From contig OY771363.1 in the NCBI GenBank assembly GCA_963674535.1, positions 177,335 to 241,334 on the forward strand: DNA of 64,000 bases, written 5' to 3'. Numbering within the stretch: the stretch's first letter is position 1; the number at the start of each line of letters is the position of its first letter. Shown here in pieces: positions 1 through 64,000 of this stretch. The notes below the pieces were generated by a model. It made no database searches. It saw only the letters and a program-made list of their open reading frames with translations, and was not told where the DNA came from. The position numbers were made by a program, and so were the translations under genes. The stretch comes from Christensenellaceae bacterium (GTDB lineage: Bacteria; Bacillota; Clostridia; Christensenellales; CAG-138).

Positions 1-2
1 GC

Positions 3-1955
3 CTTAACTGCCGCGCGTACACGAAGGAACCTGAGAGCCTCATCAAAATGAAGATGCCGTGCATAATACACTGGAGGCTTAACCATTTTATTGTTTTGGA
101 AGGTTTCCGAAACGGATATGTCTACCTGAAGGATCCGGCCGTTGGGAAGCGCAAGTTGACCATGGAGGAGTTCAGCGACGGATTCACGGGTATCGTGCTG
201 ACTTTCGAATTAACGCCGGCGTTTAAAAAAGAGAAAAAAAAGAATACGATGTGGCGGTTTATCCGCGAGCGACTGAAGGGTCAGTATTCCGTGATTTTCA
301 AGCTGTTTTACATCGGGCTTCTGCTGGTTTTTCCAGGAATCGTACTGCCGATCTTATCGCAGGTTTTCATGGACGATATTCTTGGAAACGGGTATACGGA
401 CTGGCTGACGAAGCTGCTTGTTTTTATGGGGCTTGCCGCCGTAATGAAAGTGAGCCTGACATATTATCGATATTGTCTGTTACAGAAACTGCAGAACAAG
501 ATGTCGATTCTTTCTGGTTACGGCTTTCTGCAGCATTTGTTTCGATTGCCGATTTTCTTCTTTGATCAGCGCTACGCCGGGGATATCAGCAGCCGCGTGG
601 AGGATAACACGGAAGTCAGCAAATTCCTTGCCGGGGATCTAGGCGAGACGGTGCTGCATCTTCTCGTTGCGGTTTTTTATCTGATCTTGCTGCTGCTGTA
701 CAGTCCTCAGCTTACGCTTGTCGGCCTAGGCTGCGTTGGGATCAATATCGGCATCATGCTATACAGCGCGAAACGAATCGGCGACTCGGCGATGAAACTC
801 GAGATGGATTCGGGCAAGCTTTCGGGCGTCGTATACGCAGGTATCGGCATCTCAAGCACGCTTAAAGCAGCGGGCGCAGAACATGCCTATTCCACGCGGA
901 TCATCAGCCATCAAGCGAAGGTATCCAGCCAGGAGCAGGCAATTAACAGAATTCAGCAAGTTCTGGACGCCATCCCGAACGCCGTCAGCCAGATTGCGGA
1001 CGTAATGATCCTGCTTGTCGGCGGCCTTATGGTTATGCGGGGACGGTTCACTATCGGTATGTTAGTGGCGTTTTCGTCTCTGTTCGGGTCTTTTTCGGAT
1101 CCGGTGGAGGATCTCGTCGGGTTTGTTAAAAAGATTAAATTACTGAAAACGAACATGTGCCGTGTCGAAGATATCATGCTCTACCAGCAGGACGAGACGT
1201 ATAATACCGAAAGGCCTCTCGCACCGATTAAAACGAAGCTGGCCGGAGATGTGCGCCTTGATCGGATTTCGTTCGGATACAGTCCGTATAAGGAGCCGCT
1301 GATCGAGGATTTCAGCCTGTCGATCATGAGCGGGCATTCTGTTGCGATCGTCGGACCGTCTGGTTGCGGGAAATCGACCGTATCGAAACTGATCAGCGGG
1401 TTGTATCAACCATGGTCCGGAGAAATATCGTTTGACGGTTTCGAAGCAACCACGGTGCCTGCGGAAGTCCGAAATGTCAGCGTATCGACGGTGAGCCAGA
1501 GCATAGTACTTTTCGCCGGTACAATACGTGAAAATCTTACTTTTTGGAACCCGGCGATCTTGGAATCCGACATGATTGCGGCAGCAAAGGATGCTTGCAT
1601 ACATGATATTATTATTCAGAAAGGCGGATATGATTACCGCTTGACCGAGGCTGCTTCAAACATGTCAGGCGGACAGCAGCAGAGACTGGAAATCGCGCGT
1701 GCACTAGCGACAAATCCTTCCATACTGATATTGGACGAAGCGACAAGCGCTCTGGACCCGATTGTGGAGAAACAGGTGATCGACAATATCAGACGCCGCG
1801 GCTGTACCTGCATCGTTGTTGCGCACAGGCTCAGCGCAATCCGCGATTGCGATGAAATTATTATGATGCAGCGCGGGCGCATCGTTCAGCGCGGGCGTCA
1901 CGACGAAATGGCGCATTCGAATGGCTTCTATAAAACGTTCGTTCAGAATATTTAG
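3..1955 (+). CDS. Bacteriocin/NHLM-type ABC exporter with C39 peptidase domain (peptidase-permease-ATPase); 5' end lies outside the window
   Basis: Frame 3 is open from nt 3. The first residues (IIHWRLNHFIVLEG...YLKDPAVGKRKLTMEEF) look like the C-terminal part of a C39 double-glycine peptidase domain. They are followed by a 6-TM-like region, Walker A GPSGCGKST, signature SGGQQQR and Walker B ILILDEATSALD. Confidence 0.85.
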   Translation, partial: LNCRAYTKEPESLIKMKMPCIIHWRLNHFIVLEGFRNGYVYLKDPAVGKRKLTMEEFSDGFTGIVLTFELTPAFKKEKKKNTMWRFIRERLKGQYSVIFKLFYIGLLLVFPGIVLPILSQVFMDDILGNGYTDWLTKLLVFMGLAAVMKVSLTYYRYCLLQKLQNKMSILSGYGFLQHLFRLPIFFFDQRYAGDISSRVEDNTEVSKFLAGDLGETVLHLLVAVFYLILLLLYSPQLTLVGLGCVGINIGIMLYSAKRIGDSAMKLEMDSGKLSGVVYAGIGISSTLKAAGAEHAYSTRIISHQAKVSSQEQAINRIQQVLDAIPNAVSQIADVMILLVGGLMVMRGRFTIGMLVAFSSLFGSFSDPVEDLVGFVKKIKLLKTNMCRVEDIMLYQQDETYNTERPLAPIKTKLAGDVRLDRISFGYSPYKEPLIEDFSLSIMSGHSVAIVGPSGCGKSTVSKLISGLYQPWSGEISFDGFEATTVPAEVRNVSVSTVSQSIVLFAGTIRENLTFWNPAILESDMIAAAKDACIHDIIIQKGGYDYRLTEAASNMSGGQQQRLEIARALATNPSILILDEATSALDPIVEKQVIDNIRRRGCTCIVVAHRLSAIRDCDEIIMMQRGRIVQRGRHDEMAHSNGFYKTFVQNI

Positions 1956-1967
1956 CGGGAGTAAGTT

Positions 1968-4532
1968 ATGCAGCAAAACGGACAAACACTGACATTACGG
2001 GGAGATACGACGCATATAACAAACGAGGATGCCGCTTATCGCGTAAATAAGGGTACTGTTGACGTATACATTATTCCATGGAACGACCTGCATAATCATA
2101 AATCGATTCGAATTTACAGTGTTAAACTCGGCGAGATGATCCCCTCCCTAAAATATGATGGCGATTTCAATCACAGGTCATGGCGCTTCGAATTCAAAGC
2201 TATTTCCGGCGAAGCGGAGATTTCGGTGATTCCCAATGGCAATACGCGTAAGTTGAAGAACGAATTCCTAAACAGGGCGGAAATACCGATTGACGACGCA
2301 CACAAATATGAGACGAGTCTTGTGGATTACTATATGAGACGGCGGTCCGAGGAACGCACGGCGTCGGAAAGGCAGCGTCAAAGCAGGGAAGAAGCGAAGA
2401 GAGACAACAGGAGGGTGATCCTCGACGGATTCAGCGGATCGCGTGGGCCCCAGTTTTCTGCCGACAGCTCAAACGCGATTTATAACGCGGCGAAGTATAT
2501 CTGCGCGGCCTGCCGAATCCCGATCGCCGGGATGGACACGATTCTTACCGGAGGAAACGATCTCTCACTGGAAGACGTTGCCAAAGCGTCGCGTTTCTCG
2601 TGCCGGGAAGTTACATTACAGAGCAATTGGTACAGAAACGATTGCGGGCCTTTTATCAGCAGCATGGAAGACGGTACTACGATTGCGTGCGTTCCATGCA
2701 GGTATGAGGGTTACCGATATTATAATGCCGTCACCGGCAAGGCCGGGCGCGTGACGCCCGAAATCGCGCAGAGCATATATCCGAAGGCATGGTCGATTAA
2801 TAATTCGTTTCCCGACAAATCGATGAAGGGGAAGGACCTATTTCGCTTTGGCGCCCAGAATGTCCGGCGTTTCGATATATTCATGGCCGCACTTCTTATG
2901 CTGGCGGGAACCTTGATAAGCGCGCTACTTCCCACTTTGAACCAAAAGATATATGACGACTTTATTCCTTTAGGCAGCGGGACACTGCTACTGCAGATGT
3001 GTTTTATGATCGGCTCGTTTATGATAGGGAATGTGTTCTTTTCCATTGTGAAAAACCTGTCGTTCTTCCGTGCGTCTAGCCGACTCGCATACACGATGCA
3101 GAACGCGACATATGACCGGATATTCAATCTGCCCGAGAACTTCTTCAGGCGTTTTGAAAGCGCCGATCTTGCTGTACGCGCCATGAGTATCGGACGGCTT
3201 ACCTCACAATTTACTTCGATTGTCGTTACTACGACGCTCTCAACGTTGTTCTCACTGGTCTATCTTCTGCGAATGTTCAAATACTCAGCGAAACTTACTT
3301 GGATTGCATTTTTTCTTCTGCTCGTATATTCGGCTCTCGTATACTGGATTACTTCCCGTTCGATACACTACGACCGGAAAATTCAAGAGTCCGATAACCA
3401 AGCGAATTCCATTTTCTATCAGCTAATTCGCGGAATCGACAAAATTCGGATGGCCGGTGCTGAAGATCGTTCGCAGAACGTGTATCTCCAGCCGTACATC
3501 AAATCAAGGAAGCTCGAGTTTGCAAAAGGCAAGTGGACCTATGCCGGAAACTCGCTTTCGGGCATTGTTTCGACAATCTTTTCGATGATCTTCTATTTCA
3601 TTATTATACACAAGAAATGGAATATCTCGATTGGTAGTTTTATTGCGTTCAATTCGGCATTCGGGTTGTTTTCATCGTCAGTGCTGGCCTTTGTGCAGAA
3701 CGCTATGGAGCTGAAAAGTCTTCGGCCGATCTATGAACGGTTCGCCCCGATCATTAGGGAAGCACCGGAGCATAACGAAGCAAAAGAAGTGCATCCAGCC
3801 ACGCTGAATGGAGGGATAGAACTTAGTCATGTTATGTTCGCGTACGAAAAAGACGGCGATCCGGTCATAAACGATATATCACTTAAGATCGAACCGGGCC
3901 AGTATGTTGGGATCGTAGGGCCTTCCGGATGCGGAAAGTCGACGCTTCTAAAGCTTCTGCTCGGGTTCGAAACACCTGTAAGCGGGAAAATCGCTTACAG
4001 CGGAATGGATTTAAACGCGATAGACAAACAGTCCATCCGAAAACACTTTGGCGTCGTTCTGCAAAACGGCGACTTGATTGCGGGAAGTATTTATGAGAAC
4101 ATTACGATTACAAACCCGAAAGCATCGATACAGGATGTGAACGAAATTGTGCGCGAGGTCGGGCTGCAGCCGGATATCGACGAAATGCCGATGAGACTGC
4201 AAACCATCCTGAACGAAGATGCCGGAACCATATCGGGCGGACAGAAGCAAAGAATTTTAATCGCGCGGGCACTGATCAGCAACCCTGAGATTCTGTTTTT
4301 TGACGAGGCGACAAGCGCGCTCGACAATATTACGCAGGCAAAGGTATGCGAAAGCATCCGTGCGCGCAAGAACTGCACGCGTATCGTAATCGCGCACAGG
4401 ATCAATACCATAAGATACTGCGACAGAATCATAGTCCTTGAAAACGGGCGTATCATTGAACAGGGTTCCTATGATGCGCTGATTGAGAAGAGAGGGCTAT
4501 TCTATGAATTGGCGGCTCGCCAGACGGTTTGA
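1968..4532 (+). CDS. Second ABC transporter subunit (permease + ATPase) with a ~300-aa N-terminal extension, NHLM bacteriocin-system ABC2-like
   Basis: 854 aa. Walker A GPSGCGKST, signature SGGQKQR, Walker B ILFFDEATSALD. Tandem with the C39 ABC gene, as in the TIGR03796/TIGR03797 pairs recalled from the Nif11/NHLP literature. Confidence 0.8.
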   Translation: MQQNGQTLTLRGDTTHITNEDAAYRVNKGTVDVYIIPWNDLHNHKSIRIYSVKLGEMIPSLKYDGDFNHRSWRFEFKAISGEAEISVIPNGNTRKLKNEFLNRAEIPIDDAHKYETSLVDYYMRRRSEERTASERQRQSREEAKRDNRRVILDGFSGSRGPQFSADSSNAIYNAAKYICAACRIPIAGMDTILTGGNDLSLEDVAKASRFSCREVTLQSNWYRNDCGPFISSMEDGTTIACVPCRYEGYRYYNAVTGKAGRVTPEIAQSIYPKAWSINNSFPDKSMKGKDLFRFGAQNVRRFDIFMAALLMLAGTLISALLPTLNQKIYDDFIPLGSGTLLLQMCFMIGSFMIGNVFFSIVKNLSFFRASSRLAYTMQNATYDRIFNLPENFFRRFESADLAVRAMSIGRLTSQFTSIVVTTTLSTLFSLVYLLRMFKYSAKLTWIAFFLLLVYSALVYWITSRSIHYDRKIQESDNQANSIFYQLIRGIDKIRMAGAEDRSQNVYLQPYIKSRKLEFAKGKWTYAGNSLSGIVSTIFSMIFYFIIIHKKWNISIGSFIAFNSAFGLFSSSVLAFVQNAMELKSLRPIYERFAPIIREAPEHNEAKEVHPATLNGGIELSHVMFAYEKDGDPVINDISLKIEPGQYVGIVGPSGCGKSTLLKLLLGFETPVSGKIAYSGMDLNAIDKQSIRKHFGVVLQNGDLIAGSIYENITITNPKASIQDVNEIVREVGLQPDIDEMPMRLQTILNEDAGTISGGQKQRILIARALISNPEILFFDEATSALDNITQAKVCESIRARKNCTRIVIAHRINTIRYCDRIIVLENGRIIEQGSYDALIEKRGLFYELAARQTV

Positions 4533-4553
4533 CCGACTGACGACCAGGGAGGC

Positions 4554-4925
4554 TTGAAAACGATGCACAGAGCTGTAAACGAGGATACACTCATTTTAAC
4601 CGACGAAGCGGGCGAAGAAATACTCCGCTTGAAAGAAACGCTGTCGGACGATGTATTTGAACTGACCGCCACCGGTAGAATTTTCGGCGAGGCGATGTTG
4701 GAATTGGAAGACGAGCTCATGGCCGCGGTCATTTCCGGCCGCTCAATTCTACTGGATTTTACAAACGTAGTGTCAATCAGCAGCGAAGTTCTGGATGTCA
4801 TACTGGCCGCACAGCAACGGGTTGAAAAAAACGATCGGCTGCGTTTTACACTGAGAGGCCTGCGCAAAAAGATTACAGAGTTATTTCACGATACAGGCTT
4901 TGATCAATTGATCAATATTGAATAA
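4554..4925 (+). CDS. STAS-domain protein (anti-sigma-factor-antagonist-like)
   Basis: 123 aa. The pattern LLDFTNVVSISSEVLDVIL resembles the SpoIIAA/RsbV phospho-serine loop, followed by a C-terminal helix ...LFHDTGFDQLINI. Start is uncertain (TTG 4554 or ATG 4563). Confidence 0.6.
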   Translation: MKTMHRAVNEDTLILTDEAGEEILRLKETLSDDVFELTATGRIFGEAMLELEDELMAAVISGRSILLDFTNVVSISSEVLDVILAAQQRVEKNDRLRFTLRGLRKKITELFHDTGFDQLINIE

Positions 4926-4955
4926 AATGAGCATTCGCTTTGGGGGATCGTATCA

Positions 4956-6170
4956 ATGAGAAAATTCTGCGAGGTAAATCGAAAAGAGTATTTGATTACA
5001 GGGATATTTATGCTAACCGTCGTTTCATGTCTATTTTTTATTGTCGGATGCGCGAAGATGGATCCTGTGATGGAACAGCTTCCTACGGAAAGCCGTCCGC
5101 AAGAGACAGCGTACGGCACCGCGGAAAACGAAGTGCTGGAAGACGTCATTCCTTTACAGACGGATGATAAAGCGCTGGTCGATTCCGGAACGCTCGACAG
5201 TGGCCTTGTCTGGGCGCTGTATGACAACGACGAGTGCGAAATTTCAGGTTCCGGCAGCGTTGAACGTTTTTATGACTCCTATCCGATGCGGAATTATGAA
5301 GATTCGATCAAAACACTCGTGCTTGCCGACGATGTTACGAGCGTCGGGAACAACGCTTTTCAAGGCTGTGCGAAGATCGAGAAGGTTTATATTGGCAGCG
5401 CCATTACCGAAATCGGCGAATGGGCGTTTGCTGGCTGTTCCTGTTTAACGACTATAACGATTCCAGACACCGTCACCAGCGTTGGCAGTTACGCTTTTAA
5501 CGGATGCACAGCCATGAAGAGCATTATCTTCGGCAGCGGACTGACAAGCATCGGGTACGGTACGATTCATGAATGTCCAGCATTGATAAGCGTTACCGTG
5601 CAGTCAAGCGTACCGGATCGTGCTTTTCAGGATTGTACGTCGGTTGTGAGCGTGTCGTTGGGCGATCAGGTTGAGACCATTGGCGATCATGCGTTCAGCG
5701 GTTGTACCGCGTTGGCGAATGTTTCAATGTCTGAGGGGCTTTTGCTGATTGATACCAGCGCGTTTGACGGTTGCATTGCGCTGCGCAGCATCAGCGTTCC
5801 AGACAGCGTTACGATGCTTGGTGACAGTGCGTTTGAAAAATGTACTTTACTCAGCGACGTAAAACTGGGCTGTGGCCTTACGAGCATCGGCCGTTGGGCT
5901 TTTCTGTGGTGCACTTCGCTTAAGACAATCAAAATACCCGACCAAACCAAATCGATCGGCGAAAAGGCTTTTGCGGAATGTTCGGTGCTTGAAAGCATTG
6001 CGCTACCGAAAGGCCTGACAACACTGGCATATGGTATTTTCCTGAACGATTCCGCGTTGCATACGATCCATTATACAGGTACACAGGCTGAATGGGAGAG
6101 AATAAAAAAAGAGAAATGTTGGAAAGACGGAATCGACTCTATAGCAATGCAATATGAGTCAAACGGATAA
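4956..6170 (+). CDS. BspA-type leucine-rich-repeat (LRR_5) lipoprotein
   Basis: Signal peptide with lipobox FFIVGC. Repeated units of the form xxIGxxAFxGCxxLxxIxIPxxVTSIG throughout the protein. Confidence 0.8.
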   Translation: MRKFCEVNRKEYLITGIFMLTVVSCLFFIVGCAKMDPVMEQLPTESRPQETAYGTAENEVLEDVIPLQTDDKALVDSGTLDSGLVWALYDNDECEISGSGSVERFYDSYPMRNYEDSIKTLVLADDVTSVGNNAFQGCAKIEKVYIGSAITEIGEWAFAGCSCLTTITIPDTVTSVGSYAFNGCTAMKSIIFGSGLTSIGYGTIHECPALISVTVQSSVPDRAFQDCTSVVSVSLGDQVETIGDHAFSGCTALANVSMSEGLLLIDTSAFDGCIALRSISVPDSVTMLGDSAFEKCTLLSDVKLGCGLTSIGRWAFLWCTSLKTIKIPDQTKSIGEKAFAECSVLESIALPKGLTTLAYGIFLNDSALHTIHYTGTQAEWERIKKEKCWKDGIDSIAMQYESNG

Positions 6171-6217
6171 CGCGTTCTACGGTTTGTGAAAAATTCGGTG
6201 ACTATGGAGCAAACAAT

Positions 6218-8632
6218 ATGAAACGGAATATGTTGCCATACGAAGGAAACGAATCATACATCTTTGTGAGCTATTGCCATAAAGACAGGGATTTCGTTTT
6301 TCCGATCATAGAAGAACTGCAGAAATGTGGCTGCCGCATCTGGTTCGACCGGGGTATTAATCCCGGAAATGACTGGCCGGATGTGATTGCCGAACATCTT
6401 AAAGAGTGTGAAATATTCATACCGTTTTTATCTGAACAATCCGTCTCGTCGCATAATTGCAGGAGAGAATGGAACTATGCAGTTGCGGAGAATAAGCCTA
6501 CGGTTCCAGTATTCATTGAACAAGTGATGCCTACGCCGGCGATGAAGATGCAACTGGCTTCTTTGCAGGCGCTTATCGCGTATGAGTTTGACTCGAAGGA
6601 CTCGTGCGCAAAAAAGCTATTCAGTCTACCTATGCTGAAAAAATGCCTTGAAGAACCGGCCGTCGTGTCAGCTAGCTGTCGAGTGACATATTTTGCGGAA
6701 GACGGGGAAACAATTATTCAATCCGGCGCATATGAGCAGGGTTCCATCGTCCGAGAGCCGGCTCCTCCAGATAAGGAATCCGATGAAAACAACACATATA
6801 CGTTTGCCGGGTGGAAGCTGCTGGATGGGACGGCCCTGAAAGACGACGGCGTATGCGTGGACAGCGCTTCCTATGCTGCAACATACAACGAAACACCCCG
6901 AAAATCGGGCGATGGTATATGCGTGGACAACGCTTCTTATGCGGCAACATGCAACACAATACCGCAGAAATCGGTGGAGCAGGGTTCTGATGAGATTGAA
7001 TCACGCACGGAGATAACCAATGCTTCGCTGATCCCGGATGACAAAACGAGGCCGATCGTTTCCATCGGGATGAAACCTGTATTAATCGGTCACAATTCCG
7101 CAGTTTGCGATTATGTGCTTGACGCGCCACTGATTAGCCATGAACACGCATTGATCCGTTGTGACGGATTTACCTGCTACCTAAAAGACAACAGCAGCGG
7201 AAACGCTACGTTTGTCAATGGAGAACGTATTGCGCCGGACGTTGAAGAACAGGTTTATCATGACGATATCATCGTTTTTGGCGGCGAGAAATTCCAGCTG
7301 GAGATTCCGAAAAACCCGAAAACGCGAAACGCGAAAGACTACAGGGTTACTTTCTATTCCGACGATGGGTTCACGCTGATCGCCGAAGGAAATTATCATT
7401 TGGGCGACATCGTTAAGCTGCCGACTGCGCCCGCAAAAAGCATGGATGAGGTTTATCGCTATACGTTTTTAGAATGGAAGCTGCTGAGCGGCACCGCGTT
7501 GAGTAAAGGGAATGTCTGCGCCGGCGAAACGAGCTATACGGCGATATATTCAAAAGAAAAGATTGCGTATACGGTCGGGTATTTTAACGAGAACGGGACG
7601 AAGGCGATATCCAGCGCGCAATATCACTACGGGGATAGGATCAATGAACCCGCCGCTCCCGAAAAAAAAGCCGATGCGGAGTACCAATATACATTTGCCG
7701 GATGGACGCTTTTTAATGGGAAAAATCCAGGCTCGGGAAACGTTTGCCTGGGGGGCGCGACATTCCGAGCAACATATAAGAAAGCAACTCGGGAGTACAG
7801 GATTACGTATTATGCAGAAGACGGCGTAACCGTGATTTCCAGCGGCATGTACCGCCGGGGCGATGTGATCAAGCCGCCCACAAATCCGCCCGGGACCATG
7901 CTTTCCGAATTTGATGGATGGAAGCTGGTAGGTGGAACGGCCTTAAAGAACGGGAAAATCTGTGACGGGAACGCCGAATACAAAGCCGAATATAGGGAAA
8001 GCAGAACGGTAACCGCAAGCGGGTTCCTGGTTCGTATGAAAACAAAAGAAGTGATCCCAATCCTAAAAGAACTCCTGCTGGGCAGCAGTCCCCGCACGGG
8101 CGGCTACGCGATATCAAGCGCAAAAGGGATTTGTGCAGAGCATGCGAAAATTGTAGGACGCGGCTTTCAGTACTTTCTTTTCAATCTCAGCGACTCGAAT
8201 GCAACGCACGTAAACCAAACGCGCATTGCGGGTGGCGAGGAGGTTCGGGTTTACCACAACGACACAATCACGCTGGGCGAAGAGGATTTCCGCCTGATTA
8301 CTAACGATAAGATAAAACGCCCGCAGAAAGTAACGGAAAAGAAGATGGCGTACCTTCTGCTGACAGACATCGGCTTGAAAATAAGGATCGATCATACGCC
8401 TTTCGAACTCGGGCGAAGCTATCAGGAGATTTGGACCAGCCTAAAGGTCGGTCGCCAGCACGCGACGATCATTATTAAGGGTGAAGAATATTATCTAGCA
8501 GACTTTCCGCCATATTCGAAAAATGGTATTTTTCTAAAAGGAGACTTGCTAGAAAGATCGGTTGAGTATCTGCTCCATCCGGGAGATCAGATTCGAGTTG
8601 CTGATGTTAGTTGTAAATTTTTAGTCGAGTAG
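6218..8632 (+). CDS. Multidomain TIR - Listeria/Bacteroides (InlB B-type) repeats - three FHA domains; no signal peptide or TM segment
   Basis: The N-terminus YIFVSYCHKDRDFVFPII...RIWFD...SEQSVSSHNCRREWNYA fits TIR_2. There are three FHA-like blocks: GHNSAVCDYVL..ISHEHALI...NGERI; LLGSSPRTGGYAI...AEHAKIV...NQTRI; FELGRSYQ...GRQHATII. Repeats carrying YTFAGWKL / YTFLEWKL / YTFAGWTL / FDGWKL lie between them. Confidence 0.8.
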   Translation: MKRNMLPYEGNESYIFVSYCHKDRDFVFPIIEELQKCGCRIWFDRGINPGNDWPDVIAEHLKECEIFIPFLSEQSVSSHNCRREWNYAVAENKPTVPVFIEQVMPTPAMKMQLASLQALIAYEFDSKDSCAKKLFSLPMLKKCLEEPAVVSASCRVTYFAEDGETIIQSGAYEQGSIVREPAPPDKESDENNTYTFAGWKLLDGTALKDDGVCVDSASYAATYNETPRKSGDGICVDNASYAATCNTIPQKSVEQGSDEIESRTEITNASLIPDDKTRPIVSIGMKPVLIGHNSAVCDYVLDAPLISHEHALIRCDGFTCYLKDNSSGNATFVNGERIAPDVEEQVYHDDIIVFGGEKFQLEIPKNPKTRNAKDYRVTFYSDDGFTLIAEGNYHLGDIVKLPTAPAKSMDEVYRYTFLEWKLLSGTALSKGNVCAGETSYTAIYSKEKIAYTVGYFNENGTKAISSAQYHYGDRINEPAAPEKKADAEYQYTFAGWTLFNGKNPGSGNVCLGGATFRATYKKATREYRITYYAEDGVTVISSGMYRRGDVIKPPTNPPGTMLSEFDGWKLVGGTALKNGKICDGNAEYKAEYRESRTVTASGFLVRMKTKEVIPILKELLLGSSPRTGGYAISSAKGICAEHAKIVGRGFQYFLFNLSDSNATHVNQTRIAGGEEVRVYHNDTITLGEEDFRLITNDKIKRPQKVTEKKMAYLLLTDIGLKIRIDHTPFELGRSYQEIWTSLKVGRQHATIIIKGEEYYLADFPPYSKNGIFLKGDLLERSVEYLLHPGDQIRVADVSCKFLVE

Positions 8633-9190
8633 AAATAAATCACTTAATAATTGTTATAGTTTTGTCTTTAACGTGTATAAGTAAACGTAGACATTAAAGC
8701 GCTCGTGGAAGCAAAGGAAAAGAATATGGCGCCGACAACGGACGAACGACCGCTATACGGACAAAGAAAGATTGTGCCGCGTGATGCGATGAAAAGACAT
8801 CAACAGGAGAGTGGTTATGGGCATGATTACGGAATTAAAGCTACTCGAGCAACCAAAAGACGGAATATTCTGAAGGCAGCTTGACAGGAAGCGAATTTCG
8901 AAGCGCTTTGCAAGCTCCTACAGGGAATCGGCGCCGTTGTTATCGCTAAAGAATCATAAGAGAGCAGGAGCAGGATTTGGTTGGCGAGCTCAGCGAGAAA
9001 GCATTTGACGAAGACACCAGTAGAGGCAACGACTGTATAAGAGGGGGGGATGAAAATGCTTTGAAAACCAATACAATAAAGATCCGGTAGTGGCGAAAAG
9101 ACTAAAGATCCGTCAGACAAATGAATATAACGGCGGGTAAATTAACAAAAAGCACATCCGTATTACAAAAAAGCGTTATGGAGGTATCAA

Positions 9191-9523
9191 GTGGATAAGT
9201 TGGAAAGATTACAAGAACTTTTACAGCAACAAAATGCAAACGACATTTTTGTTGGGACTTTGGAAGAAACTCAAAAGCGACTTAAAGAAAAGGGATTAGA
9301 TTTCTCTGTTGAGGAGCTTCGTGTACTCGCAGAAGGTGTGCTAGATTCACAATTAGCAAGCAAATCTGAATTGAGTGAAAGCGACTTGGAACTCGTTACA
9401 GGTGGCAAAAATCGCTATACTGGCGTAAATAGAGACATGTATGAAATTGGTTATATATTAGGAAAAACCGCGCGAGACGTACTTGGTTGGGCGAAAAAAC
9501 TCGGAGCGATATTTGGTTTTTAA
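9191..9523 (+). CDS. Nif11-like leader peptide precursor 1 (double-glycine cleavage, 38-aa cationic core)
   Basis: GGAGG lies 5 nt upstream of the GTG start. The leader ...KGLDFSVEELRVL...SELSESDLELVTGG matches the Nif11/N11P leader pattern ending in GG. The core KNRYTGVNRDMYEIGYILGKTARDVLGWAKKLGAIFGF has no Cys. Confidence 0.75.
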   Translation: MDKLERLQELLQQQNANDIFVGTLEETQKRLKEKGLDFSVEELRVLAEGVLDSQLASKSELSESDLELVTGGKNRYTGVNRDMYEIGYILGKTARDVLGWAKKLGAIFGF

Positions 9524-9537
9524 CGGAGGAAGGCAGA

Positions 9538-9849
9538 ATGGAATACGAAAAGTTACAGCAGGTCGCAGAGATGATACAAGATACTGCGATTGCAGCATCA
9601 TTTAAAGGCATATCGATCGAAGACGCTGTGAAGCTTTTTTCGAAAAAGGGAATTGAGATTACAAAAGAAGACCTGTACGAAATTAGACACATGGCCGAAA
9701 CGAACGAGAAGATGTCAGATGAATTATCGGAAATCGAGCTTGATGTAGTTACGGGTGGTGGATTTAGCCTTCGTGATTGGTGGAGAAAATATAGGGGCGC
9801 CTATAAAGCAGCCTTTGAAGGTTTCTTTAATGGCCTTGTTGGGATGTAG
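9538..9849 (+). CDS. Nif11-like leader peptide precursor 2 (double-glycine cleavage, 29-aa core)
   Basis: A GGAGGA RBS precedes ATG 9538. Leader ...KKGIEITKEDLYEI...MSDELSEIELDVVTGG; core GFSLRDWWRKYRGAYKAAFEGFFNGLVGM. The ORF-track start at 9487 overlaps precursor 1 and is less likely. Confidence 0.75.
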   Translation: MEYEKLQQVAEMIQDTAIAASFKGISIEDAVKLFSKKGIEITKEDLYEIRHMAETNEKMSDELSEIELDVVTGGGFSLRDWWRKYRGAYKAAFEGFFNGLVGM

Positions 9850-9985
9850 TTAGCGATAATTCAGAACAAGTTGATGTTTTGGTATTTAACACTCCACTTT
9901 ATGTTTTAGAGAAAGGTTTGTTACAGACAACGATGAGGCAGGGCACGTGAGTTGCCCTGCCAGATGAAAATCAGCCGGTGGGAAT

Positions 9986-10198
9986 ATGGATCGAACAAAA
10001 CAAGTTGAAAAATTATTAAAGTTATTTGCCGATATGCAGGACCTCTTTGATCCGAAAGATGAACTGTCATCAATTATAGCAGAGCTCGGCGGCCGTTCGG
10101 AAGGAGAACTGTCCGATGATGAACTCGATTTAGTTATTGCTGCAGCGAAAGATCCCCGGATGGCTTCTAATATTAGGAACAGGAAAAAGGGAACATGA
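9986..10198 (+). CDS. Leader-like small peptide 3 (acidic ELSDDELDLV motif but no GG), stop overlapping the PP2C start
   Basis: 70 aa. ...GELSDDELDLVIAAAKDPRMASNIRNRKKGT. Its TGA (10196-10198) overlaps ATG 10195 of the next gene. Confidence 0.45.
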   Translation: MDRTKQVEKLLKLFADMQDLFDPKDELSSIIAELGGRSEGELSDDELDLVIAAAKDPRMASNIRNRKKGT

Positions 10199-10974
10199 TA
10201 CTGCAAGCTTGCGTTTATACGCACGTTGGCCGCTGCAGAATGAATAACGAAGATAATTACTATCTTTGTGGAGCCATTAAGCGGGATTTGGAATTGCCGG
10301 CCGAACGAAAGGATGATATGCGGTCGGCAAATTCCGGTGCGTTGTATGCGGTATGCGACGGCATAGGCGGAGAAGAGATGGGAGAAGCAGCTTCCTTGGC
10401 CGCCGTTTCGGCATTAAGAATAGCGACGGAGCCAGATCCGTACCCGGCGGCGAGACAAAACACACACGATGCTAACAATGCAGTATGGAGCCTTACAACC
10501 GCGCGGGGATATGGACGCGCCGGAACGACGATTGCCGCTTTAAGCGTCAACGCAAGCTCGGTGCTTGCCTACAATGTCGGCGACAGCCGGATATATCGGT
10601 ATCATAAACAGACGCTGACACAACTGTCAAAAGATCATACTGCAACGCAGCAGATGGTTGATCTTGGGATCATTACTGAACAAGAAGCGAAGGTTCACCG
10701 CGACAGAAACAAACTGATGTTATATCTGGGGCTGCCTTCGGAGGAGATGGTGCTGGAACCGTATATTTCAGAGACTATCCCACTGCAACCGGACGATGTT
10801 TACATCCTATGTTCCGACGGACTGTTTACAATGGTCTCTGATGAAAGTATTGCGGAGCTCGTTTCAAAAAGCGGAACGGTTGACCAGATCTGCACGGTAT
10901 TAGTGGACGAAACGCTTCTCAATGGCGCCAAAGACAACGTTACCGTTCTTGTTGTGAAAGTCGTTGAGGATTAA
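10195..10974 (+). CDS. PP2C-family Ser/Thr protein phosphatase
   Basis: Motifs NEDNYY, YAVCDGIGGEEMGEAAS, LCSDGL and DNVTVLVV are typical of PPM/PP2C (Stp-like) enzymes. Confidence 0.9.
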   Translation: MILQACVYTHVGRCRMNNEDNYYLCGAIKRDLELPAERKDDMRSANSGALYAVCDGIGGEEMGEAASLAAVSALRIATEPDPYPAARQNTHDANNAVWSLTTARGYGRAGTTIAALSVNASSVLAYNVGDSRIYRYHKQTLTQLSKDHTATQQMVDLGIITEQEAKVHRDRNKLMLYLGLPSEEMVLEPYISETIPLQPDDVYILCSDGLFTMVSDESIAELVSKSGTVDQICTVLVDETLLNGAKDNVTVLVVKVVED

Positions 10975-11684
10975 TTATCCTAGCACATCCGACTAAGCGC
11001 AGAATGTTGACAGCAACAATCAAATAAAAAATCACTCTGAATTACAAAACATCAGATAATCTTTGTGTCCGGATCTTAACGTTTAGTGAGGCACTGGTGC
11101 GATAGCCTGATGCGACAACAGTATGAGCTGACTATGCAGCGACGGATAGATAATTTGCTCGGGCGACTGGAAGCCGTTGGTAAAGAACTCGCATATCTAT
11201 TGAAAGCAGGTACGAACGGTGCTCTGCGACTAAGAAGCTATATGAAATGCAATTTGTCTGCACCCAAGCGATTAGTACGGGTGCAGATTTTTATGTAAAC
11301 TGGGTGACCGAAACAATATTGGCGGATCCCAGATTTCCGAGAAAAGCTTTGCATGAGTGAAATATGAGTACTGATTATGGACTTTGTATCTGATAAACAA
11401 TAAAATGGAGAGAGATTCAGGATGTTGACGATGTTGGGTACTTTCAGCAGGGAATGCGCTGCCATTCTCCTAGACAAATCGCTAAAGAATGGGCTTGCTA
11501 AGCGTTGAGAACAATCAAGGCAGGCTACGTCCAAACAAAGTCGATAACGGGCTTATATGCGGGACAAGAAATAAGAAGTTACATTGCGATTATTTAAAAA
11601 GGGTACTTGATATTCCACTGTGAGGAAATTATCATTGCTCAGAACTATAATCATGATGTAATAGTCATCAACAGGGAGGGATAA

Positions 11685-14072
11685 ATGGACATCATTGATT
11701 TTGAACCGCTTTTTAGCGATTGGACGGTTGACTCATTTATTGGGGCGGGTTCGTTTGGTAAAGTATATAAGATAAAACGCGAGGAATTTGGCACGGTTTA
11801 TTACTCAGCGTTGAAGTGGATTTCGATTCCAAAGGACGATACGGAACTAAAACAATTGCGTTATGACGGGATGGATAATGAATCGATTTCGGAGTATTAC
11901 ACAAACCTGGTTAAGGACCTATCAAACGAGTTAAAGCTAATGAGAAGCCTTAGGGGGCGCAGTAGCATTGTCAGCTACGAAGATCACAGGATTATAGCAA
12001 AACCGGATCGGAAGGGTTATGATATTTTGATCCGCATGGAGTTACTTACGAGCCTAAACGACTATATGCTTAGCCATGCGCTATCGCGCGCGGAGTTGAT
12101 TCGGCTTGGCATTAATATTTGTGAAGCGCTGGAACTTTGCCAGAGATATAATATTATCCATCGAGATGTCAAGCCAGACAATGTCTTTGTTACTGAGATT
12201 GGGGACTTCAAACTTGGCGATTTTGGCATTGCGCGACAGCTAGAAGGAACGATGTCGGGTCTTTCGATAAAAGGGACGTACGATTATATGGCACCTGAGG
12301 TGTACAAAAGAGAACGGTACAGTTCGAGTATCGACGTCTACTCTCTCGGAATTCTGATTTATCGATTGCTGAATGATGGACGGTTGCCATTCTTGCCCCT
12401 TGCTCAAGCAACGATCCGCCCGAGCGACCGCGATCAGAGCTTTGCTAGACGAATGAGCGGAGAAGCGATGCCGCCACCGCGGAATGCAGAAGGGCGACTA
12501 GGTGAAATCGTGCTGAAAGCGTGCGCTTATGACCCGAAAGATCGGTACTCCAGTCCGAAGCAGATGCGGGAGGAATTACAATCGATACAGTTTACACCGG
12601 AAGAGGCTCGGATGATCTTTCGAGACGGGGACGATCTCGGCCATGTTGAACCCAGCGTAAGAGAGACCGAAACGGAGCAAGTAGCTCAAGAAGTGGAAGT
12701 GACGGATAGCTTCGGGTATATGGCTGAGACGTACTCGCAAGAGACTCAGGATAAAATAGAGAGCGGAGAAGAAGTAGAACATGAAGATATTGATAAAACA
12801 AAGACAAGCCCAGAGAAGAAAGCACTGCTCGCTAGGATTATTGTGGCTATAGCAATTGTTGGATTAGCTGTAGTATGCGCATGTTTATATGGCCGTGTTG
12901 TTAAAATTAGTATAAACGCAACCAGTTATGATATGGAAGTTGGTAGCTCCCAAGTGCTGTTAACTAGTGTAACACGCTTTTTAAAAGGAACGCAATATGA
13001 ATCTGTTCAATGGGCATATGATGAGAGTGTTGTGTCTCTTGACGGGGATGGAACTTTTACTGCAATCGGCGAAGGCGAGGCACTAATTGAAGCTCATCTT
13101 GATAATGTGAAAGCTTCTTGCACTATAAGTGCACAATACCCTACAATTACTCTTGGCACAACGAGTTTTAAAACGAATTCAACCGAATTGGATTTATCCG
13201 ATCAGGGAATCACAGACATTTCCCCGCTCTCCGAATGCCGCTGCCTTACCAGTTTGGATCTTTCACGCAACCCAATAACTAGTTTAGAACCTCTACAGTA
13301 TGTATCAACTCTTGAATATCTGAATATAAACGAAACTCAAGTTGTCAACCTTGAACCGCTCGGATCCCTAAAACAGCTCAAAAGCGTTGATATACGCGAC
13401 ACTCAAATCCCTGACTTATCCCCACTTAGCGATGATGTAAATGTGAACATGAATATGAATCTTATTAAGCGCGTCAACTTAGATTTTGATGATTTTTATA
13501 GCCTAAGCGAAGAAGATTTTGGGGTTAATTTTGGTGGCCGCCAAATCACTTGGACGAGCTTTGATACAACGGTTGCATGGTGTGAAAATGGTGATATTGG
13601 AACTACGAGTATCCAAAGGGATATTACAAAATCTATGTTACGAACATTCATTACAGGTTCGGTTGAAAATACAAATACACTATTAATGTATATTATACAT
13701 ATACCATGCGAGACATACTCATTTAAACAAGGCAATGAAACCCACTTTCCCGATAATTGGATTGCTTGGCCCCAAATAATCTCTCCCAAAATAGAGAACT
13801 GCTATGGCTTTGCGATTACAATAAATAGTAGTAAGGAGCATGCTGTTCAATATTCATCAGATTGGTATATTTATATTAAAGATGATGAAGGATGGGAAAG
13901 AATATTTACGATATATATAGAAGAAGGCGTCGAAAACAGTACAAATATTAAATTTGATGCTCCTTTGAACATCTTAGAAATCGCACTTGTTCCAAAGGGA
14001 AATAAACTGAATGGAGACACAACTTGGTATAATTATATTACACTGTCAGATTTAGTCTTCGCAAGAAATTAG
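11685..14072 (+). CDS. Hanks-type Ser/Thr protein kinase with one TM helix and an extracellular Big_2-like + LRR + unknown C-terminal region
   Basis: GAGSFGKVYK, ALK, HRDVKPDN, DFG and APE motifs. TM helix LLARIIVAIAIVGLAVVCACLY near aa 385. LRR units are DLSDQGITDISPLSECRCLTSLDLSRNPITSLEPL... The last ~200 aa were not recognised. Confidence 0.9.
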   Translation: MDIIDFEPLFSDWTVDSFIGAGSFGKVYKIKREEFGTVYYSALKWISIPKDDTELKQLRYDGMDNESISEYYTNLVKDLSNELKLMRSLRGRSSIVSYEDHRIIAKPDRKGYDILIRMELLTSLNDYMLSHALSRAELIRLGINICEALELCQRYNIIHRDVKPDNVFVTEIGDFKLGDFGIARQLEGTMSGLSIKGTYDYMAPEVYKRERYSSSIDVYSLGILIYRLLNDGRLPFLPLAQATIRPSDRDQSFARRMSGEAMPPPRNAEGRLGEIVLKACAYDPKDRYSSPKQMREELQSIQFTPEEARMIFRDGDDLGHVEPSVRETETEQVAQEVEVTDSFGYMAETYSQETQDKIESGEEVEHEDIDKTKTSPEKKALLARIIVAIAIVGLAVVCACLYGRVVKISINATSYDMEVGSSQVLLTSVTRFLKGTQYESVQWAYDESVVSLDGDGTFTAIGEGEALIEAHLDNVKASCTISAQYPTITLGTTSFKTNSTELDLSDQGITDISPLSECRCLTSLDLSRNPITSLEPLQYVSTLEYLNINETQVVNLEPLGSLKQLKSVDIRDTQIPDLSPLSDDVNVNMNMNLIKRVNLDFDDFYSLSEEDFGVNFGGRQITWTSFDTTVAWCENGDIGTTSIQRDITKSMLRTFITGSVENTNTLLMYIIHIPCETYSFKQGNETHFPDNWIAWPQIISPKIENCYGFAITINSSKEHAVQYSSDWYIYIKDDEGWERIFTIYIEEGVENSTNIKFDAPLNILEIALVPKGNKLNGDTTWYNYITLSDLVFARN

Positions 14073-14115
14073 CACAACGACTAAATTACTCAAAATTAAT
14101 ATAGAGAGCTTGGAT

Positions 14116-14455
14116 TGTCAACAGTAAGTCGGACAGATTTTATAAGGTACGGGATCTCTTAAACTCTACTGGTGACAAATATCCAAGCGTTCCGTGTAGG
14201 CGAATGTTGTTGAACCAATGAACATAATCTGACAGCTCCAGTTGGAGATGCTCCAACGTTTCAAAACGACGAGAGAAGACAAACTCAGCCTTGACCATTT
14301 TGAAAGTAGAGTCCGCCACGGCGTTATCGAATGGACAGCCTTTCATAACAACCCAATCAACGAGCATTCCGATACAGCGTACAGCTTGAGCAGTGGCGTA
14401 TCGCTCTGTCATGCGTGCCGCAGCAAACGTCATCCGAAGAAGGACGGATACCATT
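14116..14455 (-). pseudogene. IS3-family transposase OrfB 3' fragment with terminal inverted repeat (truncated)
   Basis: The minus-strand translation ...KGCPFDNAVADSTFKMVKAEF...NNIRLHGTLGYLSPVEFKR is the conserved C-terminus of IS3 OrfB. The TGTCAAC... terminus is at 14116. Homology stops where element copy A begins. Confidence 0.7.
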
Positions 14456-15322
14456 GCCCCCCGGTCAAGGTGAACGCGGAGGCAAGCTTGACGACTAGGG
14501 GCCTTAGCCTCTTCCAAGTGTGCGCGGCGAAAAAGGAGGGGGGGCGCAAATACTCGACAAAATGGCGCCCCAAGACGAGAACTTCAAAGTCGAAGAAACC
14601 CGCATAAACAGGGCGTTTTTTAAATCTTTGAAGTATAAATATTGAGAAGAAAAACCGGGAGTTTTTGCGGGGTCGCGACGCTTTTTGGAAGCTACAAATA
14701 TCGAGAAAATTGATCGATTTTTCAGCAATATAACAAGCCATATGAAAACCATAACGAACCACACGGCAGTAGTGTGGTTTTTTATTATTTTTCCCATCGG
14801 AGTAAAAGGTGAGATATTGAGAACTCGCATGATTTTTCAAGCCATAATTGACCAAACCATACCGTAAGGAAACCATAGTGAGTCTTTGGTGACTGAGCGG
14901 CTCGTCATGGTTTTTCTGGTTTCCTCAATACGAATATGATTAAACTTTTCTATTCGCTCTTCAGGTCGGATCATACTTGCACGAAAAACCAAGAGTCACA
15001 CTGGGAAATTCACGTCAAATCCAGGCGTTTAGGTCCAAGTGAATACAATCCCTCACGCAGCATTATTGAATGGTCTTTATAAGATTTTTCACATAGTGAC
15101 CTTATGTTGAATTGCGTTGAATCGCTGTGCGAATCTTTGCTTATCAAATTTAAGGTTATAGGCTCCTAAAAGATGTCCGCTTTTGTCCTCTTTTTCGTTG
15201 TGGAATGTGTAGACGCGAACATGTGTTTGTAATAACATATCAATATGGAACACAACAACAACCGTTCTGTAGTTGAATGATCTCACGCAGACAAAGGAAC
15301 GTGAGCAAAAGGAGGACTGTAT

Positions 15323-15502
15323 TTGAAGAACGAATGGATTCGCGAAATGGCGAAATTGAAAGGAGTTCTGCTGTGGCAAATCGCAGACAGACTGGGAATC
15401 ACGGACGGGAACTTCTCTCGCAGACTGCGCCATGAGATGACACAGGAAGAACAGGAAAGGATCAGGGTGATTATCGACGAACTGGCGGAAGAACAAGAAT
15501 GA
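15323..15502 (+). CDS. Small HTH DNA-binding protein (59 aa, TTG start), not in the ORF track
   Basis: AAAGGAGGA RBS, then TTG. MKNEWIREMAKLKGVLLWQIADRLGITDGNFSRRLRHEMTQEEQERIRVIIDELAEEQE. An identical copy lies at 52534-52713. Confidence 0.55.
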   Translation: MKNEWIREMAKLKGVLLWQIADRLGITDGNFSRRLRHEMTQEEQERIRVIIDELAEEQE

Positions 15503-15559
15503 TAGAGTGGCGTCTGCAACATGACTTGATACAGTGCAGGGGTGATCGGGTGAAAAAGT

Positions 15560-16243
15560 ATGGACTATTCTTTTAACGTTGAAATGGCCGTTAAGTATGG
15601 CGTTGAAGAAGCAGTATTACTCCAGCATCTGTATTTCTGGATCCAAAAGAATGCTGCAAACCAGAAGCACTTTCATGACGGATATTTCTGGACCTACAAC
15701 AGCGCGCAGGCGTTCACTGTAATTTTCCCGTTCTGGAGCAGACAGAAGATCGATCGGATGATCCAGTCACTGCGCGAGCAAGGTGCGATTCTAATAGGCA
15801 ACTATAACGATGCCGGACGAGACAGAACCCGTTGGTTTGCATTGTCCGAAATCGTATGCGCCATTGCTGAAAATCGAGCAATGCATTGCTCAGAATTGAG
15901 CAACCCATTGCTCAAAAGTGAGCAACCATTACCAGATAATAAACCAGATAGAAATACAGATAAGAGTGTACGCGCACAATGTCTTACAAGAGGCGAATAC
16001 GGATACGTTAAACTCACAGACGAAGAATATCAGCGTCTGGTAAATGATTTGGGGAAGAGGGAGGTCGAGCGGGCGATCGCCTATCTCGACGAAAGCGCGG
16101 CCATGACCGGAAACAAGAACAGGTGGAAGAACTGGAACCTGGTGATACGGAAAGCGGCACGAGAGAAATGGGGGAAGCGCGAAAGCCCACCGCGGGAGGG
16201 TCGCTTGATCGAGCTTGACGAGGAAGGAAGGTTGGTCACGTGA
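15560..16243 (+). CDS. Putative replication initiator / phage replisome-organizer-like protein
   Basis: 227 aa with an N-terminal winged-helix-like region (VEEAVLLQHLYFWIQKN...) and a DnaD-like C-terminal part. It lies immediately upstream of dnaB in copy B, with start/stop overlap. Confidence 0.55.
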   Translation: MDYSFNVEMAVKYGVEEAVLLQHLYFWIQKNAANQKHFHDGYFWTYNSAQAFTVIFPFWSRQKIDRMIQSLREQGAILIGNYNDAGRDRTRWFALSEIVCAIAENRAMHCSELSNPLLKSEQPLPDNKPDRNTDKSVRAQCLTRGEYGYVKLTDEEYQRLVNDLGKREVERAIAYLDESAAMTGNKNRWKNWNLVIRKAAREKWGKRESPPREGRLIELDEEGRLVT

Positions 16244-16413
16244 ACTATGAAGATTCCATCCTCGGAGATCCGGATACGGCGATCTCAGCCAACTATTTAC
16301 GCTGCTTAATCATATCCGGAAGGATACCGCGCGTGAAGTGCGGTAAGAAGTATCTGATCGATATCGATCTGCTGCAGGACTATCTGTCAAAGTGCATGCA
16401 GGGAAGCGATTAA
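16240..16413 (+). pseudogene. In-frame dnaB'-'xis fusion created by a 1763-bp deletion
   Basis: VNYEDSILG (the first 9 codons of the copy-B dnaB) is joined to DPDTAISANYLRCLIISGRIPRVKCGKKYLIDIDLLQDYLSKCMQGSD (the last 48 codons of the copy-B xis). Confidence 0.6.
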
Positions 16414-16502
16414 TGTTCCGATAAACATCTGAAATCGGACTTGATTGTCGGTTCGATAAGAGCGAACATGCTGAATGACGTAAGAAGGGAGGATGCAAAA
16501 AC

Positions 16503-17864
16503 GTGGCCACAATACTGGAGCGAAACGGTGGTTACCTGATCATGGTCAGCGAAGGGTATGGCCTGGATGGGCGGCAGAAACGAAAGCTCATGACATGGAG
16601 ACCGGAGCCGGGCATGACGAAACGGCAAATCAAAGAAGAACTCACGCTGCAAGCAGCCCTGTTCGAGCGCAGAGTACGATCCGGCCAGGTGCTGGACGGG
16701 CATGTGACGTTCGCGGAATTCGTAGAGCGCTGGAGACGGGATTACGCGGAATTGAACCTTGCCCCGAAAACGCTGGTTCGTTACGGCGAACTGCTGAAGC
16801 GCATCCTCCCTGCAATCGGACACATTCGATTGGACAAGCTGCAGCCGCACCACCTCATGGCCTTTTACGCCGGTCTGCAGAACGCGGAGAATCAAAGCGG
16901 GGCGTCTTTCAAAGCGACGCCTCGCTTGCTATCCGTGTTTGAGCAATCGGGAATGACACGCCAAGCCCTGGCAGACGAAGTTGAGTGCCATGTGAATACG
17001 ATCTACCGTCTGATCCGTGGCCAGGGGGTCGACATCCGCATTGCGCAGGAGGCATGCGATATTCTCGGGGTTCCATTTGCCGAGGGAGCAGAATCGACGA
17101 AACCCGTGCACCAGTTGGCGGGAAAGACGATCAACCACCATCACCGGCTAATCTCGTCGATCCTGAATCAAGCGGTATTCTGGCAGGTGATCACGGACAA
17201 CCCTTCACACCGGGTGAAGCCACCCAAGGTCGAGCGAAAAGAGGCAAAATACCTTGATGAAGAGCAGACCGCGACTCTTCTGCACTTATTGGAAAGCGAA
17301 CCATACCAGAATCAGGTGATGATCCGGCTGTTCCTGCTCAGCGGGGTACGGCGCGGGGAGCTTTGCGGGCTGGAGTGGAAGGACATCGACTTCAAAAACA
17401 ACATGATAACAATCTGCCGAACGTCACAATACCTGCCGGAGAAAGGCATCTTTACGAAAGGCACGAAAACGGATTCTTCCGTACGTACGATCAGGCTGCC
17501 GGAGCAGACGTTTGAGATGTTGAAAGAGTTTCGTAAATGGCAGAGAAAAAGGCGTGTCGCTGTAGGCGACCGCTGGGTTGACTGTGATCGACTTTTCACG
17601 CAAGATGATGGCTCACCGATTCATCCCGACAGTATATCGGGTTGGTTTCACGATTTCATATCGCGGACCGACCTGCCACAGATCTCGATCCACTCCCTGC
17701 GGCACACGAATATCACGCTACTGCTTGCGGCGGGGATTCCGTTGAAGACGGTGAGCTATAGGGCGGGGCATGCGCAGACCTCGACGACCGCGAACATCTA
17801 CTCGCATGCGATAAGGACGGCGGATGAGAAGGCGGCGGAGGTGCTAGAGAATATTGTGTATTAA
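16503..17864 (+). CDS. int: Tyrosine recombinase/integrase (phage integrase family)
   Basis: 453 aa with an N-terminal SAM-like/core-binding region. The C-terminal catalytic region has RRGELCGLEW, HSLRHT and ...NIYSH (catalytic Tyr). Confidence 0.9.
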   Translation: MATILERNGGYLIMVSEGYGLDGRQKRKLMTWRPEPGMTKRQIKEELTLQAALFERRVRSGQVLDGHVTFAEFVERWRRDYAELNLAPKTLVRYGELLKRILPAIGHIRLDKLQPHHLMAFYAGLQNAENQSGASFKATPRLLSVFEQSGMTRQALADEVECHVNTIYRLIRGQGVDIRIAQEACDILGVPFAEGAESTKPVHQLAGKTINHHHRLISSILNQAVFWQVITDNPSHRVKPPKVERKEAKYLDEEQTATLLHLLESEPYQNQVMIRLFLLSGVRRGELCGLEWKDIDFKNNMITICRTSQYLPEKGIFTKGTKTDSSVRTIRLPEQTFEMLKEFRKWQRKRRVAVGDRWVDCDRLFTQDDGSPIHPDSISGWFHDFISRTDLPQISIHSLRHTNITLLLAAGIPLKTVSYRAGHAQTSTTANIYSHAIRTADEKAAEVLENIVY

Positions 17865-17941
17865 TGTGCAAATTGAGAATAAACTTGCGGAAAAAGTAAA
17901 CAAGTGCTAAAATATTTAGCAGTATTGACCGAGGTGAGTGT

Positions 17942-19006
17942 ATGGCACGTAATCAAACAACTATAGCAGACATTGCAAAAGCCGCAAAAGTATCCGCAGG
18001 TACTGTATCAAATGCTTTGAACGATAGAAAAGGAATTAGTCCCGATAAAAAACAGGAAATCCTAGAAATCGCTGAGCGATTGGGATATCGAAAAAGCACC
18101 GAGCAACGTGAATCAAGAGAGATTAGATTCGTGCTTTTCAAAAGGCACGGGTTTGTTGTGGATGACACACCGTTTTTCTCGCAGTTAATTAGTGGTATTG
18201 AAGCGGCTTTACGAACGAACGGGTATCGAATGTTGATTACCCAACTCAATTTGACCGAGAATCATACGAGTGAAACTATTGAGTCACTAGTATGTGATTC
18301 GTGCAATGGCGTACTCGTTTTGGCCACCGAGATGATCCGTGATGATTTGGTTTTATTTAGTGGTTTGAAAAAACCAATTGTTTTCTTAGACAATTACTTC
18401 CGCGATCATCATGCAGATTGCGTTTCGATTGCGAATGAAGAGAGTGCATATGCAGCCACAAGCCTGATTATTAACGCTGGACACACGAAGATAGGACTGC
18501 TATCCAGCTCAACGCATATCAACAATTTCTACTATCGCAAACGTGGCTTTGAGACGGCGCTGCACGATTACGGATTAGAACTATCATCTGCACACGAGGT
18601 TTCGATATGCCCGACATTGGAGGGTAGTTATCGGGATATGAAAGCAATGCTTGCGGATGGAAAACTTAAGCTGCCCACTGCCTTTTTTGCGGAGAATGAT
18701 ATCATCGCGCAAGGAGCGATGCGAGCTCTAAAGGAGTACGGAGTCAGAGTGCCTGAAGATGTATCGATTGTTGGATTTGACGATATGCCCTTCTGTGAAC
18801 TTTTGACTCCACGTCTAACAACCGTCAATGTGAATAAGCAGAATATTGGGCAGGAAGCAGTGGCTTTACTACTCAGAAGGATTGAAGACGACAGAGTTGC
18901 TGCTATATCAACGTTTGTTAAAACAGAAATTGTAAAGCGGGATAGCCTTCTTGACGCGAAGGCGAATGAGTCACTTAACAGAGTATCGGTGGCTGACATG
19001 CTGTGA
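17942..19006 (+). CDS. LacI-family transcriptional regulator
   Basis: N-terminal HTH TIADIAKAAKVSAGTVSNALN followed by a periplasmic-binding-protein-like sugar-binding fold. Confidence 0.9.
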   Translation: MARNQTTIADIAKAAKVSAGTVSNALNDRKGISPDKKQEILEIAERLGYRKSTEQRESREIRFVLFKRHGFVVDDTPFFSQLISGIEAALRTNGYRMLITQLNLTENHTSETIESLVCDSCNGVLVLATEMIRDDLVLFSGLKKPIVFLDNYFRDHHADCVSIANEESAYAATSLIINAGHTKIGLLSSSTHINNFYYRKRGFETALHDYGLELSSAHEVSICPTLEGSYRDMKAMLADGKLKLPTAFFAENDIIAQGAMRALKEYGVRVPEDVSIVGFDDMPFCELLTPRLTTVNVNKQNIGQEAVALLLRRIEDDRVAAISTFVKTEIVKRDSLLDAKANESLNRVSVADML

Positions 19007-19302
19007 TGCTTGATAAAATCAAGATATGTGATGAAGATTGGGGCAGATACTCTCAAGAGTATATGGCCCTTTTTTATCAAAATTGCTAGATACATCATAG
19101 ATAAAACATTTATCTTATAAAACAAAAACATTTATTTATATATTGACATGCATTTTGCTTTATGTTACCTTAAATACACAATACAAAACCAAAACAGATC
19201 AACTTGGGCAAAATTTAAAAAAATCAACAATAAAAAAGACAAACAAATTACAAAACAAAAGCTAAAAAAAGATAAAACTATTAATAGGTGGTTTTGAGGT
19301 TT

Positions 19303-20113
19303 ATGACTTACTCGTTTTATGAAGAAAAAGCGAAAGAGATAAGATCCAGCATCTTAAAACTGGTTTATGAGGGGAACTGTGGGCATACCGGCGGCTCTCT
19401 CTCCGAAACGGATATCATGGTTGCATTGTTCTATGATGTGATGAAATATCGTGTTGAAGAACCAAACTGGTCCCTCCGTGATCGTTTTGTACTGAGCAAG
19501 GGGCATGCGGTTGAGTGCCTATACTGCATTCTGGCAGATGTCGGGTATATTTCCAAAGAAGAACTAAAAACATACGGAAAGTTCGCCACACGCTTAATCG
19601 GGCATCCGAATAATAAGCTCAATGGAATTGAAGTCAATTCTGGCGCGCTTGGTCATGGGTTACCTGTCGCCGTCGGCATGGCACTTTCTCTGAAAAGGGA
19701 TCAACTCGCATCTCGGGTGTTTGCCTTGCTAGGAGATGGAGAACTGGCGGAAGGATCGAATTGGGAAGCGGCTATGGCCGCTTCGAATTACATGCTCGAT
19801 AACCTTTTCGTAATTGTTGACAGAAATCGTCTTCAGATTAGCGGTAATACGGAAGATGTTATGAAACTTGAACCCCTGGCAGACAAATGGCAAAGCTTTG
19901 GATTTGACGTCAGGGAGATAAACGGACATAACTTCGAAGAAATTATACAAGCTACTCTTCCGGCACCCTACTTGAAACCACACGTCATTATAGCTAATAC
20001 GATCAAGGGCAAAGGCGTTGATTTCATGGAGAATCAAGCTAAATGGCATCACGGCGTTCCGACAAATGAGGAAATGGTGAAAGCAATCGATTGTTTGAAG
20101 GAAGGGAACGCTC

Positions 20114-20121
<8 letters not shown>
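19303..20121 (+). CDS. Transketolase, N-terminal (TPP-binding) subunit
   Basis: GHTGGSLS, GHP and GDGELAEGSNWEA motifs of split transketolases. ATG 19303 with a GAGG upstream is preferred over GTG 19288. Confidence 0.9.
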
Positions 20122-22118
<1,997 letters not shown>

Positions 22119-22131
22119 GAGCCAAATAATC

Positions 22132-22172
22132 GACACTGCTGCTTTATGCTCTATGCGTAAAGCAGCAGTGTC
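22132..22172 (+). promoter_or_regulatory. Perfect 15-bp intercistronic stem-loop after the binding-protein gene
   Basis: GACACTGCTGCTTTA (22132-22146) pairs perfectly with TAAAGCAGCAGTGTC (22158-22172). There is no U-tract, so it is more likely an mRNA-stabilising or attenuating hairpin than a full terminator. Confidence 0.5.
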
Positions 22173-22211
22173 AAAGAGAACATGAACGAAACCATAAGGA
22201 AGGTATGCACA

Positions 22212-22877
22212 ATGAAGACGCGCGTTCTTGCGGTAGCCGCTTTTATACTTGCACTCGGTCTTTTTTGCACTGGATGCAATCTGATCACTATCGTTCCACT
22301 GGATATGAATGCCACGGAGCAGACGTTCTATCAAGAAGTAGTTGACTCTGACTTTGATGCAGATGCTTATGCTACTGAACAGTGGGCGGCGATTACAGAT
22401 TATGCTAGCAAGAATAGCAACCCGATTGATTATGTGATTGCGCTCTTTCAGAGGGATCCGAATGCATGCGGCGAAAAGTATGGCACAAGACCGGATGCAA
22501 ATTCCCTATGGCAATATATTACGAACGGAGACGCGGTGGTTTTATTGGTCAACCGCAAGTCTCAGGCGGGGTTACTGGAACTCGACTTGCCGCCATTTGA
22601 TGGTGTAGCGGACTGCTATCTTCAGATTGGTCCAGTCATCAAGGGTCAGGCAATTCGCGATTCTATGCCATTCATCAGCTTTAAAGATTTTGTAAACCAG
22701 CTCCAATTTGGCGATGTAGCAAAAGCATTAAATACATATGCGTATAAAAATGTCATTAGTTCGATTGACATCGATGCATTACAAGGAAAAACGATCAGCT
22801 TTACTGGTGCGTTTACTGCCGAGCCGGGGAAGAACGCGAATATTATTCCAATCATTTTATCAGTTACTGAGGGGTGA
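22212..22877 (+). CDS. DUF2291-like lipoprotein associated with sugar ABC systems
   Basis: Lipobox FCTGC. The position between an RbsB-like gene and the ATPase gene is the usual context of DUF2291 (recalled, not searched). Confidence 0.65.
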   Translation: MKTRVLAVAAFILALGLFCTGCNLITIVPLDMNATEQTFYQEVVDSDFDADAYATEQWAAITDYASKNSNPIDYVIALFQRDPNACGEKYGTRPDANSLWQYITNGDAVVLLVNRKSQAGLLELDLPPFDGVADCYLQIGPVIKGQAIRDSMPFISFKDFVNQLQFGDVAKALNTYAYKNVISSIDIDALQGKTISFTGAFTAEPGKNANIIPIILSVTEG

Positions 22878-22882
22878 GAATC

Positions 22883-24439
22883 ATGGTTGAGAACAAACCA
22901 GAACACATCGAAGATGTGGTAATGGAAGCTCGGAATATCACAATGGTCTACCCTGGCACCATCGCTTTGGATGGGGTTGATTTTAAGCTCTACAGAGGGA
23001 AAGTGAATGTACTGATAGGTCAAAATGGTGCAGGTAAATCTACCCTAATGCGGATTTTGGCCGGGATAGAACAACCGACTCAAGGGTCGATCTATCTCAA
23101 CGGGGAAGAAGTCAAGCTCAATGGGCCAAAAGAAGCTGCGGGAAAAGGAATCGGAATCATTCATCAAGAATTGAACTTATTTCCCTTGTTGACGGTTGCT
23201 CAGAATATTTTTATGGGACAAGAGGACGCGAAATTTGGCGGTCTTTACATCAATCAAAAAGAGAACAATAAAAAGGCGGCAGAGATTTTAAAGCGCTTGG
23301 AACATTATATCAACCCGAAGACACAGGTCGCTGAACTGAGAATGGGGCAGCAACAGATCGTTGAAATTGCTAAAACGCTGCTTCAGCAGAACATCCAGGT
23401 TTTAATCATGGATGAGCCGACGTCATCGCTGAGCCGTGCAGAAGTCGATATTTTATTCAAACTGATTCATGAACTGAAAGAACAGGGAATTACGATTGTA
23501 TATATTTCTCACCGGATGGAAGAGATTCTACAGGTGGGTGACTATATTACCGCGCTGCGCGATGGACACAAAGTTGCAGAGGATTGGATCAAAAACGTTG
23601 ATATATCCTGGATGGTGCGATCAATGGTAGGTAAATCGCAAGAAGGCATTCGCATCGAGAAGACAGACAAGCCGCTTGGGGATGAAGTGTTGCGCGTGGA
23701 ACATTTAAGCCTTCCATCAGAGGCCGGTGGATACACACTCGATGACGTCTCATTTTCTCTTAGACGCGGCGAAATACTGGGAATTTATGGACTACTGGGA
23801 GCTGGGAGAACGGAATTGCTGGAATGCTTGATGGGGGTTCGCTCCGATGTTCAGGGTGAAATCTATATCAAGCAAAGTCGGACTCGATTTGAGAAGATCA
23901 GCAAACAGATCAGAAAGGGATTGTTCCTTGTTCCGGAAGATCGAAAAGATACCGGCTTGATTCATTCACTTAGCGTTGGAAAGAACCTTACGATAGCTAG
24001 CCTGAAAAAATTTACTAGGGCTGGATACCTGAGCAAGAGAAAAGAATCTGCAGCAGCCGATCAGACGATAAAAGAACTGAGCATTAAGGTTGCGGATAAG
24101 GGGTTGCCGATCTACTCACTCAGTGGAGGAAATCAACAGAAGGTTGTGATTGGAAAGGGTATTTTGACAAATCCAAGCATTCTTCTGCTTGACGAACCGA
24201 CTCGCGGTATTGACGTAGGTGCAAAAGAAGAAGTGTTTAAACTGGTCTATGAGATCTCTCACAAAGGTTGCGGTATCATCTTGGTTGCATCTGAGTTGGG
24301 TGAAATCACGCGAATCTCGGACAGGATCATTGTCCTGTCAGGTGGCAAAATAACTGGCGAATTCTCCCCGGATGTTTGCTGCGACGAGACCTTGGTAAAG
24401 GCCAGCGAAGCAAACCTAAAAACTCAGAAGGTATGTTAA
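22883..24439 (+). CDS. Sugar ABC transporter ATP-binding protein (duplicated NBD, RbsA-like)
   Basis: Walker A GQNGAGKST, LSGGNQQK and DEPTRGID motifs; two nucleotide-binding domains. Confidence 0.9.
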   Translation: MVENKPEHIEDVVMEARNITMVYPGTIALDGVDFKLYRGKVNVLIGQNGAGKSTLMRILAGIEQPTQGSIYLNGEEVKLNGPKEAAGKGIGIIHQELNLFPLLTVAQNIFMGQEDAKFGGLYINQKENNKKAAEILKRLEHYINPKTQVAELRMGQQQIVEIAKTLLQQNIQVLIMDEPTSSLSRAEVDILFKLIHELKEQGITIVYISHRMEEILQVGDYITALRDGHKVAEDWIKNVDISWMVRSMVGKSQEGIRIEKTDKPLGDEVLRVEHLSLPSEAGGYTLDDVSFSLRRGEILGIYGLLGAGRTELLECLMGVRSDVQGEIYIKQSRTRFEKISKQIRKGLFLVPEDRKDTGLIHSLSVGKNLTIASLKKFTRAGYLSKRKESAAADQTIKELSIKVADKGLPIYSLSGGNQQKVVIGKGILTNPSILLLDEPTRGIDVGAKEEVFKLVYEISHKGCGIILVASELGEITRISDRIIVLSGGKITGEFSPDVCCDETLVKASEANLKTQKVC

Positions 24440-24449
24440 GGAGACGAAT

Positions 24450-25493
24450 ATGGAACTAAAAAAGCTGTCTAATAAGAACAATGAACTCAGCATTCTGTTA
24501 CTAAAGGCGCGAACGTTTATTGTTCTGATCCTTTTAATAGGAATATTCGCATTACTGGAGCCAAAATTTCTCTCCTGGAATAGCATCATAAGCGTCAGCA
24601 AACACGTAGCGCGCTATGCGATCCTAGCGATCGGCATGACATTCGTTATTGTGAGTGGCGGGATTGACTTGTCGGTTGGCTCGGTCGCCGGATTGAGTGG
24701 CATGATCGCGGGCATGCTAATAAAGGGTATTGTGTTCCGTGCGCAGGGCGTTGTTGTCTATATGAACATCGTTCTGGTAGTAGCAATCGCAGTTTTCATC
24801 GGTGCTTTGATCGGACTGGTCAATGGATTGGCCGTAAGTAAACTCAAAGTGCCGGCGTTTATCGTAACATTGGGAACGGCGAACATTGCGCGAGGTTGCG
24901 CGTTGTTGAGCAATGCGGGCGCTACTTTCCCGAGCTTGATCGGGAAAGCAGAATATCACAACACAGGATTTCCGTTTTTAGGGTCAGGCGCCATCCTGGG
25001 AATCCCGGTGATTATTTGGACAATGATCGTGCTTGCAATTATCAGCGCATATATATTTACAAAAACTCCGCTTGGATGGCATGTTTACGCAACAGGTGGC
25101 AATGAGAAAGCTGCGAAACTCTCGGGCATCAACACCGATAACACGAAACTTTTCGTTTTCATTTTCTCAGCGGCATGTGCCGCGTTGACGGGTGTTTTTG
25201 CAGCAGCGGAGTTGGAAGCAGCACATCCTGCGACAGGTGACGGATGGGAAATGAATGCGATCGCGGCTGCGGTGCTCGGCGGAACCTCAATGATGGGTGG
25301 CATGGGAAATGTTGGCGGAACAATCATCGGCGCTTTCGTTATTGGTGTTTTGACGGATGGCATGGTTATGATGGGGATTTCTTCCTTCTGGCAACAGATT
25401 ATCAAGGGCATCGTCATTATTGCTGCAGTTGTCTTGGATCAGTCACAGCGCGATCTACAGCGAAAAGTGGCACTCACCCGGAAAGATGGATAA
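24450..25493 (+). CDS. Sugar ABC transporter permease (RbsC-like)
   Basis: 347 aa, roughly 9-10 hydrophobic helices, IDLSVGS motif. Confidence 0.9.
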   Translation: MELKKLSNKNNELSILLLKARTFIVLILLIGIFALLEPKFLSWNSIISVSKHVARYAILAIGMTFVIVSGGIDLSVGSVAGLSGMIAGMLIKGIVFRAQGVVVYMNIVLVVAIAVFIGALIGLVNGLAVSKLKVPAFIVTLGTANIARGCALLSNAGATFPSLIGKAEYHNTGFPFLGSGAILGIPVIIWTMIVLAIISAYIFTKTPLGWHVYATGGNEKAAKLSGINTDNTKLFVFIFSAACAALTGVFAAAELEAAHPATGDGWEMNAIAAAVLGGTSMMGGMGNVGGTIIGAFVIGVLTDGMVMMGISSFWQQIIKGIVIIAAVVLDQSQRDLQRKVALTRKDG

Positions 25494-25519
25494 ACGGTAA
25501 ATATTGTTAGGGGGAAATT

Positions 25520-26938
25520 ATGAAAAATAGCGTTGTGAGAATTGGCGTTGCGCCAACACGGAGAAACATCTTTAGTAAAAAAGAAGCCCTTCGCTTAAAG
25601 AGCGATCTATATAACAAGCTTCGTGAACTGGAAGTGGACTTTGTTGATATCGAAGATCTCAATGAAGAAGGCCTGCTCATCGGCGATGAGATGGTCGATA
25701 AAGTCGTCGAGAAGTTCCGCCGCGAGAAAGTGGATGGTCTGTTTTTTCCGCATCTCAACTTCGGTACTGAAGATCTGGTCTGCAAAGTGGCACAGAAACT
25801 CAATGTTCCCGTCCTGATTTGGGGACCCAGAGATGGTGATCCGACCAAGGAGGGCTACCGGTTAACCGACTCGCAGTGCGGATTGTTTGCAACAGGAAAG
25901 GTGCTTAGAAGATTTCGCATTCCATTCAACTACATGACGAATTGCCGTATGGAAGACCCTGCCTTCGCAAGAGGTATTCGTGTGTTTCAAGGTGTCGTGA
26001 ATGTCGTGAAAACCTTTCACAACACCCGCATTCTGCAAATTTCAACCAGACCCGCTGATTTTTGGACCATGATGTGCAACGAAGGCGAGCTGCTTGAGAA
26101 GTTTGGCATTCAGATTTTCCCGATCTCTTTACCGGATCTTTCAGCTCGAGTTAGAAAAGTAAAGGCGGAAGAAAACGGGCAAACAGAAGAAGTGCTCGCT
26201 TATGTACGCAAAAACATGCGTGTTGAGATGAGTGATGATAAGCTGATGACTGTAGCCGCGCTTAAAGTCGCGATGCAACAAATCGCGCAAGAGCACGACT
26301 GCTGCGCGATTGCAATACAGTGCTGGAATGCGCTGCAAGACGAGATTGGCATCATGCCGTGTGCTGCGAACGGTCTTCTAACGGACGAAGGAATTCCGGT
26401 GGTTTGTGAGACAGATATACATGGCGCGATTACGGCTGTTCTAGCACAGGCAGCCGCCCTGGGAGAAGAACCAACATTTTTCGCGGACTGGACGATTCGA
26501 AGCACGACGAATGACAATGCTGAGCTGCTGCAGCACTGCGGTAATTTCCCGCCGTCGCTGGCCAGAAGTGAGAGAAAAATCGGCACTCCGTTTGTCTTTG
26601 CTTCTCAATGTCCGGGTGCCGTTTCTCAGGAACTTAAGCGTGGAGACATTTCAATCGTAAGATTTGACGGTGATAACGGGCAGTACTCCATGTTAGCAGG
26701 TACAGCTAAAGTCATCGACGGGCCTTATAATGCCGTTTCTTACGGGTGGATAGAAGTAACGAATTGGCCGATGCTCGAGAAAAAAATCGTTGAAGGTCCT
26801 TATGTCCATCACTGTGTAGGAATTTATCAAAATATCATGCCGGTGCTGTATGAAGCAAGTCGTTATCTTGGATTTGCGCTCGACTTTTATGATGACTCGA
26901 CAGAAAACGAAGTGCTGAACTGGCTGATGGGTGGTTGA
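25520..26938 (+). CDS. L-fucose/L-arabinose isomerase-family protein
   Basis: 472 aa. The N-terminal IGVAPTRRNIFSKKEA... and the ETD...HG region resemble the fucose isomerase superfamily. This is a family-level call only. Confidence 0.7.
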   Translation: MKNSVVRIGVAPTRRNIFSKKEALRLKSDLYNKLRELEVDFVDIEDLNEEGLLIGDEMVDKVVEKFRREKVDGLFFPHLNFGTEDLVCKVAQKLNVPVLIWGPRDGDPTKEGYRLTDSQCGLFATGKVLRRFRIPFNYMTNCRMEDPAFARGIRVFQGVVNVVKTFHNTRILQISTRPADFWTMMCNEGELLEKFGIQIFPISLPDLSARVRKVKAEENGQTEEVLAYVRKNMRVEMSDDKLMTVAALKVAMQQIAQEHDCCAIAIQCWNALQDEIGIMPCAANGLLTDEGIPVVCETDIHGAITAVLAQAAALGEEPTFFADWTIRSTTNDNAELLQHCGNFPPSLARSERKIGTPFVFASQCPGAVSQELKRGDISIVRFDGDNGQYSMLAGTAKVIDGPYNAVSYGWIEVTNWPMLEKKIVEGPYVHHCVGIYQNIMPVLYEASRYLGFALDFYDDSTENEVLNWLMGG

Positions 26939-26939
26939 T

Positions 26940-28427
26940 ATGGCTCACTATATCATCTCGATCGATCAGAGTACGGCTGCGACGAAAGCGATACTCTTCA
27001 ACGATCGTTGCGAGCGTATTCATCGGGTCGACATACCTCATAAGCAAATCCACCACAAACCGGATTGGGTCGAGCATGATCCGGATGAGATCTTCAAGAA
27101 CGTTCTGGAAGTGATTCGAAGAACACTTTCTGAAACACGAGTTTTTCCGGAAGAAATTGCGGCGCTTTCGATCACAAACCAACGCGAAACAACATTGCTA
27201 TGGGATGCCGAAGGGCATCCTGTTGCAAATGCGATCGTATGGCAATGTTCGCGCGCCAAAGACATCACTGATTTATCTGAAGTAAAGTCAAATAAGCAGT
27301 ATATTGAAAGTGCGACAGGGCTTACTTTGTCGCCCTATTTTTCTGCAGCCAAAGCCCGCTGGATATACGATCGAAGTGAAGTGAAGCAGGATCTGTTTTT
27401 CGGCACGATCGATAGCTGGCTGATATTCAAGCTTACGGGCAGGCATTTCACGGATTACTCAAACGCGTCCAGAACACAGCTCTTTAACATCCATACCCTT
27501 GAGTGGGACAGGGAATTATTGAGCATCTTCGGACTTGAGAAGGTTTCCATGCCGACCGTATTGGCAGCTGACGCCATCTTTGGGTATACGATGGCGAATG
27601 GGATTTTTAAAGAAGCAATACCGATTATTGGTGTCATGGGGGATTCGCAGGCGGCATTGTTCGGACAAGGGTGCGTGAAGCCGGGTACCGGTAAAGTGAC
27701 ATTCGGTACGGGTAGTTCTGTTATGTTGAACATTGGCGAGGTGCCTAAACTGTCAGGATCAGGACTTGCAACTTCCATTGCGTGGAAGCTTCTGGATAAG
27801 GTTATCTACGTTTTTGAGGGAAATATCAACTGCAGCGGAGACACGATTCGTTGGCTGGTAGACGAGTTGGGAATCCTTCCAAGTGCGAAGCTGTCCGCTG
27901 AGTATGCGCAGCAAGTAGTGTCATCTCAAGGAGTCTACATCGTTCCTGCTTTTGTGGGGCTTGGCGCACCATACTGGGACAGTGACGCGCGCGCGATGAT
28001 CTCAGGATTATTCAGAAGCGCAAACAAGTACCATATTGTTCGGGCCGCCGTGGAATCGATGGCATATCAAGTAAAAGACATATTGGAAGTGATGCTAGAA
28101 GAATCCGGTATGCCGCTTGGCGAGATCAATGCGGATGGGGGCCCATCGAGGGATGCTTTTTTAATGCAGTTTCTGGCCGATATTCTCGGCACCGAAGTTG
28201 TCTGCAAAGAGGTGGAAGAACTATCTGCACTGGGCGTAGCGTCCATTGCGTTGGATAAACTGGAACTGCGATCCAATGCGATACTTGCAGATACGGATCG
28301 GGTCGAAATTAAACGATTTCTACGGAAAATGCCTGAAGATTATGCCCGGTATTTATATAGTGGCTGGTTAGCGGCTGTCGATTTATGTTTGCGTAAGCAC
28401 AAGACTGTATCGGAGGATTTATGTTAA
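26940..28427 (+). CDS. FGGY-family carbohydrate kinase (glycerol kinase/xylulokinase-like)
   Basis: IDQSTAATKAILF, ITNQRETTLLWD and FGTGS motifs. Confidence 0.85.
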   Translation: MAHYIISIDQSTAATKAILFNDRCERIHRVDIPHKQIHHKPDWVEHDPDEIFKNVLEVIRRTLSETRVFPEEIAALSITNQRETTLLWDAEGHPVANAIVWQCSRAKDITDLSEVKSNKQYIESATGLTLSPYFSAAKARWIYDRSEVKQDLFFGTIDSWLIFKLTGRHFTDYSNASRTQLFNIHTLEWDRELLSIFGLEKVSMPTVLAADAIFGYTMANGIFKEAIPIIGVMGDSQAALFGQGCVKPGTGKVTFGTGSSVMLNIGEVPKLSGSGLATSIAWKLLDKVIYVFEGNINCSGDTIRWLVDELGILPSAKLSAEYAQQVVSSQGVYIVPAFVGLGAPYWDSDARAMISGLFRSANKYHIVRAAVESMAYQVKDILEVMLEESGMPLGEINADGGPSRDAFLMQFLADILGTEVVCKEVEELSALGVASIALDKLELRSNAILADTDRVEIKRFLRKMPEDYARYLYSGWLAAVDLCLRKHKTVSEDLC

Positions 28428-28855
28428 AAGGAATTTCACCCGCATTATGCCCTGAATTGCTGAAAACCATTGCCGAAATGGGACATGGTGATGAGATCGT
28501 CATTGGGGATTGTAATTTTCCGGCAACAAGTCTCGGAAAAAGAGTGATCCGGGCGGATGGCGTATCGGCGACGGATTTACTAGACGGCATATTGAGACTT
28601 TTTCCACTGGATCACTTTGTCGAAGAACCCGTCATGTTGATGCAGGTAGTACCGGGTACTTTTGATGGCGATCCGCCTATCTGGGACAAGTTTCGCTCGA
28701 TTATTCGAGCGAACGAGGGAGATATCAACATTCGCTTTCTTGAACGTTTCGAGTTCTATACGAAAGCATCTCAAGCGTTTGCAACAATTCAATCAAGTGA
28801 ACAGGCTTTGTACGCATGCATCATTCTAAAAAAAGGCGTCTTACTGGCAGATTGA
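28421..28855 (+). CDS. RbsD/FucU-family sugar mutarotase
   Basis: MLKGISPALCPELLKTIAEMGHGDEIVIGDCNFPA matches the FucU/RbsD N-terminal signature. Confidence 0.85.
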   Translation: MLKGISPALCPELLKTIAEMGHGDEIVIGDCNFPATSLGKRVIRADGVSATDLLDGILRLFPLDHFVEEPVMLMQVVPGTFDGDPPIWDKFRSIIRANEGDINIRFLERFEFYTKASQAFATIQSSEQALYACIILKKGVLLAD

Positions 28856-29239
28856 AACGAGTTTTAAGCTGCTTACGGTTTATGCGTCCGCATATTTTAT
28901 TTGACTGCAGTATATTTTCTTTCTAGGGATCATGCTAAAAGATAGGGTTCGCCTTGCTCTGGCACACATTCACAGGTTCGAGCTGGAAATAAATACTTGC
29001 AGGCGGTTGAGATTTTGCCTAAGGCCATAGGCGGCGTGCATAGCAGAAAACCGGCGGTGCATCTTCGCGAAAGAAACAACTTAGTGGAAGCTGAAACCCA
29101 GAAGATTTTCTTTGAGCGATCACTCATAATCTCATGTAATCGCAGATCATTCTGACGATCAACGATCTCTTACAATAAAGATTACTACAAAGGCAGAAAC
29201 TTTTGATTATCCCGAACAATCCTAGACTATCCAACATCC

Positions 29240-29272
29240 CAATAAACATCAAATAAACATCAGCTAGTAGGT
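29240..29272. repeat. 33-nt direct repeat, copy 1 (CAATAAACATCAAATAAACATCAGCTAGTAGGT)
   Basis: Matches 29512-29544 with one mismatch. It contains an internal ATAAACATCA duplication. Confidence 0.8.
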
Positions 29273-29314
29273 TTTGAGCCAATTACGTGCCTTGAATCAT
29301 TTTACAAACAACGC

Positions 29315-29342
29315 AAAAACCGCCCAAATTGGGCGGTTTTTT
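29315..29342. terminator. Bidirectional rho-independent terminator
   Basis: AAAAACCGCCCAAATTGGGCGGTTTTTT: a 7-bp GC-rich stem flanked by an A-run and a T-run. Confidence 0.7.
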
Positions 29343-29344
29343 AC

Positions 29345-29390
29345 TGGTTGCGGGGGATGGACTTGAACCAACGACCTCCGGGTTATGAGT
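29345..29390 (-). pseudogene. Orphan 3' half of a tRNA-Met(CAT)-type gene (anticodon loop to CCA)
   Basis: The minus strand reads ACTCATAACCCGGAGGTCGTTGGTTCAAGTCCATCCCCCGCAACCA: anticodon loop CTCATAA, T-loop TTCAAGT, acceptor 3' side plus CCA. No matching 5' half follows. Confidence 0.65.
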
Positions 29391-29511
29391 GCGTGGTAAA
29401 GCGAAAAATAATCACAAGAATTCGGGAGCAATACTAAATAATCGCCATTCTTGGGTACAATCCGAAATGTATTATTGACGATTATAAGCGATTATAAGCC
29501 ATTAGTAATGG

Positions 29512-29544
29512 CAATAAACATCAAATAAACATCAGGTAGTAGGT
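29512..29544. repeat. 33-nt direct repeat, copy 2
   Basis: CAATAAACATCAAATAAACATCAGGTAGTAGGT; see 29240-29272. Confidence 0.8.
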
Positions 29545-30252
29545 CAAGTTTGACTAAGTTTATTCTCCGATGGGCAGGGCCCAAATTTCCTCAATGCTCG
29601 TACCGAACGTATCCGAGATATACTGCCCGACGAGCCGCACTGAGCAAAAGTAAACATCAGCGATTTAAGAATCGTTATACATGTTCTTGAAACATTCTTC
29701 TACTGTGGAGGCACCCGATACGACACCATCGATCGTTGAACCATCCTTTAAAAAACAGTCAAATATCGCATAGGTCTCTCAAAGATCGCAACCTTCTTGG
29801 GAACGCTGTTCGATAAAGTGATATGTTATTACTGGACAGCAATCATAAATAAGCTTAAAAAACAGAAACCGTATTGATTTTCACCCTTTTAGGGCGAGGG
29901 GCTTCGTGCTTTTCAATGATTCCCTTGCGCTGCTCGTAGATACAGACTGCATTTGCCTCGTCTAGCGCGAAGCCGAAAATCTTGAGCGTGAGCTGCCTAA
30001 ACGGAAATGTATAGAGAGCGCTCGCATGCATGCCCAAGGCGTTTTTGATTGCACCGCCTTCCTGCGTTTTGAATACTAAGCCCAGTTCAATTACCGCTGG
30101 CAAGTCCGCAAGCTAATATTTGCGAGTCGGGATCGAGATGTCTACGAAAAATGCATCTCTTTGGGCAGAAAGGTATTGCAATCAGAGGATCGTTGGAAGG
30201 CATTCAGCTATAGCATTAGAAATCGTTAAACGTTAGTCTACCTATTCGCGGT

Positions 30253-31230
30253 TCAGGTGGATGAGCCGTACGCTCTCAATTGATCTCGGCGCTTACGAAA
30301 CTCGAGTATCGGCAAATCACCCTGTATGAGGTTTTCCTTCATCCTGAACTCGCTCTTTTTTGGCAGCTGCGTGAGCACTACGCGGCGATCCTGATGCAGA
30401 ATGAATCGATTCATAACGACGCCAAGCCCGCATATGAGCTGAGCCAGCACGGGGGCGCGCATAAACTTCTGATAGAAGCGCAGATAGATATACGTGTTTC
30501 CCTCGTCAACTGGCGCAAACGCGGCAAAAACACGAAGCTGATCCGAGATGGTGTTCTGCCAGATGTTCGGCATTTGAAACTGAAGATGAAACAGCTTCTC
30601 GTAGTTTTCGACCTCATTTGGCATTTCGGGACGCTGGCCTTGATCCAGCTCGTTTTTTACATAAAAGGTTAAGCAGTTATCGTTTCACTTGGCGACTGGG
30701 CCGTTCACAAGCGTTTTGTTGCCTCTGCCAATGGTTGTTTTATGCACAAAGGGAAGATGCACGACGTCCAGCTGATTTTCGATTGCGCGCGTGTAGTGAA
30801 CGCCCCAGTTTTCGGAGATTTCACCGTAGGTAAATCCGCTTTTGAGCTCTTCAAAGAACGGAACTTCAGGCAGGTCCGCGTTATAATCGCCATACCACAC
30901 CCAAATGAGACCATAGGCGTCCCGTGCATGATAGGCGTTCACGCGGTAGTTTTCCGCAACCTTAGCGTTCTGGCCATTGGCTGGAATGCGGGTTACCTTG
31001 CCGCTGCCATCGTAGAGAAACCCGTGAAACGGGCACTGGACATTATTCTCCACGAGCTTTCCTGTGCAAAGAGAAGCACCACGATGGCAACACTTGTCAT
31101 AGATGCAATGTACATCGCCAGCTTCGTCTCGCCAGAAGACGAGCTTTTCCGAGAAGCGCGTTACACCGATCAACTTGTTCCTTCTAAGCTGCTTCGAGCT
31201 GAGCACGGCATACCATTGATTTTGGATCAT
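30253..31230 (-). pseudogene. Rieske [2Fe-2S] oxygenase (ring-hydroxylating alpha-subunit-like) interrupted by one in-frame TGA at 30685-30687
   Basis: Rieske motif CCHRGASL...CPFHG. ORFs 30685-31230 and 30253-30624 are in the same frame. Read-through gives ...LVNGPVAK*NDNCLTFYVKNELDQGQRPEMPNEVENYEKLF... Confidence 0.8.
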
Positions 31231-31252
31231 AGGGAATCCTCTCTTTTGCGTC

Positions 31253-32560
31253 CTACATCTCAGGATGTTCCGTTTCCATTTCTGTTGACTCGGTCGTTGA
31301 ACAGCCGGGGTCACTTAAAAAGCAACTTCGGCCAAACACATCGATGCCAATTTCGGACATGTCCGCTTCTGCAATATGGTCGGGCAGGCGATGCTTTTTT
31401 TGGAGTAAGATCAGATAAACGGTTAAGCCCCCCATCAAAATTGCAGATAGTAATCCTGGAGCAGCCGACGATAAACTGCCGATTAACCACCCGCCCAATG
31501 CCGGTGCCACGATACGTGTAATACTCTCCATGGCAGCCGATATACCCATAATTTCACCGGTTTCATTTGCCGGAACAGCCTTTGATAAACCCGACCGCAG
31601 CAGCGTGCTGAGAATACCACTGGAAACAGACAATGGGACTAGAACGACCATCAAAACAGCTACATTCGGTGACAGAGCCCATCCTACATAAGACAACGTC
31701 AATGTAATCAGAGCAAAACGGACAAGTACGTTCTCTTTAAACCGTTTTGTTAATACCCCCATACCTCCGCCCTGGATGCCGGCAACCAAAACACCAACAT
31801 AAGCCAATATAAATCCTGTTGATTGCGCGGATAACTCCAGCCGTTGTTTGGCAAACAGAGAAAACACGGATTCAAACATGGCCATCGCCAGACTGAAAAC
31901 GATAATACTGCTTAAAATAGGCCCGGCAATTGGTTTAGCAAAGGCAGCGGCAAGCCCGTTCAACGGATGTTTACGTTTCACTTCCGATAAATGGTGTACC
32001 CGCTTTTCTTTCGGAAGGGATTCAGGAAGCAAAAAGGCAATCATAAACAAGTTAATGAGTGATAAACCCGCTGAGAATAATGCGGGTACGGCATACCCCC
32101 ACTGGCTTAAAAATCCACCGGAAGCAGGCCCGAGAATGAATCCAAGGCCAAAAGCGGCTCCGATCATGCCCATGCCCTTTGCGCGGTTTTTCTCATTGGT
32201 CACATCGGCAATGTAAGCCTGAGCTACTGTGATATTTCCACCAGTCAGCCCGTCTAAAAAACGACTGATCATAATAACGGCGATACTGCGCGCAAACCCT
32301 AACATCAACAGCGATAAAAAGGTTCCGGCAATACTGAACAATAATAATGGCTTTCTTCCAAAGCGATCCGAAAAGCGACCTACCAAAGGCGCTCCCAAGA
32401 ACTGACCCAACGGATAGGCAGCACCGATCAAACCGATCATGGCGGGTGTGGCTCCCCAGTTTGAAGCGATATAAGGCAGCAGAGGCAATATGAGTCCAAA
32501 GCCGAGCATATCGACAAATACGACAGAAAAAAGTGGCAGCAAAGGACTTTTCTGTTTCAT
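31253..32560 (-). CDS. MFS transporter (drug:H+ antiporter / Tet-like)
   Basis: 435 aa, 12 predicted TM helices, GRFSDRFGRKP motif between TM2 and TM3. Confidence 0.9.
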   Translation of the reverse strand: MKQKSPLLPLFSVVFVDMLGFGLILPLLPYIASNWGATPAMIGLIGAAYPLGQFLGAPLVGRFSDRFGRKPLLLFSIAGTFLSLLMLGFARSIAVIMISRFLDGLTGGNITVAQAYIADVTNEKNRAKGMGMIGAAFGLGFILGPASGGFLSQWGYAVPALFSAGLSLINLFMIAFLLPESLPKEKRVHHLSEVKRKHPLNGLAAAFAKPIAGPILSSIIVFSLAMAMFESVFSLFAKQRLELSAQSTGFILAYVGVLVAGIQGGGMGVLTKRFKENVLVRFALITLTLSYVGWALSPNVAVLMVVLVPLSVSSGILSTLLRSGLSKAVPANETGEIMGISAAMESITRIVAPALGGWLIGSLSSAAPGLLSAILMGGLTVYLILLQKKHRLPDHIAEADMSEIGIDVFGRSCFLSDPGCSTTESTEMETEHPEM

Positions 32561-32825
32561 AGCAAACCTCGCAGTAATCGATGTATTTTATTACTGATAA
32601 CCAAATTTCACATATGTTTTTTTAGGTAATAGTTAAAAGATCACAGTTTCACTATTTTCGATTGTTACGAGAACGAATAACTTCTAAATCGCCTTTCTTC
32701 TATTTCTTTCGAAGATGAAAGGCTTTCAACTACCGCTGTGCAGTTCCGAGATGCTACAATCAGAGATCACTTCGCAGAAACCGACTCCGGATTAAAGCAA
32801 GTATCTGTGATAGAAGTTTCACAAT

Positions 32826-33302
32826 CTAGGAGTTCTTACTTTGATTGTTAAAGAAGTCTTTAACTTTTTTAAACAACCCTGCCCCAATCATTTCATCTGC
32901 AACAGCTAAGATTTGCTTGATCGCTGCGAGAATGTTTTTTTCGCCAGCCCAATGTTTTTCAACTACTGCTGAATCTGTATGGTTTAGTATTGCATTCAGT
33001 GCATATGCGGCAAGCGCAAGGTCATCAAGATAACCTACCCCTGGAAAAAAATCTGGCACAACGTCAATTGGTAATACAAAGTAAGCAATTACACCAGCTA
33101 GTTTTGCCTTATCAGCAGTTTTAACGTCTTTATCCAGGCTGAGCTTGCATAACAGATGAAACATGTCAGGCACAAGCAATAAATACTCAGTAAATTTAAA
33201 TTTTCTGCCTTCGTCCGTTTCAAGAAATTCGTGAATTTTCTGCCTCATACTTTGGTAGAAGTCAACTTTTTCATGAGCACTAATAATTATTTCTTCGTTC
33301 AT
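32826..33302 (-). CDS. DUF1232 (YkvA-like) membrane protein
   Basis: The core VIAYFVLPIDVVPDFFPGVGYLDDLALAAYAL is typical of DUF1232. The longer ORF-track N-terminus runs into IS256 and is rejected; the start is taken at MNEEIII. Confidence 0.75.
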   Translation of the reverse strand: MNEEIIISAHEKVDFYQSMRQKIHEFLETDEGRKFKFTEYLLLVPDMFHLLCKLSLDKDVKTADKAKLAGVIAYFVLPIDVVPDFFPGVGYLDDLALAAYALNAILNHTDSAVVEKHWAGEKNILAAIKQILAVADEMIGAGLFKKVKDFFNNQSKNS

Positions 33303-33328
33303 CTGTTTGTTATAACCTTTCTGAAATC

Positions 33329-34687
33329 GATAACGTCCATATAATGGTGTAAATTCGAGAAAGAGCCATCCGCTCGACCTTGGTATAATCAGGTTGCAGA
33401 AACCAAAAACACCAAGGAGGAAGAAACAGATGGCCCAGATCAATCTTACCGTAGACAGCGAACTAATAAAAGAGTTGTTTTCGGCAAATGGAAAAGATGA
33501 GGCGTTCGCTGCCCTGGTATCGACGATCCTGAACCAAGTACTCAACGCTCAAGCCAGCGAGCAAATTGGCGCACAGCCATATGAGCGCAGCGATGAGCGG
33601 CAGGCTTACCGTAACGGGTATCGAGAACGAGAGCTTCATACACGGGTGGGAACGCTGCAGCTGCTCGTGCCGCGACTTCGAAACGGGGAATTCAGCACCG
33701 AACTGTTTCAAAAATATCAACGGAGCGAGCAAGCTTTGGTGCTGACAATCATGGAGATGGTTGTTAACGGGGTATCTACTCGAAAGATTACAACGATCAC
33801 CGAAGAGCTGTGCGGCAGATCGTTCTCCAAGTCCACCGTGTCGGCGCTGTGTGCCGCGTTAGACCCTGTCGTCATAGCGTTTCGAGATCGACAGCTGGAG
33901 AAGCGATATCCCTTCGTGATGGCAGACGCCCTTTACACAAAGGTACGTGAGAATGGCCGGATTCGCTCCAAGGGATTCATGATCGCCGTAGGGATCAATG
34001 AACAGGGTTTTCGCGAAATACTGGGTTTCAGTTGCGCGGACAGTGAAACAGAAGCTGGATGGACCACCTTCTTCAGGGAACTGAAAGGCCGGGGGCTTGC
34101 TCAAGTTGACATGGTCATATCCGACTCTCACAAGGGCCTTGTCCAGGCCGTGAAGCAGTGTTTTCAAGGAGCAACATGGCAAAGATGCCAAACCCACTTC
34201 TCTCGCAACATGCTGGACGTTTGTCCCAAGAAACTTCATCCGGAGATGAAGGCGGCACTAAAGAGCCTGTATGAAGCGGGCGATTACGAAACGGCAATTC
34301 TCCTGAGAGACAGTATGCTATCAAGGTTTCAGCAGGAAGCTCCTAAAGCGGCCGCATTGCTTGAAGAGAGCTTCGAAGACGTAATGGCCGTGCTGTCCTT
34401 GCCATATACCCTGCGCCGTCGTCTTCGAACGACAAACGGAATTGAGCGGCTTAACGAGGAGATCCGGCGCAGAGAGCGAGTGATTCGGATTTTCCCCAAT
34501 GAAGAATCCCTGTCCCGCCTGATCGGAGCCCTGCTCATGGAAATCAATGATGGCTGGCAATCGGGGAAAGTCTATTTGGACTTGACTGCCTATCTCGCTC
34601 AGCAACTACAGGTGGATAAACCAACTGAAAAGAAATCTGTCGCCTGATTATGCTAAAGCGAATTTACACACAATTCTGGACTTGACT
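33329..34687 (+). mobile_element. IS256-family insertion sequence, complete, with 8-bp target site duplication CTGAAATC
   Basis: TSD copies at 33321-33328 and 34688-34695. Imperfect terminal inverted repeats share ...GTGTAAATTCG. One transposase gene. Confidence 0.85.
33430..34647 (+). CDS. IS256-family (mutator-type) transposase
   Basis: 405 aa. ...ERSDERQAYRNGYRERELHTRVGTLQLLVPRLRNGEF... and ...VISDSHKGL...WQRCQTHFSRN are hallmarks of the family. Confidence 0.9.
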   Translation: MAQINLTVDSELIKELFSANGKDEAFAALVSTILNQVLNAQASEQIGAQPYERSDERQAYRNGYRERELHTRVGTLQLLVPRLRNGEFSTELFQKYQRSEQALVLTIMEMVVNGVSTRKITTITEELCGRSFSKSTVSALCAALDPVVIAFRDRQLEKRYPFVMADALYTKVRENGRIRSKGFMIAVGINEQGFREILGFSCADSETEAGWTTFFRELKGRGLAQVDMVISDSHKGLVQAVKQCFQGATWQRCQTHFSRNMLDVCPKKLHPEMKAALKSLYEAGDYETAILLRDSMLSRFQQEAPKAAALLEESFEDVMAVLSLPYTLRRRLRTTNGIERLNEEIRRRERVIRIFPNEESLSRLIGALLMEINDGWQSGKVYLDLTAYLAQQLQVDKPTEKKSVA

Positions 34688-34704
34688 CTGAAATCATTGG
34701 TTAT

Positions 34705-35079
34705 TTAAATGATCAAACTTTCCCGGCTGAACGTGCCCAGCACCGTCAACGCTCTAAATCGCTTTCCATTGTACAGTTGATCGGATACGAAGTCCATACA
34801 CCAGCATTCGTTCACCGCAGATGCCAATCCCTTCTCAGGAGCCCTTGAAACACTGATCTTCTTACGGCTTGAGGGTTTCCTCAGGTTCAATCATTCCTGC
34901 CTGTACAGCTTGTAGACCCGTTTGTGGTTGATTTTCCAGCCTTCCCGCAGTAACAGGACGTGAATTCGCCGATACCCGTATCGCTTTCGCACAGAGGCAA
35001 TTTCCTTGATTCTCATTCGCAAAAAGGCCTGCTCGTCCCGGGTTGGCTGCCTCCGGTGCAATCCCCGGTTGATTCGCAA
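34705..35079 (-). pseudogene. IS3-family OrfB, N-terminal remnant with internal stop
   Basis: ...IASVRKRYGYRRIHVLLLREGWKINHKRVYKLYRQE / LNLRKPSSRKKISV...NECWCMDFVSDQLYNGKRFRALTV... The DDE core is missing. Confidence 0.7.
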
Positions 35080-35156
35080 TACCGTACAGCTTCTGCGTTC
35101 GCTTGCTTGAAAACGTTCCTGCAGGTACCGTACGGCGTCCCGCTTCTCGACAGGCC

Positions 35157-35423
35157 TTAGAATTTTTTTGTCAATACGTCCTGTAGCAGCGCCTTATCCA
35201 AACTCAGATCTGCCACCAGCTTCTTCAGCCGGGCGTTCTCTTGTTCGAGTTGCCGCAGTCGCTTCATATCGCTCGGCAGCATCCCGCCGTACTTGCTCTT
35301 CCAGCGGTAAAACATCTGATCCGCTATCCCCAGTTTCCGACACACCTCCGATACCGGCGTCCCCAGTTCCGCCTGCTTCAGCGCAAAGGCGATCTGCTCC
35401 TCGGTGTAATTACTCGTCTTCAT
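35157..35423 (-). CDS. IS3-family OrfA (HTH transposase subunit)
   Basis: MKTSNYTEEQIAFALKQAELGTPVSEVCRKLGIADQMFYRWKSKYGG...leucine zipper: classical IS3/IS407 OrfA. Confidence 0.75.
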   Translation of the reverse strand: MKTSNYTEEQIAFALKQAELGTPVSEVCRKLGIADQMFYRWKSKYGGMLPSDMKRLRQLEQENARLKKLVADLSLDKALLQDVLTKKF

Positions 35424-35539
35424 TCCTTCGTCCACTCCTTTTTATAATTTTACTATTTTTCTCTTTTTGAGTGGACTACTTTTTCGCGGAGCAGGTCAAG
35501 GGATAGGAGCCGGACATTCGGGTTCGGCTTCACAACCAG

Positions 35540-38500
35540 GGATCACCCCCGCGCGTGCGGGGAATAGAAGCGGAGTTAATCGCTGATCCTCAAAAGCTGC
35601 GGATCACCCCCGCGCGTGTGGGGAATAGATTGCCAACTGAATTCTGACGTTCGATTCCCAAGGATCACCCCCGCGCGTGCGGGGAATAGGTGGTGAAGCC
35701 AAACAAGAATGTTCGTATTGTGGGATCACCCCCGCGCGTGCGGGGAATAGAAAGGCACGAATCACATCAACGTATTTTGAAAAGGATCACCCCCGCGCGT
35801 GCGGGGAATAGGATAACGACGATACATCTACTTGGGATAAAGAGGGATCACCCCCGCGCGTGCGGGGAATAGTTGCCATACATTGGCTTACTTGCTGCAT
35901 TGTCGGGATCACCCCCGCGCGTGCGGGGAATAGGCCGCGAGAACATCAGAACCACCGTAAGCATGGGGATCACCCCCGCGCGTGCGGGGAATAGGATTAA
36001 CTCCGCTTTTGTCCTCATTGGCGTAAAGGATCACCCCCGCGCGTGCGGGGAATAGATTCCTGAACTCCCCTGTCCCATGCGCTACGGGGGATCACCCCCG
36101 CGCGTGCGGGGAATAGGAGTGACTTCATCGGCTTGACCGCTTGCGTGCGGGATCACCCCCGCGCGTGCGGGGAATAGCGCATTTGATGGTCTTGGCTCTA
36201 TATATTACAGGGATCACCCCCGCGCGTGCGGGGAATAGCTGCGCCTTTATGGCTTACATCGGGCATTGTTGGGATCACCCCCGCGCGTGCGGGGAATAGT
36301 AACGGCGGCTAGTACGAGCGGCGCGGTAATGGGGATCACCCCCGCGCGTGCGGGGAATAGTAACGGCGGCTAGTACGAGCGGCGCGGTAATGGGGATCAC
36401 CCCCGCGCGTGCGGGGAATAGTGAAAAGCGGTGAAAAACACCCCGATATGATCAGGATCACCCCCGCGCGTGCGGGGAATAGGAGCGCATCTATTACAGT
36501 ATCTACTACAGTACAGGATCACCCCCGCGCGTGCGGGGAATAGGCGCGCTTTTTCGGCTTCTGCTTTCACCTTGCGGGATCACCCCCGCGCGTGCGGGGA
36601 ATAGTGCTCAGCTTGCGCAATTTGGATTTCGATACTGGGATCACCCCCGCGCGTGCGGGGAATAGTTTAAAACGGTGAAAAAGTCCCCCCTAGGGGCGGG
36701 ATCACCCCCGCGCGTGCGGGGAATAGTGTACGCGTCCATATAGCCTTCATAATCTTGTGGGATCACCCCCGCGCGTGCGGGGAATAGGAAGCGTGAAGCG
36801 TGAACGCCGGTCATGTAATGGGATCACCCCCGCGCGTGCGGGGAATAGGTAAAACTTCTTGACCGTGGTTTCCTTTGCCGCGGATCACCCCCGCGCGTGC
36901 GGGGAATAGCTTTCTTTTTCGCTGTCGTTGTCACCGTTGGGAGGATCACCCCCGCGCGTGCGGGGAATAGAAAGAAGTGTTCATTACATATATATAAAGT
37001 ATGGGATCACCCCCGCGCGTGCGGGGAATAGGGCCATTGTGCAGCCTTGCACGAGTACAGGTGAGGATCACCCCCGCGCGTGCGGGGAATAGTTTGCTAC
37101 TCATTTTTTTATCTTCCTTCATATAGGATCACCCCCGCGCGTGCGGGGAATAGCCATCTTTTTCACTTTGCATAGTTTACTTTGCAGGATCACCCCCGCG
37201 CGTGCGGGGAATAGTCTTCCAATTCGGAGGGCGTTTTTGTTGCAAACTGATCACCCCCGCGCGTGCGGGGAATAGTCGCTTGTATTGGTTGCGTGTTTCT
37301 TCTGTTGGGGATCACCCCCGCGCGTGCGGGGAATAGAACTAGATCGCTGCTTTACGATCTGTTTGCATGGGATCACCCCCGCGCGTGCGGGGAATAGTTT
37401 TTCACTTCGACGCATCTGGAATTAACAAAAGGATCACCCCCGCGCGTGCGGGGAATAGGCGCCTCGACGGCTTTTCCCGTCCGCAGGCTAAGGATCACCC
37501 CCGCGCGTGCGGGGAATAGCTGTTGTGCATCTGACAGGCTATCATCAATAGGGGATCACCCCCGCGCGTGCGGGGAATAGTTTGTTTACAATTTCGACAC
37601 AATCTCGGACACAGGATCACCCCCGCGCGTGCGGGGAATAGTCATCTTTTGAAACAAGGTCAGCGGCCTGCGAAGGATCACCCCCGCGCGTGCGGGGAAT
37701 AGGGTTTTCATCGGCTTGTAATCAAACGGCATTTAGGATCACCCCCGCGCGTGCGGGGAATAGTTTATCCTGCAAAAGTACATTTTTAAGGATAAAGGAT
37801 CACCCCCGCGCGTGCGGGGAATAGTATCATGCCTTGTCAACGAGTGTTTCCCGTTCGGGATCACCCCCGCGCGTGCGGGGAATAGTGGTCGCGCTTGAGC
37901 GCAGTTTTTGCGTCCATGGGATCACCCCCGCGCGTGCGGGGAATAGCCGCGCTTTTTCGGCTTCCGCTTTTGCCTTGCGGGATCACCCCCGCGCGTGCGG
38001 GGAATAGTTCTCATTCTTCTTGCCGGACTTCTTGACAGGAGGATCACCCCCGCGCGTGCGGGGAATAGTAGCACGACCGTTTTTTGCCATTTGAATTTGG
38101 AGGATCACCCCCGCGCGTGCGGGGAATAGCCCTTGTAATTGACCGATCTCTTGATGTGCAGCGGATCACCCCCGCGCGTGCGGGGAATAGACCACTTTCC
38201 AACGCTGCCCTGTGGACACCGTGGGATCACCCCCGCGCGTGCGGGGAATAGGCGGCTTTCCATGTTTTGAGCTGCCCGCGCTTGGGATCACCCCCGCGCG
38301 TGCGGGGAATAGCCAAAGATACGCGAAAGCGCGGGTACAGGGACAGGATCACCCCCGCGCGTGCGGGGAATAGCCGTTCGCCTGTCGGTTAGTTCGTGCT
38401 TGTCTGGGATCACCCCCGCGCGTGCGGGGAATAGTAGTCGGCACAGCCGACCGTGAGCGGGTATGTGGGATCACCCCCGCGCGTGCGGGGAATAGTAATC

Positions 38501-40630
38501 TTGCGTTCTTCGCGAATTTCCGAAACGGGGATCACCCCCGCGCGTGCGGGGAATAGTGCGTGTTTCAATCTATTGGTTACATTCCCGAAGGATCACCCCC
38601 GCGCGTGCGGGGAATAGAAGAGCTTGACGCGAGACAAGAAGCAGCGGCCAGGATCACCCCCGCGCGTGCGGGGAATAGCACATCCTTTCTGGACATATTA
38701 TATAGTAGAAAGGATCACCCCCGCGCGTGCGGGGAATAGTTTACTCGCAGTTTTTAATAGATGATAGGATAGGGATCACCCCCGCGCGTGCGGGGAATAG
38801 GATTAGCTATTCTTTCTGCTTCATTATAACTCAGGATCACCCCCGCGCGTGCGGGGAATAGGGGTATCCCACCTAATGTAAAGACACTATTCTAGGATCA
38901 CCCCCGCGCGTGCGGGGAATAGTTCTGCTTCGGTGTATGCGTCCCTGTCTTTACGGGATCACCCCCGCGCGTGCGGGGAATAGGCAATCATGCGCGGGGT
39001 AAGTGCAAGGTGAGAAGGATCACCCCCGCGCGTGCGGGGAATAGAGGATGGCGGGGCGGACGTGCTCGCCGTGCAGAGGATCACCCCCGCGCGTGCGGGG
39101 AATAGCCCCCCTAGGGGGGTTTATCCTGCAAAAGCACAGGATCACCCCCGCGCGTGCGGGGAATAGTAACATGTTCGATAGCGCGGTCTATTAAGCACGG
39201 GATCACCCCCGCGCGTGCGGGGAATAGGTTCTTTTTTTTTGTTCTATTCTTTTTTTTATAGGATCACCCCCGCGCGTGCGGGGAATAGTTTACATCTTGT
39301 TTCAACTATTTCTATATCTGGGGATCACCCCCGCGCGTGCGGGGAATAGGCCCCCGGTTGGGATTTATCCTGCATTTGCATGGGATCACCCCCGCGCGTG
39401 CGGGGAATAGGAAACTAGCCACCAATGCGCGACATACGGCGCAGGATCACCCCCGCGCGTGCGGGGAATAGTACTGTTGAATGTTCACCGCCGCCGTTCG
39501 CCCGGGATCACCCCCGCGCGTGCGGGGAATAGGTTGTTTATCTTTTCTATATCTGGTTATTAATCGGATCACCCCCGCGCGTGCGGGGAATAGTATCTGG
39601 CAAGCATGGCTTGTGATACCCGATCAGGATCACCCCCGCGCGTGCGGGGAATAGAGGATAATTTACAAAATATCGCCAGTTTCAAGAGGATCACCCCCGC
39701 GCGTGCGGGGAATAGTTTTCGACTACCATGCCGTAGAAGTCAAATCCGGGATCACCCCCGCGCGTGCGGGGAATAGCACCATAGTACAGTACCAGACATA
39801 ATAGGGGTAGGATCACCCCCGCGCGTGCGGGGAATAGTAGAATAGTTATAAAAAATCTGCTATATTGTCAGGATCACCCCCGCGCGTGCGGGGAATAGGC
39901 TACCGTTTGCGCTTGACCGACCTCTCGGCTAGGATCACCCCCGCGCGTGCGGGGAATAGCCACCCGCCGACCGTAGACTGTGCAACTCCAAGGGATCACC
40001 CCCGCGCGTGCGGGGAATAGAGTAGCTGTTCATTTCCTTTGCATGTCGCGCCGGGATCACCCCCGCGCGTGCGGGGAATAGGCCGATGCCGTGTACCCGT
40101 TGTTATGTACCGTGGGATCACCCCCGCGCGTGCGGGGAATAGCCGAAGTTCCGCGCAAGCACGGTCACGTCAGAAGGATCACCCCCGCGCGTGCGGGGAA
40201 TAGCATTATATAGGGGCTGGCAGTCGCTGCCTTTCAGGATCACCCCCGCGCGTGCGGGGAATAGAGGTCGGCACCACTGAGGTCGGCACCACTGAGGGGA
40301 TCACCCCCGCGCGTGCGGGGAATAGTAAACGCGATAAACCCTTTTCTCGTTCTGGCAGGGATCACCCCCGCGCGTGCGGGGAATAGAAGTACTACACTAG
40401 ATTTGCGCACTGTATTGCGGGATCACCCCCGCGCGTGCGGGGAATAGTAGCCTGTCTTGGGCATCTCCGTTGAGTGTTGCGGATCACCCCCGCGCGTGCG
40501 GGGAATAGGACAGTAAAACCGTAAACCAACGCGAACAGATAGGATCACCCCCGCGCGTGCGGGGAATAGTTTTATAATCTAGTATATAAAACTAGAACAA
40601 ATGGATCACCCCCGCGCGTGCGGGGAATAG
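35540..40630 (-). CRISPR. Type I-E CRISPR array, 84 repeats of 28 nt and 83 spacers (mostly 33 nt)
   Basis: The repeat on the transcribed (minus) strand is CTATTCCCCGCACGCGCGGGGGTGATCC. From memory it closely resembles the S. thermophilus CRISPR4 I-E repeat. Hand count gives 83 spacers. Variant repeats sit at the low-coordinate end (35601-35628 has C to T), consistent with a trailer there and a leader next to cas2. Confidence 0.97.
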
Positions 40631-40668
40631 ACTTAAAAAATGCAGTAATTTGGCAGATTTTACGCTAT
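40631..40668 (-). promoter_or_regulatory. CRISPR leader-proximal segment (only 38 nt between the cas2::dnaQ stop and the first repeat)
   Basis: AT-rich sequence AATAGCGTAAAATCTGCCAAATTACTGCATTTTTTAAGT on the minus strand. The functional leader or promoter must extend into the cas2 fusion 3' end. Confidence 0.4.
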
Positions 40669-41550
40669 TCACTTCTTTTTTTCAATGAGTTTATCGTAGA
40701 TACGTTTCGTTGTGTGACAGTCAGCAATGGCTCTATGCGCACCTTCCGCGCTAACGGAAAAATAGGAGGCGAGAGTGGAAAGTTTGTAGTTTTCCAGATC
40801 ATAAATTGTTCTTCTTGCAAGCTCAGCGACATCGAAACTCTTATTAGACAGAGGTGGAAGCTCATGATGCCTACAGGCTGCACGCAAAAAACCATAGTCG
40901 AAGCGAATATTATATGAAAGAATGATCGCATCGCGGGCAAAGTCCAAAAATCCGGAGATTGATGCTTTTTCATCAATACCTGATTTCTGCACAAGCGCAT
41001 TCGTAATGCCAGTCATATTTTCAATGTTCTCAGGAATGGGGATACTGACTGCAATTAATACACTGTACTCATCCACCACCTCATCATCCACAACCCGTAG
41101 CGCGCCTATTTCAATCATATGATCGGCTTCAATAGAAAGTCCCGTTGTTTCCACATCCACGATTATATATGAATGCGGGAAGTCTTCAGTATGGCGAGCG
41201 TTGACGCGTTTTGCCATATGCATGCCCGATATGGAACTTCTCCAGCTCTGTGAACCATTGGTCTGCGTACGGTATGTGGCACTGGGTCTTAACATTAGCT
41301 TCATTCCATCGAAGTCAATTGGTTCCCATTCAGTATTATGAACGCAAAAATCCATGCGCTGCTCGTTTCTTGCACTGAATACCATCGTAGCGCGGCCATT
41401 CCCGAGTTCGCTTGTGATCTGTTTCCATAGCGCGTCCCGTACACGTGCGGGAACATGACCGACATATACGCAGGTATCGATTTCCTCGAGCCATTTTGTG
41501 AGGGATCCGCGAAGGCGAGGCGGGCAGTTACTCAAGCTGACAACGATCAT
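40669..41550 (-). CDS. cas2: Cas2 (type I-E) fused to a DnaQ-like DEDDh 3'-5' exonuclease domain
   Basis: The N-terminus MIVVSLSNCPPRLRGSLTKWLEEI... resembles E. coli Cas2. The C-terminal half has IIVDVETTGL ... NIRFDYGFL ... HRAIADCH exonuclease motifs. Start is uncertain (41550, 41580 or 41664). Confidence 0.85.
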   Translation of the reverse strand: MIVVSLSNCPPRLRGSLTKWLEEIDTCVYVGHVPARVRDALWKQITSELGNGRATMVFSARNEQRMDFCVHNTEWEPIDFDGMKLMLRPSATYRTQTNGSQSWRSSISGMHMAKRVNARHTEDFPHSYIIVDVETTGLSIEADHMIEIGALRVVDDEVVDEYSVLIAVSIPIPENIENMTGITNALVQKSGIDEKASISGFLDFARDAIILSYNIRFDYGFLRAACRHHELPPLSNKSFDVAELARRTIYDLENYKLSTLASYFSVSAEGAHRAIADCHTTKRIYDKLIEKKK

Positions 41551-42544
41551 GTGATTTTTCACCTCGAAGAATTCTGCCATTACCCAACAGCGGTTCATCA
41601 TCCAATGCGGTTTCTTCATCAGAAACATAAGAGACTCCTGCGGGTATTTTCGCCTTTTTTTCATCCCACAGATAGAGTACCTCCGGCTCTATTATGTCAA
41701 GAGGCGCTTCTTTGGCATCGAGCAGATAAATAATATCACGCACAAGTCGTTCGAGTATTTTCCCGTCGGAAATGGCGTCACGGACGGCGTGGCGTGTTTC
41801 AGAGCCAATATCGACCGGTGCTTTGGACGCAATATGAAAAGCGATCGGGATCGTGACCTCGGCTTTGTATAGATCGGCCATGTCATAGACAAAAGAACGT
41901 TCATGCCCATAGTGAACAAACCCAAGCCCGGGGGACAGCCCAAGTGCGGCGATCACGCTATGCGATACACCGTATAGGCAAGCATGTGCCGCGGACAGGG
42001 CCATGTTCACGGGGCTGCCAGAGGAAAAGTCATCGGGATTGTATTCTCGTCCATGCCACTCCACACCTGTTTCTTTGGAAACACGACGGTACACACCGCG
42101 TACACGTGCGCCCTCGCGTCCCCGAAGTTGCTGCATGGTCATAGAAGAGACATCTTCTCCTGGGAAGCGAATCTGATACATTTTTCTTGCAACATTTATG
42201 CGTAAGCGTTCGTTTGTGGCAAGCTTCGCCTGTCGCATCAGAAGTTCAGAAGAATGCGTAAGCGGACGGCCGTGCGCATAATAGCGAACACCCGATTCAC
42301 CCACCCACAGGAGGGTCATTCCCGACTCGCTTATCAGTTCGATCGCTCTATGTGTGATGTTGGTACCGGGGCCTACCAGAAGTACGCTCAAGGAAGCGGC
42401 GGGGACGTGAACCGTTCCCCGCGCTTCCGTGACAGTGATAGAACTATCCTGACGATTGACAATGCAGTGCTCAATATAAAGGAATGAAAGTCTTCCTTTT
42501 ATCGGGACGAGCTCAGAAAGAGCCGCCTTTGCTGGACTGTCCAT
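41528..42544 (-). CDS. cas1: Cas1 (type I-E)
   Basis: 338 aa. LSFLYIEHCIVNRQDSSITV... together with its position between cas6e and cas2. Confidence 0.9.
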   Translation of the reverse strand: MDSPAKAALSELVPIKGRLSFLYIEHCIVNRQDSSITVTEARGTVHVPAASLSVLLVGPGTNITHRAIELISESGMTLLWVGESGVRYYAHGRPLTHSSELLMRQAKLATNERLRINVARKMYQIRFPGEDVSSMTMQQLRGREGARVRGVYRRVSKETGVEWHGREYNPDDFSSGSPVNMALSAAHACLYGVSHSVIAALGLSPGLGFVHYGHERSFVYDMADLYKAEVTIPIAFHIASKAPVDIGSETRHAVRDAISDGKILERLVRDIIYLLDAKEAPLDIIEPEVLYLWDEKKAKIPAGVSYVSDEETALDDEPLLGNGRILRGEKSHDRCQLE

Positions 42545-42561
42545 GAAAGATGTATGCCTCC

Positions 42562-43194
42562 TTACACTCGCATGATAGTCAGGAGCCCGCAGCCGTAAGC
42601 TTTCGCCTTTCCAACTCCACTGGTAAGGGCCTTGGTGAAAAGCCCCACATCGGTCACAAGAAGAAACCCCTCAAATGTCACTGTGTGGATAGTTACGGTA
42701 TTGCTTTCATTACGACTTTTTTCGAACTTATACCACCGCGTATCGACCACGTCATAGCCGTCCGCATCGATAGAGAACCCGTTTCTTACAGCCCTTTCCA
42801 TCAACCACCGGCGCTGCTGCTCTGTCGTCACATGGGCGTGGATCCGACCCCGCTCACCTTCTTTTTCTGTCGCTGCACTGTGGATGGGGTTTGCCCGCAG
42901 ACGAAAGCACCAGTTTTGCCCGTTGGCAATCCTTTGGATGAGCGTATCATAACCCTTGATTTCACCAGCGTCGCCGGGCCTTCCGAACTGGGACGAAAGG
43001 TGCAAGAAGTTTGGCTGAGCGTGGCTCAGGACCAGAAGGTAACACTTGCCGTTAAGATGATCGATTCTCCAGAGATTGCGTTCCCTCGGACCTTCCAGAC
43101 AACGTTCAATAACGCCATGGATAATGCCGGGAGATTCTAGTGCCTGCATGGTCGCCCTGTTCTTTTCATCAAGCTCAATTCGGGATAGGTACAT
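42562..43194 (-). CDS. cas6e: Cas6e (CasE/Cse3) crRNA endoribonuclease
   Basis: MYLSRIELD... N-terminus and ...KAKAYGCGLLTI C-terminus are typical of CasE. The start overlaps the cas5e stop. Confidence 0.85.
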   Translation of the reverse strand: MYLSRIELDEKNRATMQALESPGIIHGVIERCLEGPRERNLWRIDHLNGKCYLLVLSHAQPNFLHLSSQFGRPGDAGEIKGYDTLIQRIANGQNWCFRLRANPIHSAATEKEGERGRIHAHVTTEQQRRWLMERAVRNGFSIDADGYDVVDTRWYKFEKSRNESNTVTIHTVTFEGFLLVTDVGLFTKALTSGVGKAKAYGCGLLTIMRV

Positions 43195-43886
43195 TACTTC
43201 ACCTCCAATTCCGCCATGGGATCGTGCGCAGTAGGGTTTTCGCTTTCGACATGCTCGCCGATGCCCGCGCATAGTACGGTGTATTCGTGAACGCGCCGGA
43301 ACCCATACGTCCTATGCGCGGGATTATAGGAAACTGGCGTATCACGAAGAAAGTAAGCATTCACCGCAGAGTCCGCCGTTTCTACCTGAATTCGAAAACG
43401 TGCACATTTACCGTCCAAAGGATCGGCGAGGCGAGGTTCCAATGAGAGCGCCTCTTCCAGTGAACAATCTCGAAGGCCCAGCGATAAGCGACCCGCCGGC
43501 GGGCAGGAACGCCGACCCAGAAACAGCGGGAATACTGGACGCTGTAGCGCGTCTGCAATCATACGAAACAGAGCCTCGTCGCCTTCCAACCCGGCAAGAA
43601 ACACGGCATCGGAAAGATAATGCTTCACGATTACATGGGATGCTTTTCCGTTCTCAATCGTCGTTTGAAAATCTCTCAGCAACACGCCCTCTCTGTCCGT
43701 TCTGCAGCCGAAGCGAAGGCAGAGAAGGTCGTCTATTGGTTCGTCGCGGCGGCGTCCAAGAGCCGCCGCCACAAGGCCGATAACTCCGCTCTTGGACGGC
43801 GCCCGCTTCGTCATCCGCTTGTCATATTTTGACTCGCCACCCCAAGACTGCAGGGGTGCTGCGAGGCGAAGGAGAAGTGTTGTCAT
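43194..43886 (-). CDS. cas5: Cas5e (CasD)
   Basis: MTTLLLRLAAPLQSWGGESKYDKR.T...PSKSGVIGLVAAALG is the Cas5e N-terminal signature. Confidence 0.9.
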   Translation of the reverse strand: MTTLLLRLAAPLQSWGGESKYDKRMTKRAPSKSGVIGLVAAALGRRRDEPIDDLLCLRFGCRTDREGVLLRDFQTTIENGKASHVIVKHYLSDAVFLAGLEGDEALFRMIADALQRPVFPLFLGRRSCPPAGRLSLGLRDCSLEEALSLEPRLADPLDGKCARFRIQVETADSAVNAYFLRDTPVSYNPAHRTYGFRRVHEYTVLCAGIGEHVESENPTAHDPMAELEVK

Positions 43887-44998
43887 ATCCGTTCATCGCC
43901 CTTTTCAAGCCGACTTTTCAGGTCTGCACCAAGTCGGTCGATTAATTCGGTAAAGGAACAGGGTTCTGCAAGGCCGGAAAGGAGCTTACCCGTTACCAGC
44001 GTGAGTGTGGGTTTATTTGCATAATCCGAGTAAACGGTTTGAGCATACTCGTTGAGTCTCTGGGCAGACGCCTCTACATAACCGTTTTCGGATACGCGAA
44101 CCGGCTTTTCAAAGGCTCCGACGAGATTCACGGGCTGATCGGTACGGACCGCAACCATCACGGTGTCGGGCAGTGTTCGGTTTGCAAACGTGTTTTGCTT
44201 GCCAGTCGGCATTGCATGGACAAAGGCGTAAACGAATTTCTGTACTGCTTCCACGGTTTCGTTGCCGAGGGAATCGGATAGCTCATATACGGCAACCGTC
44301 GCGTAGCGGTAGAGCGTGGATGAGTTAAACTCAACAGTCCCTAAATGCGCTGCTCCAGCGTTATCTTCCGGCGCCTGATCGTCAACCGCTGTAAAGTAGT
44401 CGTATTCATTCGACACCTTGTGCGTGGAAATGCTGTGCGCCACCTGAGCGCAGGCGTCGCTATTCAATGTCGGATCATCTGCTACCATGCGGCCAAAGAG
44501 GGCGATTTCAATGCCCGGATACTCGGACAGCGCTGCGTCAATCGCTTTTTTTGCGGCGCTCGTCGGTTTTTCATCCAATGTTTCGGGGTTGATCACGGCG
44601 AGTTTTGCCAAGGCTTTTGCCTGCATCTTGCTGATGAAGAAGAGCGCGCCTGTTGTGTACTCTGCTTCACTCTTCTTTTTACTGACGGATACGCCGGCAT
44701 TTTTCAGAATTTTTGCCGCTGTCTCCTCCGCATCTTTCGCCGCCGGATTCAACTGTCGAATCTCATCAGCGATGAGCGCTACGAGTTTCTTTGTGCGGAC
44801 GGCAAGCGCTTCCGGATCATACAGGCCCTGAAATACGAGGCGAATAGCCCGTTTCCAGCTCTGGGATGATACGCGCGCCCTCGTTACGCCGCCATAGACA
44901 GCTGTTTTCGGACTGCCGGTATCATCTCTGTTAACGCAACTCGGTGGCACCGTCTGAAGTACATGGACATCAACGAACAATCGACTTTCTTTTTTCAT
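43883..44998 (-). CDS. cas7: Cas7e (CasC/Cse4) Cascade backbone
   Basis: ...VHVLQTVPPSCVNRDDTGSPKTAVYGGVTRARVSSQSWKRAIR is the CasC signature. Confidence 0.9.
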   Translation of the reverse strand: MKKESRLFVDVHVLQTVPPSCVNRDDTGSPKTAVYGGVTRARVSSQSWKRAIRLVFQGLYDPEALAVRTKKLVALIADEIRQLNPAAKDAEETAAKILKNAGVSVSKKKSEAEYTTGALFFISKMQAKALAKLAVINPETLDEKPTSAAKKAIDAALSEYPGIEIALFGRMVADDPTLNSDACAQVAHSISTHKVSNEYDYFTAVDDQAPEDNAGAAHLGTVEFNSSTLYRYATVAVYELSDSLGNETVEAVQKFVYAFVHAMPTGKQNTFANRTLPDTVMVAVRTDQPVNLVGAFEKPVRVSENGYVEASAQRLNEYAQTVYSDYANKPTLTLVTGKLLSGLAEPCSFTELIDRLGADLKSRLEKGDERI

Positions 44999-45013
44999 TG
45001 GATTTAACCTCCC

Positions 45014-45607
45014 TTATTTTGTTTCAACTTCGTCTTTATCTAGATCGAATCGATGACAGAAATCCTGCCCCCAGCGCAGACGGACTCGGTCCTTCGCGGA
45101 ATCGGTTTGCAATAGATAGAGATCCGCAGCGAGCGCCGGGTAGTCAAGTTCGATCCCGTCCGCTTTCAGCAACTGGATCAGTCCTCGGATATGCGTTGCA
45201 AACTCCACCATAGTGTCGGCAGTCAACACGGCATCGAATCTCCGTTTTATACGCGCCTCTTCTTCGGGCGTTTTGACAAGCTTTCTTACGGCTTTTCCGA
45301 GCGAGACTCCCTCATGGTTCATAGGCTCCGTTTTCAAATCGTGGCCCTGCTGATGAAGAGCAAAGAGCGTTAGGGCCGTATAAGACGCCCACTCTCCGAA
45401 AGTAGGCGAGCCGTCGCGGCTCAGAAGTTCTTCTGGCAAGCCCTCCAGCGTAATGCTCCATAGCGATGGTATTGCACCGGGTTCACGTCCGATACCTCGA
45501 CGCAGATTTGCAAGAATCGCCCTAGCGGCAGTGTCGTTGTTCGTTTCGAAAACTACCGACAGTTTCCGTGCAACGAACGATTTTGTCAGTTGAATCCGAT
45601 CAGTCAT
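45014..45607 (-). CDS. cse2: Cse2 (CasB, Cas11e) small Cascade subunit
   Basis: 197 aa, ...ARAILANLRRGIGREPG..., positioned between cse1 and cas7. Confidence 0.85.
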   Translation of the reverse strand: MTDRIQLTKSFVARKLSVVFETNNDTAARAILANLRRGIGREPGAIPSLWSITLEGLPEELLSRDGSPTFGEWASYTALTLFALHQQGHDLKTEPMNHEGVSLGKAVRKLVKTPEEEARIKRRFDAVLTADTMVEFATHIRGLIQLLKADGIELDYPALAADLYLLQTDSAKDRVRLRWGQDFCHRFDLDKDEVETK

Positions 45608-47210
45608 TCTTTTTTCCTCCTGATAACAATATATGCCTGGAAGCAGTTCGCATTAAAAAGCGGTTATACGCATCCGGCGCGCTGTAGGTGACTTCCTCCT
45701 CACGAGCGCCTCTTTTTTCTATTATTGTGCGGCCAACAAGTGCCTGTGGGCCTGCTCTGTCAACAAGCTCCAGCCCGATACGGCGCGTGATGCGTTGTGC
45801 AATTTGCCACCATTCTTCAGCCTTCGCCGTCATTTCGTCATGTTCCGGATCAATGGATTCCAGCCACTCGCGAAAGGGCAAATCAAAGGCGAAATAAGCA
45901 CGTTCTTTTGCGGCTGCTTTTTCGTCGTCTGTTTTGGTGTTTCCAGCCGACTTTGCTATGCGCTCCGCAAGATAGGCAAGCTGTCCCGCAAAGGCGCCAG
46001 CAACGGATACTTCGGTCAGAATTGTCGAAACCCAGGAATCACCCTTTTCGGAAACCAGGTCGGCGCTGAAGGATACCGAATCGTCGACGATGTTTTTAAT
46101 ACAGTAACCCATGGCGTCGTATTCAACAGAAACGGTCTGAAGGTGAATCGGATTTTCAGAGATGACGCGTTTCCTTATCAGGTCGCTTTGCCACCGAACA
46201 ACGCCGGGCCGGGTGTCTTTATCTTCATTACGGACGAGCAGCGCGGAAAGGTCACGCCATAGTTGGCGTTCCGGATGGGGTGGTACCGGGAGGAAGCATC
46301 CTTCCCGTTCCTTTGACGGTCGCCACGCCGTCATTGGCTCAATGAACGCGTTCTCTTCTTCAAAGAAGTCGCCGCAGATTTCCCGATAACTTGTTACTCT
46401 GCCATGCTCGCGCTGAAGGATTACCCTCCGCGTTTGCAGTGTATAGAGTTCCGAAAGTTTTCCGGGAACAGGTATTGGACAATACTGGGTCAATTTTGCT
46501 TTCGGCGATTCCCAGGTCGGACATTCGAGAAGGTCCCGTTCGGACCTCGAATCAACCATAACAAGATTCAGCATCAGTGTTTCGAATAGATTCCTACCGA
46601 CCGCTGCGGTGGCAGTGAAGGCCGCAAGCCGGCATTTTGAGCCTTTTGGTTTAACTGCTGTGTCATACGCCATAAGACAGACAAGCCAGCGCGCCGCCTC
46701 GTCATAACTGAGAGTCGTTCGTTCCTCGCCTGTGCGTTGAAGGAAAAACCTGCTCGTGTTTTTATTGCCGCTTTCTGAGATTTCTTGATTCAGATTGTCT
46801 GCGGCACAATTTGTGGCGGAAGACATATTCGGGTTCTCTGGCACCTGAAAGAAGGGTCGCACCGGATCAAAGAGCCAGAAACGATCTCGATAGAAGGAAA
46901 GATAATTACTGATCGTTTTCGCTGGGAAGCGTCGTTCCTTCCAGACCTGCTGCCAACGGGCGAAAGCATCCTCCGACGACGTAACTTGCACCTCTTCACT
47001 GTCGGAATCGTATCGCGACAGAACGGTATGAAGTATGGAAAGGAGCAGCCGCAGTATGGCAATGTCCTGTGTGGGGAGCTCGCCCGCGAGACGGCGGAAT
47101 TCATCCGCTCGGGTGAATACTTCCGTAAGAGAAATCTTTTCTATCGAACCTTCGGGATGCATCACCATAATCCAAGGTTCGCTTAACAGGTTATATTCTT
47201 GTTCAACCAT
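45600..47210 (-). CDS. cse1: Cse1 (CasA, Cas8e) large Cascade subunit
   Basis: 536 aa. YNLLSEPWIMV... N-terminus is typical of CasA; the gene follows cas3. Confidence 0.9.
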   Translation of the reverse strand: MVEQEYNLLSEPWIMVMHPEGSIEKISLTEVFTRADEFRRLAGELPTQDIAILRLLLSILHTVLSRYDSDSEEVQVTSSEDAFARWQQVWKERRFPAKTISNYLSFYRDRFWLFDPVRPFFQVPENPNMSSATNCAADNLNQEISESGNKNTSRFFLQRTGEERTTLSYDEAARWLVCLMAYDTAVKPKGSKCRLAAFTATAAVGRNLFETLMLNLVMVDSRSERDLLECPTWESPKAKLTQYCPIPVPGKLSELYTLQTRRVILQREHGRVTSYREICGDFFEEENAFIEPMTAWRPSKEREGCFLPVPPHPERQLWRDLSALLVRNEDKDTRPGVVRWQSDLIRKRVISENPIHLQTVSVEYDAMGYCIKNIVDDSVSFSADLVSEKGDSWVSTILTEVSVAGAFAGQLAYLAERIAKSAGNTKTDDEKAAAKERAYFAFDLPFREWLESIDPEHDEMTAKAEEWWQIAQRITRRIGLELVDRAGPQALVGRTIIEKRGAREEEVTYSAPDAYNRFLMRTASRHILLSGGKKND

Positions 47211-49935
47211 TTACTTCACCTTCCTTTTCATATTCGAGTCCGAAGAATGCATCGTAATGCAGTTTGTATCCTAAAAGAATTGCTGTGTCATTTTCATCGA
47301 AGGGCAGAATGAGGCTGCCCTTGAGCCAAGAGGATTTCTGCCAGAGCGGAAAATGCTCTGTATCGAAAAGCTCGATTTCGTCGATGAGTCTTTTTACAGC
47401 AGAGCCCCCGCATAAAACGGTTGGCAGACGCAGACAATCACGCGCAATGCGGCGAGCTGTATCATCATCCGGCACATCCCGCGTAAGGACAATGCTGGTA
47501 TCCGAAAACAGCGTCAGTGTATCACCGAACGCTCGCACGACATTGACCTCGATGGACTCATCTATATCACGTACTTTTGCGTCCGCAGCGGCGTCGCTCA
47601 GCCGTGTCATGTAGAGCAGGTCTTCGATGGTATCGCCTGCATTCGGGCGTCTTAGTAAGTACGCTCCGGCTTTGCTCTCTTTAACTTCGATTCGCTTCTT
47701 CCAACTCGCCTTCGCCTCTTCATACCCGAGAGGAAACTCCGCAAAGATACTGTCGTCATCACCGTATGTATTTTGAACGAGAGAGGAGATGTCAGAGGGA
47801 ATCGAGATGAACTCCGGCAATAAAACACTTGTCCGCATCAACAGGTAATCGCCATAAATCGCGGAAGAGCCTGATTCAAATTTTTCGCAGTCAGCACCCA
47901 TCACATAGCAGCATGCCTCCACTGTCGCCGTGGGGCGAACCCGTGTGTGCCGGTGCAGACGTCCGATCCGCTGCAGCAATAGATCCATGGGGCACAGATC
48001 CGTAATTAATACATCGACATCAATATCGAGGGATTGCTCAAGTATCTGAGTTCCTACGACAATCCGCAGTTCAGGGCGCTGTGTATTGGGCCCGATGTTA
48101 CCAAGTTCATGGATAAGACCTCGCTCCCTCGTGAGCCTGTCCGAGGAAATCAGCCGTGAATGAATCAATCTAACGCGATCCCCGAATCGTTCGCGCAACA
48201 TACCAGCTATGCTTTGCGCTCTTCTGACGGTATTGACGACAACGCCGACACAGCCACCATCTACGAGCAGCTTTTCGAGCAGGTCTGCGATAAAACCTTC
48301 CGCTATGGGATGAACATAAATACGTTTCGTTTCCGAATCGCTACGAACGGAAAACTGCGCTATTTTTCCTTCGTCCGTGCAGGTGATCAGCGGATAGCCA
48401 GAAACGGTGCTCTTATAAAGACTTTGTTGTTTGGCATGATTATACGCGTTAAGCATCGCGTCTCGCTTTTGAGAAGGAAGCGTAGCGGAGAGCATCACGA
48501 CCGGCACGTTATATGCGCCCAACCAAAGAAGCGTACGCTCCAAGTACTTGTTCATATAGGCATCGAAGGCGTGACACTCGTCAATGATTACAACCTTATT
48601 TGCAAGTCCCACATGGCGTAACATCAGGTGTTTTTGTACGAGAGCCGCTTGAAGGAGCTGATCGATGGTGCCGACTGCAAAATCTGCAAGGATTGAACGC
48701 TTGCGCCCTGTGAACCAGCCCGAAACTGACGCGGCCCAAAAATCGGATTGTCCTTCGTCATCCTCGTCCCAGATCCCATCCTCCGAACCATCGAGCTGGT
48801 GCAGTGCCTGAAACGTGTCGTTGAATTGGGCTTTTCCGTGAATTAACTCGATGGTATGGCTGCCGTCTCCGAGCTGGTCGATCCATTGGAGCATCCGCGG
48901 GAACAAGCCGTCGGAAGTGACTTGTGTGGGCAGAGCAAAAAAGACGCCGTCACGATTGGTTTTATAGGCAAGTATCTCGGCCACTGCCAGAGCGGCTTCC
49001 GTTTTTCCGATACCCATCGGTGCTTCCAGTATCAGCATTCCCGGGGATATTGCGTCTGATACAACTTGGATGGTAGCCGCCTGCACGGCATTTCGACGGA
49101 AAGCAAACCGTGTTTCAAAGAAATCTCCGTCCATCCAGATTGTGTTCGGACTCCAGCGTGATCTTAGGAATGAGGCCGCTCGAAAGGCCATATCGGAGCG
49201 AAGACGACTTACGTCCGAGGAGATTTGTTCGTCAATTTCGATCAAGGGGAAATACTTCTCGTTGCTCGCGATCCAATCTGCAATGATCACCAATCCCGTC
49301 AGAAGCATCTGCGCAGATATATCCGGCAATGGCAACACGCTGAAATCCGAAATCCCAGCTATTCGCTTGGCAAATTCCACAACCTTCATTTGAGTTGCAG
49401 TCCACTGCGAAAAACCCTTATGCTCCATATGAAAATTGTCAGGCTGTGATTCTATGGCATTATCCGTAAGGTCCCCAGAAGAAGGTGTTTTTCCATGATG
49501 TGAGCCGATGATTACCGCGATGCTTTCGGGCAGTCCTGCTCGCTCCAAAATCAGTTGGCCAGCCAGAGCATGCGGCGTTGCACTGGGATTGATAAAGTCA
49601 TCATATCGCTTTATTGGCAATCCGCAAAAGTGAAGGCCTTCAAGAATCCATTCGTTGAGATCCCATGAATTGCCATAGCCAGCTTGTGCCTGAAACAGTG
49701 GTGTTGCCTTCCCTGTATCGTGTGCCGCAGCTGCGAACAGGAATAGCTTCTTTGCCTCGTTGATACTGCAGCGGCAGTGCAAAGCTATGCACTCCTTTAC
49801 GCCCTCTGATACCCATTTTTCCCAGATGTGAGCAGCGATACCCGCACAGTCCTGAAGATGCATTGTCAGCGGCAACCACCGAAGGTCGTTGTTACGGGAC
49901 TTCTTGGCCCATAGGGTATGTAGAGCATCTGTCAT
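47203..49935 (-). CDS. cas3: Cas3 HD nuclease-helicase
   Basis: HD region (...AAAAHDTGKATPLFQ..., GSHHGK), then SF2 helicase motifs (EAPMGIGKTEAAL, DECHAFD, SATLP). Confidence 0.95.
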   Translation of the reverse strand: MTDALHTLWAKKSRNNDLRWLPLTMHLQDCAGIAAHIWEKWVSEGVKECIALHCRCSINEAKKLFLFAAAAHDTGKATPLFQAQAGYGNSWDLNEWILEGLHFCGLPIKRYDDFINPSATPHALAGQLILERAGLPESIAVIIGSHHGKTPSSGDLTDNAIESQPDNFHMEHKGFSQWTATQMKVVEFAKRIAGISDFSVLPLPDISAQMLLTGLVIIADWIASNEKYFPLIEIDEQISSDVSRLRSDMAFRAASFLRSRWSPNTIWMDGDFFETRFAFRRNAVQAATIQVVSDAISPGMLILEAPMGIGKTEAALAVAEILAYKTNRDGVFFALPTQVTSDGLFPRMLQWIDQLGDGSHTIELIHGKAQFNDTFQALHQLDGSEDGIWDEDDEGQSDFWAASVSGWFTGRKRSILADFAVGTIDQLLQAALVQKHLMLRHVGLANKVVIIDECHAFDAYMNKYLERTLLWLGAYNVPVVMLSATLPSQKRDAMLNAYNHAKQQSLYKSTVSGYPLITCTDEGKIAQFSVRSDSETKRIYVHPIAEGFIADLLEKLLVDGGCVGVVVNTVRRAQSIAGMLRERFGDRVRLIHSRLISSDRLTRERGLIHELGNIGPNTQRPELRIVVGTQILEQSLDIDVDVLITDLCPMDLLLQRIGRLHRHTRVRPTATVEACCYVMGADCEKFESGSSAIYGDYLLMRTSVLLPEFISIPSDISSLVQNTYGDDDSIFAEFPLGYEEAKASWKKRIEVKESKAGAYLLRRPNAGDTIEDLLYMTRLSDAAADAKVRDIDESIEVNVVRAFGDTLTLFSDTSIVLTRDVPDDDTARRIARDCLRLPTVLCGGSAVKRLIDEIELFDTEHFPLWQKSSWLKGSLILPFDENDTAILLGYKLHYDAFFGLEYEKEGEVNG

Positions 49936-50140
49936 ATTTGATTCTCCAAGAATACAAGCCCATTCTGTCTGAACATTTTGCTTTTTTTGCTCACGATCGG
50001 TTGAGCCTCTTCTAAATAAATTTGTACTCGCGAAAAGTTTATATCGGATTATCTATGCGGCTCATGTTATTAGAAATAGAAGCGCTTACACGGGCCTATT
50101 TGGGCATGAAGGCGACGCCTCTCACATACTTAAGACTATG

Positions 50141-50341
50141 CTAAAGTGTCATATTATCATCTACGAAATCCGTATCAGGTGCCTCTTCTGGGAAGTCATC
50201 CTCAGTAGGTTCCATGTCTGCAGCATCACATTCGGGGATGCTGCTTGGGGCGGAAGCGTCATCAGAAATTCGTTTATATGCTTCCATATACTGAACGTAT
50301 CCTTCCAACCCCGAACCGAAGTAACCGAAATCGTCTTTCAT
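50141..50341 (-). CDS. Very acidic 66-aa protein of unknown function
   Basis: GGAGG lies 8 nt upstream of ATG 50341. MKDDFGYFGSGLEGYVQYMEAYKRISDDASAPSSIPECDAADMEPTEDDFPEEAPDTDFVDDNMTL; the C-terminal half is about 45 percent D/E. Same strand as the WYL gene and cas3. Confidence 0.55.
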   Translation of the reverse strand: MKDDFGYFGSGLEGYVQYMEAYKRISDDASAPSSIPECDAADMEPTEDDFPEEAPDTDFVDDNMTL

Positions 50342-50410
50342 GAACAAACCTCCAAATATCGTAATACGAACCATACGTCAAAAGTATCGAATGCTCAATG
50401 GTTGGCAATA

Positions 50411-51409
50411 CTATTTGTGTTTCCTATAGATTCCCAAAACCTCCTGCACACGCGTCTTTATCTCGTCAGCGACGAAATCGGGAGAGAGTATCTTCATGCT
50501 CTTTCCGAACTGGAAACACCACCCGAAAAACACGGGGCTGATCATTACTTCTACCTTGGCGGTAAATAGTCCGCGCTTACTAGCGGTAATTTTGACCCGT
50601 TCACCAAACTTATCTTGTACCGCATGGATCAGCTTCCCGTCAAACTGCAGTTCAACCGTTTCTTTCGGTCCGTTGAACATCTTAAAAACACACTCGGTAT
50701 AGGAGCCAAGCTCGCCGGATAATACAATCGCCTGTTCGGCAACCGGCTCGTTTTCCGCTCGCACATCCGCCATGCGGTCGACACGGTAGTTAACGGTCGT
50801 TTCATGCGTTTCATGATAGGTGACCAGGTAGTAATTATCTTCGTGATAAACAAGGCCAACAGGATTGACGATGTAGCGCTCTCCACTTTTCCGGAAGATA
50901 CGATCTCCATTCTCATCCAGATCGAAGTATTGAAAGGATGCTTTCTGCTTCTGCTCCAGCGCACGCTCCAAAGCATCAACCGTGTAATAGATCGCTTCGT
51001 TTGTGTGCTTGCGCGTGTTGAAGGTGACCATGTTTCCTTTGAGTGCAGCCGCCATATGACTTCCAGCTAGGTATGCAATTTTGCCGCTCAGTGTTTTTGT
51101 TTTCGAGGGCGTAATAAAACTGGCAGCTTGAATTGCATCGATCAGAATCTTGATCTCCGCAATATCGAACTGCCGATCGACGATATAATATTGTTTGGCA
51201 TATCTTGTACGGTAATGGAGTACTTCAAAGCCATTGGCGTTTAGTACTTCGATGTCTTCGGATAAAGTACGGCGATCACATACGATGCCTTCCGCTTGAA
51301 GCATGGCGCAAAGTTGCTTTGTCGACAAGGGTGTATCTTCGTCCGTATGCTGGCGAAGGATTTCATAAAGCTTTAGTAATTTAATCTTTTGCGGGCAGAT
51401 TGTGTTCAT
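50411..51409 (-). CDS. HTH + WYL-domain transcriptional regulator (BrxR/CapW/PafBC-like architecture)
   Basis: N-terminal winged HTH (KLLKLYEILRQHTDEDTPLSTKQLCAML...). Central WYL-like block (YIVNPVGLVYHEDNYYLVTYHE...VNYRVDRM) and a C-terminal extension. Start chosen at MNTICPQ. Confidence 0.8.
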   Translation of the reverse strand: MNTICPQKIKLLKLYEILRQHTDEDTPLSTKQLCAMLQAEGIVCDRRTLSEDIEVLNANGFEVLHYRTRYAKQYYIVDRQFDIAEIKILIDAIQAASFITPSKTKTLSGKIAYLAGSHMAAALKGNMVTFNTRKHTNEAIYYTVDALERALEQKQKASFQYFDLDENGDRIFRKSGERYIVNPVGLVYHEDNYYLVTYHETHETTVNYRVDRMADVRAENEPVAEQAIVLSGELGSYTECVFKMFNGPKETVELQFDGKLIHAVQDKFGERVKITASKRGLFTAKVEVMISPVFFGWCFQFGKSMKILSPDFVADEIKTRVQEVLGIYRKHK

Positions 51410-52533
51410 AATCGCTCCGAACTGTTTACTGACTATTATATCAAACAGATTCAAGGAATACAACTTTAAGCTGTCAATTTTTAAAGACATCTTCATTAGA
51501 TTGGGGAAGCGTGATATTACAGCTGTAAATCTCCGTCTGACAGGAGAAAGAACAATTCGATTTGCGTTGAAACTTACCTGGTATGCCGAAACTCAGGCGA
51601 ACAAAGCTGTAATGCGATATAAATTAGTTATCATTAACGATACCAAGTCAGATATATCCCCCCCGGTCAGGGCGAACGCGGACGCAGGCTTAACGACCAG
51701 GGGCCTTAGCCTCTTCCAAGTGCGCGCGGGAAAAAAGGGAGGGGGGCGCAAATACTCGGCGAAATGACGCTTCCGAACACGATTCAGAAAACCTGAGAAA
51801 CCCGCATAAATAGGGCGTTTATTGAAGCTATGAAGTAAAAACATTGGTCGGAAAAATCAGGGGTTTTTGCGGGGTCGCGACGTTTTTTCGAAGCTAAAAA
51901 TATCGAGAAAATTGATCGATTTTTCCGCTTCACATTCAACCATATTGAGCCATATGAAAACCATAACGAGCCACACGGCAGCAGTGTGGCTTTTTATTGT
52001 TTTTCCCATCGGAGTAAAAGTTGAATAATTGAGAAAATCTCATTGTTTTTCGAGCCATAATTAGCCATAGTATACCGCAAGAAAACCATAGTGAGCCTCT
52101 TAAGACTGAGTGGCTCGCCATGGCTTTTCTGGTTTCCAAAATACGAATATGATTAACTTTTCAATTCGCTTTTCAGGTCGGATCATACTTGCACGAAAAA
52201 CCAAGAGTCACACCGGAAAATTCACGTCAATACCAGGCGTTTAGGCCCAAGTGAAGACAATCCCTCACGCAGCATTATTGAATGGTATTTAAAAAATTTT
52301 TCAAATAGTGACCTTATGTTGCATTGCGCTGAATCGCTGTGCGAATTTCTGCTTATCATATTTTAGGCTATAGGCTCCAAAACATGTCCGCTTTTGTCCT
52401 CTTTTTCGTTGTGGAATGTGTAGACGCGAACATGTGTTTGTAATAACATATCAATATGGAACACAACAACAACCGTTCTGTAGTTGAATGATCTCACGCA
52501 GACAAAGGAACGTGAGCAAAAGGAGGACTGTAT

Positions 52534-52713
52534 TTGAAGAACGAATGGATTCGCGAAATGGCGAAATTGAAAGGAGTTCTGCTGTGGCAAATCGCAGACA
52601 GACTGGGAATCACGGACGGGAACTTCTCTCGCAGACTGCGCCATGAGATGACACAGGAAGAACAGGAAAGGATCAGGGTGATTATCGACGAACTGGCGGA
52701 AGAACAAGAATGA
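52534..52713 (+). CDS. Small HTH DNA-binding protein (copy B)
   Basis: Identical to 15323-15502. Confidence 0.55.
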   Translation: MKNEWIREMAKLKGVLLWQIADRLGITDGNFSRRLRHEMTQEEQERIRVIIDELAEEQE

Positions 52714-52770
52714 TAGAGTGGCGTCTGCAACATGACTTGATACAGTGCAGGGGTGATCGGGTGAAAAAGT

Positions 52771-53454
52771 ATGGACTATTCTTTTAACGTTGAAATGGCC
52801 GTTAAGTATGGCGTTGAAGAAGCAGTATTACTCCAGCATCTGTATTTCTGGATCCAAAAGAATGCTGCAAACCAGAAGCACTTTCATGACGGATATTTCT
52901 GGACCTACAACAGCGCGCAGGCGTTCACTGTAATTTTCCCGTTCTGGAGCAGACAGAAGATCGATCGGATGATCCAGTCACTGCGCGAGCAAGGTGCGAT
53001 TCTAATAGGCAACTATAACGATGCCGGACGAGACAGAACCCGTTGGTTTGCATTGTCCGAAATCGTATGCGCCATTGCTGAAAATCGAGCAATGCATTGC
53101 TCAGAATTGAGCAACCCATTGCTCAAAAGTGAGCAACCATTACCAGATAATAAACCAGATAGAAATACAGATAAGAGTGTACGCGCACAATGTCTTACAA
53201 GAGGCGAATACGGATACGTTAAACTCACAGACGAAGAATATCAGCGTCTGGTAAATGATTTGGGGAAGAGGGAGGTCGAGCGGGCGATCGCCTATCTCGA
53301 CGAAAGCGCGGCCATGACCGGAAACAAGAACAGGTGGAAGAACTGGAACCTGGTGATACGGAAAGCGGCACGAGAGAAATGGGGGAAGCGCGAAAGCCCA
53401 CCGCGGGAGGGTCGCTTGATCGAGCTTGACGAGGAAGGAAGGTTGGTCACGTGA
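52771..53454 (+). CDS. Putative replication initiator / replisome-organizer-like protein (copy B)
   Basis: The 227-aa translation is identical to 15560-16243. Confidence 0.55.
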   Translation: MDYSFNVEMAVKYGVEEAVLLQHLYFWIQKNAANQKHFHDGYFWTYNSAQAFTVIFPFWSRQKIDRMIQSLREQGAILIGNYNDAGRDRTRWFALSEIVCAIAENRAMHCSELSNPLLKSEQPLPDNKPDRNTDKSVRAQCLTRGEYGYVKLTDEEYQRLVNDLGKREVERAIAYLDESAAMTGNKNRWKNWNLVIRKAAREKWGKRESPPREGRLIELDEEGRLVT

Positions 53455-54683
53455 ACTATGAAGATTCCATCCTCGGAGCCGCAATCATTGAACCGTCTGT
53501 TGTTCCGCTGATCTGTGGAGAGCTGTCCTCCGAGGATTTCACGACTGCACAGACCCGGAATACTTTCGTTGCGATTCAATCCTTGTGGGAATCCGGCTTG
53601 CCGATCGATCTTGTGACGCTGACGTCTGAGCTGGAGCGGAGGGGTATCCTGTCGCAGGTTGGCGGAACAACATACCTCGCGGACATTGTATTGTATACCC
53701 CGACGGCAGCGAATACGAAAGCGTATATTGATCTCATGCACGAGGCGCGGAAGCGCAGAGTCTTCACGGCCGGTATGAAACGGGCGATCACGGGTGCAGA
53801 GAACGGGGACGACAGCTTTCTGGAGGAAGCAAGATCAACGCTAGATACGGTCAGTACGATCGGAGCGACAGAAATCCGAATGCTGAGCGACCTGCTGCCG
53901 GAAGTCGTGAATCGACTTGGGGATACCACGCGAGGCAAACATACAGGGTATGCTGGGCTAGATGCGGTGACGGGCGGACTGCGAGAAGGGCATTTGGTGA
54001 TCATTGCAGCTCGACCGGGGGTTGGGAAAACGTCGTTCGCCTGCAATCTAGCCGCAAACATGTGCAGACAGGGAATGACATGCGCCTACTTTTCGATCGA
54101 AATGAGCGCAGTGGAGATTGCTGAGAGAATTAGCCTTTCGGAAGCGATGGTAGATAAGTACAAGGCACAAAAGGATCCGCCGTCAGCAAGACTCCTGATG
54201 GGTGCACAGGAAAAGGTATGGAACTGGAAACTGTATATTGACGATCGGGGCAGTCTGTCCGTTGGACAAGTCGTCTCCAACGCGTACAAGTACAAACAGC
54301 GCTCCGGATCGCTGGACTGCATCTTTATCGATTACCTGCAGCTTATGCGTCTGCCGGGCGGTAAGAACGACAGCAAGAACGAGCGGATCGGTGAAGCGAC
54401 GCGCGGACTGAAAATCCTCGCAAAAGAAATCAAGTGCCCGGTGGTTGCGCTCGCCCAGTTGAATCGAAATGCAGACGGGCGACGCCCGACGATCGCTGAC
54501 ATTCGGGACAGCGGCAATATCGAGCAGGACGCTGATCTCATTCTGCTGCTCCACAGAGAAAACGATCAGCCGGAAGATGCAACGCTGATCATTGGGAAGA
54601 ACCGGCATGGGGCGACGAGAGATATTCCAATGATCTGGAAACACCAATGGACACGTTATCTGGAAACGAAGCTGGCAAAGTAA
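53451..54683 (+). CDS. dnaB: Replicative DNA helicase (DnaB family)
   Basis: 410 aa. N-terminal DnaB domain (SILGAAIIEPS...), Walker A ARPGVGKTSF, FIDYLQLM, and an arginine-finger region RDSGNIEQDADL. Confidence 0.9.
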   Translation: MNYEDSILGAAIIEPSVVPLICGELSSEDFTTAQTRNTFVAIQSLWESGLPIDLVTLTSELERRGILSQVGGTTYLADIVLYTPTAANTKAYIDLMHEARKRRVFTAGMKRAITGAENGDDSFLEEARSTLDTVSTIGATEIRMLSDLLPEVVNRLGDTTRGKHTGYAGLDAVTGGLREGHLVIIAARPGVGKTSFACNLAANMCRQGMTCAYFSIEMSAVEIAERISLSEAMVDKYKAQKDPPSARLLMGAQEKVWNWKLYIDDRGSLSVGQVVSNAYKYKQRSGSLDCIFIDYLQLMRLPGGKNDSKNERIGEATRGLKILAKEIKCPVVALAQLNRNADGRRPTIADIRDSGNIEQDADLILLLHRENDQPEDATLIIGKNRHGATRDIPMIWKHQWTRYLETKLAK

Positions 54684-54697
54684 AAGGAGAGGAACGA

Positions 54698-54982
54698 ATG
54701 GAAGAGATCAGGGAAACGGCATATGACTGGACGACGCGCGACAGCCGGGGTTACTTCTCGACGAATCAGAAAAGAGAGATCCGTAGAATGACCGGTTTTG
54801 CAGAAACGAGGCCGGACGAGGTGACCATACTAAAAGAGCCGGAAACGAACGGCGGTTATTTAGTAGCGCTTGTTCCGAAAGCGTGGTTCAGCATGAAACC
54901 GCCGCGGAAAAGAAAGCTGACAGACGAACAGCGGGTAATTATCTCAAAAAGGATGTCGGAAATGCGAATCAGGAATGCTTAG
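54698..54982 (+). CDS. Hypothetical 94-aa protein
   Basis: AGGAGAGG RBS. MEEIRETAYDWTTRDSRGYFSTNQKREIRR... No family recognised. Confidence 0.45.
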   Translation: MEEIRETAYDWTTRDSRGYFSTNQKREIRRMTGFAETRPDEVTILKEPETNGGYLVALVPKAWFSMKPPRKRKLTDEQRVIISKRMSEMRIRNA

Positions 54983-55159
54983 GGGAAATATTCACGATAC
55001 GCACCGAACGCGCGAAATCGACGCAATTTTCACGTGAATAACAATGGTTTTCAACCAAGAAAACGACAGCCGCCGGGCTGGGAATGATAGTATAGGGAAT
55101 TTGCATTTAATTTTGAAATCAGATGCGGCGGAACAGATGGGCAAAGAAAGGAAAATGAA

Positions 55160-55387
55160 ATGCTGGAAGACAATGGAACCGTACTCCGCGTACCGCGCAT
55201 GCGTACGCTCTCCGAAGTGTATGCGTACATCAAAGCGGCAGATCCGGATACGGCGATCTCAGCCAACTATTTACGCTGCTTAATCATATCCGGAAGGATA
55301 CCGCGCGTGAAGTGCGGTAAGAAGTATCTGATCGATATCGATCTGCTGCAGGACTATCTGTCAAAGTGCATGCAGGGAAGCGATTAA
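55160..55387 (+). CDS. xis: Excisionase / HTH_17-type DNA-binding protein
   Basis: 75 aa. ...MRTLSEVYAYIKAADPDTAISANYLRCLIISGRIPRVKCGKKYLIDIDLL..., directly upstream of the integrase. Confidence 0.7.
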   Translation: MLEDNGTVLRVPRMRTLSEVYAYIKAADPDTAISANYLRCLIISGRIPRVKCGKKYLIDIDLLQDYLSKCMQGSD

Positions 55388-55476
55388 TGTTCCGATAAAC
55401 ATCTGAAATCGGACTTGATTGTCGGTTCGATAAGAGCGAACATGCTGAATGACGTAAGAAGGGAGGATGCAAAAAC

Positions 55477-56850
55477 GTGGCCACAATACTGGAGCGAAAC
55501 GGTGGTTACCTGATCATGGTCAGCGAAGGGTATGGCCTGGATGGGCGGCAGAAACGAAAGCTCATGACATGGAGACCGGAGCCGGGCATGACGAAACGGC
55601 AAATCAAAGAAGAACTCACGCTGCAAGCAGCCCTGTTCGAGCGCAGAGTACGATCCGGCCAGGTGCTGGACGGGCATGTGACGTTCGCGGAATTCGTAGA
55701 GCGCTGGAGACGGGATTACGCGGAATTGAACCTTGCCCCGAAAACGCTGGTTCGTTACGGCGAACTGCTGAAGCGCATCCTCCCTGCAATCGGACACATT
55801 CGATTGGACAAGCTGCAGCCGCACCACCTCATGGCCTTTTACGCCGGTCTGCAGAACGCGGAGAATCAAAGCGGGGCGTCTTTCAAAGCGACGCCTCGCT
55901 TGCTATCCGTGTTTGAGCAATCGGGAATGACACGCCAAGCCCTGGCAGACGAAGTTGAGTGCCATGTGAATACGATCTACCGTCTGATCCGTGGCCAGGG
56001 GGTCGACATCCGCATTGCGCAGGAGGCATGCGATATTCTCGGGGTTCCATTTGCCGAGGGAGCAGAATCGACGAAACCCGTGCACCAGTTGGCGGGAAAG
56101 ACGATCAACCACCATCACCGGCTAATCTCGTCGATCCTGAATCAAGCGGTATTCTGGCAGGTGATCACGGACAACCCTTCACACCGGGTGAAGCCACCCA
56201 AGGTCGAGCGAAAAGAGGCAAAATACCTTGATGAAGAGCAGACCGCGACTCTTCTGCACTTATTGGAAAGCGAACCATACCAGAATCAGGTGATGATCCG
56301 GCTGTTCCTGCTCAGCGGGGTACGGCGCGGGGAGCTTTGCGGGCTGGAGTGGAAGGACATCGACTTCAAAAACAACATGATAACAATCTGCCGAACGTCA
56401 CAATACCTGCCGGAGAAAGGCATCTTTACGAAAGGCACGAAAACGGATTCTTCCGTACGTACGATCAGGCTGCCGGAGCAGACGTTTGAGATGTTGAAAG
56501 AGTTTCGTAAATGGCAGAGAAAAAGGCGTGTCGCTGTAGGCGACCGCTGGGTTGACTGTGATCGACTTTTCACGCAAGATGATGGCTCACCGATTCATCC
56601 CGACAGTATATCGGGTTGGTTTCACGATTTCATATCGCGGACCGACCTGCCACAGATCTCGATCCACTCCCTGCGGCACACGAATATCACGCTACTGCTT
56701 GCGGCGGGGATTCCGTTGAAGACGGTGAGCTATAGGGCGGGGCATGCGCAGACCTCGACGACCGCGAACATCTACTCGCATGCGATCCGATCGGTGGATG
56801 AAAAGGCGGCGGAGACGTTAGGAGTTTTTATAAGTCGAAATATCAGATGA
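55477..56850 (+). CDS. int: Tyrosine recombinase/integrase (copy B)
   Basis: Identical to the copy-A integrase through ...ANIYSHAIR, then a different C-terminal tail (SVDEKAAETLGVFISRNIR versus TADEKAAEVLENIVY). Confidence 0.9.
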   Translation: MATILERNGGYLIMVSEGYGLDGRQKRKLMTWRPEPGMTKRQIKEELTLQAALFERRVRSGQVLDGHVTFAEFVERWRRDYAELNLAPKTLVRYGELLKRILPAIGHIRLDKLQPHHLMAFYAGLQNAENQSGASFKATPRLLSVFEQSGMTRQALADEVECHVNTIYRLIRGQGVDIRIAQEACDILGVPFAEGAESTKPVHQLAGKTINHHHRLISSILNQAVFWQVITDNPSHRVKPPKVERKEAKYLDEEQTATLLHLLESEPYQNQVMIRLFLLSGVRRGELCGLEWKDIDFKNNMITICRTSQYLPEKGIFTKGTKTDSSVRTIRLPEQTFEMLKEFRKWQRKRRVAVGDRWVDCDRLFTQDDGSPIHPDSISGWFHDFISRTDLPQISIHSLRHTNITLLLAAGIPLKTVSYRAGHAQTSTTANIYSHAIRSVDEKAAETLGVFISRNIR

Positions 56851-57029
56851 ACATATAATATTGTTTGTGTTGAATATAAAAGTGGAATCAGGGTATAATT
56901 AGTTAATAACACATCGAATTTTCAACCAATCGAAATCACTAACGGGAATCTGCTTGTTTCATTATACGATTGAATTGTTCATGAGGGATAACTGCTGAAA
57001 AGATCTTCCTTGCACTTTTCGTTACGGGG

Positions 57030-57959
57030 TTGTTATTTGGACATTTCAAAAAAAAGTGGCTACAGCTTAAGATTCAAGCAAATCATTTCATGGAGCATAT
57101 GATACAGACAAATCGAAATGGAGCCCATATGATTGTTGAAGTACAGAATATAGTAAAAACAGCTAAAAATCTATATGGGATAGAGCTCTCACAGTATGAT
57201 GATGCTTTTTTGAGGCAAACGATTGAGCGCAGATTTGAAGTTGTTGGGGTTAAAGATTTACAGGGATATATTGCGTACTTGTCCAACAGTGAAACAGAAG
57301 CTCGAACTCTCGCTCGGTCTTTGAATATTACGTATACTGAATTTTTCAGAAACGCGCTTACATTTGCACATTTGGAGCAATGGCTCCTTCCAAATCTTAT
57401 TAATAAAAAGCCTCCGGGCAGTGAACTTCGAGTTTGGTCGGCTGGATGTTCAACAGGCCAGGAAGCATATTCAATCGCGATGATGCTGGAAAATGAGTTG
57501 GAAAAGGGACGTAAAGCATTCCGTTATCGCATTATCGCAACTGAAATTTCAGAATCGGCATTGGAATTGGCAAATAAAGGAGAATTCAGAGCAGAAGACG
57601 TTCAAAACATTCGAGTAAGAGACTTAAACTTGTTTTTCGAGAGAACAGGAGAAACCTACAGAGTCTGCGAACGCTTGAAAGAGCATGTAAGCTTTTCACG
57701 ATATGATCTGCTGGACTCACAATCTGCTCATCCGCAAGAGAGTATATTCGGAAATTTTGATCTTGTTATTTGCAGCAACGTGCTTTTTTATTATAAACCC
57801 AAATGTCAGAGCTTCATCTTGAAAAAACTTGTAAACTCGCTAGTCGGAAATGGATATTTAATAACCGGTGAAGTTGAGCGGCAAAACCTTCTGAAAAATA
57901 GTATTCTTCGAGCTATTGTACCACCCTCGCCGATTTTTCAAAAAAAAGCGGAGGTTTGA
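57030..57959 (+). CDS. CheR-type SAM-dependent protein-glutamate methyltransferase
   Basis: TEFFRN, RVWSAGCSTGQEAYSIAM and CSNVLFYY motifs. Start is uncertain (several in-frame Met codons between 57030 and 57129). Confidence 0.85.
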   Translation: MLFGHFKKKWLQLKIQANHFMEHMIQTNRNGAHMIVEVQNIVKTAKNLYGIELSQYDDAFLRQTIERRFEVVGVKDLQGYIAYLSNSETEARTLARSLNITYTEFFRNALTFAHLEQWLLPNLINKKPPGSELRVWSAGCSTGQEAYSIAMMLENELEKGRKAFRYRIIATEISESALELANKGEFRAEDVQNIRVRDLNLFFERTGETYRVCERLKEHVSFSRYDLLDSQSAHPQESIFGNFDLVICSNVLFYYKPKCQSFILKKLVNSLVGNGYLITGEVERQNLLKNSILRAIVPPSPIFQKKAEV

Positions 57960-57960
57960 A

Positions 57961-58044
57961 ATGAAGAATCTTAGAATATCGAAGCAAATAAACATATGGC
58001 TGGCATTGATATTGCTTTTGATCGTGTTGCTTTCTGCAACCGCA
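57961..58044 (+). pseudogene. 5' fragment (28 codons, TM helix) of the hybrid histidine kinase gene split by an IS3 element
   Basis: GGAGG RBS. MKNLRISKQINIWLALILLLIVLLSATA, then the IS3 terminal repeat begins. Confidence 0.7.
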
Positions 58045-58121
58045 TGGGAGCATGCTAAAATAAAAGACAATCTGCTAAGATGGAAGGAACAGAAAACAGA
58101 TCCAGAAATCGGAGGCAGGAA

Positions 58122-58403
58122 ATGGGAGAGATCAGGCAGAAATACGACGAGGACTTCAAGAAGAATGCGGTTAAATTATCGCATGCAAGCCCAAAGGCTG
58201 TGAGAGAAATAGCAGAAGATTTAGGGATCCATGAAAATCTGCTTTACAACTGGCGACGGAAATACACGTCGGATGGCGACAAGACGAAGTACGCGACGCT
58301 GGAGGAAGAGAACCGAGCGTTGCGAAGGGAGCTGGCGGAGACCCGAATGGAACGTGACATGCTAAAAAAAGCAGCGGCCTACTTCGCGAGTCACCAAAAA
58401 TAA
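58122..58403 (+). CDS. IS3-family OrfA
   Basis: MGEIRQKYDEDFKKNAVKL...IAEDLGIHENLLYNWRRKY...leucine zipper. The AAAAAAAG slippery run at 58364-58371 lies near its 3' end. Confidence 0.85.
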   Translation: MGEIRQKYDEDFKKNAVKLSHASPKAVREIAEDLGIHENLLYNWRRKYTSDGDKTKYATLEEENRALRRELAETRMERDMLKKAAAYFASHQK

Positions 58404-58459
58404 GATATCGATTTATACAGGGACATCCTGAGCACCCTGTTGCGAAGTGGGCCGGGATA

Positions 58460-59281
58460 TTGCAGGTAGGACGAACGAGTTATTATGCCTGGCTCCGGAA
58501 CCGGGAAGTTTCTGAAAAACGAAAAGAGCATTTAAAGAAGCGAATCAAAGAAGCATTCACAGGAAGCAGAGGCACCTACGGACCAGACAGAATCATTGCT
58601 GAACTTCGGAAAAGAGGCGAACGGCTTGGGCGGGTGAAATGCAGGGATCTGATGCAAGAGATGTCCCTGACTTCATGTCACAACAGGCACAAAACCAAGA
58701 GTCTGACGAACAGCAAAAAAGCGCGAGGCGATGGATATCCAAATATTCTCAGGGAACAGGAGTTCCCGATCGCAGCACGAATGGGACTGACAAGCGATAT
58801 CACCTACCTGAGGACAGCCGAGGGATTCATGTATCACTGTGTCATCCGGGATATCGTAACAGGCGATGTGCTGGGAGATCACATGTCGGACCGGATGACG
58901 AAGAAACTCGTACTCAATGCGATCATGGCTATGCTGGCGCGGCATGAACTGGCCAAGGGATGCATCTTTCACAGTGACAGAGGCAGCCAGTATACTTCAA
59001 AAGCTGTGATGGGCTTGCTGCAGCAGTATGGACTGCGTCAGAGTTTCTCGCGAGTCGGGATGCCGGGAGACAATTCATGGTCGGAAAGCTTCTTTGCGAC
59101 AATGAAAAAAGAGATGATACACTGGACGCACTACGAGACGAAAGAAGCCGTCCGGGCGGCAGTGTTTGAATACATCTATTGTTTCTACAATGTGATGAGA
59201 ATCCAGAAACGGCTCGGCTACATGTCGCCGAGGGAATATCTCAGATCATTGCAAACAGACCGGCTGGCGAAGGTAGCTTAG
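58460..59281 (+). CDS. IS3-family OrfB (DDE integrase core), expressed by -1 frameshift from OrfA
   Basis: In the -1 frame relative to OrfA. ...TSDITYL..., HSDRGSQYTS, GDNSWSESFFATMKKE. Confidence 0.85.
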   Translation: MQVGRTSYYAWLRNREVSEKRKEHLKKRIKEAFTGSRGTYGPDRIIAELRKRGERLGRVKCRDLMQEMSLTSCHNRHKTKSLTNSKKARGDGYPNILREQEFPIAARMGLTSDITYLRTAEGFMYHCVIRDIVTGDVLGDHMSDRMTKKLVLNAIMAMLARHELAKGCIFHSDRGSQYTSKAVMGLLQQYGLRQSFSRVGMPGDNSWSESFFATMKKEMIHWTHYETKEAVRAAVFEYIYCFYNVMRIQKRLGYMSPREYLRSLQTDRLAKVA

Positions 59282-59312
59282 CAAATTGTCTATAAAATAG
59301 TTGAAGTCCCCA

Positions 59313-62189
59313 TTGGTTTCGATTGAGGGATTGTGGGTCAATACCGCGGAACTATACGAGCATCCATTGGCAGTTAGGCGTGAAATTGGTGATATTAAAG
59401 CGAACATGTATCTTGTGCACTGGGGATTTGAAACGGCATTAAGACAAGAAAGCTATTTGGGAATGCTGCCATATTTGGATGCGGTAGAGAGAGCGGATGA
59501 AAGCATTCAAGAAAGTATAGGCGTATTATATGAGAAGTATTTGGGCCCTAAAGCGGACATTGATGAGTTGGCAGACTTGTACAATGCTTGTAAAAACAAC
59601 CGCGATGATGTCATTTCTCTTCTAGGATCCGGAAATATCGAGCAGGCCGCTACCATTAATTTGCATGATTCATCAGCGATCGATAGTGAGCATTTCATGG
59701 ATATTTCAAGTAGCATAGAGAAAATCAGCGATTTCGCATTAATGAAAGGTGACGAGTTTTACCAAGCTGCCCAAACGCAAAGAAGTCAAACTGTTTTGAG
59801 AACGGCGCTTTTCAGTACGGTGGCAGCGCTTACTCTACTTGGCATCGGCTATTTCTTAAGAAAGAGCATTATTCCTCCATTGAAAGAAATCACTGATGCA
59901 GCGGAAACAATGCACAAAGGCAAGCTGGATATCCGTGTTCAATACGAAGCGAATAACGAGATAGGCATATTATCAAAGGCGTTTAATTCCATGGCTGAAA
60001 CCATTGAAACCGAGACAGCGCATAAAGATAAGATTGCGCATATGTCTTTGGTGATGTTTTCGGAAGATTCTTTACGGCCATTTTGTCAGGAACTTTTAAA
60101 AACTCTAATGGATCTGACCGATTCACAAATAGCTGCGATCTATTTTCCAAACGAACAGAAAAACAGATTTGAACCCTATGAATCGATAGGCGCAAGTCCG
60201 GATCGCTTACCCTCATTCTCCACTTCAGGCAAGGAAGGTGAGCTTGGAGCGGCATTGGCAACAAAAGAGGTGCATCATTTAACAGAAATTCCTGCGGATT
60301 CGCAGATTGTATTCTCAACAGTCAGTGGCGAGTATCGTGCCAGAGAAATCATCACTATACCGATTGTCGGTGAAAAAGACGTGATTTCGATCATCTCGAT
60401 CGCAAGTATCAAAAGCTATTCACCGGCTTCCCTTCGGTTGATCAATAGCCTGCTCAACGAAATTTCTGCGCGGTTGAGCTCGATAATAGCGTCCCAAAAA
60501 ATTCAAGAGTTTTCCCAAATCCTTCAGGATAAAAACGCAGAACTGCAGCAACAGGCAAAGGAGCTAGAGATGCAAGCTTCTGAATTATCCGAGCAAAATA
60601 CGGAGCTTGAGCTTCAGAAAAAGCAACTGGATGAAGCAAGTCGGTTGAAGACGAATTTCTTATCGAACATGAGTCACGAGCTGCGCACGCCGCTCAATTC
60701 AGTAATTGCACTCACGGGAGTTCTAAGTCGCCGACTTGCTAACAGAATACCGGAAGAAGAACTCGGTTTCTTAGAGATCATAGAACGCAACGGAAAAAAC
60801 CTGCTGGTGTTGATTAATGACATTCTTGACATATCACGCATTGAGGCGGGACGCGAAGAGATTGAGACCGAGCAATTTTGCGTGAACGATGTCGTTGGTG
60901 AACTCGTGGAGATGATACATCCTCAGGCCGAGCAAAAATCGATTGAATTGCTGTATGATTCTGGCAATCCTATTCAGATAAGCACGGATATAGATAAGTT
61001 CCGACATATCCTGCAGAACTTGATTGGAAACGCCGTCAAGTTTACCGAGAAGGGAAGCGTCAGAGTTGTTGCCGAACTTAACGAAACGCAGATCTGTATA
61101 AAGATTTGCGATACTGGAATTGGAATTCCACAGGAGCAAATACCATATATATTTGATGAGTTTCGGCAGGCCGACGGGAGCACGTCCAGACGTTTTGGAG
61201 GCGCGGGACTTGGGTTGGCGATCTCGAAGAAATATGCAGATATGCTGGGAGGGACGATTTCGGTTACGAGTACATTGAACGTGGGATCGGAGTTTACACT
61301 GACGCTGCCCATTCACGCAGATTCAGACACATTGCATGATGCACCAATCAACCCCAAAGTTGAAGCAGCTCAGTTTTCGTCTCAAAGAGCACCCCGTCTA
61401 AATGAGCGTACCATACTATTGGTCGAAGACAATGAATCAGCAATCATTCAAATCAAAGACTTGGTAGAATCAATTGGATGTCAAGTCTTCGTTGCGCATA
61501 ACGCTGGAGAAGCATTTGACATCATTGAGCATTCGATTCCAGATGCTATGATTCTTGATCTGATGATGCCAGATGTGGATGGTTTTCGTGTGCTTGAAAT
61601 ATTGCGGAATGCGGAAGTAACGGCACATGTACCCGTATTGATTCTGACAGCAAAACAAGTAACCAAAGAAGAGCTGAAGTTCCTGAAGCGTAATAATATC
61701 CATCAGCTCATTCAAAAGGGTGATGTGAACGCCAAAGAACTCGAAAAAGCGATTTTGGGTATGCTAAATCATGTGACTGCGGAAACAGAAACGCCCACAA
61801 CAAACGCAAAACTGGTACAGGGGAAACCGGTCGTTCTCGTCACGGAAGATAATCCAGATAACATGGTCACCATTAAAGCGTTGCTCAGAGATGACTACGT
61901 CGTCTTAGCAGCGGGAAACGCGAAAGAAAGTATTGAAATGGCGTCTGAACATGTTCCTGATCTCATCTTAATGGATATCGCTCTGCCGGATGCGAGCGGA
62001 ATAGATGCATTTAAAAAGATCAGAACCATGCCAAGCTTGAACTGTGTGCCAGTGATAGCCTTAACTGCAAGCGCAATGCGCCAGGATCGTGAGGCTATTC
62101 TTGCATATGGATTTGATGGATTTATAGCAAAGCCCATCATCGAGGCAGAATTCTTCGAGAAGATTCAGGAGGTGCTGTATGGAAAGTAG
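59313..62189 (+). pseudogene. 3' portion of the hybrid sensor histidine kinase (sensor domain, HAMP, GAF-like, HisKA, HATPase, two REC domains), separated from its start by IS3
   Basis: HAMP (IIPPLKEITDAAETMHKG...), H-box FLSNMSHELRTPLNSV, N/G boxes (NLIGNAVKFT, DTGIGI, GGAGLGLAI). Two receivers (LLVEDNES...DLMMPDVDG; LVTEDNPD...DIALPDASG). Joining 58044 to 59313 is in frame. Confidence 0.8.
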
Positions 62190-63999
62190 ACCGATGAAAA
62201 TTCTGATGATAGATGATAATCAAGATAATCTAACGATTCTGAAAACGCTTATTCTGGAGGCGTTTCCGAACGCGAGCGTTCTTTCCGCGCTGAACGGACA
62301 AAAAGGACTCGAATTAGCGGCCAGTCAAGAACCTGACATTATTCTTCTTGACATCATTATGCCAGGATTGGACGGATACGAAGTTTGTCGGAGACTGAAA
62401 GCAGACGCTCGTCTTTACGACATTCCTGTGGTTTTTATCACGGCATTAAGGAGCAATAAAGAAAGCCGAATAAAAGCACTCGAATGCGGTGCCGAGGCGT
62501 TCTTAACAAAACCGATTGATGACATCGAGCTGACAGCTCAAATTCGAGCTATGCTCAAAATTCGTGACGCAAACATCCAGAAGCGTGATGATAGGCGATT
62601 CCTTGCAGCTCTCGTCGAGGGAAAAACAAAAGAATTAGTTACTGCCAATACAGAACTACAAAAAACGGTCGAAGCTCTGAAAAGCGAACAGGCACTAATA
62701 GAAGCGATATTTGACAGTATACCAGGTTATTTATATGTTTATGATGAGAGCGGGCAATTGATTAAATGGAACCAAAAGCATGAAACAATGACTGGGTATT
62801 CCACTGAAGAACTAGCCCATATGAGCCTTGATAAATGGTTTGATCAAAAGGATATTATAAAGGTTAACGCGGCAGTTCGTGATGTTTTTAAAAAAGGATA
62901 CGGTGAAGTAGAAGCATGGTTGATGCTTAAAAATGGCGGGAAAATGCTGACTCGCTCGAGCGGCGTACCACTGATTCTCAATGGGAAGAAATACTTTGCT
63001 GGGATTGGAATAGATATTACTGAACAAAAGCGTGTAGAAAAAGAACTTTTAGAGTCACAGCGAATTGCTCATTTAGGGACATGGAGTCTGGACTTACGCA
63101 CGGATCAAGTTATTTGGTCAGAAGAACTCTATAAAATGTATGGGTTCGATCCCCAATACCCACCTCCGCCCTACACTGAACACATGAAGTTATTCACTTT
63201 AGAAAGTTGGGAGAGGTTATCGAAAGCACTCGAGTACACAAGAACGTTTGGAATCCCTTACGAGTTGGAATTGCAGACTGTAATGACTGACGGAACAAAT
63301 GGATGGATGTGGGTACGTGGAGAGGCGAAGACTGATGCAGAAGGAAATATTGTTACGCTTTGGGGAGCAGCGCAGGATATCACGGAGCGTAAGAGAGTAG
63401 AAATTGAACTAAAACAAAGCGAAGAACGATTCCAACTTCTTTTTGATAAAGCGCCGCTTGGGTATCAATCTCTAGATACTGACGGTTGTTTCATCGAAGT
63501 CAATCAGCAGTGGCTTGATACCTTTGGATACAGCAGAGAAGAAGTGATTGGCAAGTGGTTTGGAGATTTTCTTTGCCCCGAATATATTGCGGCTTTCCAA
63601 GATCGGTTTCCAATTTTTAAATCGCAAGGCCATATTCACAGTGAGTTTGAAATGCTGAGCAAAAGCGGAATTCGTCTGTTTATTTCATTTGAAGGGAAGA
63701 TAGCGTATGACGCAAAAGGCGAGTTCATTCAAACCCACTGCATCCTACAAAACATCACCGAGCAAAAAGCTGCAGAAGCTGCATTGCGGGAAAGTGAAGA
63801 TCGATATAGGCTTTTACTTGATCATTTACATGTTGGTATTGTTTTGCACAATACAGATTCATCGATTTTATTCAGTAATCCCTTAGCATGTGAGCTACTG
63901 GGGCTTACGGCAAACCAAATGCTGAATAAATTTGTTTCTGATAAGGCGTGGCGCTTTTATGATACGCATGGTGAACTTCTATCTGAGGAATCTTACCCA
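62179..63999 (+). CDS. Response-regulator receiver + multiple PAS domains (3' end outside window)
   Basis: AGGAGG lies 6 nt upstream of ATG 62179. MESRPMKILMIDDNQDNL...DIIMPGLDGYEV...KP is a REC domain. At least four PAS-like units follow (ITEQKRVE, ITERKRVE, ITEQKAAE junctions). The frame stays open to nt 64000, so it is absent from the ORF track. Confidence 0.8.
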   Translation, partial: MESRPMKILMIDDNQDNLTILKTLILEAFPNASVLSALNGQKGLELAASQEPDIILLDIIMPGLDGYEVCRRLKADARLYDIPVVFITALRSNKESRIKALECGAEAFLTKPIDDIELTAQIRAMLKIRDANIQKRDDRRFLAALVEGKTKELVTANTELQKTVEALKSEQALIEAIFDSIPGYLYVYDESGQLIKWNQKHETMTGYSTEELAHMSLDKWFDQKDIIKVNAAVRDVFKKGYGEVEAWLMLKNGGKMLTRSSGVPLILNGKKYFAGIGIDITEQKRVEKELLESQRIAHLGTWSLDLRTDQVIWSEELYKMYGFDPQYPPPPYTEHMKLFTLESWERLSKALEYTRTFGIPYELELQTVMTDGTNGWMWVRGEAKTDAEGNIVTLWGAAQDITERKRVEIELKQSEERFQLLFDKAPLGYQSLDTDGCFIEVNQQWLDTFGYSREEVIGKWFGDFLCPEYIAAFQDRFPIFKSQGHIHSEFEMLSKSGIRLFISFEGKIAYDAKGEFIQTHCILQNITEQKAAEAALRESEDRYRLLLDHLHVGIVLHNTDSSILFSNPLACELLGLTANQMLNKFVSDKAWRFYDTHGELLSEESYP

Positions 64000-64000
64000 T

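Follow-up and report, generated by a model that had tools for sequence, protein, structure and literature searches.

The window analysed here is a stretch of 64,000 nucleotides, and positions 1–14,072 carry eleven genes, all on the plus strand, as is every large ORF in this region. The gene order and domain content given by the first-pass annotation were confirmed by the ORF list and by domain profile searches. It makes up the right-hand portion of a ~17–20-kb gene cluster that is conserved among Clostridia of the gut and rumen. In a relative with 94% identity (L063), the genes for an ECF-type sigma factor and an HlyD protein sit immediately left of the part that corresponds to the window, and both are members of the cluster.

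The first gene (1–1955) encodes an NHLP-type C39 peptidase/ABC bacteriocin exporter subunit with matches to Peptidase_C39, ABC_membrane and ABC_tran. It scores 821.8 bits against TIGR03796 (cut-off 853.3), covering model positions 60–709. Its reading frame, open from base 3, runs into the window edge, so that some 60 residues of the N-terminus, among them the catalytic Cys, fall outside the window; the earlier gene list has to be corrected for this 5′ truncation. The L063 orthologue is full-length (713 aa). The second ABC subunit, ABC2 (1968–4532), exceeds the TIGR03797 cut-off (737.5 versus 709.4 bits) and bears an extra, putatively regulatory N-terminal domain (residues 1–155, about 1968–2432). 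When its confident AF2 model (pLDDT 84) was searched with Foldseek, the top matches were all CRP/FNR/PrfA/PKG-type cNMP-binding-fold domains, albeit weak ones (TM 0.3–0.4), and the predicted fold looks like a CRP-like regulatory domain. This domain forms a stand-alone ORF beside the STAS, TIR-FHA, PP2C and kinase genes in L003 and L039, where the transporter is absent, and P0031 and P0132 carry two copies of it. On visual inspection of the sequence and its alignment to TIGR03797, ABC2 residues ~169–300 resemble a degenerate C39 domain.

Two small genes encode probable cargo of the exporter. Pep1 (9191–9523) comprises 110 aa, of which 38 form a cationic, amphipathic core; this precursor is read from a GTG start 6 nt downstream of a GGAGG ribosome-binding site. 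Pep2 (9538–9849; ATG start, likewise preceded by GGAGG) is a 103-aa precursor with a 29-aa core rich in Trp, Gly and Phe, and a stable hairpin lies 3′ of its gene at ~9937–9962. Both have long, acidic, Nif11-like leaders of the type ELxxVTGG, ending in ELVTGG and DVVTGG, respectively. Their TIGR03798 scores are below the cut-off of 32.3 bits (pep1, 15.8 bits, E 0.012; pep2, 23.6 bits, E 4.6e-5), and GG peptides with homologous leaders are encoded in eight further loci (pep1 in L014, L054, L055, L057, L058 and L060; pep2 in L006, L014, L054, L057, L058 and L061). The first-pass annotation had counted three leader-type peptides, of which pep1 and pep2 stand as double-glycine precursors. Pep3 (9986–10198; 70 aa) was rejected as a GG precursor: its sequence, ELSDDELDLVIAAA followed by a 16-aa basic tail, places it in a conserved family of its own, marked by the motif ELSxDDLDxVxAA and a short tail, and its leader-like part terminates in Ala-Ala, not Gly-Gly. 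This family is present in nine relatives (L005, L006, L008, L055, L057, L060, L061, L062 and L063), and no Pfam or NCBIfam family corresponds to it. The pep3 stop codon overlaps the PP2C start (ATGA).

Profile searches of the first 14 kb revealed neither RiPP-modifying enzymes nor a two-component pair nor any recognisable immunity gene, which upholds the earlier statement for this region. A hybrid histidine kinase is encoded far away in the same window (59301–62189). The best reading is that the NHLP-type exporter of HlyD, C39-ABC and ABC2 carries out small double-glycine (Nif11-leader), bacteriocin-like peptides that are probably unmodified.

The remaining genes encode putative signalling proteins. 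The small STAS-domain protein (4554–4925; Pfam STAS and STAS_2) has a family-specific N-terminal extension of ~20 aa; the position of the canonical phospho-Ser of SpoIIAA, Ser58, is a Ser in only 7 of 14 STAS sequences. It is followed by a BspA-type leucine-rich-repeat surface lipoprotein (4956–6170; LRR_5, E 4.5e-64), whose translation displays, by eye, a signal peptide and a lipobox-like FFIVGC. The PP2C-family Ser/Thr phosphatase (10195–10974; Pfam PP2C, PP2C_2 and SpoIIE) is best matched by Stp1/IreP-like proteins and scores 168.8 bits with the NCBIfam model Stp1_PP2C, below the equivalog cut-off. A receptor Hanks-type Ser/Thr kinase (11685–14072; Pkinase, E 4e-38) contains the motifs HRDVKPDN, DFG and APE, a single transmembrane segment at about residues 378–405 and a C-terminal ectodomain composed of Big_2-like (sub-threshold, E 0.002), LRR_4 (E 2.7e-14) and unknown parts. 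The spacer between the PP2C and kinase genes, 12–60 bp in relatives, measures 710 bp here, which is unique to this genome. Within it, 50 nt 5′ of the kinase gene, a consensus scan picked up a sigma-70-like plus-strand promoter candidate (TTGATA-17-TATCAT, 11607–11635) that fits 10 of 12 consensus positions, in a scan that as a whole was not enriched over shuffles.

The gene at 6218–8632 codes for a cytoplasmic protein with a TIR domain (TIR_2, residues 1–145), Flg_new repeats and three FHA domains (~283–355, 621–700 and 718–800); by eye, both a transmembrane segment and a signal peptide are absent. All TIR-FHA relatives examined share the motif SHNC[RK]xE with Glu84, which aligns with the Glu region of the TIR domain of Cat1. 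As this catalytic Glu is conserved, an NADase activity is plausible. The motif [DE]x(1-2)T[IVL] is enriched (46 copies versus 18.8 ± 4.1 in shuffles), and the copies cluster just N-terminal of the first FHA domain. The FHA domains of relatives are canonical (GR...SxxH...NG).

We compared 18 loci with a TIR+FHA protein, which represent about 12 independent lineages; many are from metagenome-assembled genomes, and several are closely related to each other. TIR-FHA identities fall to 25–27%, and the GC content varies widely. The STAS gene adjoins the TIR-FHA gene in 17 of the 18 loci and the LRR_5 lipoprotein gene in 11, while the NHLP-type ABC pair (TIGR03796/03797) occurs in 14, and PP2C, Hanks kinase and ECF sigma genes in 13 each. 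The gene order is permuted between lineages, e.g. STAS-TIRFHA-PP2C-STK-sigma-HlyD-ABC in L004 and sigma-peptides-HlyD-ABC-ABC2-pep3-STAS-TIRFHA-PP2C-STK in L006. By comparison, none of 43 loci with the same TIR subfamily but lacking FHA has STAS or PP2C neighbours. In the reciprocal direction, five of six ABC2 homologues with the extra N-domain, picked solely by the length of their DNA record, have STAS and TIR-FHA genes directly downstream.

In three loci (L003, L039 and L042) TIR-FHA, PP2C and kinase form stand-alone modules with no exporter nearby, so this module could have an output of its own. A role of the TIR domain as the effector of a defence system is not supported: a Thoeris-type partner gene is absent here, and matches to defence models are merely generic. 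Hence, of the earlier proposal of a kinase-gated TIR effector wired to a secreted peptide, the wiring into a single conserved unit stands and the defence-effector role is unsupported. A chance juxtaposition of two unrelated cassettes is ruled out, because the arrangement recurs in many divergent genomes. TIR-FHA lies beside kinase, PP2C or peptide genes in nearly every examinable locus, as the first-pass annotation had expected of one wired system; the opposite pattern, TIR-FHA homologues never adjoining such genes, was not encountered. Gene content and synteny thus support the view that the peptide/exporter and signalling genes form one conserved unit.

A shared sequence element was found within this unit. 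With at most one mismatch, TGTAAC-N15/16-GTGTAT has 19 matches in the system loci (341 kb) and four in the control loci (588 kb). Those in the system loci are nearly all intergenic and lie directly 5′ of peptide genes, of pep3, or of operons encoding STAS, PP2C or the kinase; those directly preceding pep3 are in L008, L060, L061 and L062. In the window, motif and relatives point to a candidate ECF-sigma-dependent promoter (TGTTAT-N15-GTGTAT, 8652–8678, plus strand) for a pep1-pep2-pep3-PP2C unit. With its two mismatches, this element alone is no more than chance would yield in the window. In L001 and L063 the same element, with one mismatch, is located past the TIR-FHA stop and directly 5′ of a peptide gene. 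The DAED motif is retained in 11 of 13 cluster sigma factors; therefore, direct phospho-activation of the kind that operates on EcfP is not indicated.

The ECF sigma and HlyD genes, the sigma-type promoter motif and the CRP-like ABC2 domain had all escaped the first-pass annotation. With sigma factor, motif and ABC2 domain added, the module looks like a regulator of bacteriocin expression and export rather than a TIR defence effector. On the basis of synteny, motifs and predicted folds, we lean slightly towards the reading that the cluster carries its own dedicated phospho-signalling module for this purpose, made up of the receptor Hanks kinase(s), BspA-LRR lipoprotein, PP2C, TIR-FHA, STAS, pep3 and the ECF sigma factor. 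Bacteriocin release thus seems to be under the control of an immune-like signalling pathway. There are precedents for such connections: a STAS homologue of anti-anti-sigma factors is a substrate of the Hanks kinase PknD (PMC1847690), and control by Ser/Thr kinases has been described for both type VI secretion and ECF sigma factors (PMC8999054). The cluster is widespread among gut and rumen Clostridia, yet apparently undescribed; our literature search found no published account of this gene composition, in agreement with the first-pass annotation, which knew of none.

Several observations speak against the regulatory reading. A recognisable anti-sigma factor that would keep the ECF factor inactive was not found, and an RsbW-type kinase is absent from the examined loci. 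The cNMP-binding Arg of the ABC2 N-domain is not conserved, and each of the three FHA domains in the window misses one canonical phosphate-binding residue. The promoter candidate at 8652–8678 lies as far as 510 nt 5′ of pep1. Furthermore, the ABC2 locus L060 has the sigma gene, promoters, pep3 and peptides but lacks STAS and TIR-FHA, and neither PP2C nor kinase was seen within 10 kb in L008, L014 and L057.

According to the proposed regulatory mechanism, the kinase would sense an extracellular cue, perhaps in concert with the LRR lipoprotein, and phosphorylate threonines, likely its own and those in the acidic motifs DDxKT[IVL] of the TIR-FHA linkers. The FHA domains would read these phosphothreonines and alter how TIR-FHA and STAS assemble, which in turn may release or activate the ECF sigma factor. 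This factor would then transcribe the peptide, pep3 and PP2C/signalling genes from the TGTAAC-N15-GTGTAT promoters; the motif and its positions are observed, and the pairing with this sigma factor is presumed. Induction of PP2C would provide negative feedback. From the observed ABC2 N-domain and the genetic linkage we infer that the module may also act on this CRP-like domain and so gate export. Least certain is the part of the TIR domain, which, given its retained catalytic Glu, would probably work in the relay as an enzyme that consumes NAD or generates a signal, and not as a suicide effector.

In relatives the position of the receptor kinase is held by kinases with other ectodomains; these vary widely between loci, and several loci have two or three kinases. 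In L004 an LRR_5 domain is instead fused into the kinase ectodomain, which connects the LRR lipoprotein, elsewhere a separate gene product, with sensing by the kinase. The diversity of ectodomains and the multiplicity of kinases are no less compatible with a response to external cues than with the sensing of the peptide by the LRR kinase that the first-pass annotation had suggested. Should one of the peptides be a signal, pep3 would be more likely to play this part than the bacteriocin-like pep1 and pep2.

The eleven genes between positions 1 and 14072 all lie on the plus strand, and the opposite strand holds no sizeable gene. The domains that the first-pass annotation had named were each confirmed by Pfam and NCBIfam. 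The C39-peptidase ABC exporter (3..1955, plus strand) scores 821.8 bits against TIGR03796 (cut-off 853.3); the match spans model positions 60-709, and ~60 N-terminal residues lie beyond the window edge. Its orthologue in L063, a locus of a close relative, is a 713-aa protein with Peptidase_C39. The second ABC subunit, ABC2 (1968..4532, plus strand), exceeds the TIGR03797 cut-off (737.5 versus 709.4 bits) with residues 169-852 covered. In L063 and 12 other loci an HlyD adaptor gene is found immediately 5′ of the C39-ABC gene, and the window starts 3′ of that position; the HlyD protein of locus L006 scores exactly the cut-off of TIGR03794 (156.2 bits).

From the distribution of these genes in other genomes (related loci, L001-L063), it is almost certain that the cluster forms one functional unit. 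The conserved parts are the exporter with its cargo, an ECF sigma factor, a common promoter motif and the set of kinase, phosphatase, FHA-TIR, STAS and LRR proteins. Close homologues of the TIR-FHA protein were few in a word-indexed search, and the first three contexts all showed the linkage: L001, a 90%-identical relative with the gene order of the window; L002 (27% identity, GC-rich genome), with sigma factor, HlyD, C39-ABC, ABC2, STAS, TIR-FHA, LRR protein, GG peptide, PP2C and kinase; and L003, with STAS, TIR-FHA, PP2C and kinase. A TIR-FHA alignment scan with one genome per species yielded 51 loci, almost exclusively in MAGs of Clostridia from gut or rumen; these were annotated by searching the window proteins against six-frame ORFs. 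Eight of them encode TIR plus FHA with STAS, PP2C, kinase, sigma or exporter neighbours. At the other 43, a TIR of this subfamily is fused not to FHA but to other parts, typically one transmembrane segment plus an extracellular domain, and a STAS or PP2C neighbour was found at none of these 43 TIR-only loci. Starting from the exporter instead, an ABC2 search returned more than 120 clusters (90% identity) with 42-53% identity along all 854 residues. For a reciprocal test six ABC2 loci were picked solely by the length of available sequence: five carry sigma factor, HlyD, C39-ABC, ABC2, STAS, TIR-FHA, LRR_5 lipoprotein and peptides, and four of these five also PP2C and one or more kinases. The sixth, L060, has sigma factor, exporter, peptides, pep3 (a small leader-like protein) and a radical-SAM gene; at the expected place of STAS, ~0.7 kb past the ABC2 end and after a 63-aa ORF, lies an IS200-type transposase. 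The L063 DNA is 94% identical to window positions 1-8631, and its left flank reads kinase, ECF sigma, HlyD, then C39-ABC.

Over 18 TIR-FHA loci from ~12 independent lineages, many of the loci being from metagenome bins and several near-duplicates of one another, the neighbours are STAS (17/18), the ABC pair (14/18), PP2C, Hanks kinase and ECF sigma (13/18 each) and the LRR_5 lipoprotein (11/18). The first-pass annotation had placed peptide, PP2C and kinase genes in one system with TIR-FHA, and their co-occurrence around TIR-FHA homologues in ~12 lineages bears this out. Gene order differs among lineages (compare L004 with L006), which argues for selection for co-location rather than for one arrangement inherited by shared descent. 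The family is large: among 1.8 billion representative proteins, profile searching gave at least 150 TIR-FHA clusters (50% identity) at E <= 1e-69, and in most of the representatives listed the alignment extends from the TIR across the FHA domains. One ABC2 variant occurs on 19 contigs, and the two examined are from gut metagenomes. In a plasmid collection no TIR-FHA homologue was found besides generic mycobacterial TIR.

The TIR-only proteins form a group of their own. Those with a transmembrane segment (L007, L009-L013, L015-L038 and others; e.g. the homologous proteins P0003, P0006 and P0016) place an N-terminal TIR in the cytoplasm ahead of an extracellular domain. At L024, L025, L044, L050 and L053 this domain is a BspA-type LRR_5 region, i.e. 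gut Clostridia encode proteins of Toll-like-receptor-like topology. The genes often come as tandem pairs (L009, L021, L025, L041, L044), with no STAS, PP2C or kinase neighbours.

Within the signalling set, the STAS protein (4554..4925, plus strand; 123 aa) matches Pfam STAS at E 3e-7 and TIGR00377 at 29.1 bits (cut-off 53.45). STAS proteins of the clusters share an N-terminal extension specific to the family, and at the position of SpoIIAA Ser58 they have Ser in 7/14 cases, the window included, and Ala, Gly or Asn in 7/14. The LRR_5 protein of BspA type (4956..6170, plus strand), in which FFIVGC was judged by eye to resemble a lipobox, belongs to the core of the unit. L004 has an LRR_5 region as the ectodomain of its kinase, and this fusion connects the LRR lipoprotein with kinase sensing. 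The PP2C phosphatase (10195..10974, plus strand) is Stp1-like rather than RsbU/SpoIIE-like. The Hanks kinase (11685..14072, plus strand) has one transmembrane segment and an extracellular LRR_4 region with a sub-threshold Big_2 match. Kinase ectodomains vary among loci (LRR, RCC1, C-type lectin/fn3, DUF6273), and some loci have two or three kinases. Neither a histidine kinase/response regulator pair nor a HATPase_c protein of the RsbW/SpoIIAB type was found in window 1-14 kb or in the related clusters.

The TIR-FHA protein (6218..8632, plus strand; 804 aa) combines an N-terminal TIR_2 domain with three FHA domains and Flg_new repeats and has neither a signal peptide nor a transmembrane segment. 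The TIR motif SHNC[RK]xE, including the Glu, is kept in all relatives examined (SHNCRRE with Glu84 in the window), and in an alignment the Glu84 region falls on that of the Glu in Cat1, an NAD-cleaving TIR. The FHA domains are canonical in relatives; each of the three in the window lacks one phosphate-contacting residue. Acidic DDxKT[IVL] motifs, which cluster in the linkers before the first FHA domain (46 observed versus 18.8 +/- 4.1 in shuffles), are candidate phospho-acceptor sites. About five Flg_new (Listeria-Bacteroides) repeat units lie between the FHA domains of the window protein, although such repeats usually reside in surface proteins; shorter relatives of 255-590 aa are devoid of them.

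ABC2 bears ~155 extra N-terminal residues before its TIGR03797 core. The AF2 model of this N-domain is confident (pLDDT 84) and consists of a beta-barrel followed by a long helix. Its top Foldseek matches are all ligand-binding domains of CRP, FNR, PrfA, PKG or Bd1971 and are weak (E ~1e-3, TM 0.3-0.4). A profile of the domain matched PDB sequences at chance level only, and a word-indexed search with the domain alone gave no match; it was recovered by searching with full-length ABC2. The model thus weakly points to a CRP-like ligand-binding fold, in which the cNMP-binding Arg is not conserved. In L003 and L039, both without a transporter, the N-domain is retained as a gene of its own immediately ahead of STAS, TIR-FHA, PP2C and kinase, and in the homologues P0031 and P0132 it is duplicated. 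A regulatory-type domain on the exporter is thereby genetically tied to the signalling set, the strongest hint that the signalling module may talk to the exporter through the ABC2 N-domain.

Three small genes, each preceded by a good ribosome-binding site, lie between TIR-FHA and PP2C. In pep1 (9191..9523, plus strand) a long acidic leader with ELVTGG at its end precedes a short core of cationic/aromatic character; pep2 (9538..9849, plus strand) resembles it in leader, which ends in DVVTGG, and in core. Against TIGR03798 (cut-off 32.3) they score 15.8 and 23.6 bits, and homologous peptides of relatives 32.1 and 27.5 bits. Of the three leader-type peptides noted at first pass these two hold up as probable GG-leader precursors, their leaders being clearly homologous to GG peptides of eight other loci. 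Pep3 does not belong with them: encoded at 9986..10198 (plus strand) and overlapping the PP2C start, it has the leader-like sequence ELSDDELDLVIAAA without Gly-Gly, followed by a basic 16-residue tail, gives no match to TIGR03798 and represents a separate family. This family is conserved in 10 loci, with a double-glycine-like leader and the cleavage-site motifs AA, AAG, AAR or AAL, and is absent from the results for L002, L004, L014, L054 and L058. Several pep3 tails, e.g. NYAKFLEKLNKDK and SYEQFAAKYLGKK, are amphipathic with a Lys-rich end, which we take to resemble streptococcal competence and bacteriocin pheromones; that of the window, KDPRMASNIRNRKKGT, is short and hydrophilic. The tails are conserved in part across species.

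When the window is compared with L063, unrelated peptide genes and spacers are seen between the conserved TIR-FHA and pep3-PP2C blocks. Such apparent swapping is as expected of a bacteriocin cargo slot. No immunity gene was recognisable with Pfam and NCBIfam in window 1-14 kb. In some relatives modifying enzymes adjoin the GG peptides, namely YcaO and radical SAM in L014 (17251-20109) and radical SAM/SPASM in L060 (1807-3711). One exporter/sigma framework therefore serves modified as well as apparently unmodified peptides. Between pep2 and pep3 a stable, GC-rich hairpin of 9-10 bp without a U-tract (9937-9962; folding z-score of the region -2.4) could act in mRNA stabilisation or attenuation and set pep3-PP2C apart from the highly expressed peptide genes.

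The cluster sigma factor is of plain ECF type, and the gene after it always encodes the HlyD adaptor. No anti-sigma gene was recognisable in the clusters. Two substitutes were considered and set aside: HlyD, by eye, has a cytoplasmic N-terminus of only ~25 residues, and pep3 as an exported FlgM-like anti-sigma factor is pure speculation, pep3 not being universal among loci. The region 2.2 DAED motif ([DE]AED[LI]) is present in 11/13 cluster sigma factors; the sigma gene of the window's own cluster lies beyond the window edge. A two-block motif, TGTAAC-N15-GTGTAT, initially noticed upstream of peptide genes, presumably has the classical form of ECF promoters, with 'AAC' in the -35 and 'CGT/GTAT' in the -10 element. 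Allowing at most one mismatch, 19 copies were counted over 341 kb of system loci and 4 over 588 kb of control loci with TIR only. It lies directly 5′ of GG-peptide genes (L001, L002, L006, L014, L054, L058, L060, L061, L063), of pep3 genes (L008, L060, L061, L062) and of STAS or PP2C/kinase operons (L004, L005, L061, L062). The best match in the window, TGTTAT-N15-GTGTAT at 8652-8678, 20 nt past the TIR-FHA stop, has two mismatches and is not significant alone; the element recurs in L001 and L063 with one mismatch, ~60 nt ahead of the peptide gene. Generic promoter and terminator scans of the window revealed no enrichment over shuffles and count for little, and an Rfam search of window 1-16 kb no RNA family in the long spacers. 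These spacers have no similarity to the L055 locus either.

Taking these features together, we lean towards a reading in which the module as a whole controls bacteriocin expression and export, all inference here being computational. The receptor kinase and the lipoprotein would sense an outside cue, and the FHA domains of TIR-FHA would read the resulting phosphothreonines. A changed state of TIR-FHA and STAS would then render the sigma factor active for transcription of the peptides, pep3 and PP2C, the phosphatase providing feedback, while export would be gated in parallel by the ABC2 N-domain. The conserved Glu suggests that the TIR domain is catalytic, which is the least certain step of the mechanism; an attractive idea is that its product could be a messenger read by the CRP-like domain or by STAS. 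If so, the known roles of bacterial TIR domains would widen. At its fullest, this idea describes a pathway resembling innate immunity. Signals would run from pattern-type surface receptors (the LRR lipoprotein and kinases whose ectodomain is LRR, lectin, RCC1 or DUF6273) through Thr phosphorylation and FHA-TIR to an NAD-derived messenger, and from there via the CRP-like ABC2 domain and/or STAS to the ECF regulon and peptide export. We hold this full pathway to be improbable; were it true, it would give bacterial TIR domains a new non-defence, non-suicidal signalling role and represent a bacterial counterpart of the receptor kinase/TIR-to-antimicrobial-peptide logic. The window's own copy of the cluster may be partly decayed or rewired, because of its degenerate FHA residues, imperfect promoter, 558-bp leader, unique 710-bp spacer, and the IS3 fragment and integrase module downstream.

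A proposal compatible with the regulatory reading makes pep3 a pheromone. It would be cut at Ala-Ala(-Gly) and exported by the C39-ABC protein, the kinase ectodomain or the LRR lipoprotein would detect its tail of 10-20 aa on the outside, and a kinase-FHA-sigma relay would act in place of the histidine kinase and response regulator of Blp, Com and Pln. The conservation of the family with its double-glycine-like leader fits this proposal, as do the Lys-rich ends of the amphipathic tails and the absence of a two-component system from the cluster, and the system promoter motif directly upstream of pep3 would give positive feedback. However, the cleavage motif is not GG, the distribution of pep3 is patchy, and where kinase ectodomains differ among loci, pep3 shows no obvious corresponding difference. 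Pheromones usually diverge fast, yet the pep3 tails keep some conservation between species, and that of the window is short and hydrophilic. On balance we rate a pheromone role of pep3 as rather unlikely.

The first-pass annotation had favoured a kinase-gated TIR effector, possibly an NADase. In the version weighed here the effector is of the defence or abortive-infection type: a signal, possibly a secreted peptide sensed by the LRR kinase, would trigger phosphorylation and thereby NAD+ depletion, the bacteriocin cassette being co-regulated or merely a co-inherited weapon. The TIR domain would allow this, given its strictly conserved catalytic Glu and its alignment with the NADase-type TIR of Cat1. 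There are weak TIR matches to ThsB, retron-TIR and Thoeris III models, stand-alone TIR-FHA/PP2C/kinase modules without an exporter (L003, L039, L042), integrase and IS remnants adjoining the cluster and a CRISPR-Cas locus within the same window. Yet the defence-model matches are generic and confined to the TIR core (E 1e-4 to 1e-5), and no ThsA-like or other partner effector was found. The tight, order-independent linkage to the ECF sigma factor, its promoters and the exporter with its regulatory domain speaks for regulation, not suicide, and is left unexplained by an effector. Furthermore, the kinases, of which several loci have two or three different ones, are badly placed for sensing intracellular phage components because their ectodomains are extracellular. 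With no defence-system signature and this linkage unaccounted for, the effector proposal is disfavoured and seems to us unlikely.

Alternatively, the module could sense envelope attack by a foreign bacteriocin or its own and switch on immunity, not production, with the LRR lipoprotein acting as a LanI-like bacteriocin-binding protein. The type VI secretion kinase pathway, which responds to envelope attack, offers a precedent. The window has no recognisable immunity gene, the LRR lipoprotein is the sole conserved surface protein (11 loci), and beside the L057 peptides lies a CPBP/Rce1-like gene, a type often tied to immunity. Since the promoter motif precedes the bacteriocin-like peptide genes themselves, peptide production falls within the regulon, and the LRR_5-kinase fusion in L004 argues for a sensing role of the lipoprotein; we therefore judge pure self-protection or damage sensing quite improbable. 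That chance has brought an NHLP bacteriocin cassette next to an unrelated cassette of kinase, FHA and TIR genes, as the long gaps in the window (558 bp after TIR-FHA, 710 bp before the kinase) and a possible separate kinase promoter might suggest, has a negligible probability and appears effectively refuted by the comparative data, i.e. co-occurrence in ~12 independent lineages with rearranged order, the module at 5/6 loci of the reciprocal ABC2 test against an association at 0/43 control loci, and a promoter motif common to both halves.

The exporter and peptides are members, or nearly so, of the NHLP/Nif11-type (N11P) export family with TIGR03794 HlyD, TIGR03796 C39-ABC and TIGR03797 ABC proteins (Haft et al. 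2010, PMC2887384). They appear to share with it the three-gene transporter family, long Nif11-like GG leaders, hypervariable cores and several paralogues per locus. In contrast, the window lacks a TOMM or lanthipeptide enzyme, and ABC2 has the additional, putatively CRP-like N-terminal domain. The cassette is moreover joined to the set of ECF sigma, STAS, TIR-FHA, PP2C, Hanks kinase and LRR lipoprotein, which is unmentioned in PMC2887384; only a large Ser/Thr kinase beside Burkholderia TOMM clusters is mentioned there.

With the threonine-phosphorylation pathway of type VI secretion the resemblance is one of working, not of membership. That pathway comprises the PpkA kinase, the PP2C phosphatase PppA, Fha1 and the TagQRST lipoprotein/ABC sensor. 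In both cases a receptor Hanks kinase, a PP2C and an FHA protein reside inside an antibacterial export gene cluster, with a surface lipoprotein as likely co-sensor. Here, however, an ABC peptide exporter of Gram-positive bacteria is involved, FHA is fused to TIR, and the unit extends to STAS, an ECF sigma factor and a promoter regulon. TIR-FHA matches TIGR03354 (VI_FHA) weakly (61 bits, cut-off 120), and type VI structural genes occur neither in the window nor at any related locus. Partner-switching modules are RsbV/RsbW/RsbU, SpoIIAA/AB/E and, in type III secretion control, Bordetella BtrS-BtrU/W/V. They likewise unite STAS, PP2C and an alternative sigma factor (here ECF) in one cluster. The differences are the lack of a GHKL anti-sigma kinase, the canonical phospho-Ser in only 7/14 STAS proteins and the Stp1-like PP2C; with no RsbW and a variable phospho-Ser, the cluster was not counted among canonical partner switches. 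Phosphorylation of the STAS protein Rv0516c by the Hanks kinase PknD (PMC1847690) is a precedent for Hanks-kinase action on a STAS protein.

With the TIR NADase systems (Thoeris ThsB, the CRISPR-associated Cat1, PDB 9mud, and AbTir) the cluster protein shares the TIR fold and the catalytic Glu at the same motif position. It differs in that no ThsA, SAVED or CARF partner is present and the TIR is fused to FHA within a bacteriocin/sigma cluster. PADLOC ThsB models score ~20 bits over the TIR core only, and the NCBIfam Thoeris III model ThcB4 scores 15.9 bits (cut-off 220); the cluster TIR is not a Thoeris member. Class II bacteriocins are controlled by pheromones in the 'three-component' systems Blp, Com and Pln. 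Common to these and the cluster are double-glycine peptides exported and cleaved by C39-ABC proteins, several bacteriocin genes under one dedicated regulator and possibly, with pep3, a pheromone-like peptide. The cluster has no histidine kinase or LytTR regulator, and signalling would use the Hanks kinase, FHA-TIR and ECF sigma instead. ECF sigma factors under Ser/Thr kinases are known from ECF43 EcfP/PknT and EcfK/PknS-T6SS (PMC8999054). Here, too, an ECF sigma lies near Hanks kinases without a recognisable anti-sigma factor, and EcfK controls an antibacterial secretion system. ECF43 members, however, lack the DAED motif and need phosphorylation (PMC8999054). As the motif is kept in 11/13 cluster sigma factors, an ECF43-type mechanism is not indicated, and EcfP-type phospho-activation was discarded.

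A full-text search, with subscription journals outside its scope, found no description of TIR-FHA proteins or of this cluster, and the ECF reclassification paper and a conflict-systems survey likewise make no mention of them. We regard the cluster as a bacteriocin locus whose conserved regulatory module is apparently undescribed; that its TIR step makes it categorically new has a minority chance. Among the dominant commensals of the gut are Lachnospiraceae, Oscillospiraceae and related Clostridia, whose bacteriocin regulation is, to our knowledge, essentially unknown. The cluster is common, and its defined sigma factor, promoter motif and kinase input could serve to switch bacteriocin production on. 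Its TIR domain, which looks catalytically intact, stands in a setting of regulation and secretion rather than in phage defence. The cluster is also a testable case of proposed Hanks-kinase/FHA control, exerted both over an ABC peptide exporter and over an ECF sigma factor that has no recognisable anti-sigma factor.

Some observations concern the surroundings of the clusters. A DUF7005 gene lies beside PP2C and kinase in L058 (15979-16806) and L062 (15712-16572) and after the peptides in L057. The L057 cluster is sandwiched (1-6100, 18900-22550) between TerD, vWA-TerF and FHA-TPR genes on one side and PRTase_2/TRSP, StiP, PELOTA_1 and C-C_Bond_Lyase genes on the other; the latter we take to be the Ter-associated biosynthesis set. 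In the window, a truncated IS3-family transposase fragment (rve_2/rve_3; 14140-14517, minus strand) follows right after the kinase gene and, together with a strong bidirectional terminator-like hairpin at 14756-14780, marks the right-hand cluster boundary. A 227-aa protein of unknown function plus a tyrosine integrase with an HTH insert is present in two copies (14457-17840 and 51659-56814; blocks 94% and 99.6% identical), the second of which is split by a 1.76-kb segment with a DnaB-like helicase (53451-54683). The two copies bracket sugar-utilisation, CRISPR and cas genes; a Mutator-family transposase is found at 33394-34647. A large CRISPR array (~35720-40630; repeat GGATCACCCCCGCGCGTGCGGGGAATAG, 61-nt period, on the order of 80 spacers) accounts for a GC-rich stretch without ORFs. 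Type I-E cas genes and a regulator span 40669-51496, including Cse1 (45600-47210), Cas3 (47203-49935) and the WYL-domain regulator (50411-51496).

Follow-up and report, generated by a model that had tools for sequence, protein, structure and literature searches.

Bacterial TIR domains with NADase activity, such as those of AbTir, SPARTA TIR-APAZ, Cat1, ThsB and BtpA, share a flavodoxin-like fold with a catalytic glutamate in helix C and with Ser, Asp and Ser residues around the NAD pocket, and they are usually activated by self-association. The known bacterial TIR enzymes respond to intracellular infection triggers (Thoeris triggers, cyclic oligoadenylates, Argonaute). In the Thr-phosphorylation pathway of type VI secretion (PpkA, PppA, Fha1/TagH), a membrane Hanks kinase with an extracytoplasmic sensor, a PP2C phosphatase and an FHA protein are found beside an export machine, and this triad gates the secretion; mycobacterial PknB with FhaA and GarA likewise combines a membrane Hanks kinase with FHA proteins. 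The animal TLR/IL-1R-MyD88-IRAK pathway and the plant LRR receptor kinases and TIR receptors use LRR, transmembrane (TM), TIR and Ser/Thr kinase modules, with clustering of the TIR domains as the switch. NHLP/Nif11 peptide export systems comprise ABC exporters of the ABC1 and ABC2 models and Nif11-like peptides with a GG-type leader; in the paper describing them (Haft et al., 2010; PMC2887384) STAS proteins are not mentioned, and the sole context in which a Ser/Thr kinase appears is that of unrelated Burkholderia clusters.

The locus analyzed here lies in a stretch of 64,000 nucleotides (the window) from a Christensenellaceae bacterium and shares parts with each of these systems. It encodes an 804-aa protein with an N-terminal TIR_2 domain, repeats of the Flg_new type and three FHA domains (Table 1), which we tentatively read, at a probability somewhat short of even, as a TIR output module that acts in the cytoplasm under the control of phosphorylation and belongs to a conserved cassette of Clostridia. 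This reading is built on computed domains, conserved active-site residues, the states of the FHA pockets, synteny and a direct TIR-TM-LRR fusion. The protein differs from the described bacterial NADase TIRs in that the TIR domain is fused to FHA domains and is encoded in a kinase/PP2C/peptide-exporter cassette instead of a defense operon. The ORF start is preceded by GGAG 9 nt 5' of the ATG, and the N-terminus of the protein agrees with the N-termini of its homologues. The architecture had been proposed in the initial annotation from the sequence by eye; it is borne out by Pfam, where both the TIR and the FHA assignments lie above the cut-offs, and by the AlphaFold prediction that the annotation had suggested, which recovered the TIR and FHA folds as expected from the domain calls. 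The full-length AF2 model (pTM 0.31) gave no usable arrangement of the domains.

Table 1. Features of the TIR-FHA cassette, in positions of the window (aa, residues of the 804-aa protein unless stated otherwise).
Feature	Position	Strand	Details
NHLM-type exporter pair ABC1 + ABC2	48..4532	+	ABC1 with C39 peptidase
ABC2	1968..4532	+	N-terminal extension of ~290 aa
STAS-domain protein	4554..4925	+	
BspA-type LRR_5 protein	4956..6170	+	404 aa; ..FIVGC.. motif
TIR / Flg_new / FHA protein gene	6218..8632	+	804 aa, without signal peptide or TM helix
TIR_2 domain	6260..6571	+	aa 15-118; Pfam; AF2 pLDDT 90
E84 codon, candidate catalytic Glu	6467..6469	+	alignment to Cat1 E74
Flg_new-type repeat 1 and 24-aa partial duplicate	6674..6967	+	aa 153-226, 227-250
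FHA1	7061..7303	+	aa 282-362; G291-H292 with Arg-to-His change; S307..H310 and N329 kept
Flg_new-type repeats 2-4	7334..8020	+	aa 373-447, 448-526, 526-601
FHA2	8066..8296	+	aa 617-693; degenerate pocket, G622-S623, C639..H642
FHA3	8381..8620	+	aa 722-801; G732-R733, G745-R746..H748, N769-G770
Three small ORFs	9191..10198	+	
Nif11-like leader peptides	9191..9523, 9487..9849	+	VTGG cleavage site, cationic core
Small ORF with leader-like region	9986..10198	+	VIAA site, hydrophilic tail
PP2C Ser/Thr phosphatase (Stp1-like)	10195..10974	+	
Hanks-type Ser/Thr kinase	11685..14072	+	TM at ~aa 381-403 of the kinase; Big_2 + LRR ectodomain
Terminator-like hairpin with T tract	14756..14780	+	

The TIR_2 domain scores 84.1 bits (E=1.5e-23; cut-off 28) at aa 15-117 in the Pfam search of the whole protein. 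Its fold starts at residue 13, continues to ~aa 145 and thereby beyond the Pfam limits, and is modeled by AF2 with a pLDDT of 90.2. The nearest solved folds are those of SPARTA with NAD+, SARM1 with NAD+, AbTir with 3AD and BtpA, and enzymatic TIRs rank above scaffolding TIRs among the structural neighbors. The motif SxxxCRREW reported earlier is found as S78-H-N80-C81-R-R-E84-W85, and its glutamate is retained after proper alignment, with E84 corresponding to Cat1 E74. S18, D44 and S78 align with the active-site residues S7, D33 and S68 of Cat1, and all four residues are invariant in the 22 clade members aligned. In Cat1 it was shown that S7, D33, S68 and E74 line the NADase site and are required for activity and that the E74A mutant is inactive (PMC12162218). 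MyD88 carries a Gln at the position of the catalytic Glu in the alignment. The Trp of the WxxxE motif of the bacterial NADase TIRs is replaced by Asn: N80 aligns with Cat1 W70, no less than 90% of the clade carries Asn at this position, and the motif of the clade reads S-H-N-C-[RK]-[RK]-E. For AbTir it was reported that this Trp touches the substrate and influences the product choice (PMC10641520). Because the Trp is Asn80 in the clade, the activity or the product may differ from those of the known NADases. As judged from these residues, the TIR domain is a putative and probable NAD-cleaving enzyme.

Three FHA domains had been assigned at 7070-7313, 8070-8300 and 8400-8629, and the limits obtained here (Table 1) fit these positions well. 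In the whole protein FHA (Pfam) reaches 113 bits over three stretches; scanned singly, FHA1, FHA2 and FHA3 score 58.9, 29.4 and 36.5 bits, each above the cut-off of 20.7, and their modeled folds match FHA structures with TM values of 0.6-0.78. The canonical phosphothreonine (pThr) pocket consists of an Arg (GR), a Ser and a His (SxxH) and an Asn (NG). FHA1 has His292 at the position of the phosphate-binding Arg, a replacement found in this domain alone within the family, and it retains the Ser, the His and the Asn. FHA2 carries Ser623 and Cys639 at the Arg and Ser positions, while FHA3 retains Arg733, His748 and Asn769 and has Gly745 at the Ser position. Across the rest of the family the Ser is replaced by Gly in 12 of 56 domains, including single-FHA proteins, and the Arg is present in 45 of the 56; going by this comparison the FHA3 pocket is typical of the TIR-FHA family. 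The view of the protein as carrying three pThr readers holds as far as three FHA folds are concerned but not for their equivalence, as FHA1 lacks the Arg and FHA2 both the Arg and the Ser. We infer that the TIR-FHA protein could undergo a multivalent, phosphorylation-driven oligomerization. That two of the three pockets are non-canonical counts against control by phosphorylation.

Between the TIR and FHA domains, four full Flg_new repeats and one partial copy are present, in agreement with the four to five repeats counted before. The family scores 48.5 bits over the whole protein (cut-off 27), with the individual repeats at 15-26 bits and hence under the cut-off. The partial copy, aa 227-250, corresponds to 24 aa from the end of repeat 1, and no DNA-level tandem repeat was found behind it by TRF. 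Repeats 2-4 are modeled with a pLDDT of 75-88, and the nearest fold to the repeats is that of the surface protein YwfG. They belong to the same Pfam family as the InlB B-repeats or Listeria-Bacteroides repeats of surface proteins, from which they differ by their predicted cytoplasmic location between signaling domains and by 7 aa inserted behind the GW motif, a subtype that is common to orthologues at 34% identity. In relatives the same position is filled by linkers between 20 and ~600 aa long, of low complexity or with coiled coils, and across the family the start of the first FHA domain varies between aa 167 and aa 740, with one to three FHA domains per protein. The repeats resemble a spacer more than a surface-binding module.

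The occurrence of such repeats in a protein without an export signal had been pointed out as odd, and the oddity is real: the 804-aa protein was found to have neither a signal peptide nor a TM helix nor a GG-type leader, its highest 19-residue Kyte-Doolittle mean is 1.12, and its N-terminus is taken up by the TIR fold. The protein is therewith predicted to be cytoplasmic. As Flg_new repeats occur overwhelmingly in large surface proteins, most of the best 150 representative matches being proteins of 1000-6000 aa matched through the repeats only, and as exporter genes lie nearby, a secreted or surface adhesin that leaves the cell by non-classical export, such as through the adjacent ABC exporter, was considered. 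It was rejected because an export signal was not found; besides the TIR fold at the N-terminus and the distinct repeat subtype, the TIR domain, which needs NAD+, and the FHA domains, which need kinase-made pThr, are cytoplasmic modules, and we regard the adhesin as extremely improbable.

The genes around the TIR-FHA gene form a cassette. ABC1 and ABC2 match the NHLP models (TIGR03794 / TIGR03796 / TIGR03797) with 811 and 737 bits, of which only ABC2 lies above the curated cut-off because the window start cuts ABC1; for the N-terminal extension of ABC2 no Pfam match and no PDB sequence match was found. The exporter models and the Nif11-like GG-leader peptides are shared with NHLP/Nif11 export, as is the HlyD-like gene of orthologous cassettes; peptide-modifying enzymes are not encoded at this cassette. 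The LRR_5 protein is, from its sequence, a probable lipoprotein, and its gene is a conserved neighbor of the TIR-FHA orthologues that bear Flg_new repeats. The PP2C shows, by eye, the DG and DN signature motifs of this phosphatase family, and the kinase has intact GxGxFG, HRDxKPxN, DFG and APE motifs, so that both look active, as far as can be predicted; the juxtamembrane segment of the kinase (67 aa) is acidic and Thr-rich, with 7 Thr. The hairpin downstream of the kinase probably marks the operon end. Neither Rfam nor tRNA features were found within the window.

The proposed link of the TIR-FHA protein to the kinase and the PP2C is supported by conserved synteny. Across many Clostridia the cassette contains, in this order, genes for an ECF sigma factor, an HlyD-like protein, NHLM ABC1 (C39 peptidase), ABC2, Nif11-leader peptides, STAS, the TIR protein, PP2C and, last, a receptor-like Hanks kinase bearing an LRR ectodomain. 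The window carries the TIR motifs of the clade, with STAS and the NHLM ABC pair upstream and kinase and PP2C downstream, and the same gene order is found, among others, at loci L001, L003, L014, L017, L024 and L083-L087. The cassette also surrounds P0001 (90% identity), P0034 (34%) and P0047 (35%) and the short TIR-FHA proteins P0004 and P0008. Among 97 TIR genes sampled from species-representative genomes, 23 with FHA and 74 others, a kinase lies within 6 kb of 17 of the 23 FHA-bearing genes and of 2 of the 74 others (Fisher p=4e-12). A PP2C is found near 11/23 and 3/74, respectively, the 11/23 being a lower bound because of phmmer annotation and broken-off contigs, and STAS lies directly upstream of 20/23 and 9/74. 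The place of the TIR-FHA gene in the cassette is taken at L006 and L013 (confirmed with Pfam) and at L022 (from phmmer annotation) by a gene for a TIR + TM + LRR protein, and at these three loci no kinase or PP2C was found by phmmer annotation. This swap suggests that ectodomain sensing reaches the TIR domain either directly or via kinase and FHA.

The same neighborhood allows a non-enzymatic role as an adaptor in a partner switch, in which the TIR domain is only an interaction module, comparable to an anti-sigma factor or to a regulator of the exporter. Together with STAS, kinase and PP2C, the protein would control the cassette's ECF sigma factor or serve as a gate of the ABC exporter, and would thus stand in for the pheromone/histidine-kinase/response-regulator circuit known from class II bacteriocin loci. 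In ~22 loci the cassette begins with an ECF sigma homologue and an HlyD-like gene is present in ~16, a separate anti-sigma gene is not recognized in the cassette, the topology of the TIR-TM-ectodomain proteins is that of ECF anti-sigma factors, and STAS, an anti-anti-sigma type domain, is directly upstream of the FHA-type genes as given above and of 9 of the 46 TM-type genes. In addition, the top NCBIfam match of the FHA part is TagH, the type VI secretion FHA protein, which points to the kinase/PP2C/FHA triad that gates type VI secretion. This match stays at 61 bits (cut-off 120), genes for type VI secretion were not found within the window, and the export machine is in this case an ABC peptide exporter of the NHLM/PCAT type, whose neighboring FHA protein, in contrast to that of type VI secretion, bears a TIR head, a putative enzyme. 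Against an adaptor speak the clade-wide invariance of the residues that correspond to the NAD-binding and catalytic site in Cat1 and the ranking of enzymatic before scaffolding TIRs; moreover, the residue recognized by FHA domains is pThr, while the classical phosphorylation of STAS proteins is on Ser, and to our knowledge there is no precedent for a TIR domain binding a sigma factor. We therefore consider this role unlikely, if clearly worth weighing. STAS and the ECF sigma factor are left unexplained by a pure NADase model.

An anti-phage abortive infection system, in which the kinase senses infection and NAD+ is depleted by the activated FHA-TIR protein, in the manner of Thoeris, SPARTA or Stk2-type defense, appears improbable. 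PADLOC weakly matches the TIR domain to ThsB models (E 1e-4 to 1e-5) and the kinase to the PD-T4-6 and MAD6 kinase models, weak NCBIfam hits are to the retron TIR and a Thoeris type III protein, and the window also contains integrase genes as well as a CRISPR-Cas locus of type I-E. However, all these scores are far under the family cut-offs, the ThsB matches reaching only 15-20 bits, and reflect generic TIR or kinase homology, and a signal-receptor effector like ThsA (SIR2/SLOG or Macro) is absent from the cassette and its neighbors. The sensors are extracellular (LRR, RCC1, Big_2), and the partner genes that are conserved encode a peptide exporter and its substrates. IMG/VR viral contigs yielded no relatives, and plasmid and phage collections no full-length ones; on the same grounds a mobile-element origin was rejected.

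For the phosphorylation-controlled TIR output module, the following course would fit the data. An extracellular cue, plausibly one of the exported peptides or envelope damage caused by them, would be detected by the kinase ectodomain, and the kinase would phosphorylate Thr residues on its own juxtamembrane segment or on a partner such as STAS. FHA3, and possibly the His-variant FHA1, would bind the phosphorylated sites and recruit the TIR protein, with the Flg_new repeats perhaps serving as rigid spacers. Crowding could then lead to self-association of the TIR domains and, going by the conserved active site, to cleavage of NAD+, resulting in bulk NAD+ depletion or in an NAD-derived signal, and PP2C would reset the system. 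A wider proposal, possible but doubtful, is that Clostridia of gut and rumen possess a receptor-driven TIR pathway in which LRR ectodomains sense exported Nif11-leader peptides or their damage, and the signal reaches the NAD-cleaving TIR domain directly (TLR-like TIR-TM-LRR) or via Hanks kinase, phosphothreonine and FHA (IRAK-like), regulated by PP2C and STAS. It would be a counterpart of Toll/IL-1R-type signaling for the sensing of kin or competitors, with NAD+ depletion or an NAD-derived second messenger as output. The likeness to the animal and plant pathways, including the clustering of TIR domains as the switch in the proposed wiring, is one of domains and wiring, which does not imply common descent of the pathway. 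The topology is inverted, with TIR N-terminal and LRR C-terminal, and in contrast to the animal TLRs the kinase would be coupled to the TIR domain through FHA and pThr and not through death domains.

In full-text literature searches no published description of a TIR protein with an FHA/kinase/PP2C/peptide-export cassette was found, and the clostridial TIR-FHA cassette is apparently undescribed. An eLife paper of 2020 on conflict systems mentions FHA only sporadically, and a TIR survey does not mention FHA (PMC7075850). The TIR domain appears here to be placed under an extracellular sensor, either by way of Ser/Thr phosphorylation or by being fused directly to an LRR receptor, and to be coupled to peptide export. 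If confirmed, this would constitute a new activation route for TIR NADases, join bacteriocin or pheromone biology to NAD+ metabolism and provide a bacterial instance of the LRR-TIR-kinase logic of animal and plant immunity. The TIR clade was confirmed at no fewer than 556 loci in species-representative genomes (Lachnospiraceae, Oscillospiraceae, Ruminococcus and relatives), and a repeated homologue search with the alignment as query added almost no new members; given this wide spread, the clade may matter to gut and rumen ecology. Its FHA and TM-LRR variants represent a natural experiment on the wiring of the cassette.

The TIR/Flg_new/FHA protein is encoded by an ORF with GGAG 9 nt ahead of its ATG, and Pfam searches with the whole protein assigned TIR_2 at aa 15-117 (84 bits, cut-off 28), FHA (113 bits over three stretches) and Flg_new (48.5 bits, cut-off 27). 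Scanned singly, FHA1, FHA2 and FHA3 reached 58.9, 29.4 and 36.5 bits, each above the cut-off of 20.7, and in the piecewise scan four single Flg_new units scored 15-26 bits each, below the single-unit cut-off. Neither a signal peptide nor a TM helix was found by Kyte-Doolittle hydropathy, since the maximum mean over 19-residue windows is 1.12 and the TIR fold starts at residue 13. The coordinates and the description of a TIR, repeat and FHA protein in the initial annotation were thus correct.

Features of the window protein, its cassette and related proteins
Feature	Position	Strand	Remarks
NHLM-type ABC1 with C39 peptidase			cut by the window start
ABC2			after ABC1
STAS protein			after ABC2
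BspA-LRR probable lipoprotein, 404 aa			between STAS gene and TIR-FHA gene
TIR-FHA gene (ORF of the window protein)	6218..8632	+	804 aa; after BspA-LRR gene
Small ORF	9191..9523		between TIR-FHA gene and PP2C; unannotated
Small ORF	9487..9849		as above
Small ORF	9986..10198		as above
PP2C			after the three small ORFs
Hanks kinase			last of the neighbours listed; TM helix, Big_2 and LRR ectodomain
Terminator-like hairpin	14756-14780		3' of the kinase gene
TIR	aa 15 to ~145		window protein
Flg_new repeat 1	aa 153-226		window protein
Partial copy, 24 aa	aa 227-250		window protein; last strand of repeat 1
FHA1	aa 282-362		window protein
Flg_new repeats 2-4	aa 373-601		window protein
FHA2	aa 617-693		window protein
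FHA3	aa 722-801		window protein
TIR-TM-LRR protein	L006:9909-12626
TIR-TM-LRR protein	L013:9989-12613
TIR-TM-LRR protein	L016:5880-8324
TIR-TM-LRR protein	L022:7264-9504
P0001			90% identity to the window protein
P0034			779 aa; 34% identity to the window protein
P0047			719 aa; 35% identity to the window protein

It had also been claimed that the TIR domain retains the catalytic glutamate. In a profile search against solved structures Cat1 was the top match (E=1.4e-7), and S78-H-N-C-R-R-E84 aligned with Cat1 S68-D-W-C-W-D-E74, placing E84 over E74. The NADase site of Cat1 is lined by S7, H8, N9, N10, D33, S68 and E74, and the alanine mutants tested, including D33A, S68A and E74A, were inactive (PMC12162218). 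The corresponding residues of the window protein are S18, Y19, C20, H21, D44, S78 and E84. An alignment of the 22 N-terminal TIR domains of the clade contains 16 invariant positions, among them S18, D44, S78, C81 and E84, with H79 and N80 kept in at least 90%. The AlphaFold model of aa 1-155 computed from this alignment is confident (pLDDT 90.2, pTM 0.86); its best solved matches are SPARTA TIR-APAZ with NAD+, SARM1 with NAD+, AbTir with 3AD and BtpA, and NADase TIRs outrank MyD88, TLR15 and TRAM. In a structure-profile alignment the scaffolding TIR MyD88 carries Gln at the catalytic position. The claim therefore holds, based on the Cat1 alignment, the invariance within the clade and the NADase TIRs as best fold matches. 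The Trp position of the WxxxE motif is Asn80; this Trp is W204 in AbTir, where it swings inward to touch a substrate analogue and has been connected with the production of cADPR (PMC10641520). S-H-N-C-[RK]-[RK]-E is a conserved variant of the active site, and its product is not predictable.

Of the three phosphothreonine readers originally proposed, pocket alignments leave one clear candidate reader, FHA3, while FHA1 is doubtful and FHA2 is a pseudo-FHA. In alignments to solved FHA domains, FHA3 retains R733, H748 and N769-G770, with G745 under Ser326 of EmbR, and FHA1 retains S307..H310 and N329, with H292 aligned to the Arg that binds phosphate in SLMAP (KIGRS). FHA2 has G622-S623 and C639..H642, so both phosphate ligands are missing; it is degenerate, as in the orthologues P0034 and P0047. 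Among 56 FHA domains from other TIR-FHA proteins, 45 have R, four have K and none has H at the Arg position; at the Ser position 41 have S and 12 have G, the latter including proteins whose single FHA domain carries Gly; and the pocket His and Asn are present in 55 and 51, respectively. On these counts FHA3 is typical of the TIR-FHA family and probably functional; the Arg-to-His change of FHA1 is lineage-specific, with an uncertain effect.

When the whole protein was used in an exhaustive search, mostly large proteins of 1000-6000 aa were retrieved, aligned via the Flg_new repeats alone, and the complete architecture was shared by only three lineages (P0001, P0034 and P0047). In the repeats of these lineages, 7 additional residues follow the GW motif (W-K-L-L-x-G-T-x-L), an insertion that is missing from the extracellular repeats in P0002 and P0005. 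The repeats show pLDDT values of 75-88 in the full-length model, with the cell-surface protein YwfG as best structural match. In other TIR-FHA proteins, which contain one to three FHA domains, the first FHA begins between aa 167 and aa 740, and the segment that separates it from the TIR is low-complexity, acidic or coiled-coil. We infer that the repeats were taken over from surface proteins and serve as a rigid spacer.

The main new finding on the window protein is its genomic context. The gene order of the window is also found around the close orthologue P0001, the distant orthologues P0034 and P0047 and the short TIR-FHA proteins P0004 and P0008. Ahead of ABC1, these orthologous cassettes carry genes for an ECF sigma factor and an HlyD-like protein, which the window cannot show as it begins inside ABC1; phmmer annotated sigma homologues in ~22 loci and HlyD-like genes in ~16. 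This cassette head was observed in many genomes (e.g., L083:1662-3074, L001:3378-4894). A clade-specific motif scan of species-representative genomes yielded at least 556 confirmed loci, mostly from gut and rumen MAGs, in Lachnospiraceae, Oscillospiraceae, Ruminococcus and other Clostridia. In 79 retrieved loci, annotated by phmmer with the window proteins as queries and containing 97 TIR genes, a kinase lies within 6 kb of 17/23 FHA-bearing TIR genes versus 2/74 others (Fisher p=4e-12), PP2C is nearby in 11/23 versus 3/74 (p=3e-6) and STAS is directly upstream in 20/23 versus 9/74 (p=5e-11), all counts being lower bounds because of many short contigs and single-sequence queries.

Within the window cassette, no catalytic motif of the kinase is missing, and its acidic juxtamembrane segment of 67 aa contains 7 Thr; in PP2C the DG and DN motifs that characterise such phosphatases can be seen by eye. 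The first two small ORFs encode GG-leader precursors that look like bacteriocins: in each, a Nif11-like leader closes with VTGG and a cationic amphipathic core follows. The third is a member of a conserved family, seen in 13 loci; its leader-like part terminates in AA and precedes a short, hydrophilic tail, which in many members has P-D-Y-x-x-F-L. It could be a signalling peptide or exporter regulator. ABC2 carries an N-terminal extension of ~290 aa (aa 1-300, window 1968-2870), for which comparison with Pfam and with solved structures gave no match. A stand-alone homologue (L002:1407-1865) adjoins STAS in a cassette without ABC genes, which hints at a regulatory function of this domain within the system.

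In the loci L006, L013 and L022 the order is ABC1, ABC2, peptides, STAS and TIR gene, phmmer annotation found neither kinase nor PP2C, and in the TIR protein a TM helix and then a long LRR ectodomain follow the TIR (Pfam-confirmed in L006 and L013, by phmmer annotation alone in L022). These ectodomains match that of the window kinase in phmmer, LRR similarity being generic. L016 also encodes a protein of this layout, with the TIR at the N-terminus, a single TM helix and a long LRR ectodomain at the C-terminus, yet no STAS, ABC1 or ABC2-extension match was found there; these bacterial proteins resemble the Toll-like receptor in layout. In L012, L019 and L023 (~9.9-13.9 kb) the TIR is TM-anchored and FHA resides on a separate multi-TM protein beside PP2C, and in L028 an RCC1-like ectodomain replaces the LRR. 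From this module swap it follows that an extracellular sensor is linked to the same TIR head by one of two routes, either fused directly or via kinase, pThr and FHA, and the swap is the strongest argument that the window FHA domains read the cassette kinase. TIRs of the clade were also observed fused to a double FtsK/SpoIIIE ATPase (L074:5964-9083) and in tandem arrays of 2-4 genes (L041, L052, L057, L067), some with BspA-type LRR_5 repeats and no TM helix.

A phosphorylation-controlled TIR output can be proposed, which as a whole we hold at slightly less than an even chance. The kinase ectodomain would sense an exported peptide or its effect, the kinase would create pThr docking sites on itself or a partner, and FHA3, perhaps also FHA1, would bring the window protein to them. 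Crowding would then make the TIR domains self-associate, as is required to form composite active sites, NAD+ would be cleaved, and PP2C would reverse the activated state. In SPARTA, AbTir and SARM1, composite active sites need TIR self-association. The same was described for Cat1, where self-association yields composite active sites (PMC12162218). The kinase motifs, the PP2C motifs seen by eye, the conserved TIR site and the conserved synteny underlying this proposal are shown here; it does not account for the part played by STAS and the sigma factor. The main rival is that the window protein acts non-enzymatically, as partner switch or in exporter gating, modelled on the PpkA/PppA/Fha1 pathway of type VI secretion and on sigma/anti-sigma/STAS circuits. 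This appears rather unlikely by comparison; the two explanations could both hold.

All domains of the window protein were already known and TIR-FHA proteins are present unnamed in databases; the protein unites two known kinds, the TIR enzyme and the FHA adaptor. A literature search found no publication describing TIR-FHA proteins or the cassette, and in the original NHLP/Nif11 paper the three-gene transporter alone is described (PMC2887384). As for the cassette, it may represent a signalling or conflict system of a new type. An anti-phage role, for which defence-library matches were generic and sub-threshold, is improbable, as it fits poorly with extracellular sensors and with an exporter in the cassette, and no relatives were found on IMG/VR viral contigs.

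The window also contains a complete type I-E CRISPR-Cas locus, with an array from 35531 to ~40500 (~82 units of 61 nt, repeat GGATCACCCCCGCGCGTGCGGGGAATAG) and cas genes at 40669-49935 on the minus strand (Cas3, Cse1, Cse2, Cas7, Cas5, Cas6e, Cas1 and a Cas2-DnaQ exonuclease fusion), and a WYL-domain regulator at 50411..51496. Near-identical direct module copies at 14594-16565 and 51796-55539 (83-100% over the detected pieces) each include a tyrosine-integrase gene (16503..17864 and 55477..56850). The ~37-39 kb between them hold sugar-utilisation genes, a Mutator-family transposase (33394..34647) and the CRISPR-Cas locus, and modules and interior together may constitute a composite mobile element beginning right behind the cassette.

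Follow-up and report, generated by a model that had tools for sequence, protein, structure and literature searches.

It is established that mobile elements can accrete in tandem and retain internal att sites, as exemplified by ICESt1 and ICESt3 with CIMEs in Streptococcus thermophilus, the ICE-attI-IME_Sag2603_tRNAlys composite of S. agalactiae and SGI1 tandem arrays (PMC5704250). Decay of one partner is frequent in such accretions, which show complex patterns of excision and may permit mobilisation in cis or in trans (PMC5704250). The locus described here, a stretch of 64,000 nucleotides from a Christensenellaceae bacterium (hereafter the window), is probably part of a comparable array, in which two related islands are integrated at the 3' half of an initiator tRNA-Met gene. 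It shares with accreted ICEs and IMEs (PMC5704250) a site-specific mode of integration that targets a gene's 3' end, but differs from them in its initiator tRNA-Met target, in that no conjugation module, relaxase or oriT was seen, in a backbone with a DnaD-like initiator and a DnaB helicase, and in the partial 100% identity of its two backbones.

Vibrio genomic islands have been described as carrying CRISPR-Cas systems together with tyrosine-recombinase integration modules (PMC5109276, PMC6360697). As in the islands so described, a complete CRISPR-Cas system is located here on an integrase-bearing island rather than on the core chromosome, although the organism belongs to the Christensenellaceae (Bacillota), the recombination module is a different one and the slot adjacent to the WYL regulator holds a type I restriction-modification (R-M) system in a sibling island.

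The integrases resemble those of Tn916 and Tn1549 in their SAM-like core-binding and catalytic domains and in the excisionase-family HTH gene located just upstream. Tn916 and Tn1549 use AT-rich targets, whereas the target of the integrases studied here appears to be strictly a tRNA-fMet site bearing arm motifs; in addition, an inserted HTH_3 domain separates their core-binding domain from the catalytic domain. Phage-inducible chromosomal islands (PICIs) and other phage satellites likewise combine a terminal integrase with a divergent regulator and a helicase-encoding replication module, but the islands differ from them in apparent size (35-40 kb versus ~10-15 kb). Membership of the PICI-like satellites was rejected since Pfam and PHROGs revealed no genes for packaging, capsid redirection or a small terminase subunit, the backbone matches being restricted to replication and integration. 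Classification as an ICE was likewise rejected, as no type IV secretion or conjugation domains were found in the 64-kb window. An IME would combine Int and Xis, both of which are present, with an oriT or a relaxase; no relaxase or mobilisation domain was seen in the scanned ORFs of the window, oriT not being recognisable from sequence alone.

Extent, identity and gene content of the two repeats

Comparison of the window with itself by BLAST revealed two direct matches (14457-16267 with 51659-53478 at 94.0% identity, and 16263-17840 with 55236-56814 at 99.6%), which delimit two copies in the same orientation, copy A (14457-17864) and copy B (51659-56850); no long repeats were found beyond these copies and the CRISPR array. 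Base-by-base comparison showed two blocks without a single mismatch (100% identity), one of 1095 bp (15173-16267 and 52384-53478) and one of 1547 bp (16266-17812 and 55240-56786). The first-pass annotation, in which two same-orientation int-xis-rep copies with identical blocks had been proposed, was thus borne out, its block at 16268-17812 falling within the second of these. Identity is lower to the left (85.0%, with 23 gap positions, between 14457-15172 and 51659-52383; 716 and 725 bp, respectively), and the last 8-12 codons of Int A and Int B diverge.

A segment of 1761 bp (53479-55239) is present in copy B and absent from copy A, where the deletion junction (16267/16268) displays a 2-bp AG microhomology. 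Copy A is a decayed deletion derivative, lacking the DnaB helicase gene, a gene for a 111-aa protein (p111) and the 5' end of xis, while the core B backbone is intact (Table 1).

Table 1. Features of the window, with their assignment to the two putative islands
Feature	Position	Strand	Basis or remarks
IS3-family transposase, C-terminal fragment	14111-14346	-	Adjoins core A on the left; Pfam rve_2/rve_3 on ORF 14140-14517
Non-coding left region, core A	14457-15172	+	Resembles copy-B region, with indels
59-aa small DNA-binding-like protein	15323-15502 (A), 52534-52713 (B)	+	Identical copies; PHROG 17740, E 4e-15
p227, replication initiator/DnaD-like helicase loader	15560-16243 (A), 52771-53454 (B)	+	Identical copies
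Fusion ORF, copy A	16240-16413	+	9 dnaB codons plus C-terminal part of xis; spans the 1761-bp deletion
Integrase A, 453 aa	16503-17864	+	Identical to Int B through codon 437
Island 1 cargo slot, 11.3 kb	17865-29194	+	Pfam/NCBIfam; between int and P arm
P arm	29195-29344	+	Arm motif at 29244-29263, then rho-independent terminator hairpin at 29312-29343
att core	29345-29389	-	3' half (anticodon loop to CCA) of initiator tRNA-Met(CAT); 5' half absent
P' arm	29390-29545	+	Second arm motif copy at 29516-29535
Island 2 left arm	29546-35530	.	Small ORFs, Rieske protein, MFS transporter, IS material; Pfam
Rieske protein	30685-31314	-	
MFS transporter	31253-32560	-	
IS256-family transposase	33394-34647	+	
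IS3 OrfA/end fragment	~35300-35510		Read from sequence
CRISPR array	35539-40658	-	84 repeats of 29 nt, 83 spacers of 32 nt
Type I-E cas operon, complete	40669-49935	-	cas3, cse1, cse2, cas7, cas5, cas6e, cas1, cas2
HTH-WYL-WCX regulator	50411-51496	-	Divergent from core B; Pfam WYL/WCX
Core B, intact backbone	51659-56850	+	Non-coding 51659-52383, then 59-aa protein and p227
DnaB-type helicase, core B	53451-54683	+	
p111, core B	54647-54982	+	
Xis, 75-aa excisionase-like, core B	55160-55387	+	
Int B, 457 aa, core B	55477-56850	+	
Island 2 cargo slot	56851-64000	+	Pfam; right att site beyond the window
CheR methyltransferase	57030-57959	+	Island 2 cargo
IS3 insertion	~58046-59311		Island 2 cargo
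Hybrid histidine kinase	59301-62189	+	Island 2 cargo
Response regulator with PAS domains	62179 to beyond 64000	+	Island 2 cargo

The int-xis-rep gene content corresponds to a tyrosine integrase, an excisionase-like protein and the p227 initiator with a DnaB-type helicase. Matches of p227 were to PHROG 11233 ('replication initiation protein', E 1e-30) and PHROG 6493 ('DnaD-like helicase loader', E 3e-21), while p111 and several small ORFs gave no matches. The gene for the 59-aa protein is syntenic in the related loci L062-L068 and L082; the preceding non-coding region, in which no conserved ORF was found, is also retained in L007, L062, L020 and L082 and might conceivably be a regulatory region or an origin. 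Integrase A begins with an arm-binding N-terminus, followed by a SAM-like domain and a catalytic domain, between which an HTH_3 domain is inserted, as it is family-wide among relatives. Based on its profile matches (PF00589, E 9e-26, profile positions 1-168 of 172; PF14659, E 1e-10; PF01381 also matched), on the catalytic-residue motifs VRRGE, HSLRH and NIYSH visible in both copies, and on its closest solved structures (3nkh and the Tn1549 Int structures 6emy/6emz; E 6e-17 to 7e-20), it was classed as a tyrosine recombinase of the phage-integrase family, similar to those of Tn916 and Tn1549. The repeated units encode int, xis and rep functions rather than transposases, and no inverted repeats of at least 100 nt were found in the window, for which reasons a composite transposon was rejected.

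The homology between the copies begins sharply at 14457/51659, and an additional copy in the reads starts at the same left point with a different flank (loose end at 51656); this sharp left start is left unaccounted for by the tandem-island model. The IS3 fragment adjoining core A (87% match to an IS in L001) is multicopy in the reads, contigs break at 14110-14140, and its place is occupied by the WYL gene in sibling islands. The right end of the homology lies within the final int codons in all relatives and marks a cargo boundary rather than the end of an element.

An att site at an initiator tRNA-Met half

The orphan tRNA half previously noted at 29345 is real and represents the 3' half of an initiator tRNA-Met(CAT) gene, no full tRNA being detected anywhere in the window with ARAGORN. 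It is preceded by an arm motif, AAACATCAAATAAACATCAG, and by a terminator whose stem covaries between loci (CCGCCC/GGGCGG versus GTCCCT/AGGGAC), and is followed by the second motif copy; no arm motif or tRNA was found right of 29545 within the window. Judged by its sequence, region 29195-29545 has a P-core-P' arrangement, the form typical of a junction between tandem islands. The core is flanked by two arms and the junction by two integrase-bearing elements (Int A to the left, Int B to the right), as expected for a tandem array.

The source sample holds many att sites: in its reads, arm motif plus core reaches 8-27x the single-copy depth and adjoins a number of different flanks.

Comparison with related Christensenellaceae loci

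The same organisation was observed in 20 distinct related loci (L001-L003, L007-L010, L012-L014, L016, L017, L019, L020, L024, L025, L043, L065, L066 and L082): as in the window, xis-int is followed by a variable insert and then by the arm motif, the terminator and the tRNA-fMet 3' half. The cargo between int and att ranges from 0 to 11 kb in these relatives, the slot between int and the P arm measuring 0.06-10 kb, compared with 11.3 kb in the window. The slot is empty, with int directly beside the P arm, in L043, L065, L066 and L082. The att core segment is identical in all relatives; alignment showed identity through GGGTTATGAG, followed either by the tRNA 5' half or by a P' arm with the second arm motif. 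A full tRNA-Met(CAT) gene occupies the att site in L008, L012, L013, L014, L016 and L017 (ARAGORN) and also in L082, while the P-core-P' arrangement of the window recurs in L001, L002, L019, L020, L024 and L065. On contig CAXXPJ010000003.1, three integrase genes in the same orientation are spaced 38-40 kb apart (L020-L019-L017), with P-core-P' after the first two and the full tRNA after the last; its backbones have 2.2-2.4 kb in common at 90-91% identity.

Furthermore, L082 represents a single island, collinear with positions 50156-56814 of the window, which comprise WYL and all of core B (83.5% over 6.7 kb); in L082 the core runs directly into the P arm and the full tRNA-fMet gene. Part of the conserved island backbone, the WYL regulator shows synteny with the core in both L062 (84% aa) and L082 (86% aa). 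In L062 a cas3 gene (94% aa) is linked to WYL and the core, and in L082 a type I R-M system is located left of WYL, where cas lies in the window. Since they are linked to the core in these other genomes, CRISPR-Cas and WYL were assigned to the right island. No conserved sequence was found immediately past the P' arm among the relatives, so the left boundary of island 2 is set by att logic alone.

Two proposed islands and their cargo

The two repeats are probably the shared replication-excision-integration backbones of successive islands at an initiator tRNA gene, tandem stacking of mobile islands being a familiar bacterial habit. Each island would owe its insertion in the initiator tRNA-Met 3' half to a tyrosine integrase of the Tn916/Tn1549 type acting with an excisionase, and would read, in order, P' arm, variable left arm, backbone, variable cargo slot, and P arm with terminator and tRNA-half core. 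The left arm would place a defence system beside the WYL regulator where seen (island 2, L062 and L082), and the backbone order would be non-coding region, 59-aa protein, p227, DnaB helicase, p111, Xis and Int. The outer att sites, and with them the full extent of both islands, presumably lie beyond the window.

Island 1 would extend from the left of the window through 29389, with the decayed copy A as its backbone and the sugar operon as its cargo, an assignment made because variable cargo separates int from att in the 20 related loci. This cargo comprises a LacI regulator, a split transketolase, an ABC sugar transporter, a sugar isomerase-like gene, an FGGY kinase and RbsD/FucU; the operon (18546-28858) was found at 90-99% identity in unrelated metagenomes, where it lacks the flanks seen here. 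A joint from int to the P arm (17845->29232), corresponding to an empty slot, was seen in run X39. Island 2 would run from 29390 past 64000 and carry IS elements, the type I-E system, WYL, the intact copy B and the CheR/kinase/response-regulator cargo, of which an IS-free form was present at 2.5-3x depth in the reads. Its CRISPR-Cas system is of type I-E, as indicated by the full gene set and the 29-nt repeats with 32-nt spacers; all cas genes except cas2 were matched by Pfam, and a motif reading of the translation (40669-41664) indicated cas2 fused to a DnaQ-like exonuclease domain.

An unlikely alternative is a Campbell-type entry, in which a circular island of ~39 kb, containing a backbone, the sugar operon, an intact attP and a left arm with CRISPR-Cas and WYL, recombined homologously into a resident backbone and left its attP unused. 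The order that such an event predicts is the one found here (core, sugar operon, P-core-P', CRISPR-Cas/WYL, core), and the event is consistent with the perfect identity of 2.6 kb, its reverse reaction being the circle envisaged in the first-pass annotation. However, the map would be identical after tandem site-specific integration, for which the three-island array ending at a full tRNA provides a direct parallel, both halves fit the canonical L082 layout without an extra event, and the resident backbone would have to sit away from tRNA-fMet, which nothing supports.

Still less probable, and largely refuted, is the original proposal that two small, self-contained int-xis-rep elements (3.4-5.2 kb) inserted independently around 34 kb of chromosomal DNA to form a losable or mobile composite. 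In its favour are direct repeats that match perfectly over 1.1 and 1.5 kb, sharp homology ends, the left end shared by the further copy in the reads and the physical possibility of homologous deletion. Nevertheless, neither att repeats nor shared 9-mers, as possible att or target-site repeats, occur at the ends of the homology, and the att site of the family lies 11.3 kb past int A, inside the interval. The invariable int-cargo-att order of relatives, the association of the WYL and defence loci with the core in L062 and L082, and the cargo boundary in the last int codons argue against it as well.

Finally, although consensus polishing could produce long perfect blocks, it is extremely improbable that one element was assembled twice or that a collapsed or expanded repeat was misplaced, as copy-specific junctions were recovered from three independent runs at close to single-copy depth (the copy-A deletion junction, joint 53476->55240, at ~1x in X22-X24 and 65-90x in X23/X24; the copy-B-only 1.8-kb segment at 83-96x in X23/X24, with single-copy flanks at 81-87x), A-type and B-type int 3' ends are both present as branches, and each copy is flanked by unique contigs of equal depth.

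Possible mobility and recombination of the proposed tandem islands

The read data consisted of assembled contigs of the three runs (X22-X24), which break at the repeats. No excision product, whether deletion or circle, was detected in these contigs, which cannot span the repeats; interval depth equalled flank depth in X23/X24, and no joints at the att core were found in the three runs except variants of other copies, the run index containing no further strain. Homologous deletion between the cores is possible, with no event observed: the RecA-type deletion or circularisation suggested earlier could take place between repeats that are long, direct and partly identical, and would affect 37,211 or 38,974 bp. 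The mosaic nature of the interval was likewise upheld, an IS256-family transposase gene and an IS3 fragment lying inside it.

The suggestion that the integrase could mobilise the whole composite was not supported: integrase action would cut at the internal att core and at att sites outside the window, and would split the interval instead of mobilising it as a unit. Accordingly modified is the view of the sugar operon and the type I-E system as one mobile cassette; both are located on mobile-element DNA, but probably on two separate islands. Under the tandem-island model, Int and Xis would cut at the tRNA-half core, island 1 would depend on Xis supplied in trans by island 2, and the 100%-identical 2.6 kb may reflect a recent gene conversion or recombination event involving the two backbones. 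If the backbones recombined with each other, a circle of 37-39 kb with an intact P-core-P' site would be released, and cargo would be reassorted between the islands.

Comparison of the two backbone copies

Outside the CRISPR array, alignment of the window to itself yielded only two long direct repeats, namely 14457-16267 versus 51659-53478 (94.0% identity) and 16263-17840 versus 55236-56814 (99.6%), both between copies A and B. The first-pass annotation had claimed two identical, directly oriented blocks, and this was borne out base by base for blocks of 1095 and 1547 bp. The leftmost 716 and 725 bp of the respective copies were shown to share 85.0% identity, with 23 gap positions, and the C-terminal 8-12 codons of the two integrases differ. 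Because identity switches abruptly from 85% to 100% at 15173 and drops again at 17812, it is suggested that the two backbones may already have exchanged sequence. The homology itself begins abruptly at 14457 and 51657-51659 (CCCCCCGGTCA…); the sequencing reads contain another copy that shares this start but has other sequence upstream of it (loose end 51656), and two related loci, L062 and L082, are collinear across the point.

The gene content of copy B is listed in the table. In copy A, a deletion has fused the start of dnaB (nine codons) with the C-terminal portion of xis, at a junction with 2-bp microhomology, with loss of the helicase and of an intact excisionase; copy A is therefore a decayed derivative. 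The solved structures closest to the integrase are Tn1549 Int and 3nkh, and precomputed Pfam assignments place a Cro/C1-type HTH_3 insertion at about residues 142-194 of both integrases, a feature which is family-wide. Megablast of copy B against plasmid and phage collections gave no match. Neither integrase, p227, the WYL protein of the window (P0121) nor an ABC exporter had an entry in exact-protein look-ups. In the left non-coding region, neither iterons nor promoters were found beyond shuffled expectation, and a metagenome pattern scan with a 23-nt conserved stretch from this region returned no hits.

Features of the backbone copies, the att site and the cargo (window coordinates)
Feature	Position	Content or match
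Cluster left of copy A	48-14072	Two ABC exporters (one with C39 peptidase domain), STAS protein, BspA-type LRR protein, TIR-FHA protein (804 aa), PP2C phosphatase, Ser/Thr kinase with LRRs
Copy A	14457-17864	
First identical block	15173-16267 = 52384-53478	1095 bp, 0 mismatches
Second identical block	16266-17812 = 55240-56786	1547 bp, 0 mismatches
Integrase of copy A	16503-17864	
Sugar operon	17942-28855	LacI, split transketolase, ABC transporter, isomerase-like gene, FGGY kinase, RbsD/FucU
att site	29195-29545	
Arm motif	29244 and 29516	AAACATCAAATAAACATCAG
tRNA-fMet 3' half	29345-29389 (-)	Anticodon loop CTCATAA through CCA
Apparent Cas2-exonuclease fusion	40669-41664 (-)	Follows cas1
Copy B	51659-56850	
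Non-coding stretch, ~0.7 kb	Copy B, first part	
59-aa protein	Copy B, 2nd	PHROG 17740
227-aa replication initiator/DnaD-like helicase loader (p227)	Copy B, 3rd	PHROG 11233, E 1e-30
DnaB-type helicase	Copy B, 4th	PF03796, E 2e-71
111-aa protein (p111)	Copy B, 5th	No match
75-aa excisionase-like protein	Copy B, 6th	HTH_17/TIGR01764, weak
457-aa tyrosine integrase	Copy B, last (55477-56850)	HTH_3 inserted between SAM-like and catalytic domains
Segment unique to copy B	53479-55239	1761 bp, absent in copy A
CheR-kinase-regulator block	56800-62549	
IS3	58046-59311	

The att site and its counterparts in related loci

The tRNA half is the 3' half of an initiator tRNA-Met gene, with a terminator hairpin abutting its 3' end, and is flanked on both sides by the 20-nt arm motif, which occurs nowhere else in the window. 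An Rfam search of the whole window returned nothing reaching the gathering threshold and only chance-level matches around the tRNA half.

The integrase was found to have many close relatives (82-95% amino acid identity) in Christensenellaceae MAGs and in digester and wastewater metagenomes. The window and 20 distinct related loci all show the order xis-int, variable insert and att site; the shared site consists of arm motif, terminator and tRNA-fMet 3' half, and its terminator stem covaries across loci. This family-wide order rules out that the tRNA half is a relic with no connection to the copies. In the relatives, insert length runs from about 60 bp (L043, L065, L066 and L082) to about 10 kb; in copy A it is 11.3 kb. 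In six loci (L008, L012, L013, L014, L016 and L017), ARAGORN identified a complete tRNA-Met(CAT) at the site.

Alignment of the sites showed that all sequences are identical up to GGGTTATGAG, beyond which two forms exist. In the first, the sequence goes on as the 5' half of the tRNA and then a conserved region upstream of it; the second, represented by the window, L019, L020 and L024, and likewise by L001, L002 and L065, continues into a P' arm with a second arm motif. By general att logic, the first form is expected at the tRNA-proximal end of an integrated element, and arms on both sides are expected between tandem elements. On contig CAXXPJ010000003.1, three such integrases point the same way at intervals of 38-40 kb; a P-core-P' site follows each of the first two, and a full tRNA-fMet follows the third. 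The three backbones have 2.2-2.4 kb in common at 90-91% identity. Island arrays in which the backbone recurs and each island spans about 36-41 kb are thus a feature of the family. Among known processes, the closest is the tandem accretion by which integrative elements accumulate at a target gene's 3' end, reviewed in PMC5704250; examples include ICESt1/ICESt3 with CIMEs, SGI1 arrays and the tRNA-Lys ICE-attI-IME composite.

The window would accordingly be read as two islands stacked at the tRNA-fMet att site. Island 1 would extend from the left of the window to 29389 and comprise an IS3 fragment, the decayed backbone A, the sugar operon, and the P arm and core. Island 2 would run from 29390 to beyond 64000, with the P' arm, Rieske/MFS genes, IS256 and IS3 remnants, the CRISPR array, cas genes, a WYL regulator and the intact backbone B, followed by CheR, an IS3 insertion, a hybrid kinase and a response regulator as further cargo. 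The outer att sites of both islands would lie outside the window. A search for conserved genes past the P' arm in seven loci found an IS256-type transposase as the only common item.

As to the class of element, no conjugation genes, packaging genes or relaxase were found in the window; an ICE was rejected on the first count and a phage satellite on the second, and an IME, which would carry an oriT and/or a relaxase, is a possible class. A composite transposon was likewise rejected.

Cargo of the two islands

The sugar operon sits exactly within the slot between int and P arm in copy A, and in one run an int-to-P-arm joint (17845->29232) bypasses it. The operon (18546-28858) was found at 90-99% identity in unrelated metagenomes lacking the window flanks, which suggests a widely exchanged module; the metagenomes with the operon derive from biofilm, freshwater, groundwater and soil, with 16-48% of 31-mers shared. 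The cluster left of copy A is an accessory cluster, possibly for defence or signalling, and may represent the left arm of island 1. In L002 and L018, a 1.8-kb cargo (a DUF4177 protein and a dynamin-like GTPase) lies between 74-bp P-arm direct repeats (11195-11268 and 13000-13073), each containing the arm motif. This duplication in L002 hints that the arm may serve as an entry point for some cargo through site-specific recombination.

The I-E CRISPR-Cas locus comprises 84 repeats, cas3 through cas1, and cas2. A translation read by eye indicates an apparent Cas2 (…RLRGSLTKWLEEIDTCVYVG…) fused to a DnaQ-like DEDDh exonuclease (…IIVDVETTGLS…HRAIADCHTT…). In L062, cas3 (94% amino acid identity), the WYL regulator (84%), the non-coding region and the backbone follow the same order as in the window. 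L082 (JGI Ga0374214_000874) is collinear with window 50156-56814 (83.5% over 6.7 kb), covering the WYL regulator and a complete backbone, directly followed by P arm, terminator and full tRNA-fMet; left of WYL, a type I restriction-modification (R-M) system (HsdM, HsdS and a 789-aa gene) stands in place of the cas3/I-E locus of the window. Given the linkage of defence slot and backbone in these two loci, the I-E system is cargo of the copy-B island. In another related locus, L083, the WYL homologue adjoins SNF2/DUF4391/methylase genes. The CRISPR spacers gave only chance matches of 15-16 nt against the window and all fetched loci.

Read support and additional copies

Only three public runs (X22-X24) contain the source strain. 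In these, the shared block continues alternatively into the A-type or the B-type integrase 3' end, and an assembly artefact is excluded. Depths in X23/X24 were 81-87x for single-copy flanks, 83-96x for the copy-B-only segment and 65-90x for the copy-A deletion junction; depth is flat at about the single-copy level, with no depth-based subpopulation. In X22, the DnaB-containing segment (53604-55122) showed 18-22x versus 36-46x for single-copy flanks, with contig mean depths too noisy to interpret; either noise in contig means or a subpopulation whose copy B has lost the segment as well may account for this.

Two further joints were observed at about single-copy depth: 15618^GCT^17304 (equivalently 52829/56278) in all three runs, and 16265->17303 (equivalently 53476/56277) in X23/X24 only, being absent from X22. 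These reveal that the same samples hold at least two more, differently deleted backbones. The B-type integrase end and the CheR-kinase-regulator block were present at 2-3x single-copy depth, mostly without the IS3 that interrupts this cargo in the window, as represented by a joint 58042->59311 at 2.5-3x; relative to the window, the majority contig lacks one nucleotide at 57048 and has C in place of T at 57172. Relative to single-copy depth, the runs contain the arm motif at 8-12x and the core of the tRNA half at 17-27x, each next to several differing flanks. Some of these extra copies may come from co-resident relatives, since the runs contain millions of contigs.

Mobility of the islands

The first-pass annotation regarded the copies as brackets of a composite of about 34 kb, losable by RecA or mobilisable by integrase. 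The observation of the repeats was confirmed, and this interpretation of them is supported in part only. The identical blocks are good substrates for homologous recombination; a crossover in the first block would remove 37,211 bp and one in the second 38,974 bp. The released circle would carry one backbone, the sugar operon, the P-core-P' site and CRISPR-Cas/WYL, i.e. a recombinant-island form with an intact attP. No deletion or circle was seen in assembled contigs, which break at repeats, and interval depth equals flank depth in X23/X24.

Movement of the whole composite by the integrase is not supported, as a search for att-type repeats at the ends of the A/B homology found none and the sole att site of the window lies inside the interval. 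Given this position, Int/Xis would be expected to split the sugar operon from CRISPR-Cas.

Implications for the island family

tRNA-targeted islands, tandem accretion and CRISPR-Cas on islands are already established. In Vibrio, islands with an integrase are known to carry CRISPR-Cas (PMC5109276, PMC6360697). Specific to the present structure are its targeting of tRNA-fMet, a replication module of DnaD-like/DnaB type, a defence slot next to WYL in which CRISPR-Cas and an R-M system are exchanged, and the int-proximal cargo slot.

A broader reading, put forward as a rather doubtful possibility, is that the backbone defines a tRNA-fMet-specific, self-replicating island family with two exchange slots, the cargo of which is reassorted in tandem arrays. 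The family backbone, hosted by Christensenellaceae, would consist of the WYL regulator, non-coding region, DnaD-like initiator, DnaB helicase, Xis and Int. The WYL-adjacent slot would swap whole defence systems (type I-E CRISPR-Cas in the window and L062, type I R-M in L082), and the int-proximal slot, opening in the last int codons, would swap metabolic or signalling operons (0-11 kb, 20 loci). Near-identical backbones in tandem arrays would recombine, such that cargo reassorts and each crossover frees a re-integrating circle with an intact attP.

On the corrected map, the mobile units would be two stacked islands meeting at the tRNA half, not 34 kb between small elements, which alters the primers and read junctions that would reveal mobility, and the grouping of genes that would travel as a unit, the sugar operon being tied to the decayed backbone and CRISPR-Cas to the intact one. 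A recurrent island backbone is thereby documented in the little-studied gut and digester family Christensenellaceae, and a complete I-E system with a very long array, in a slot occupied by a restriction system in a sibling, fits the view of defence systems as exchangeable island cargo.
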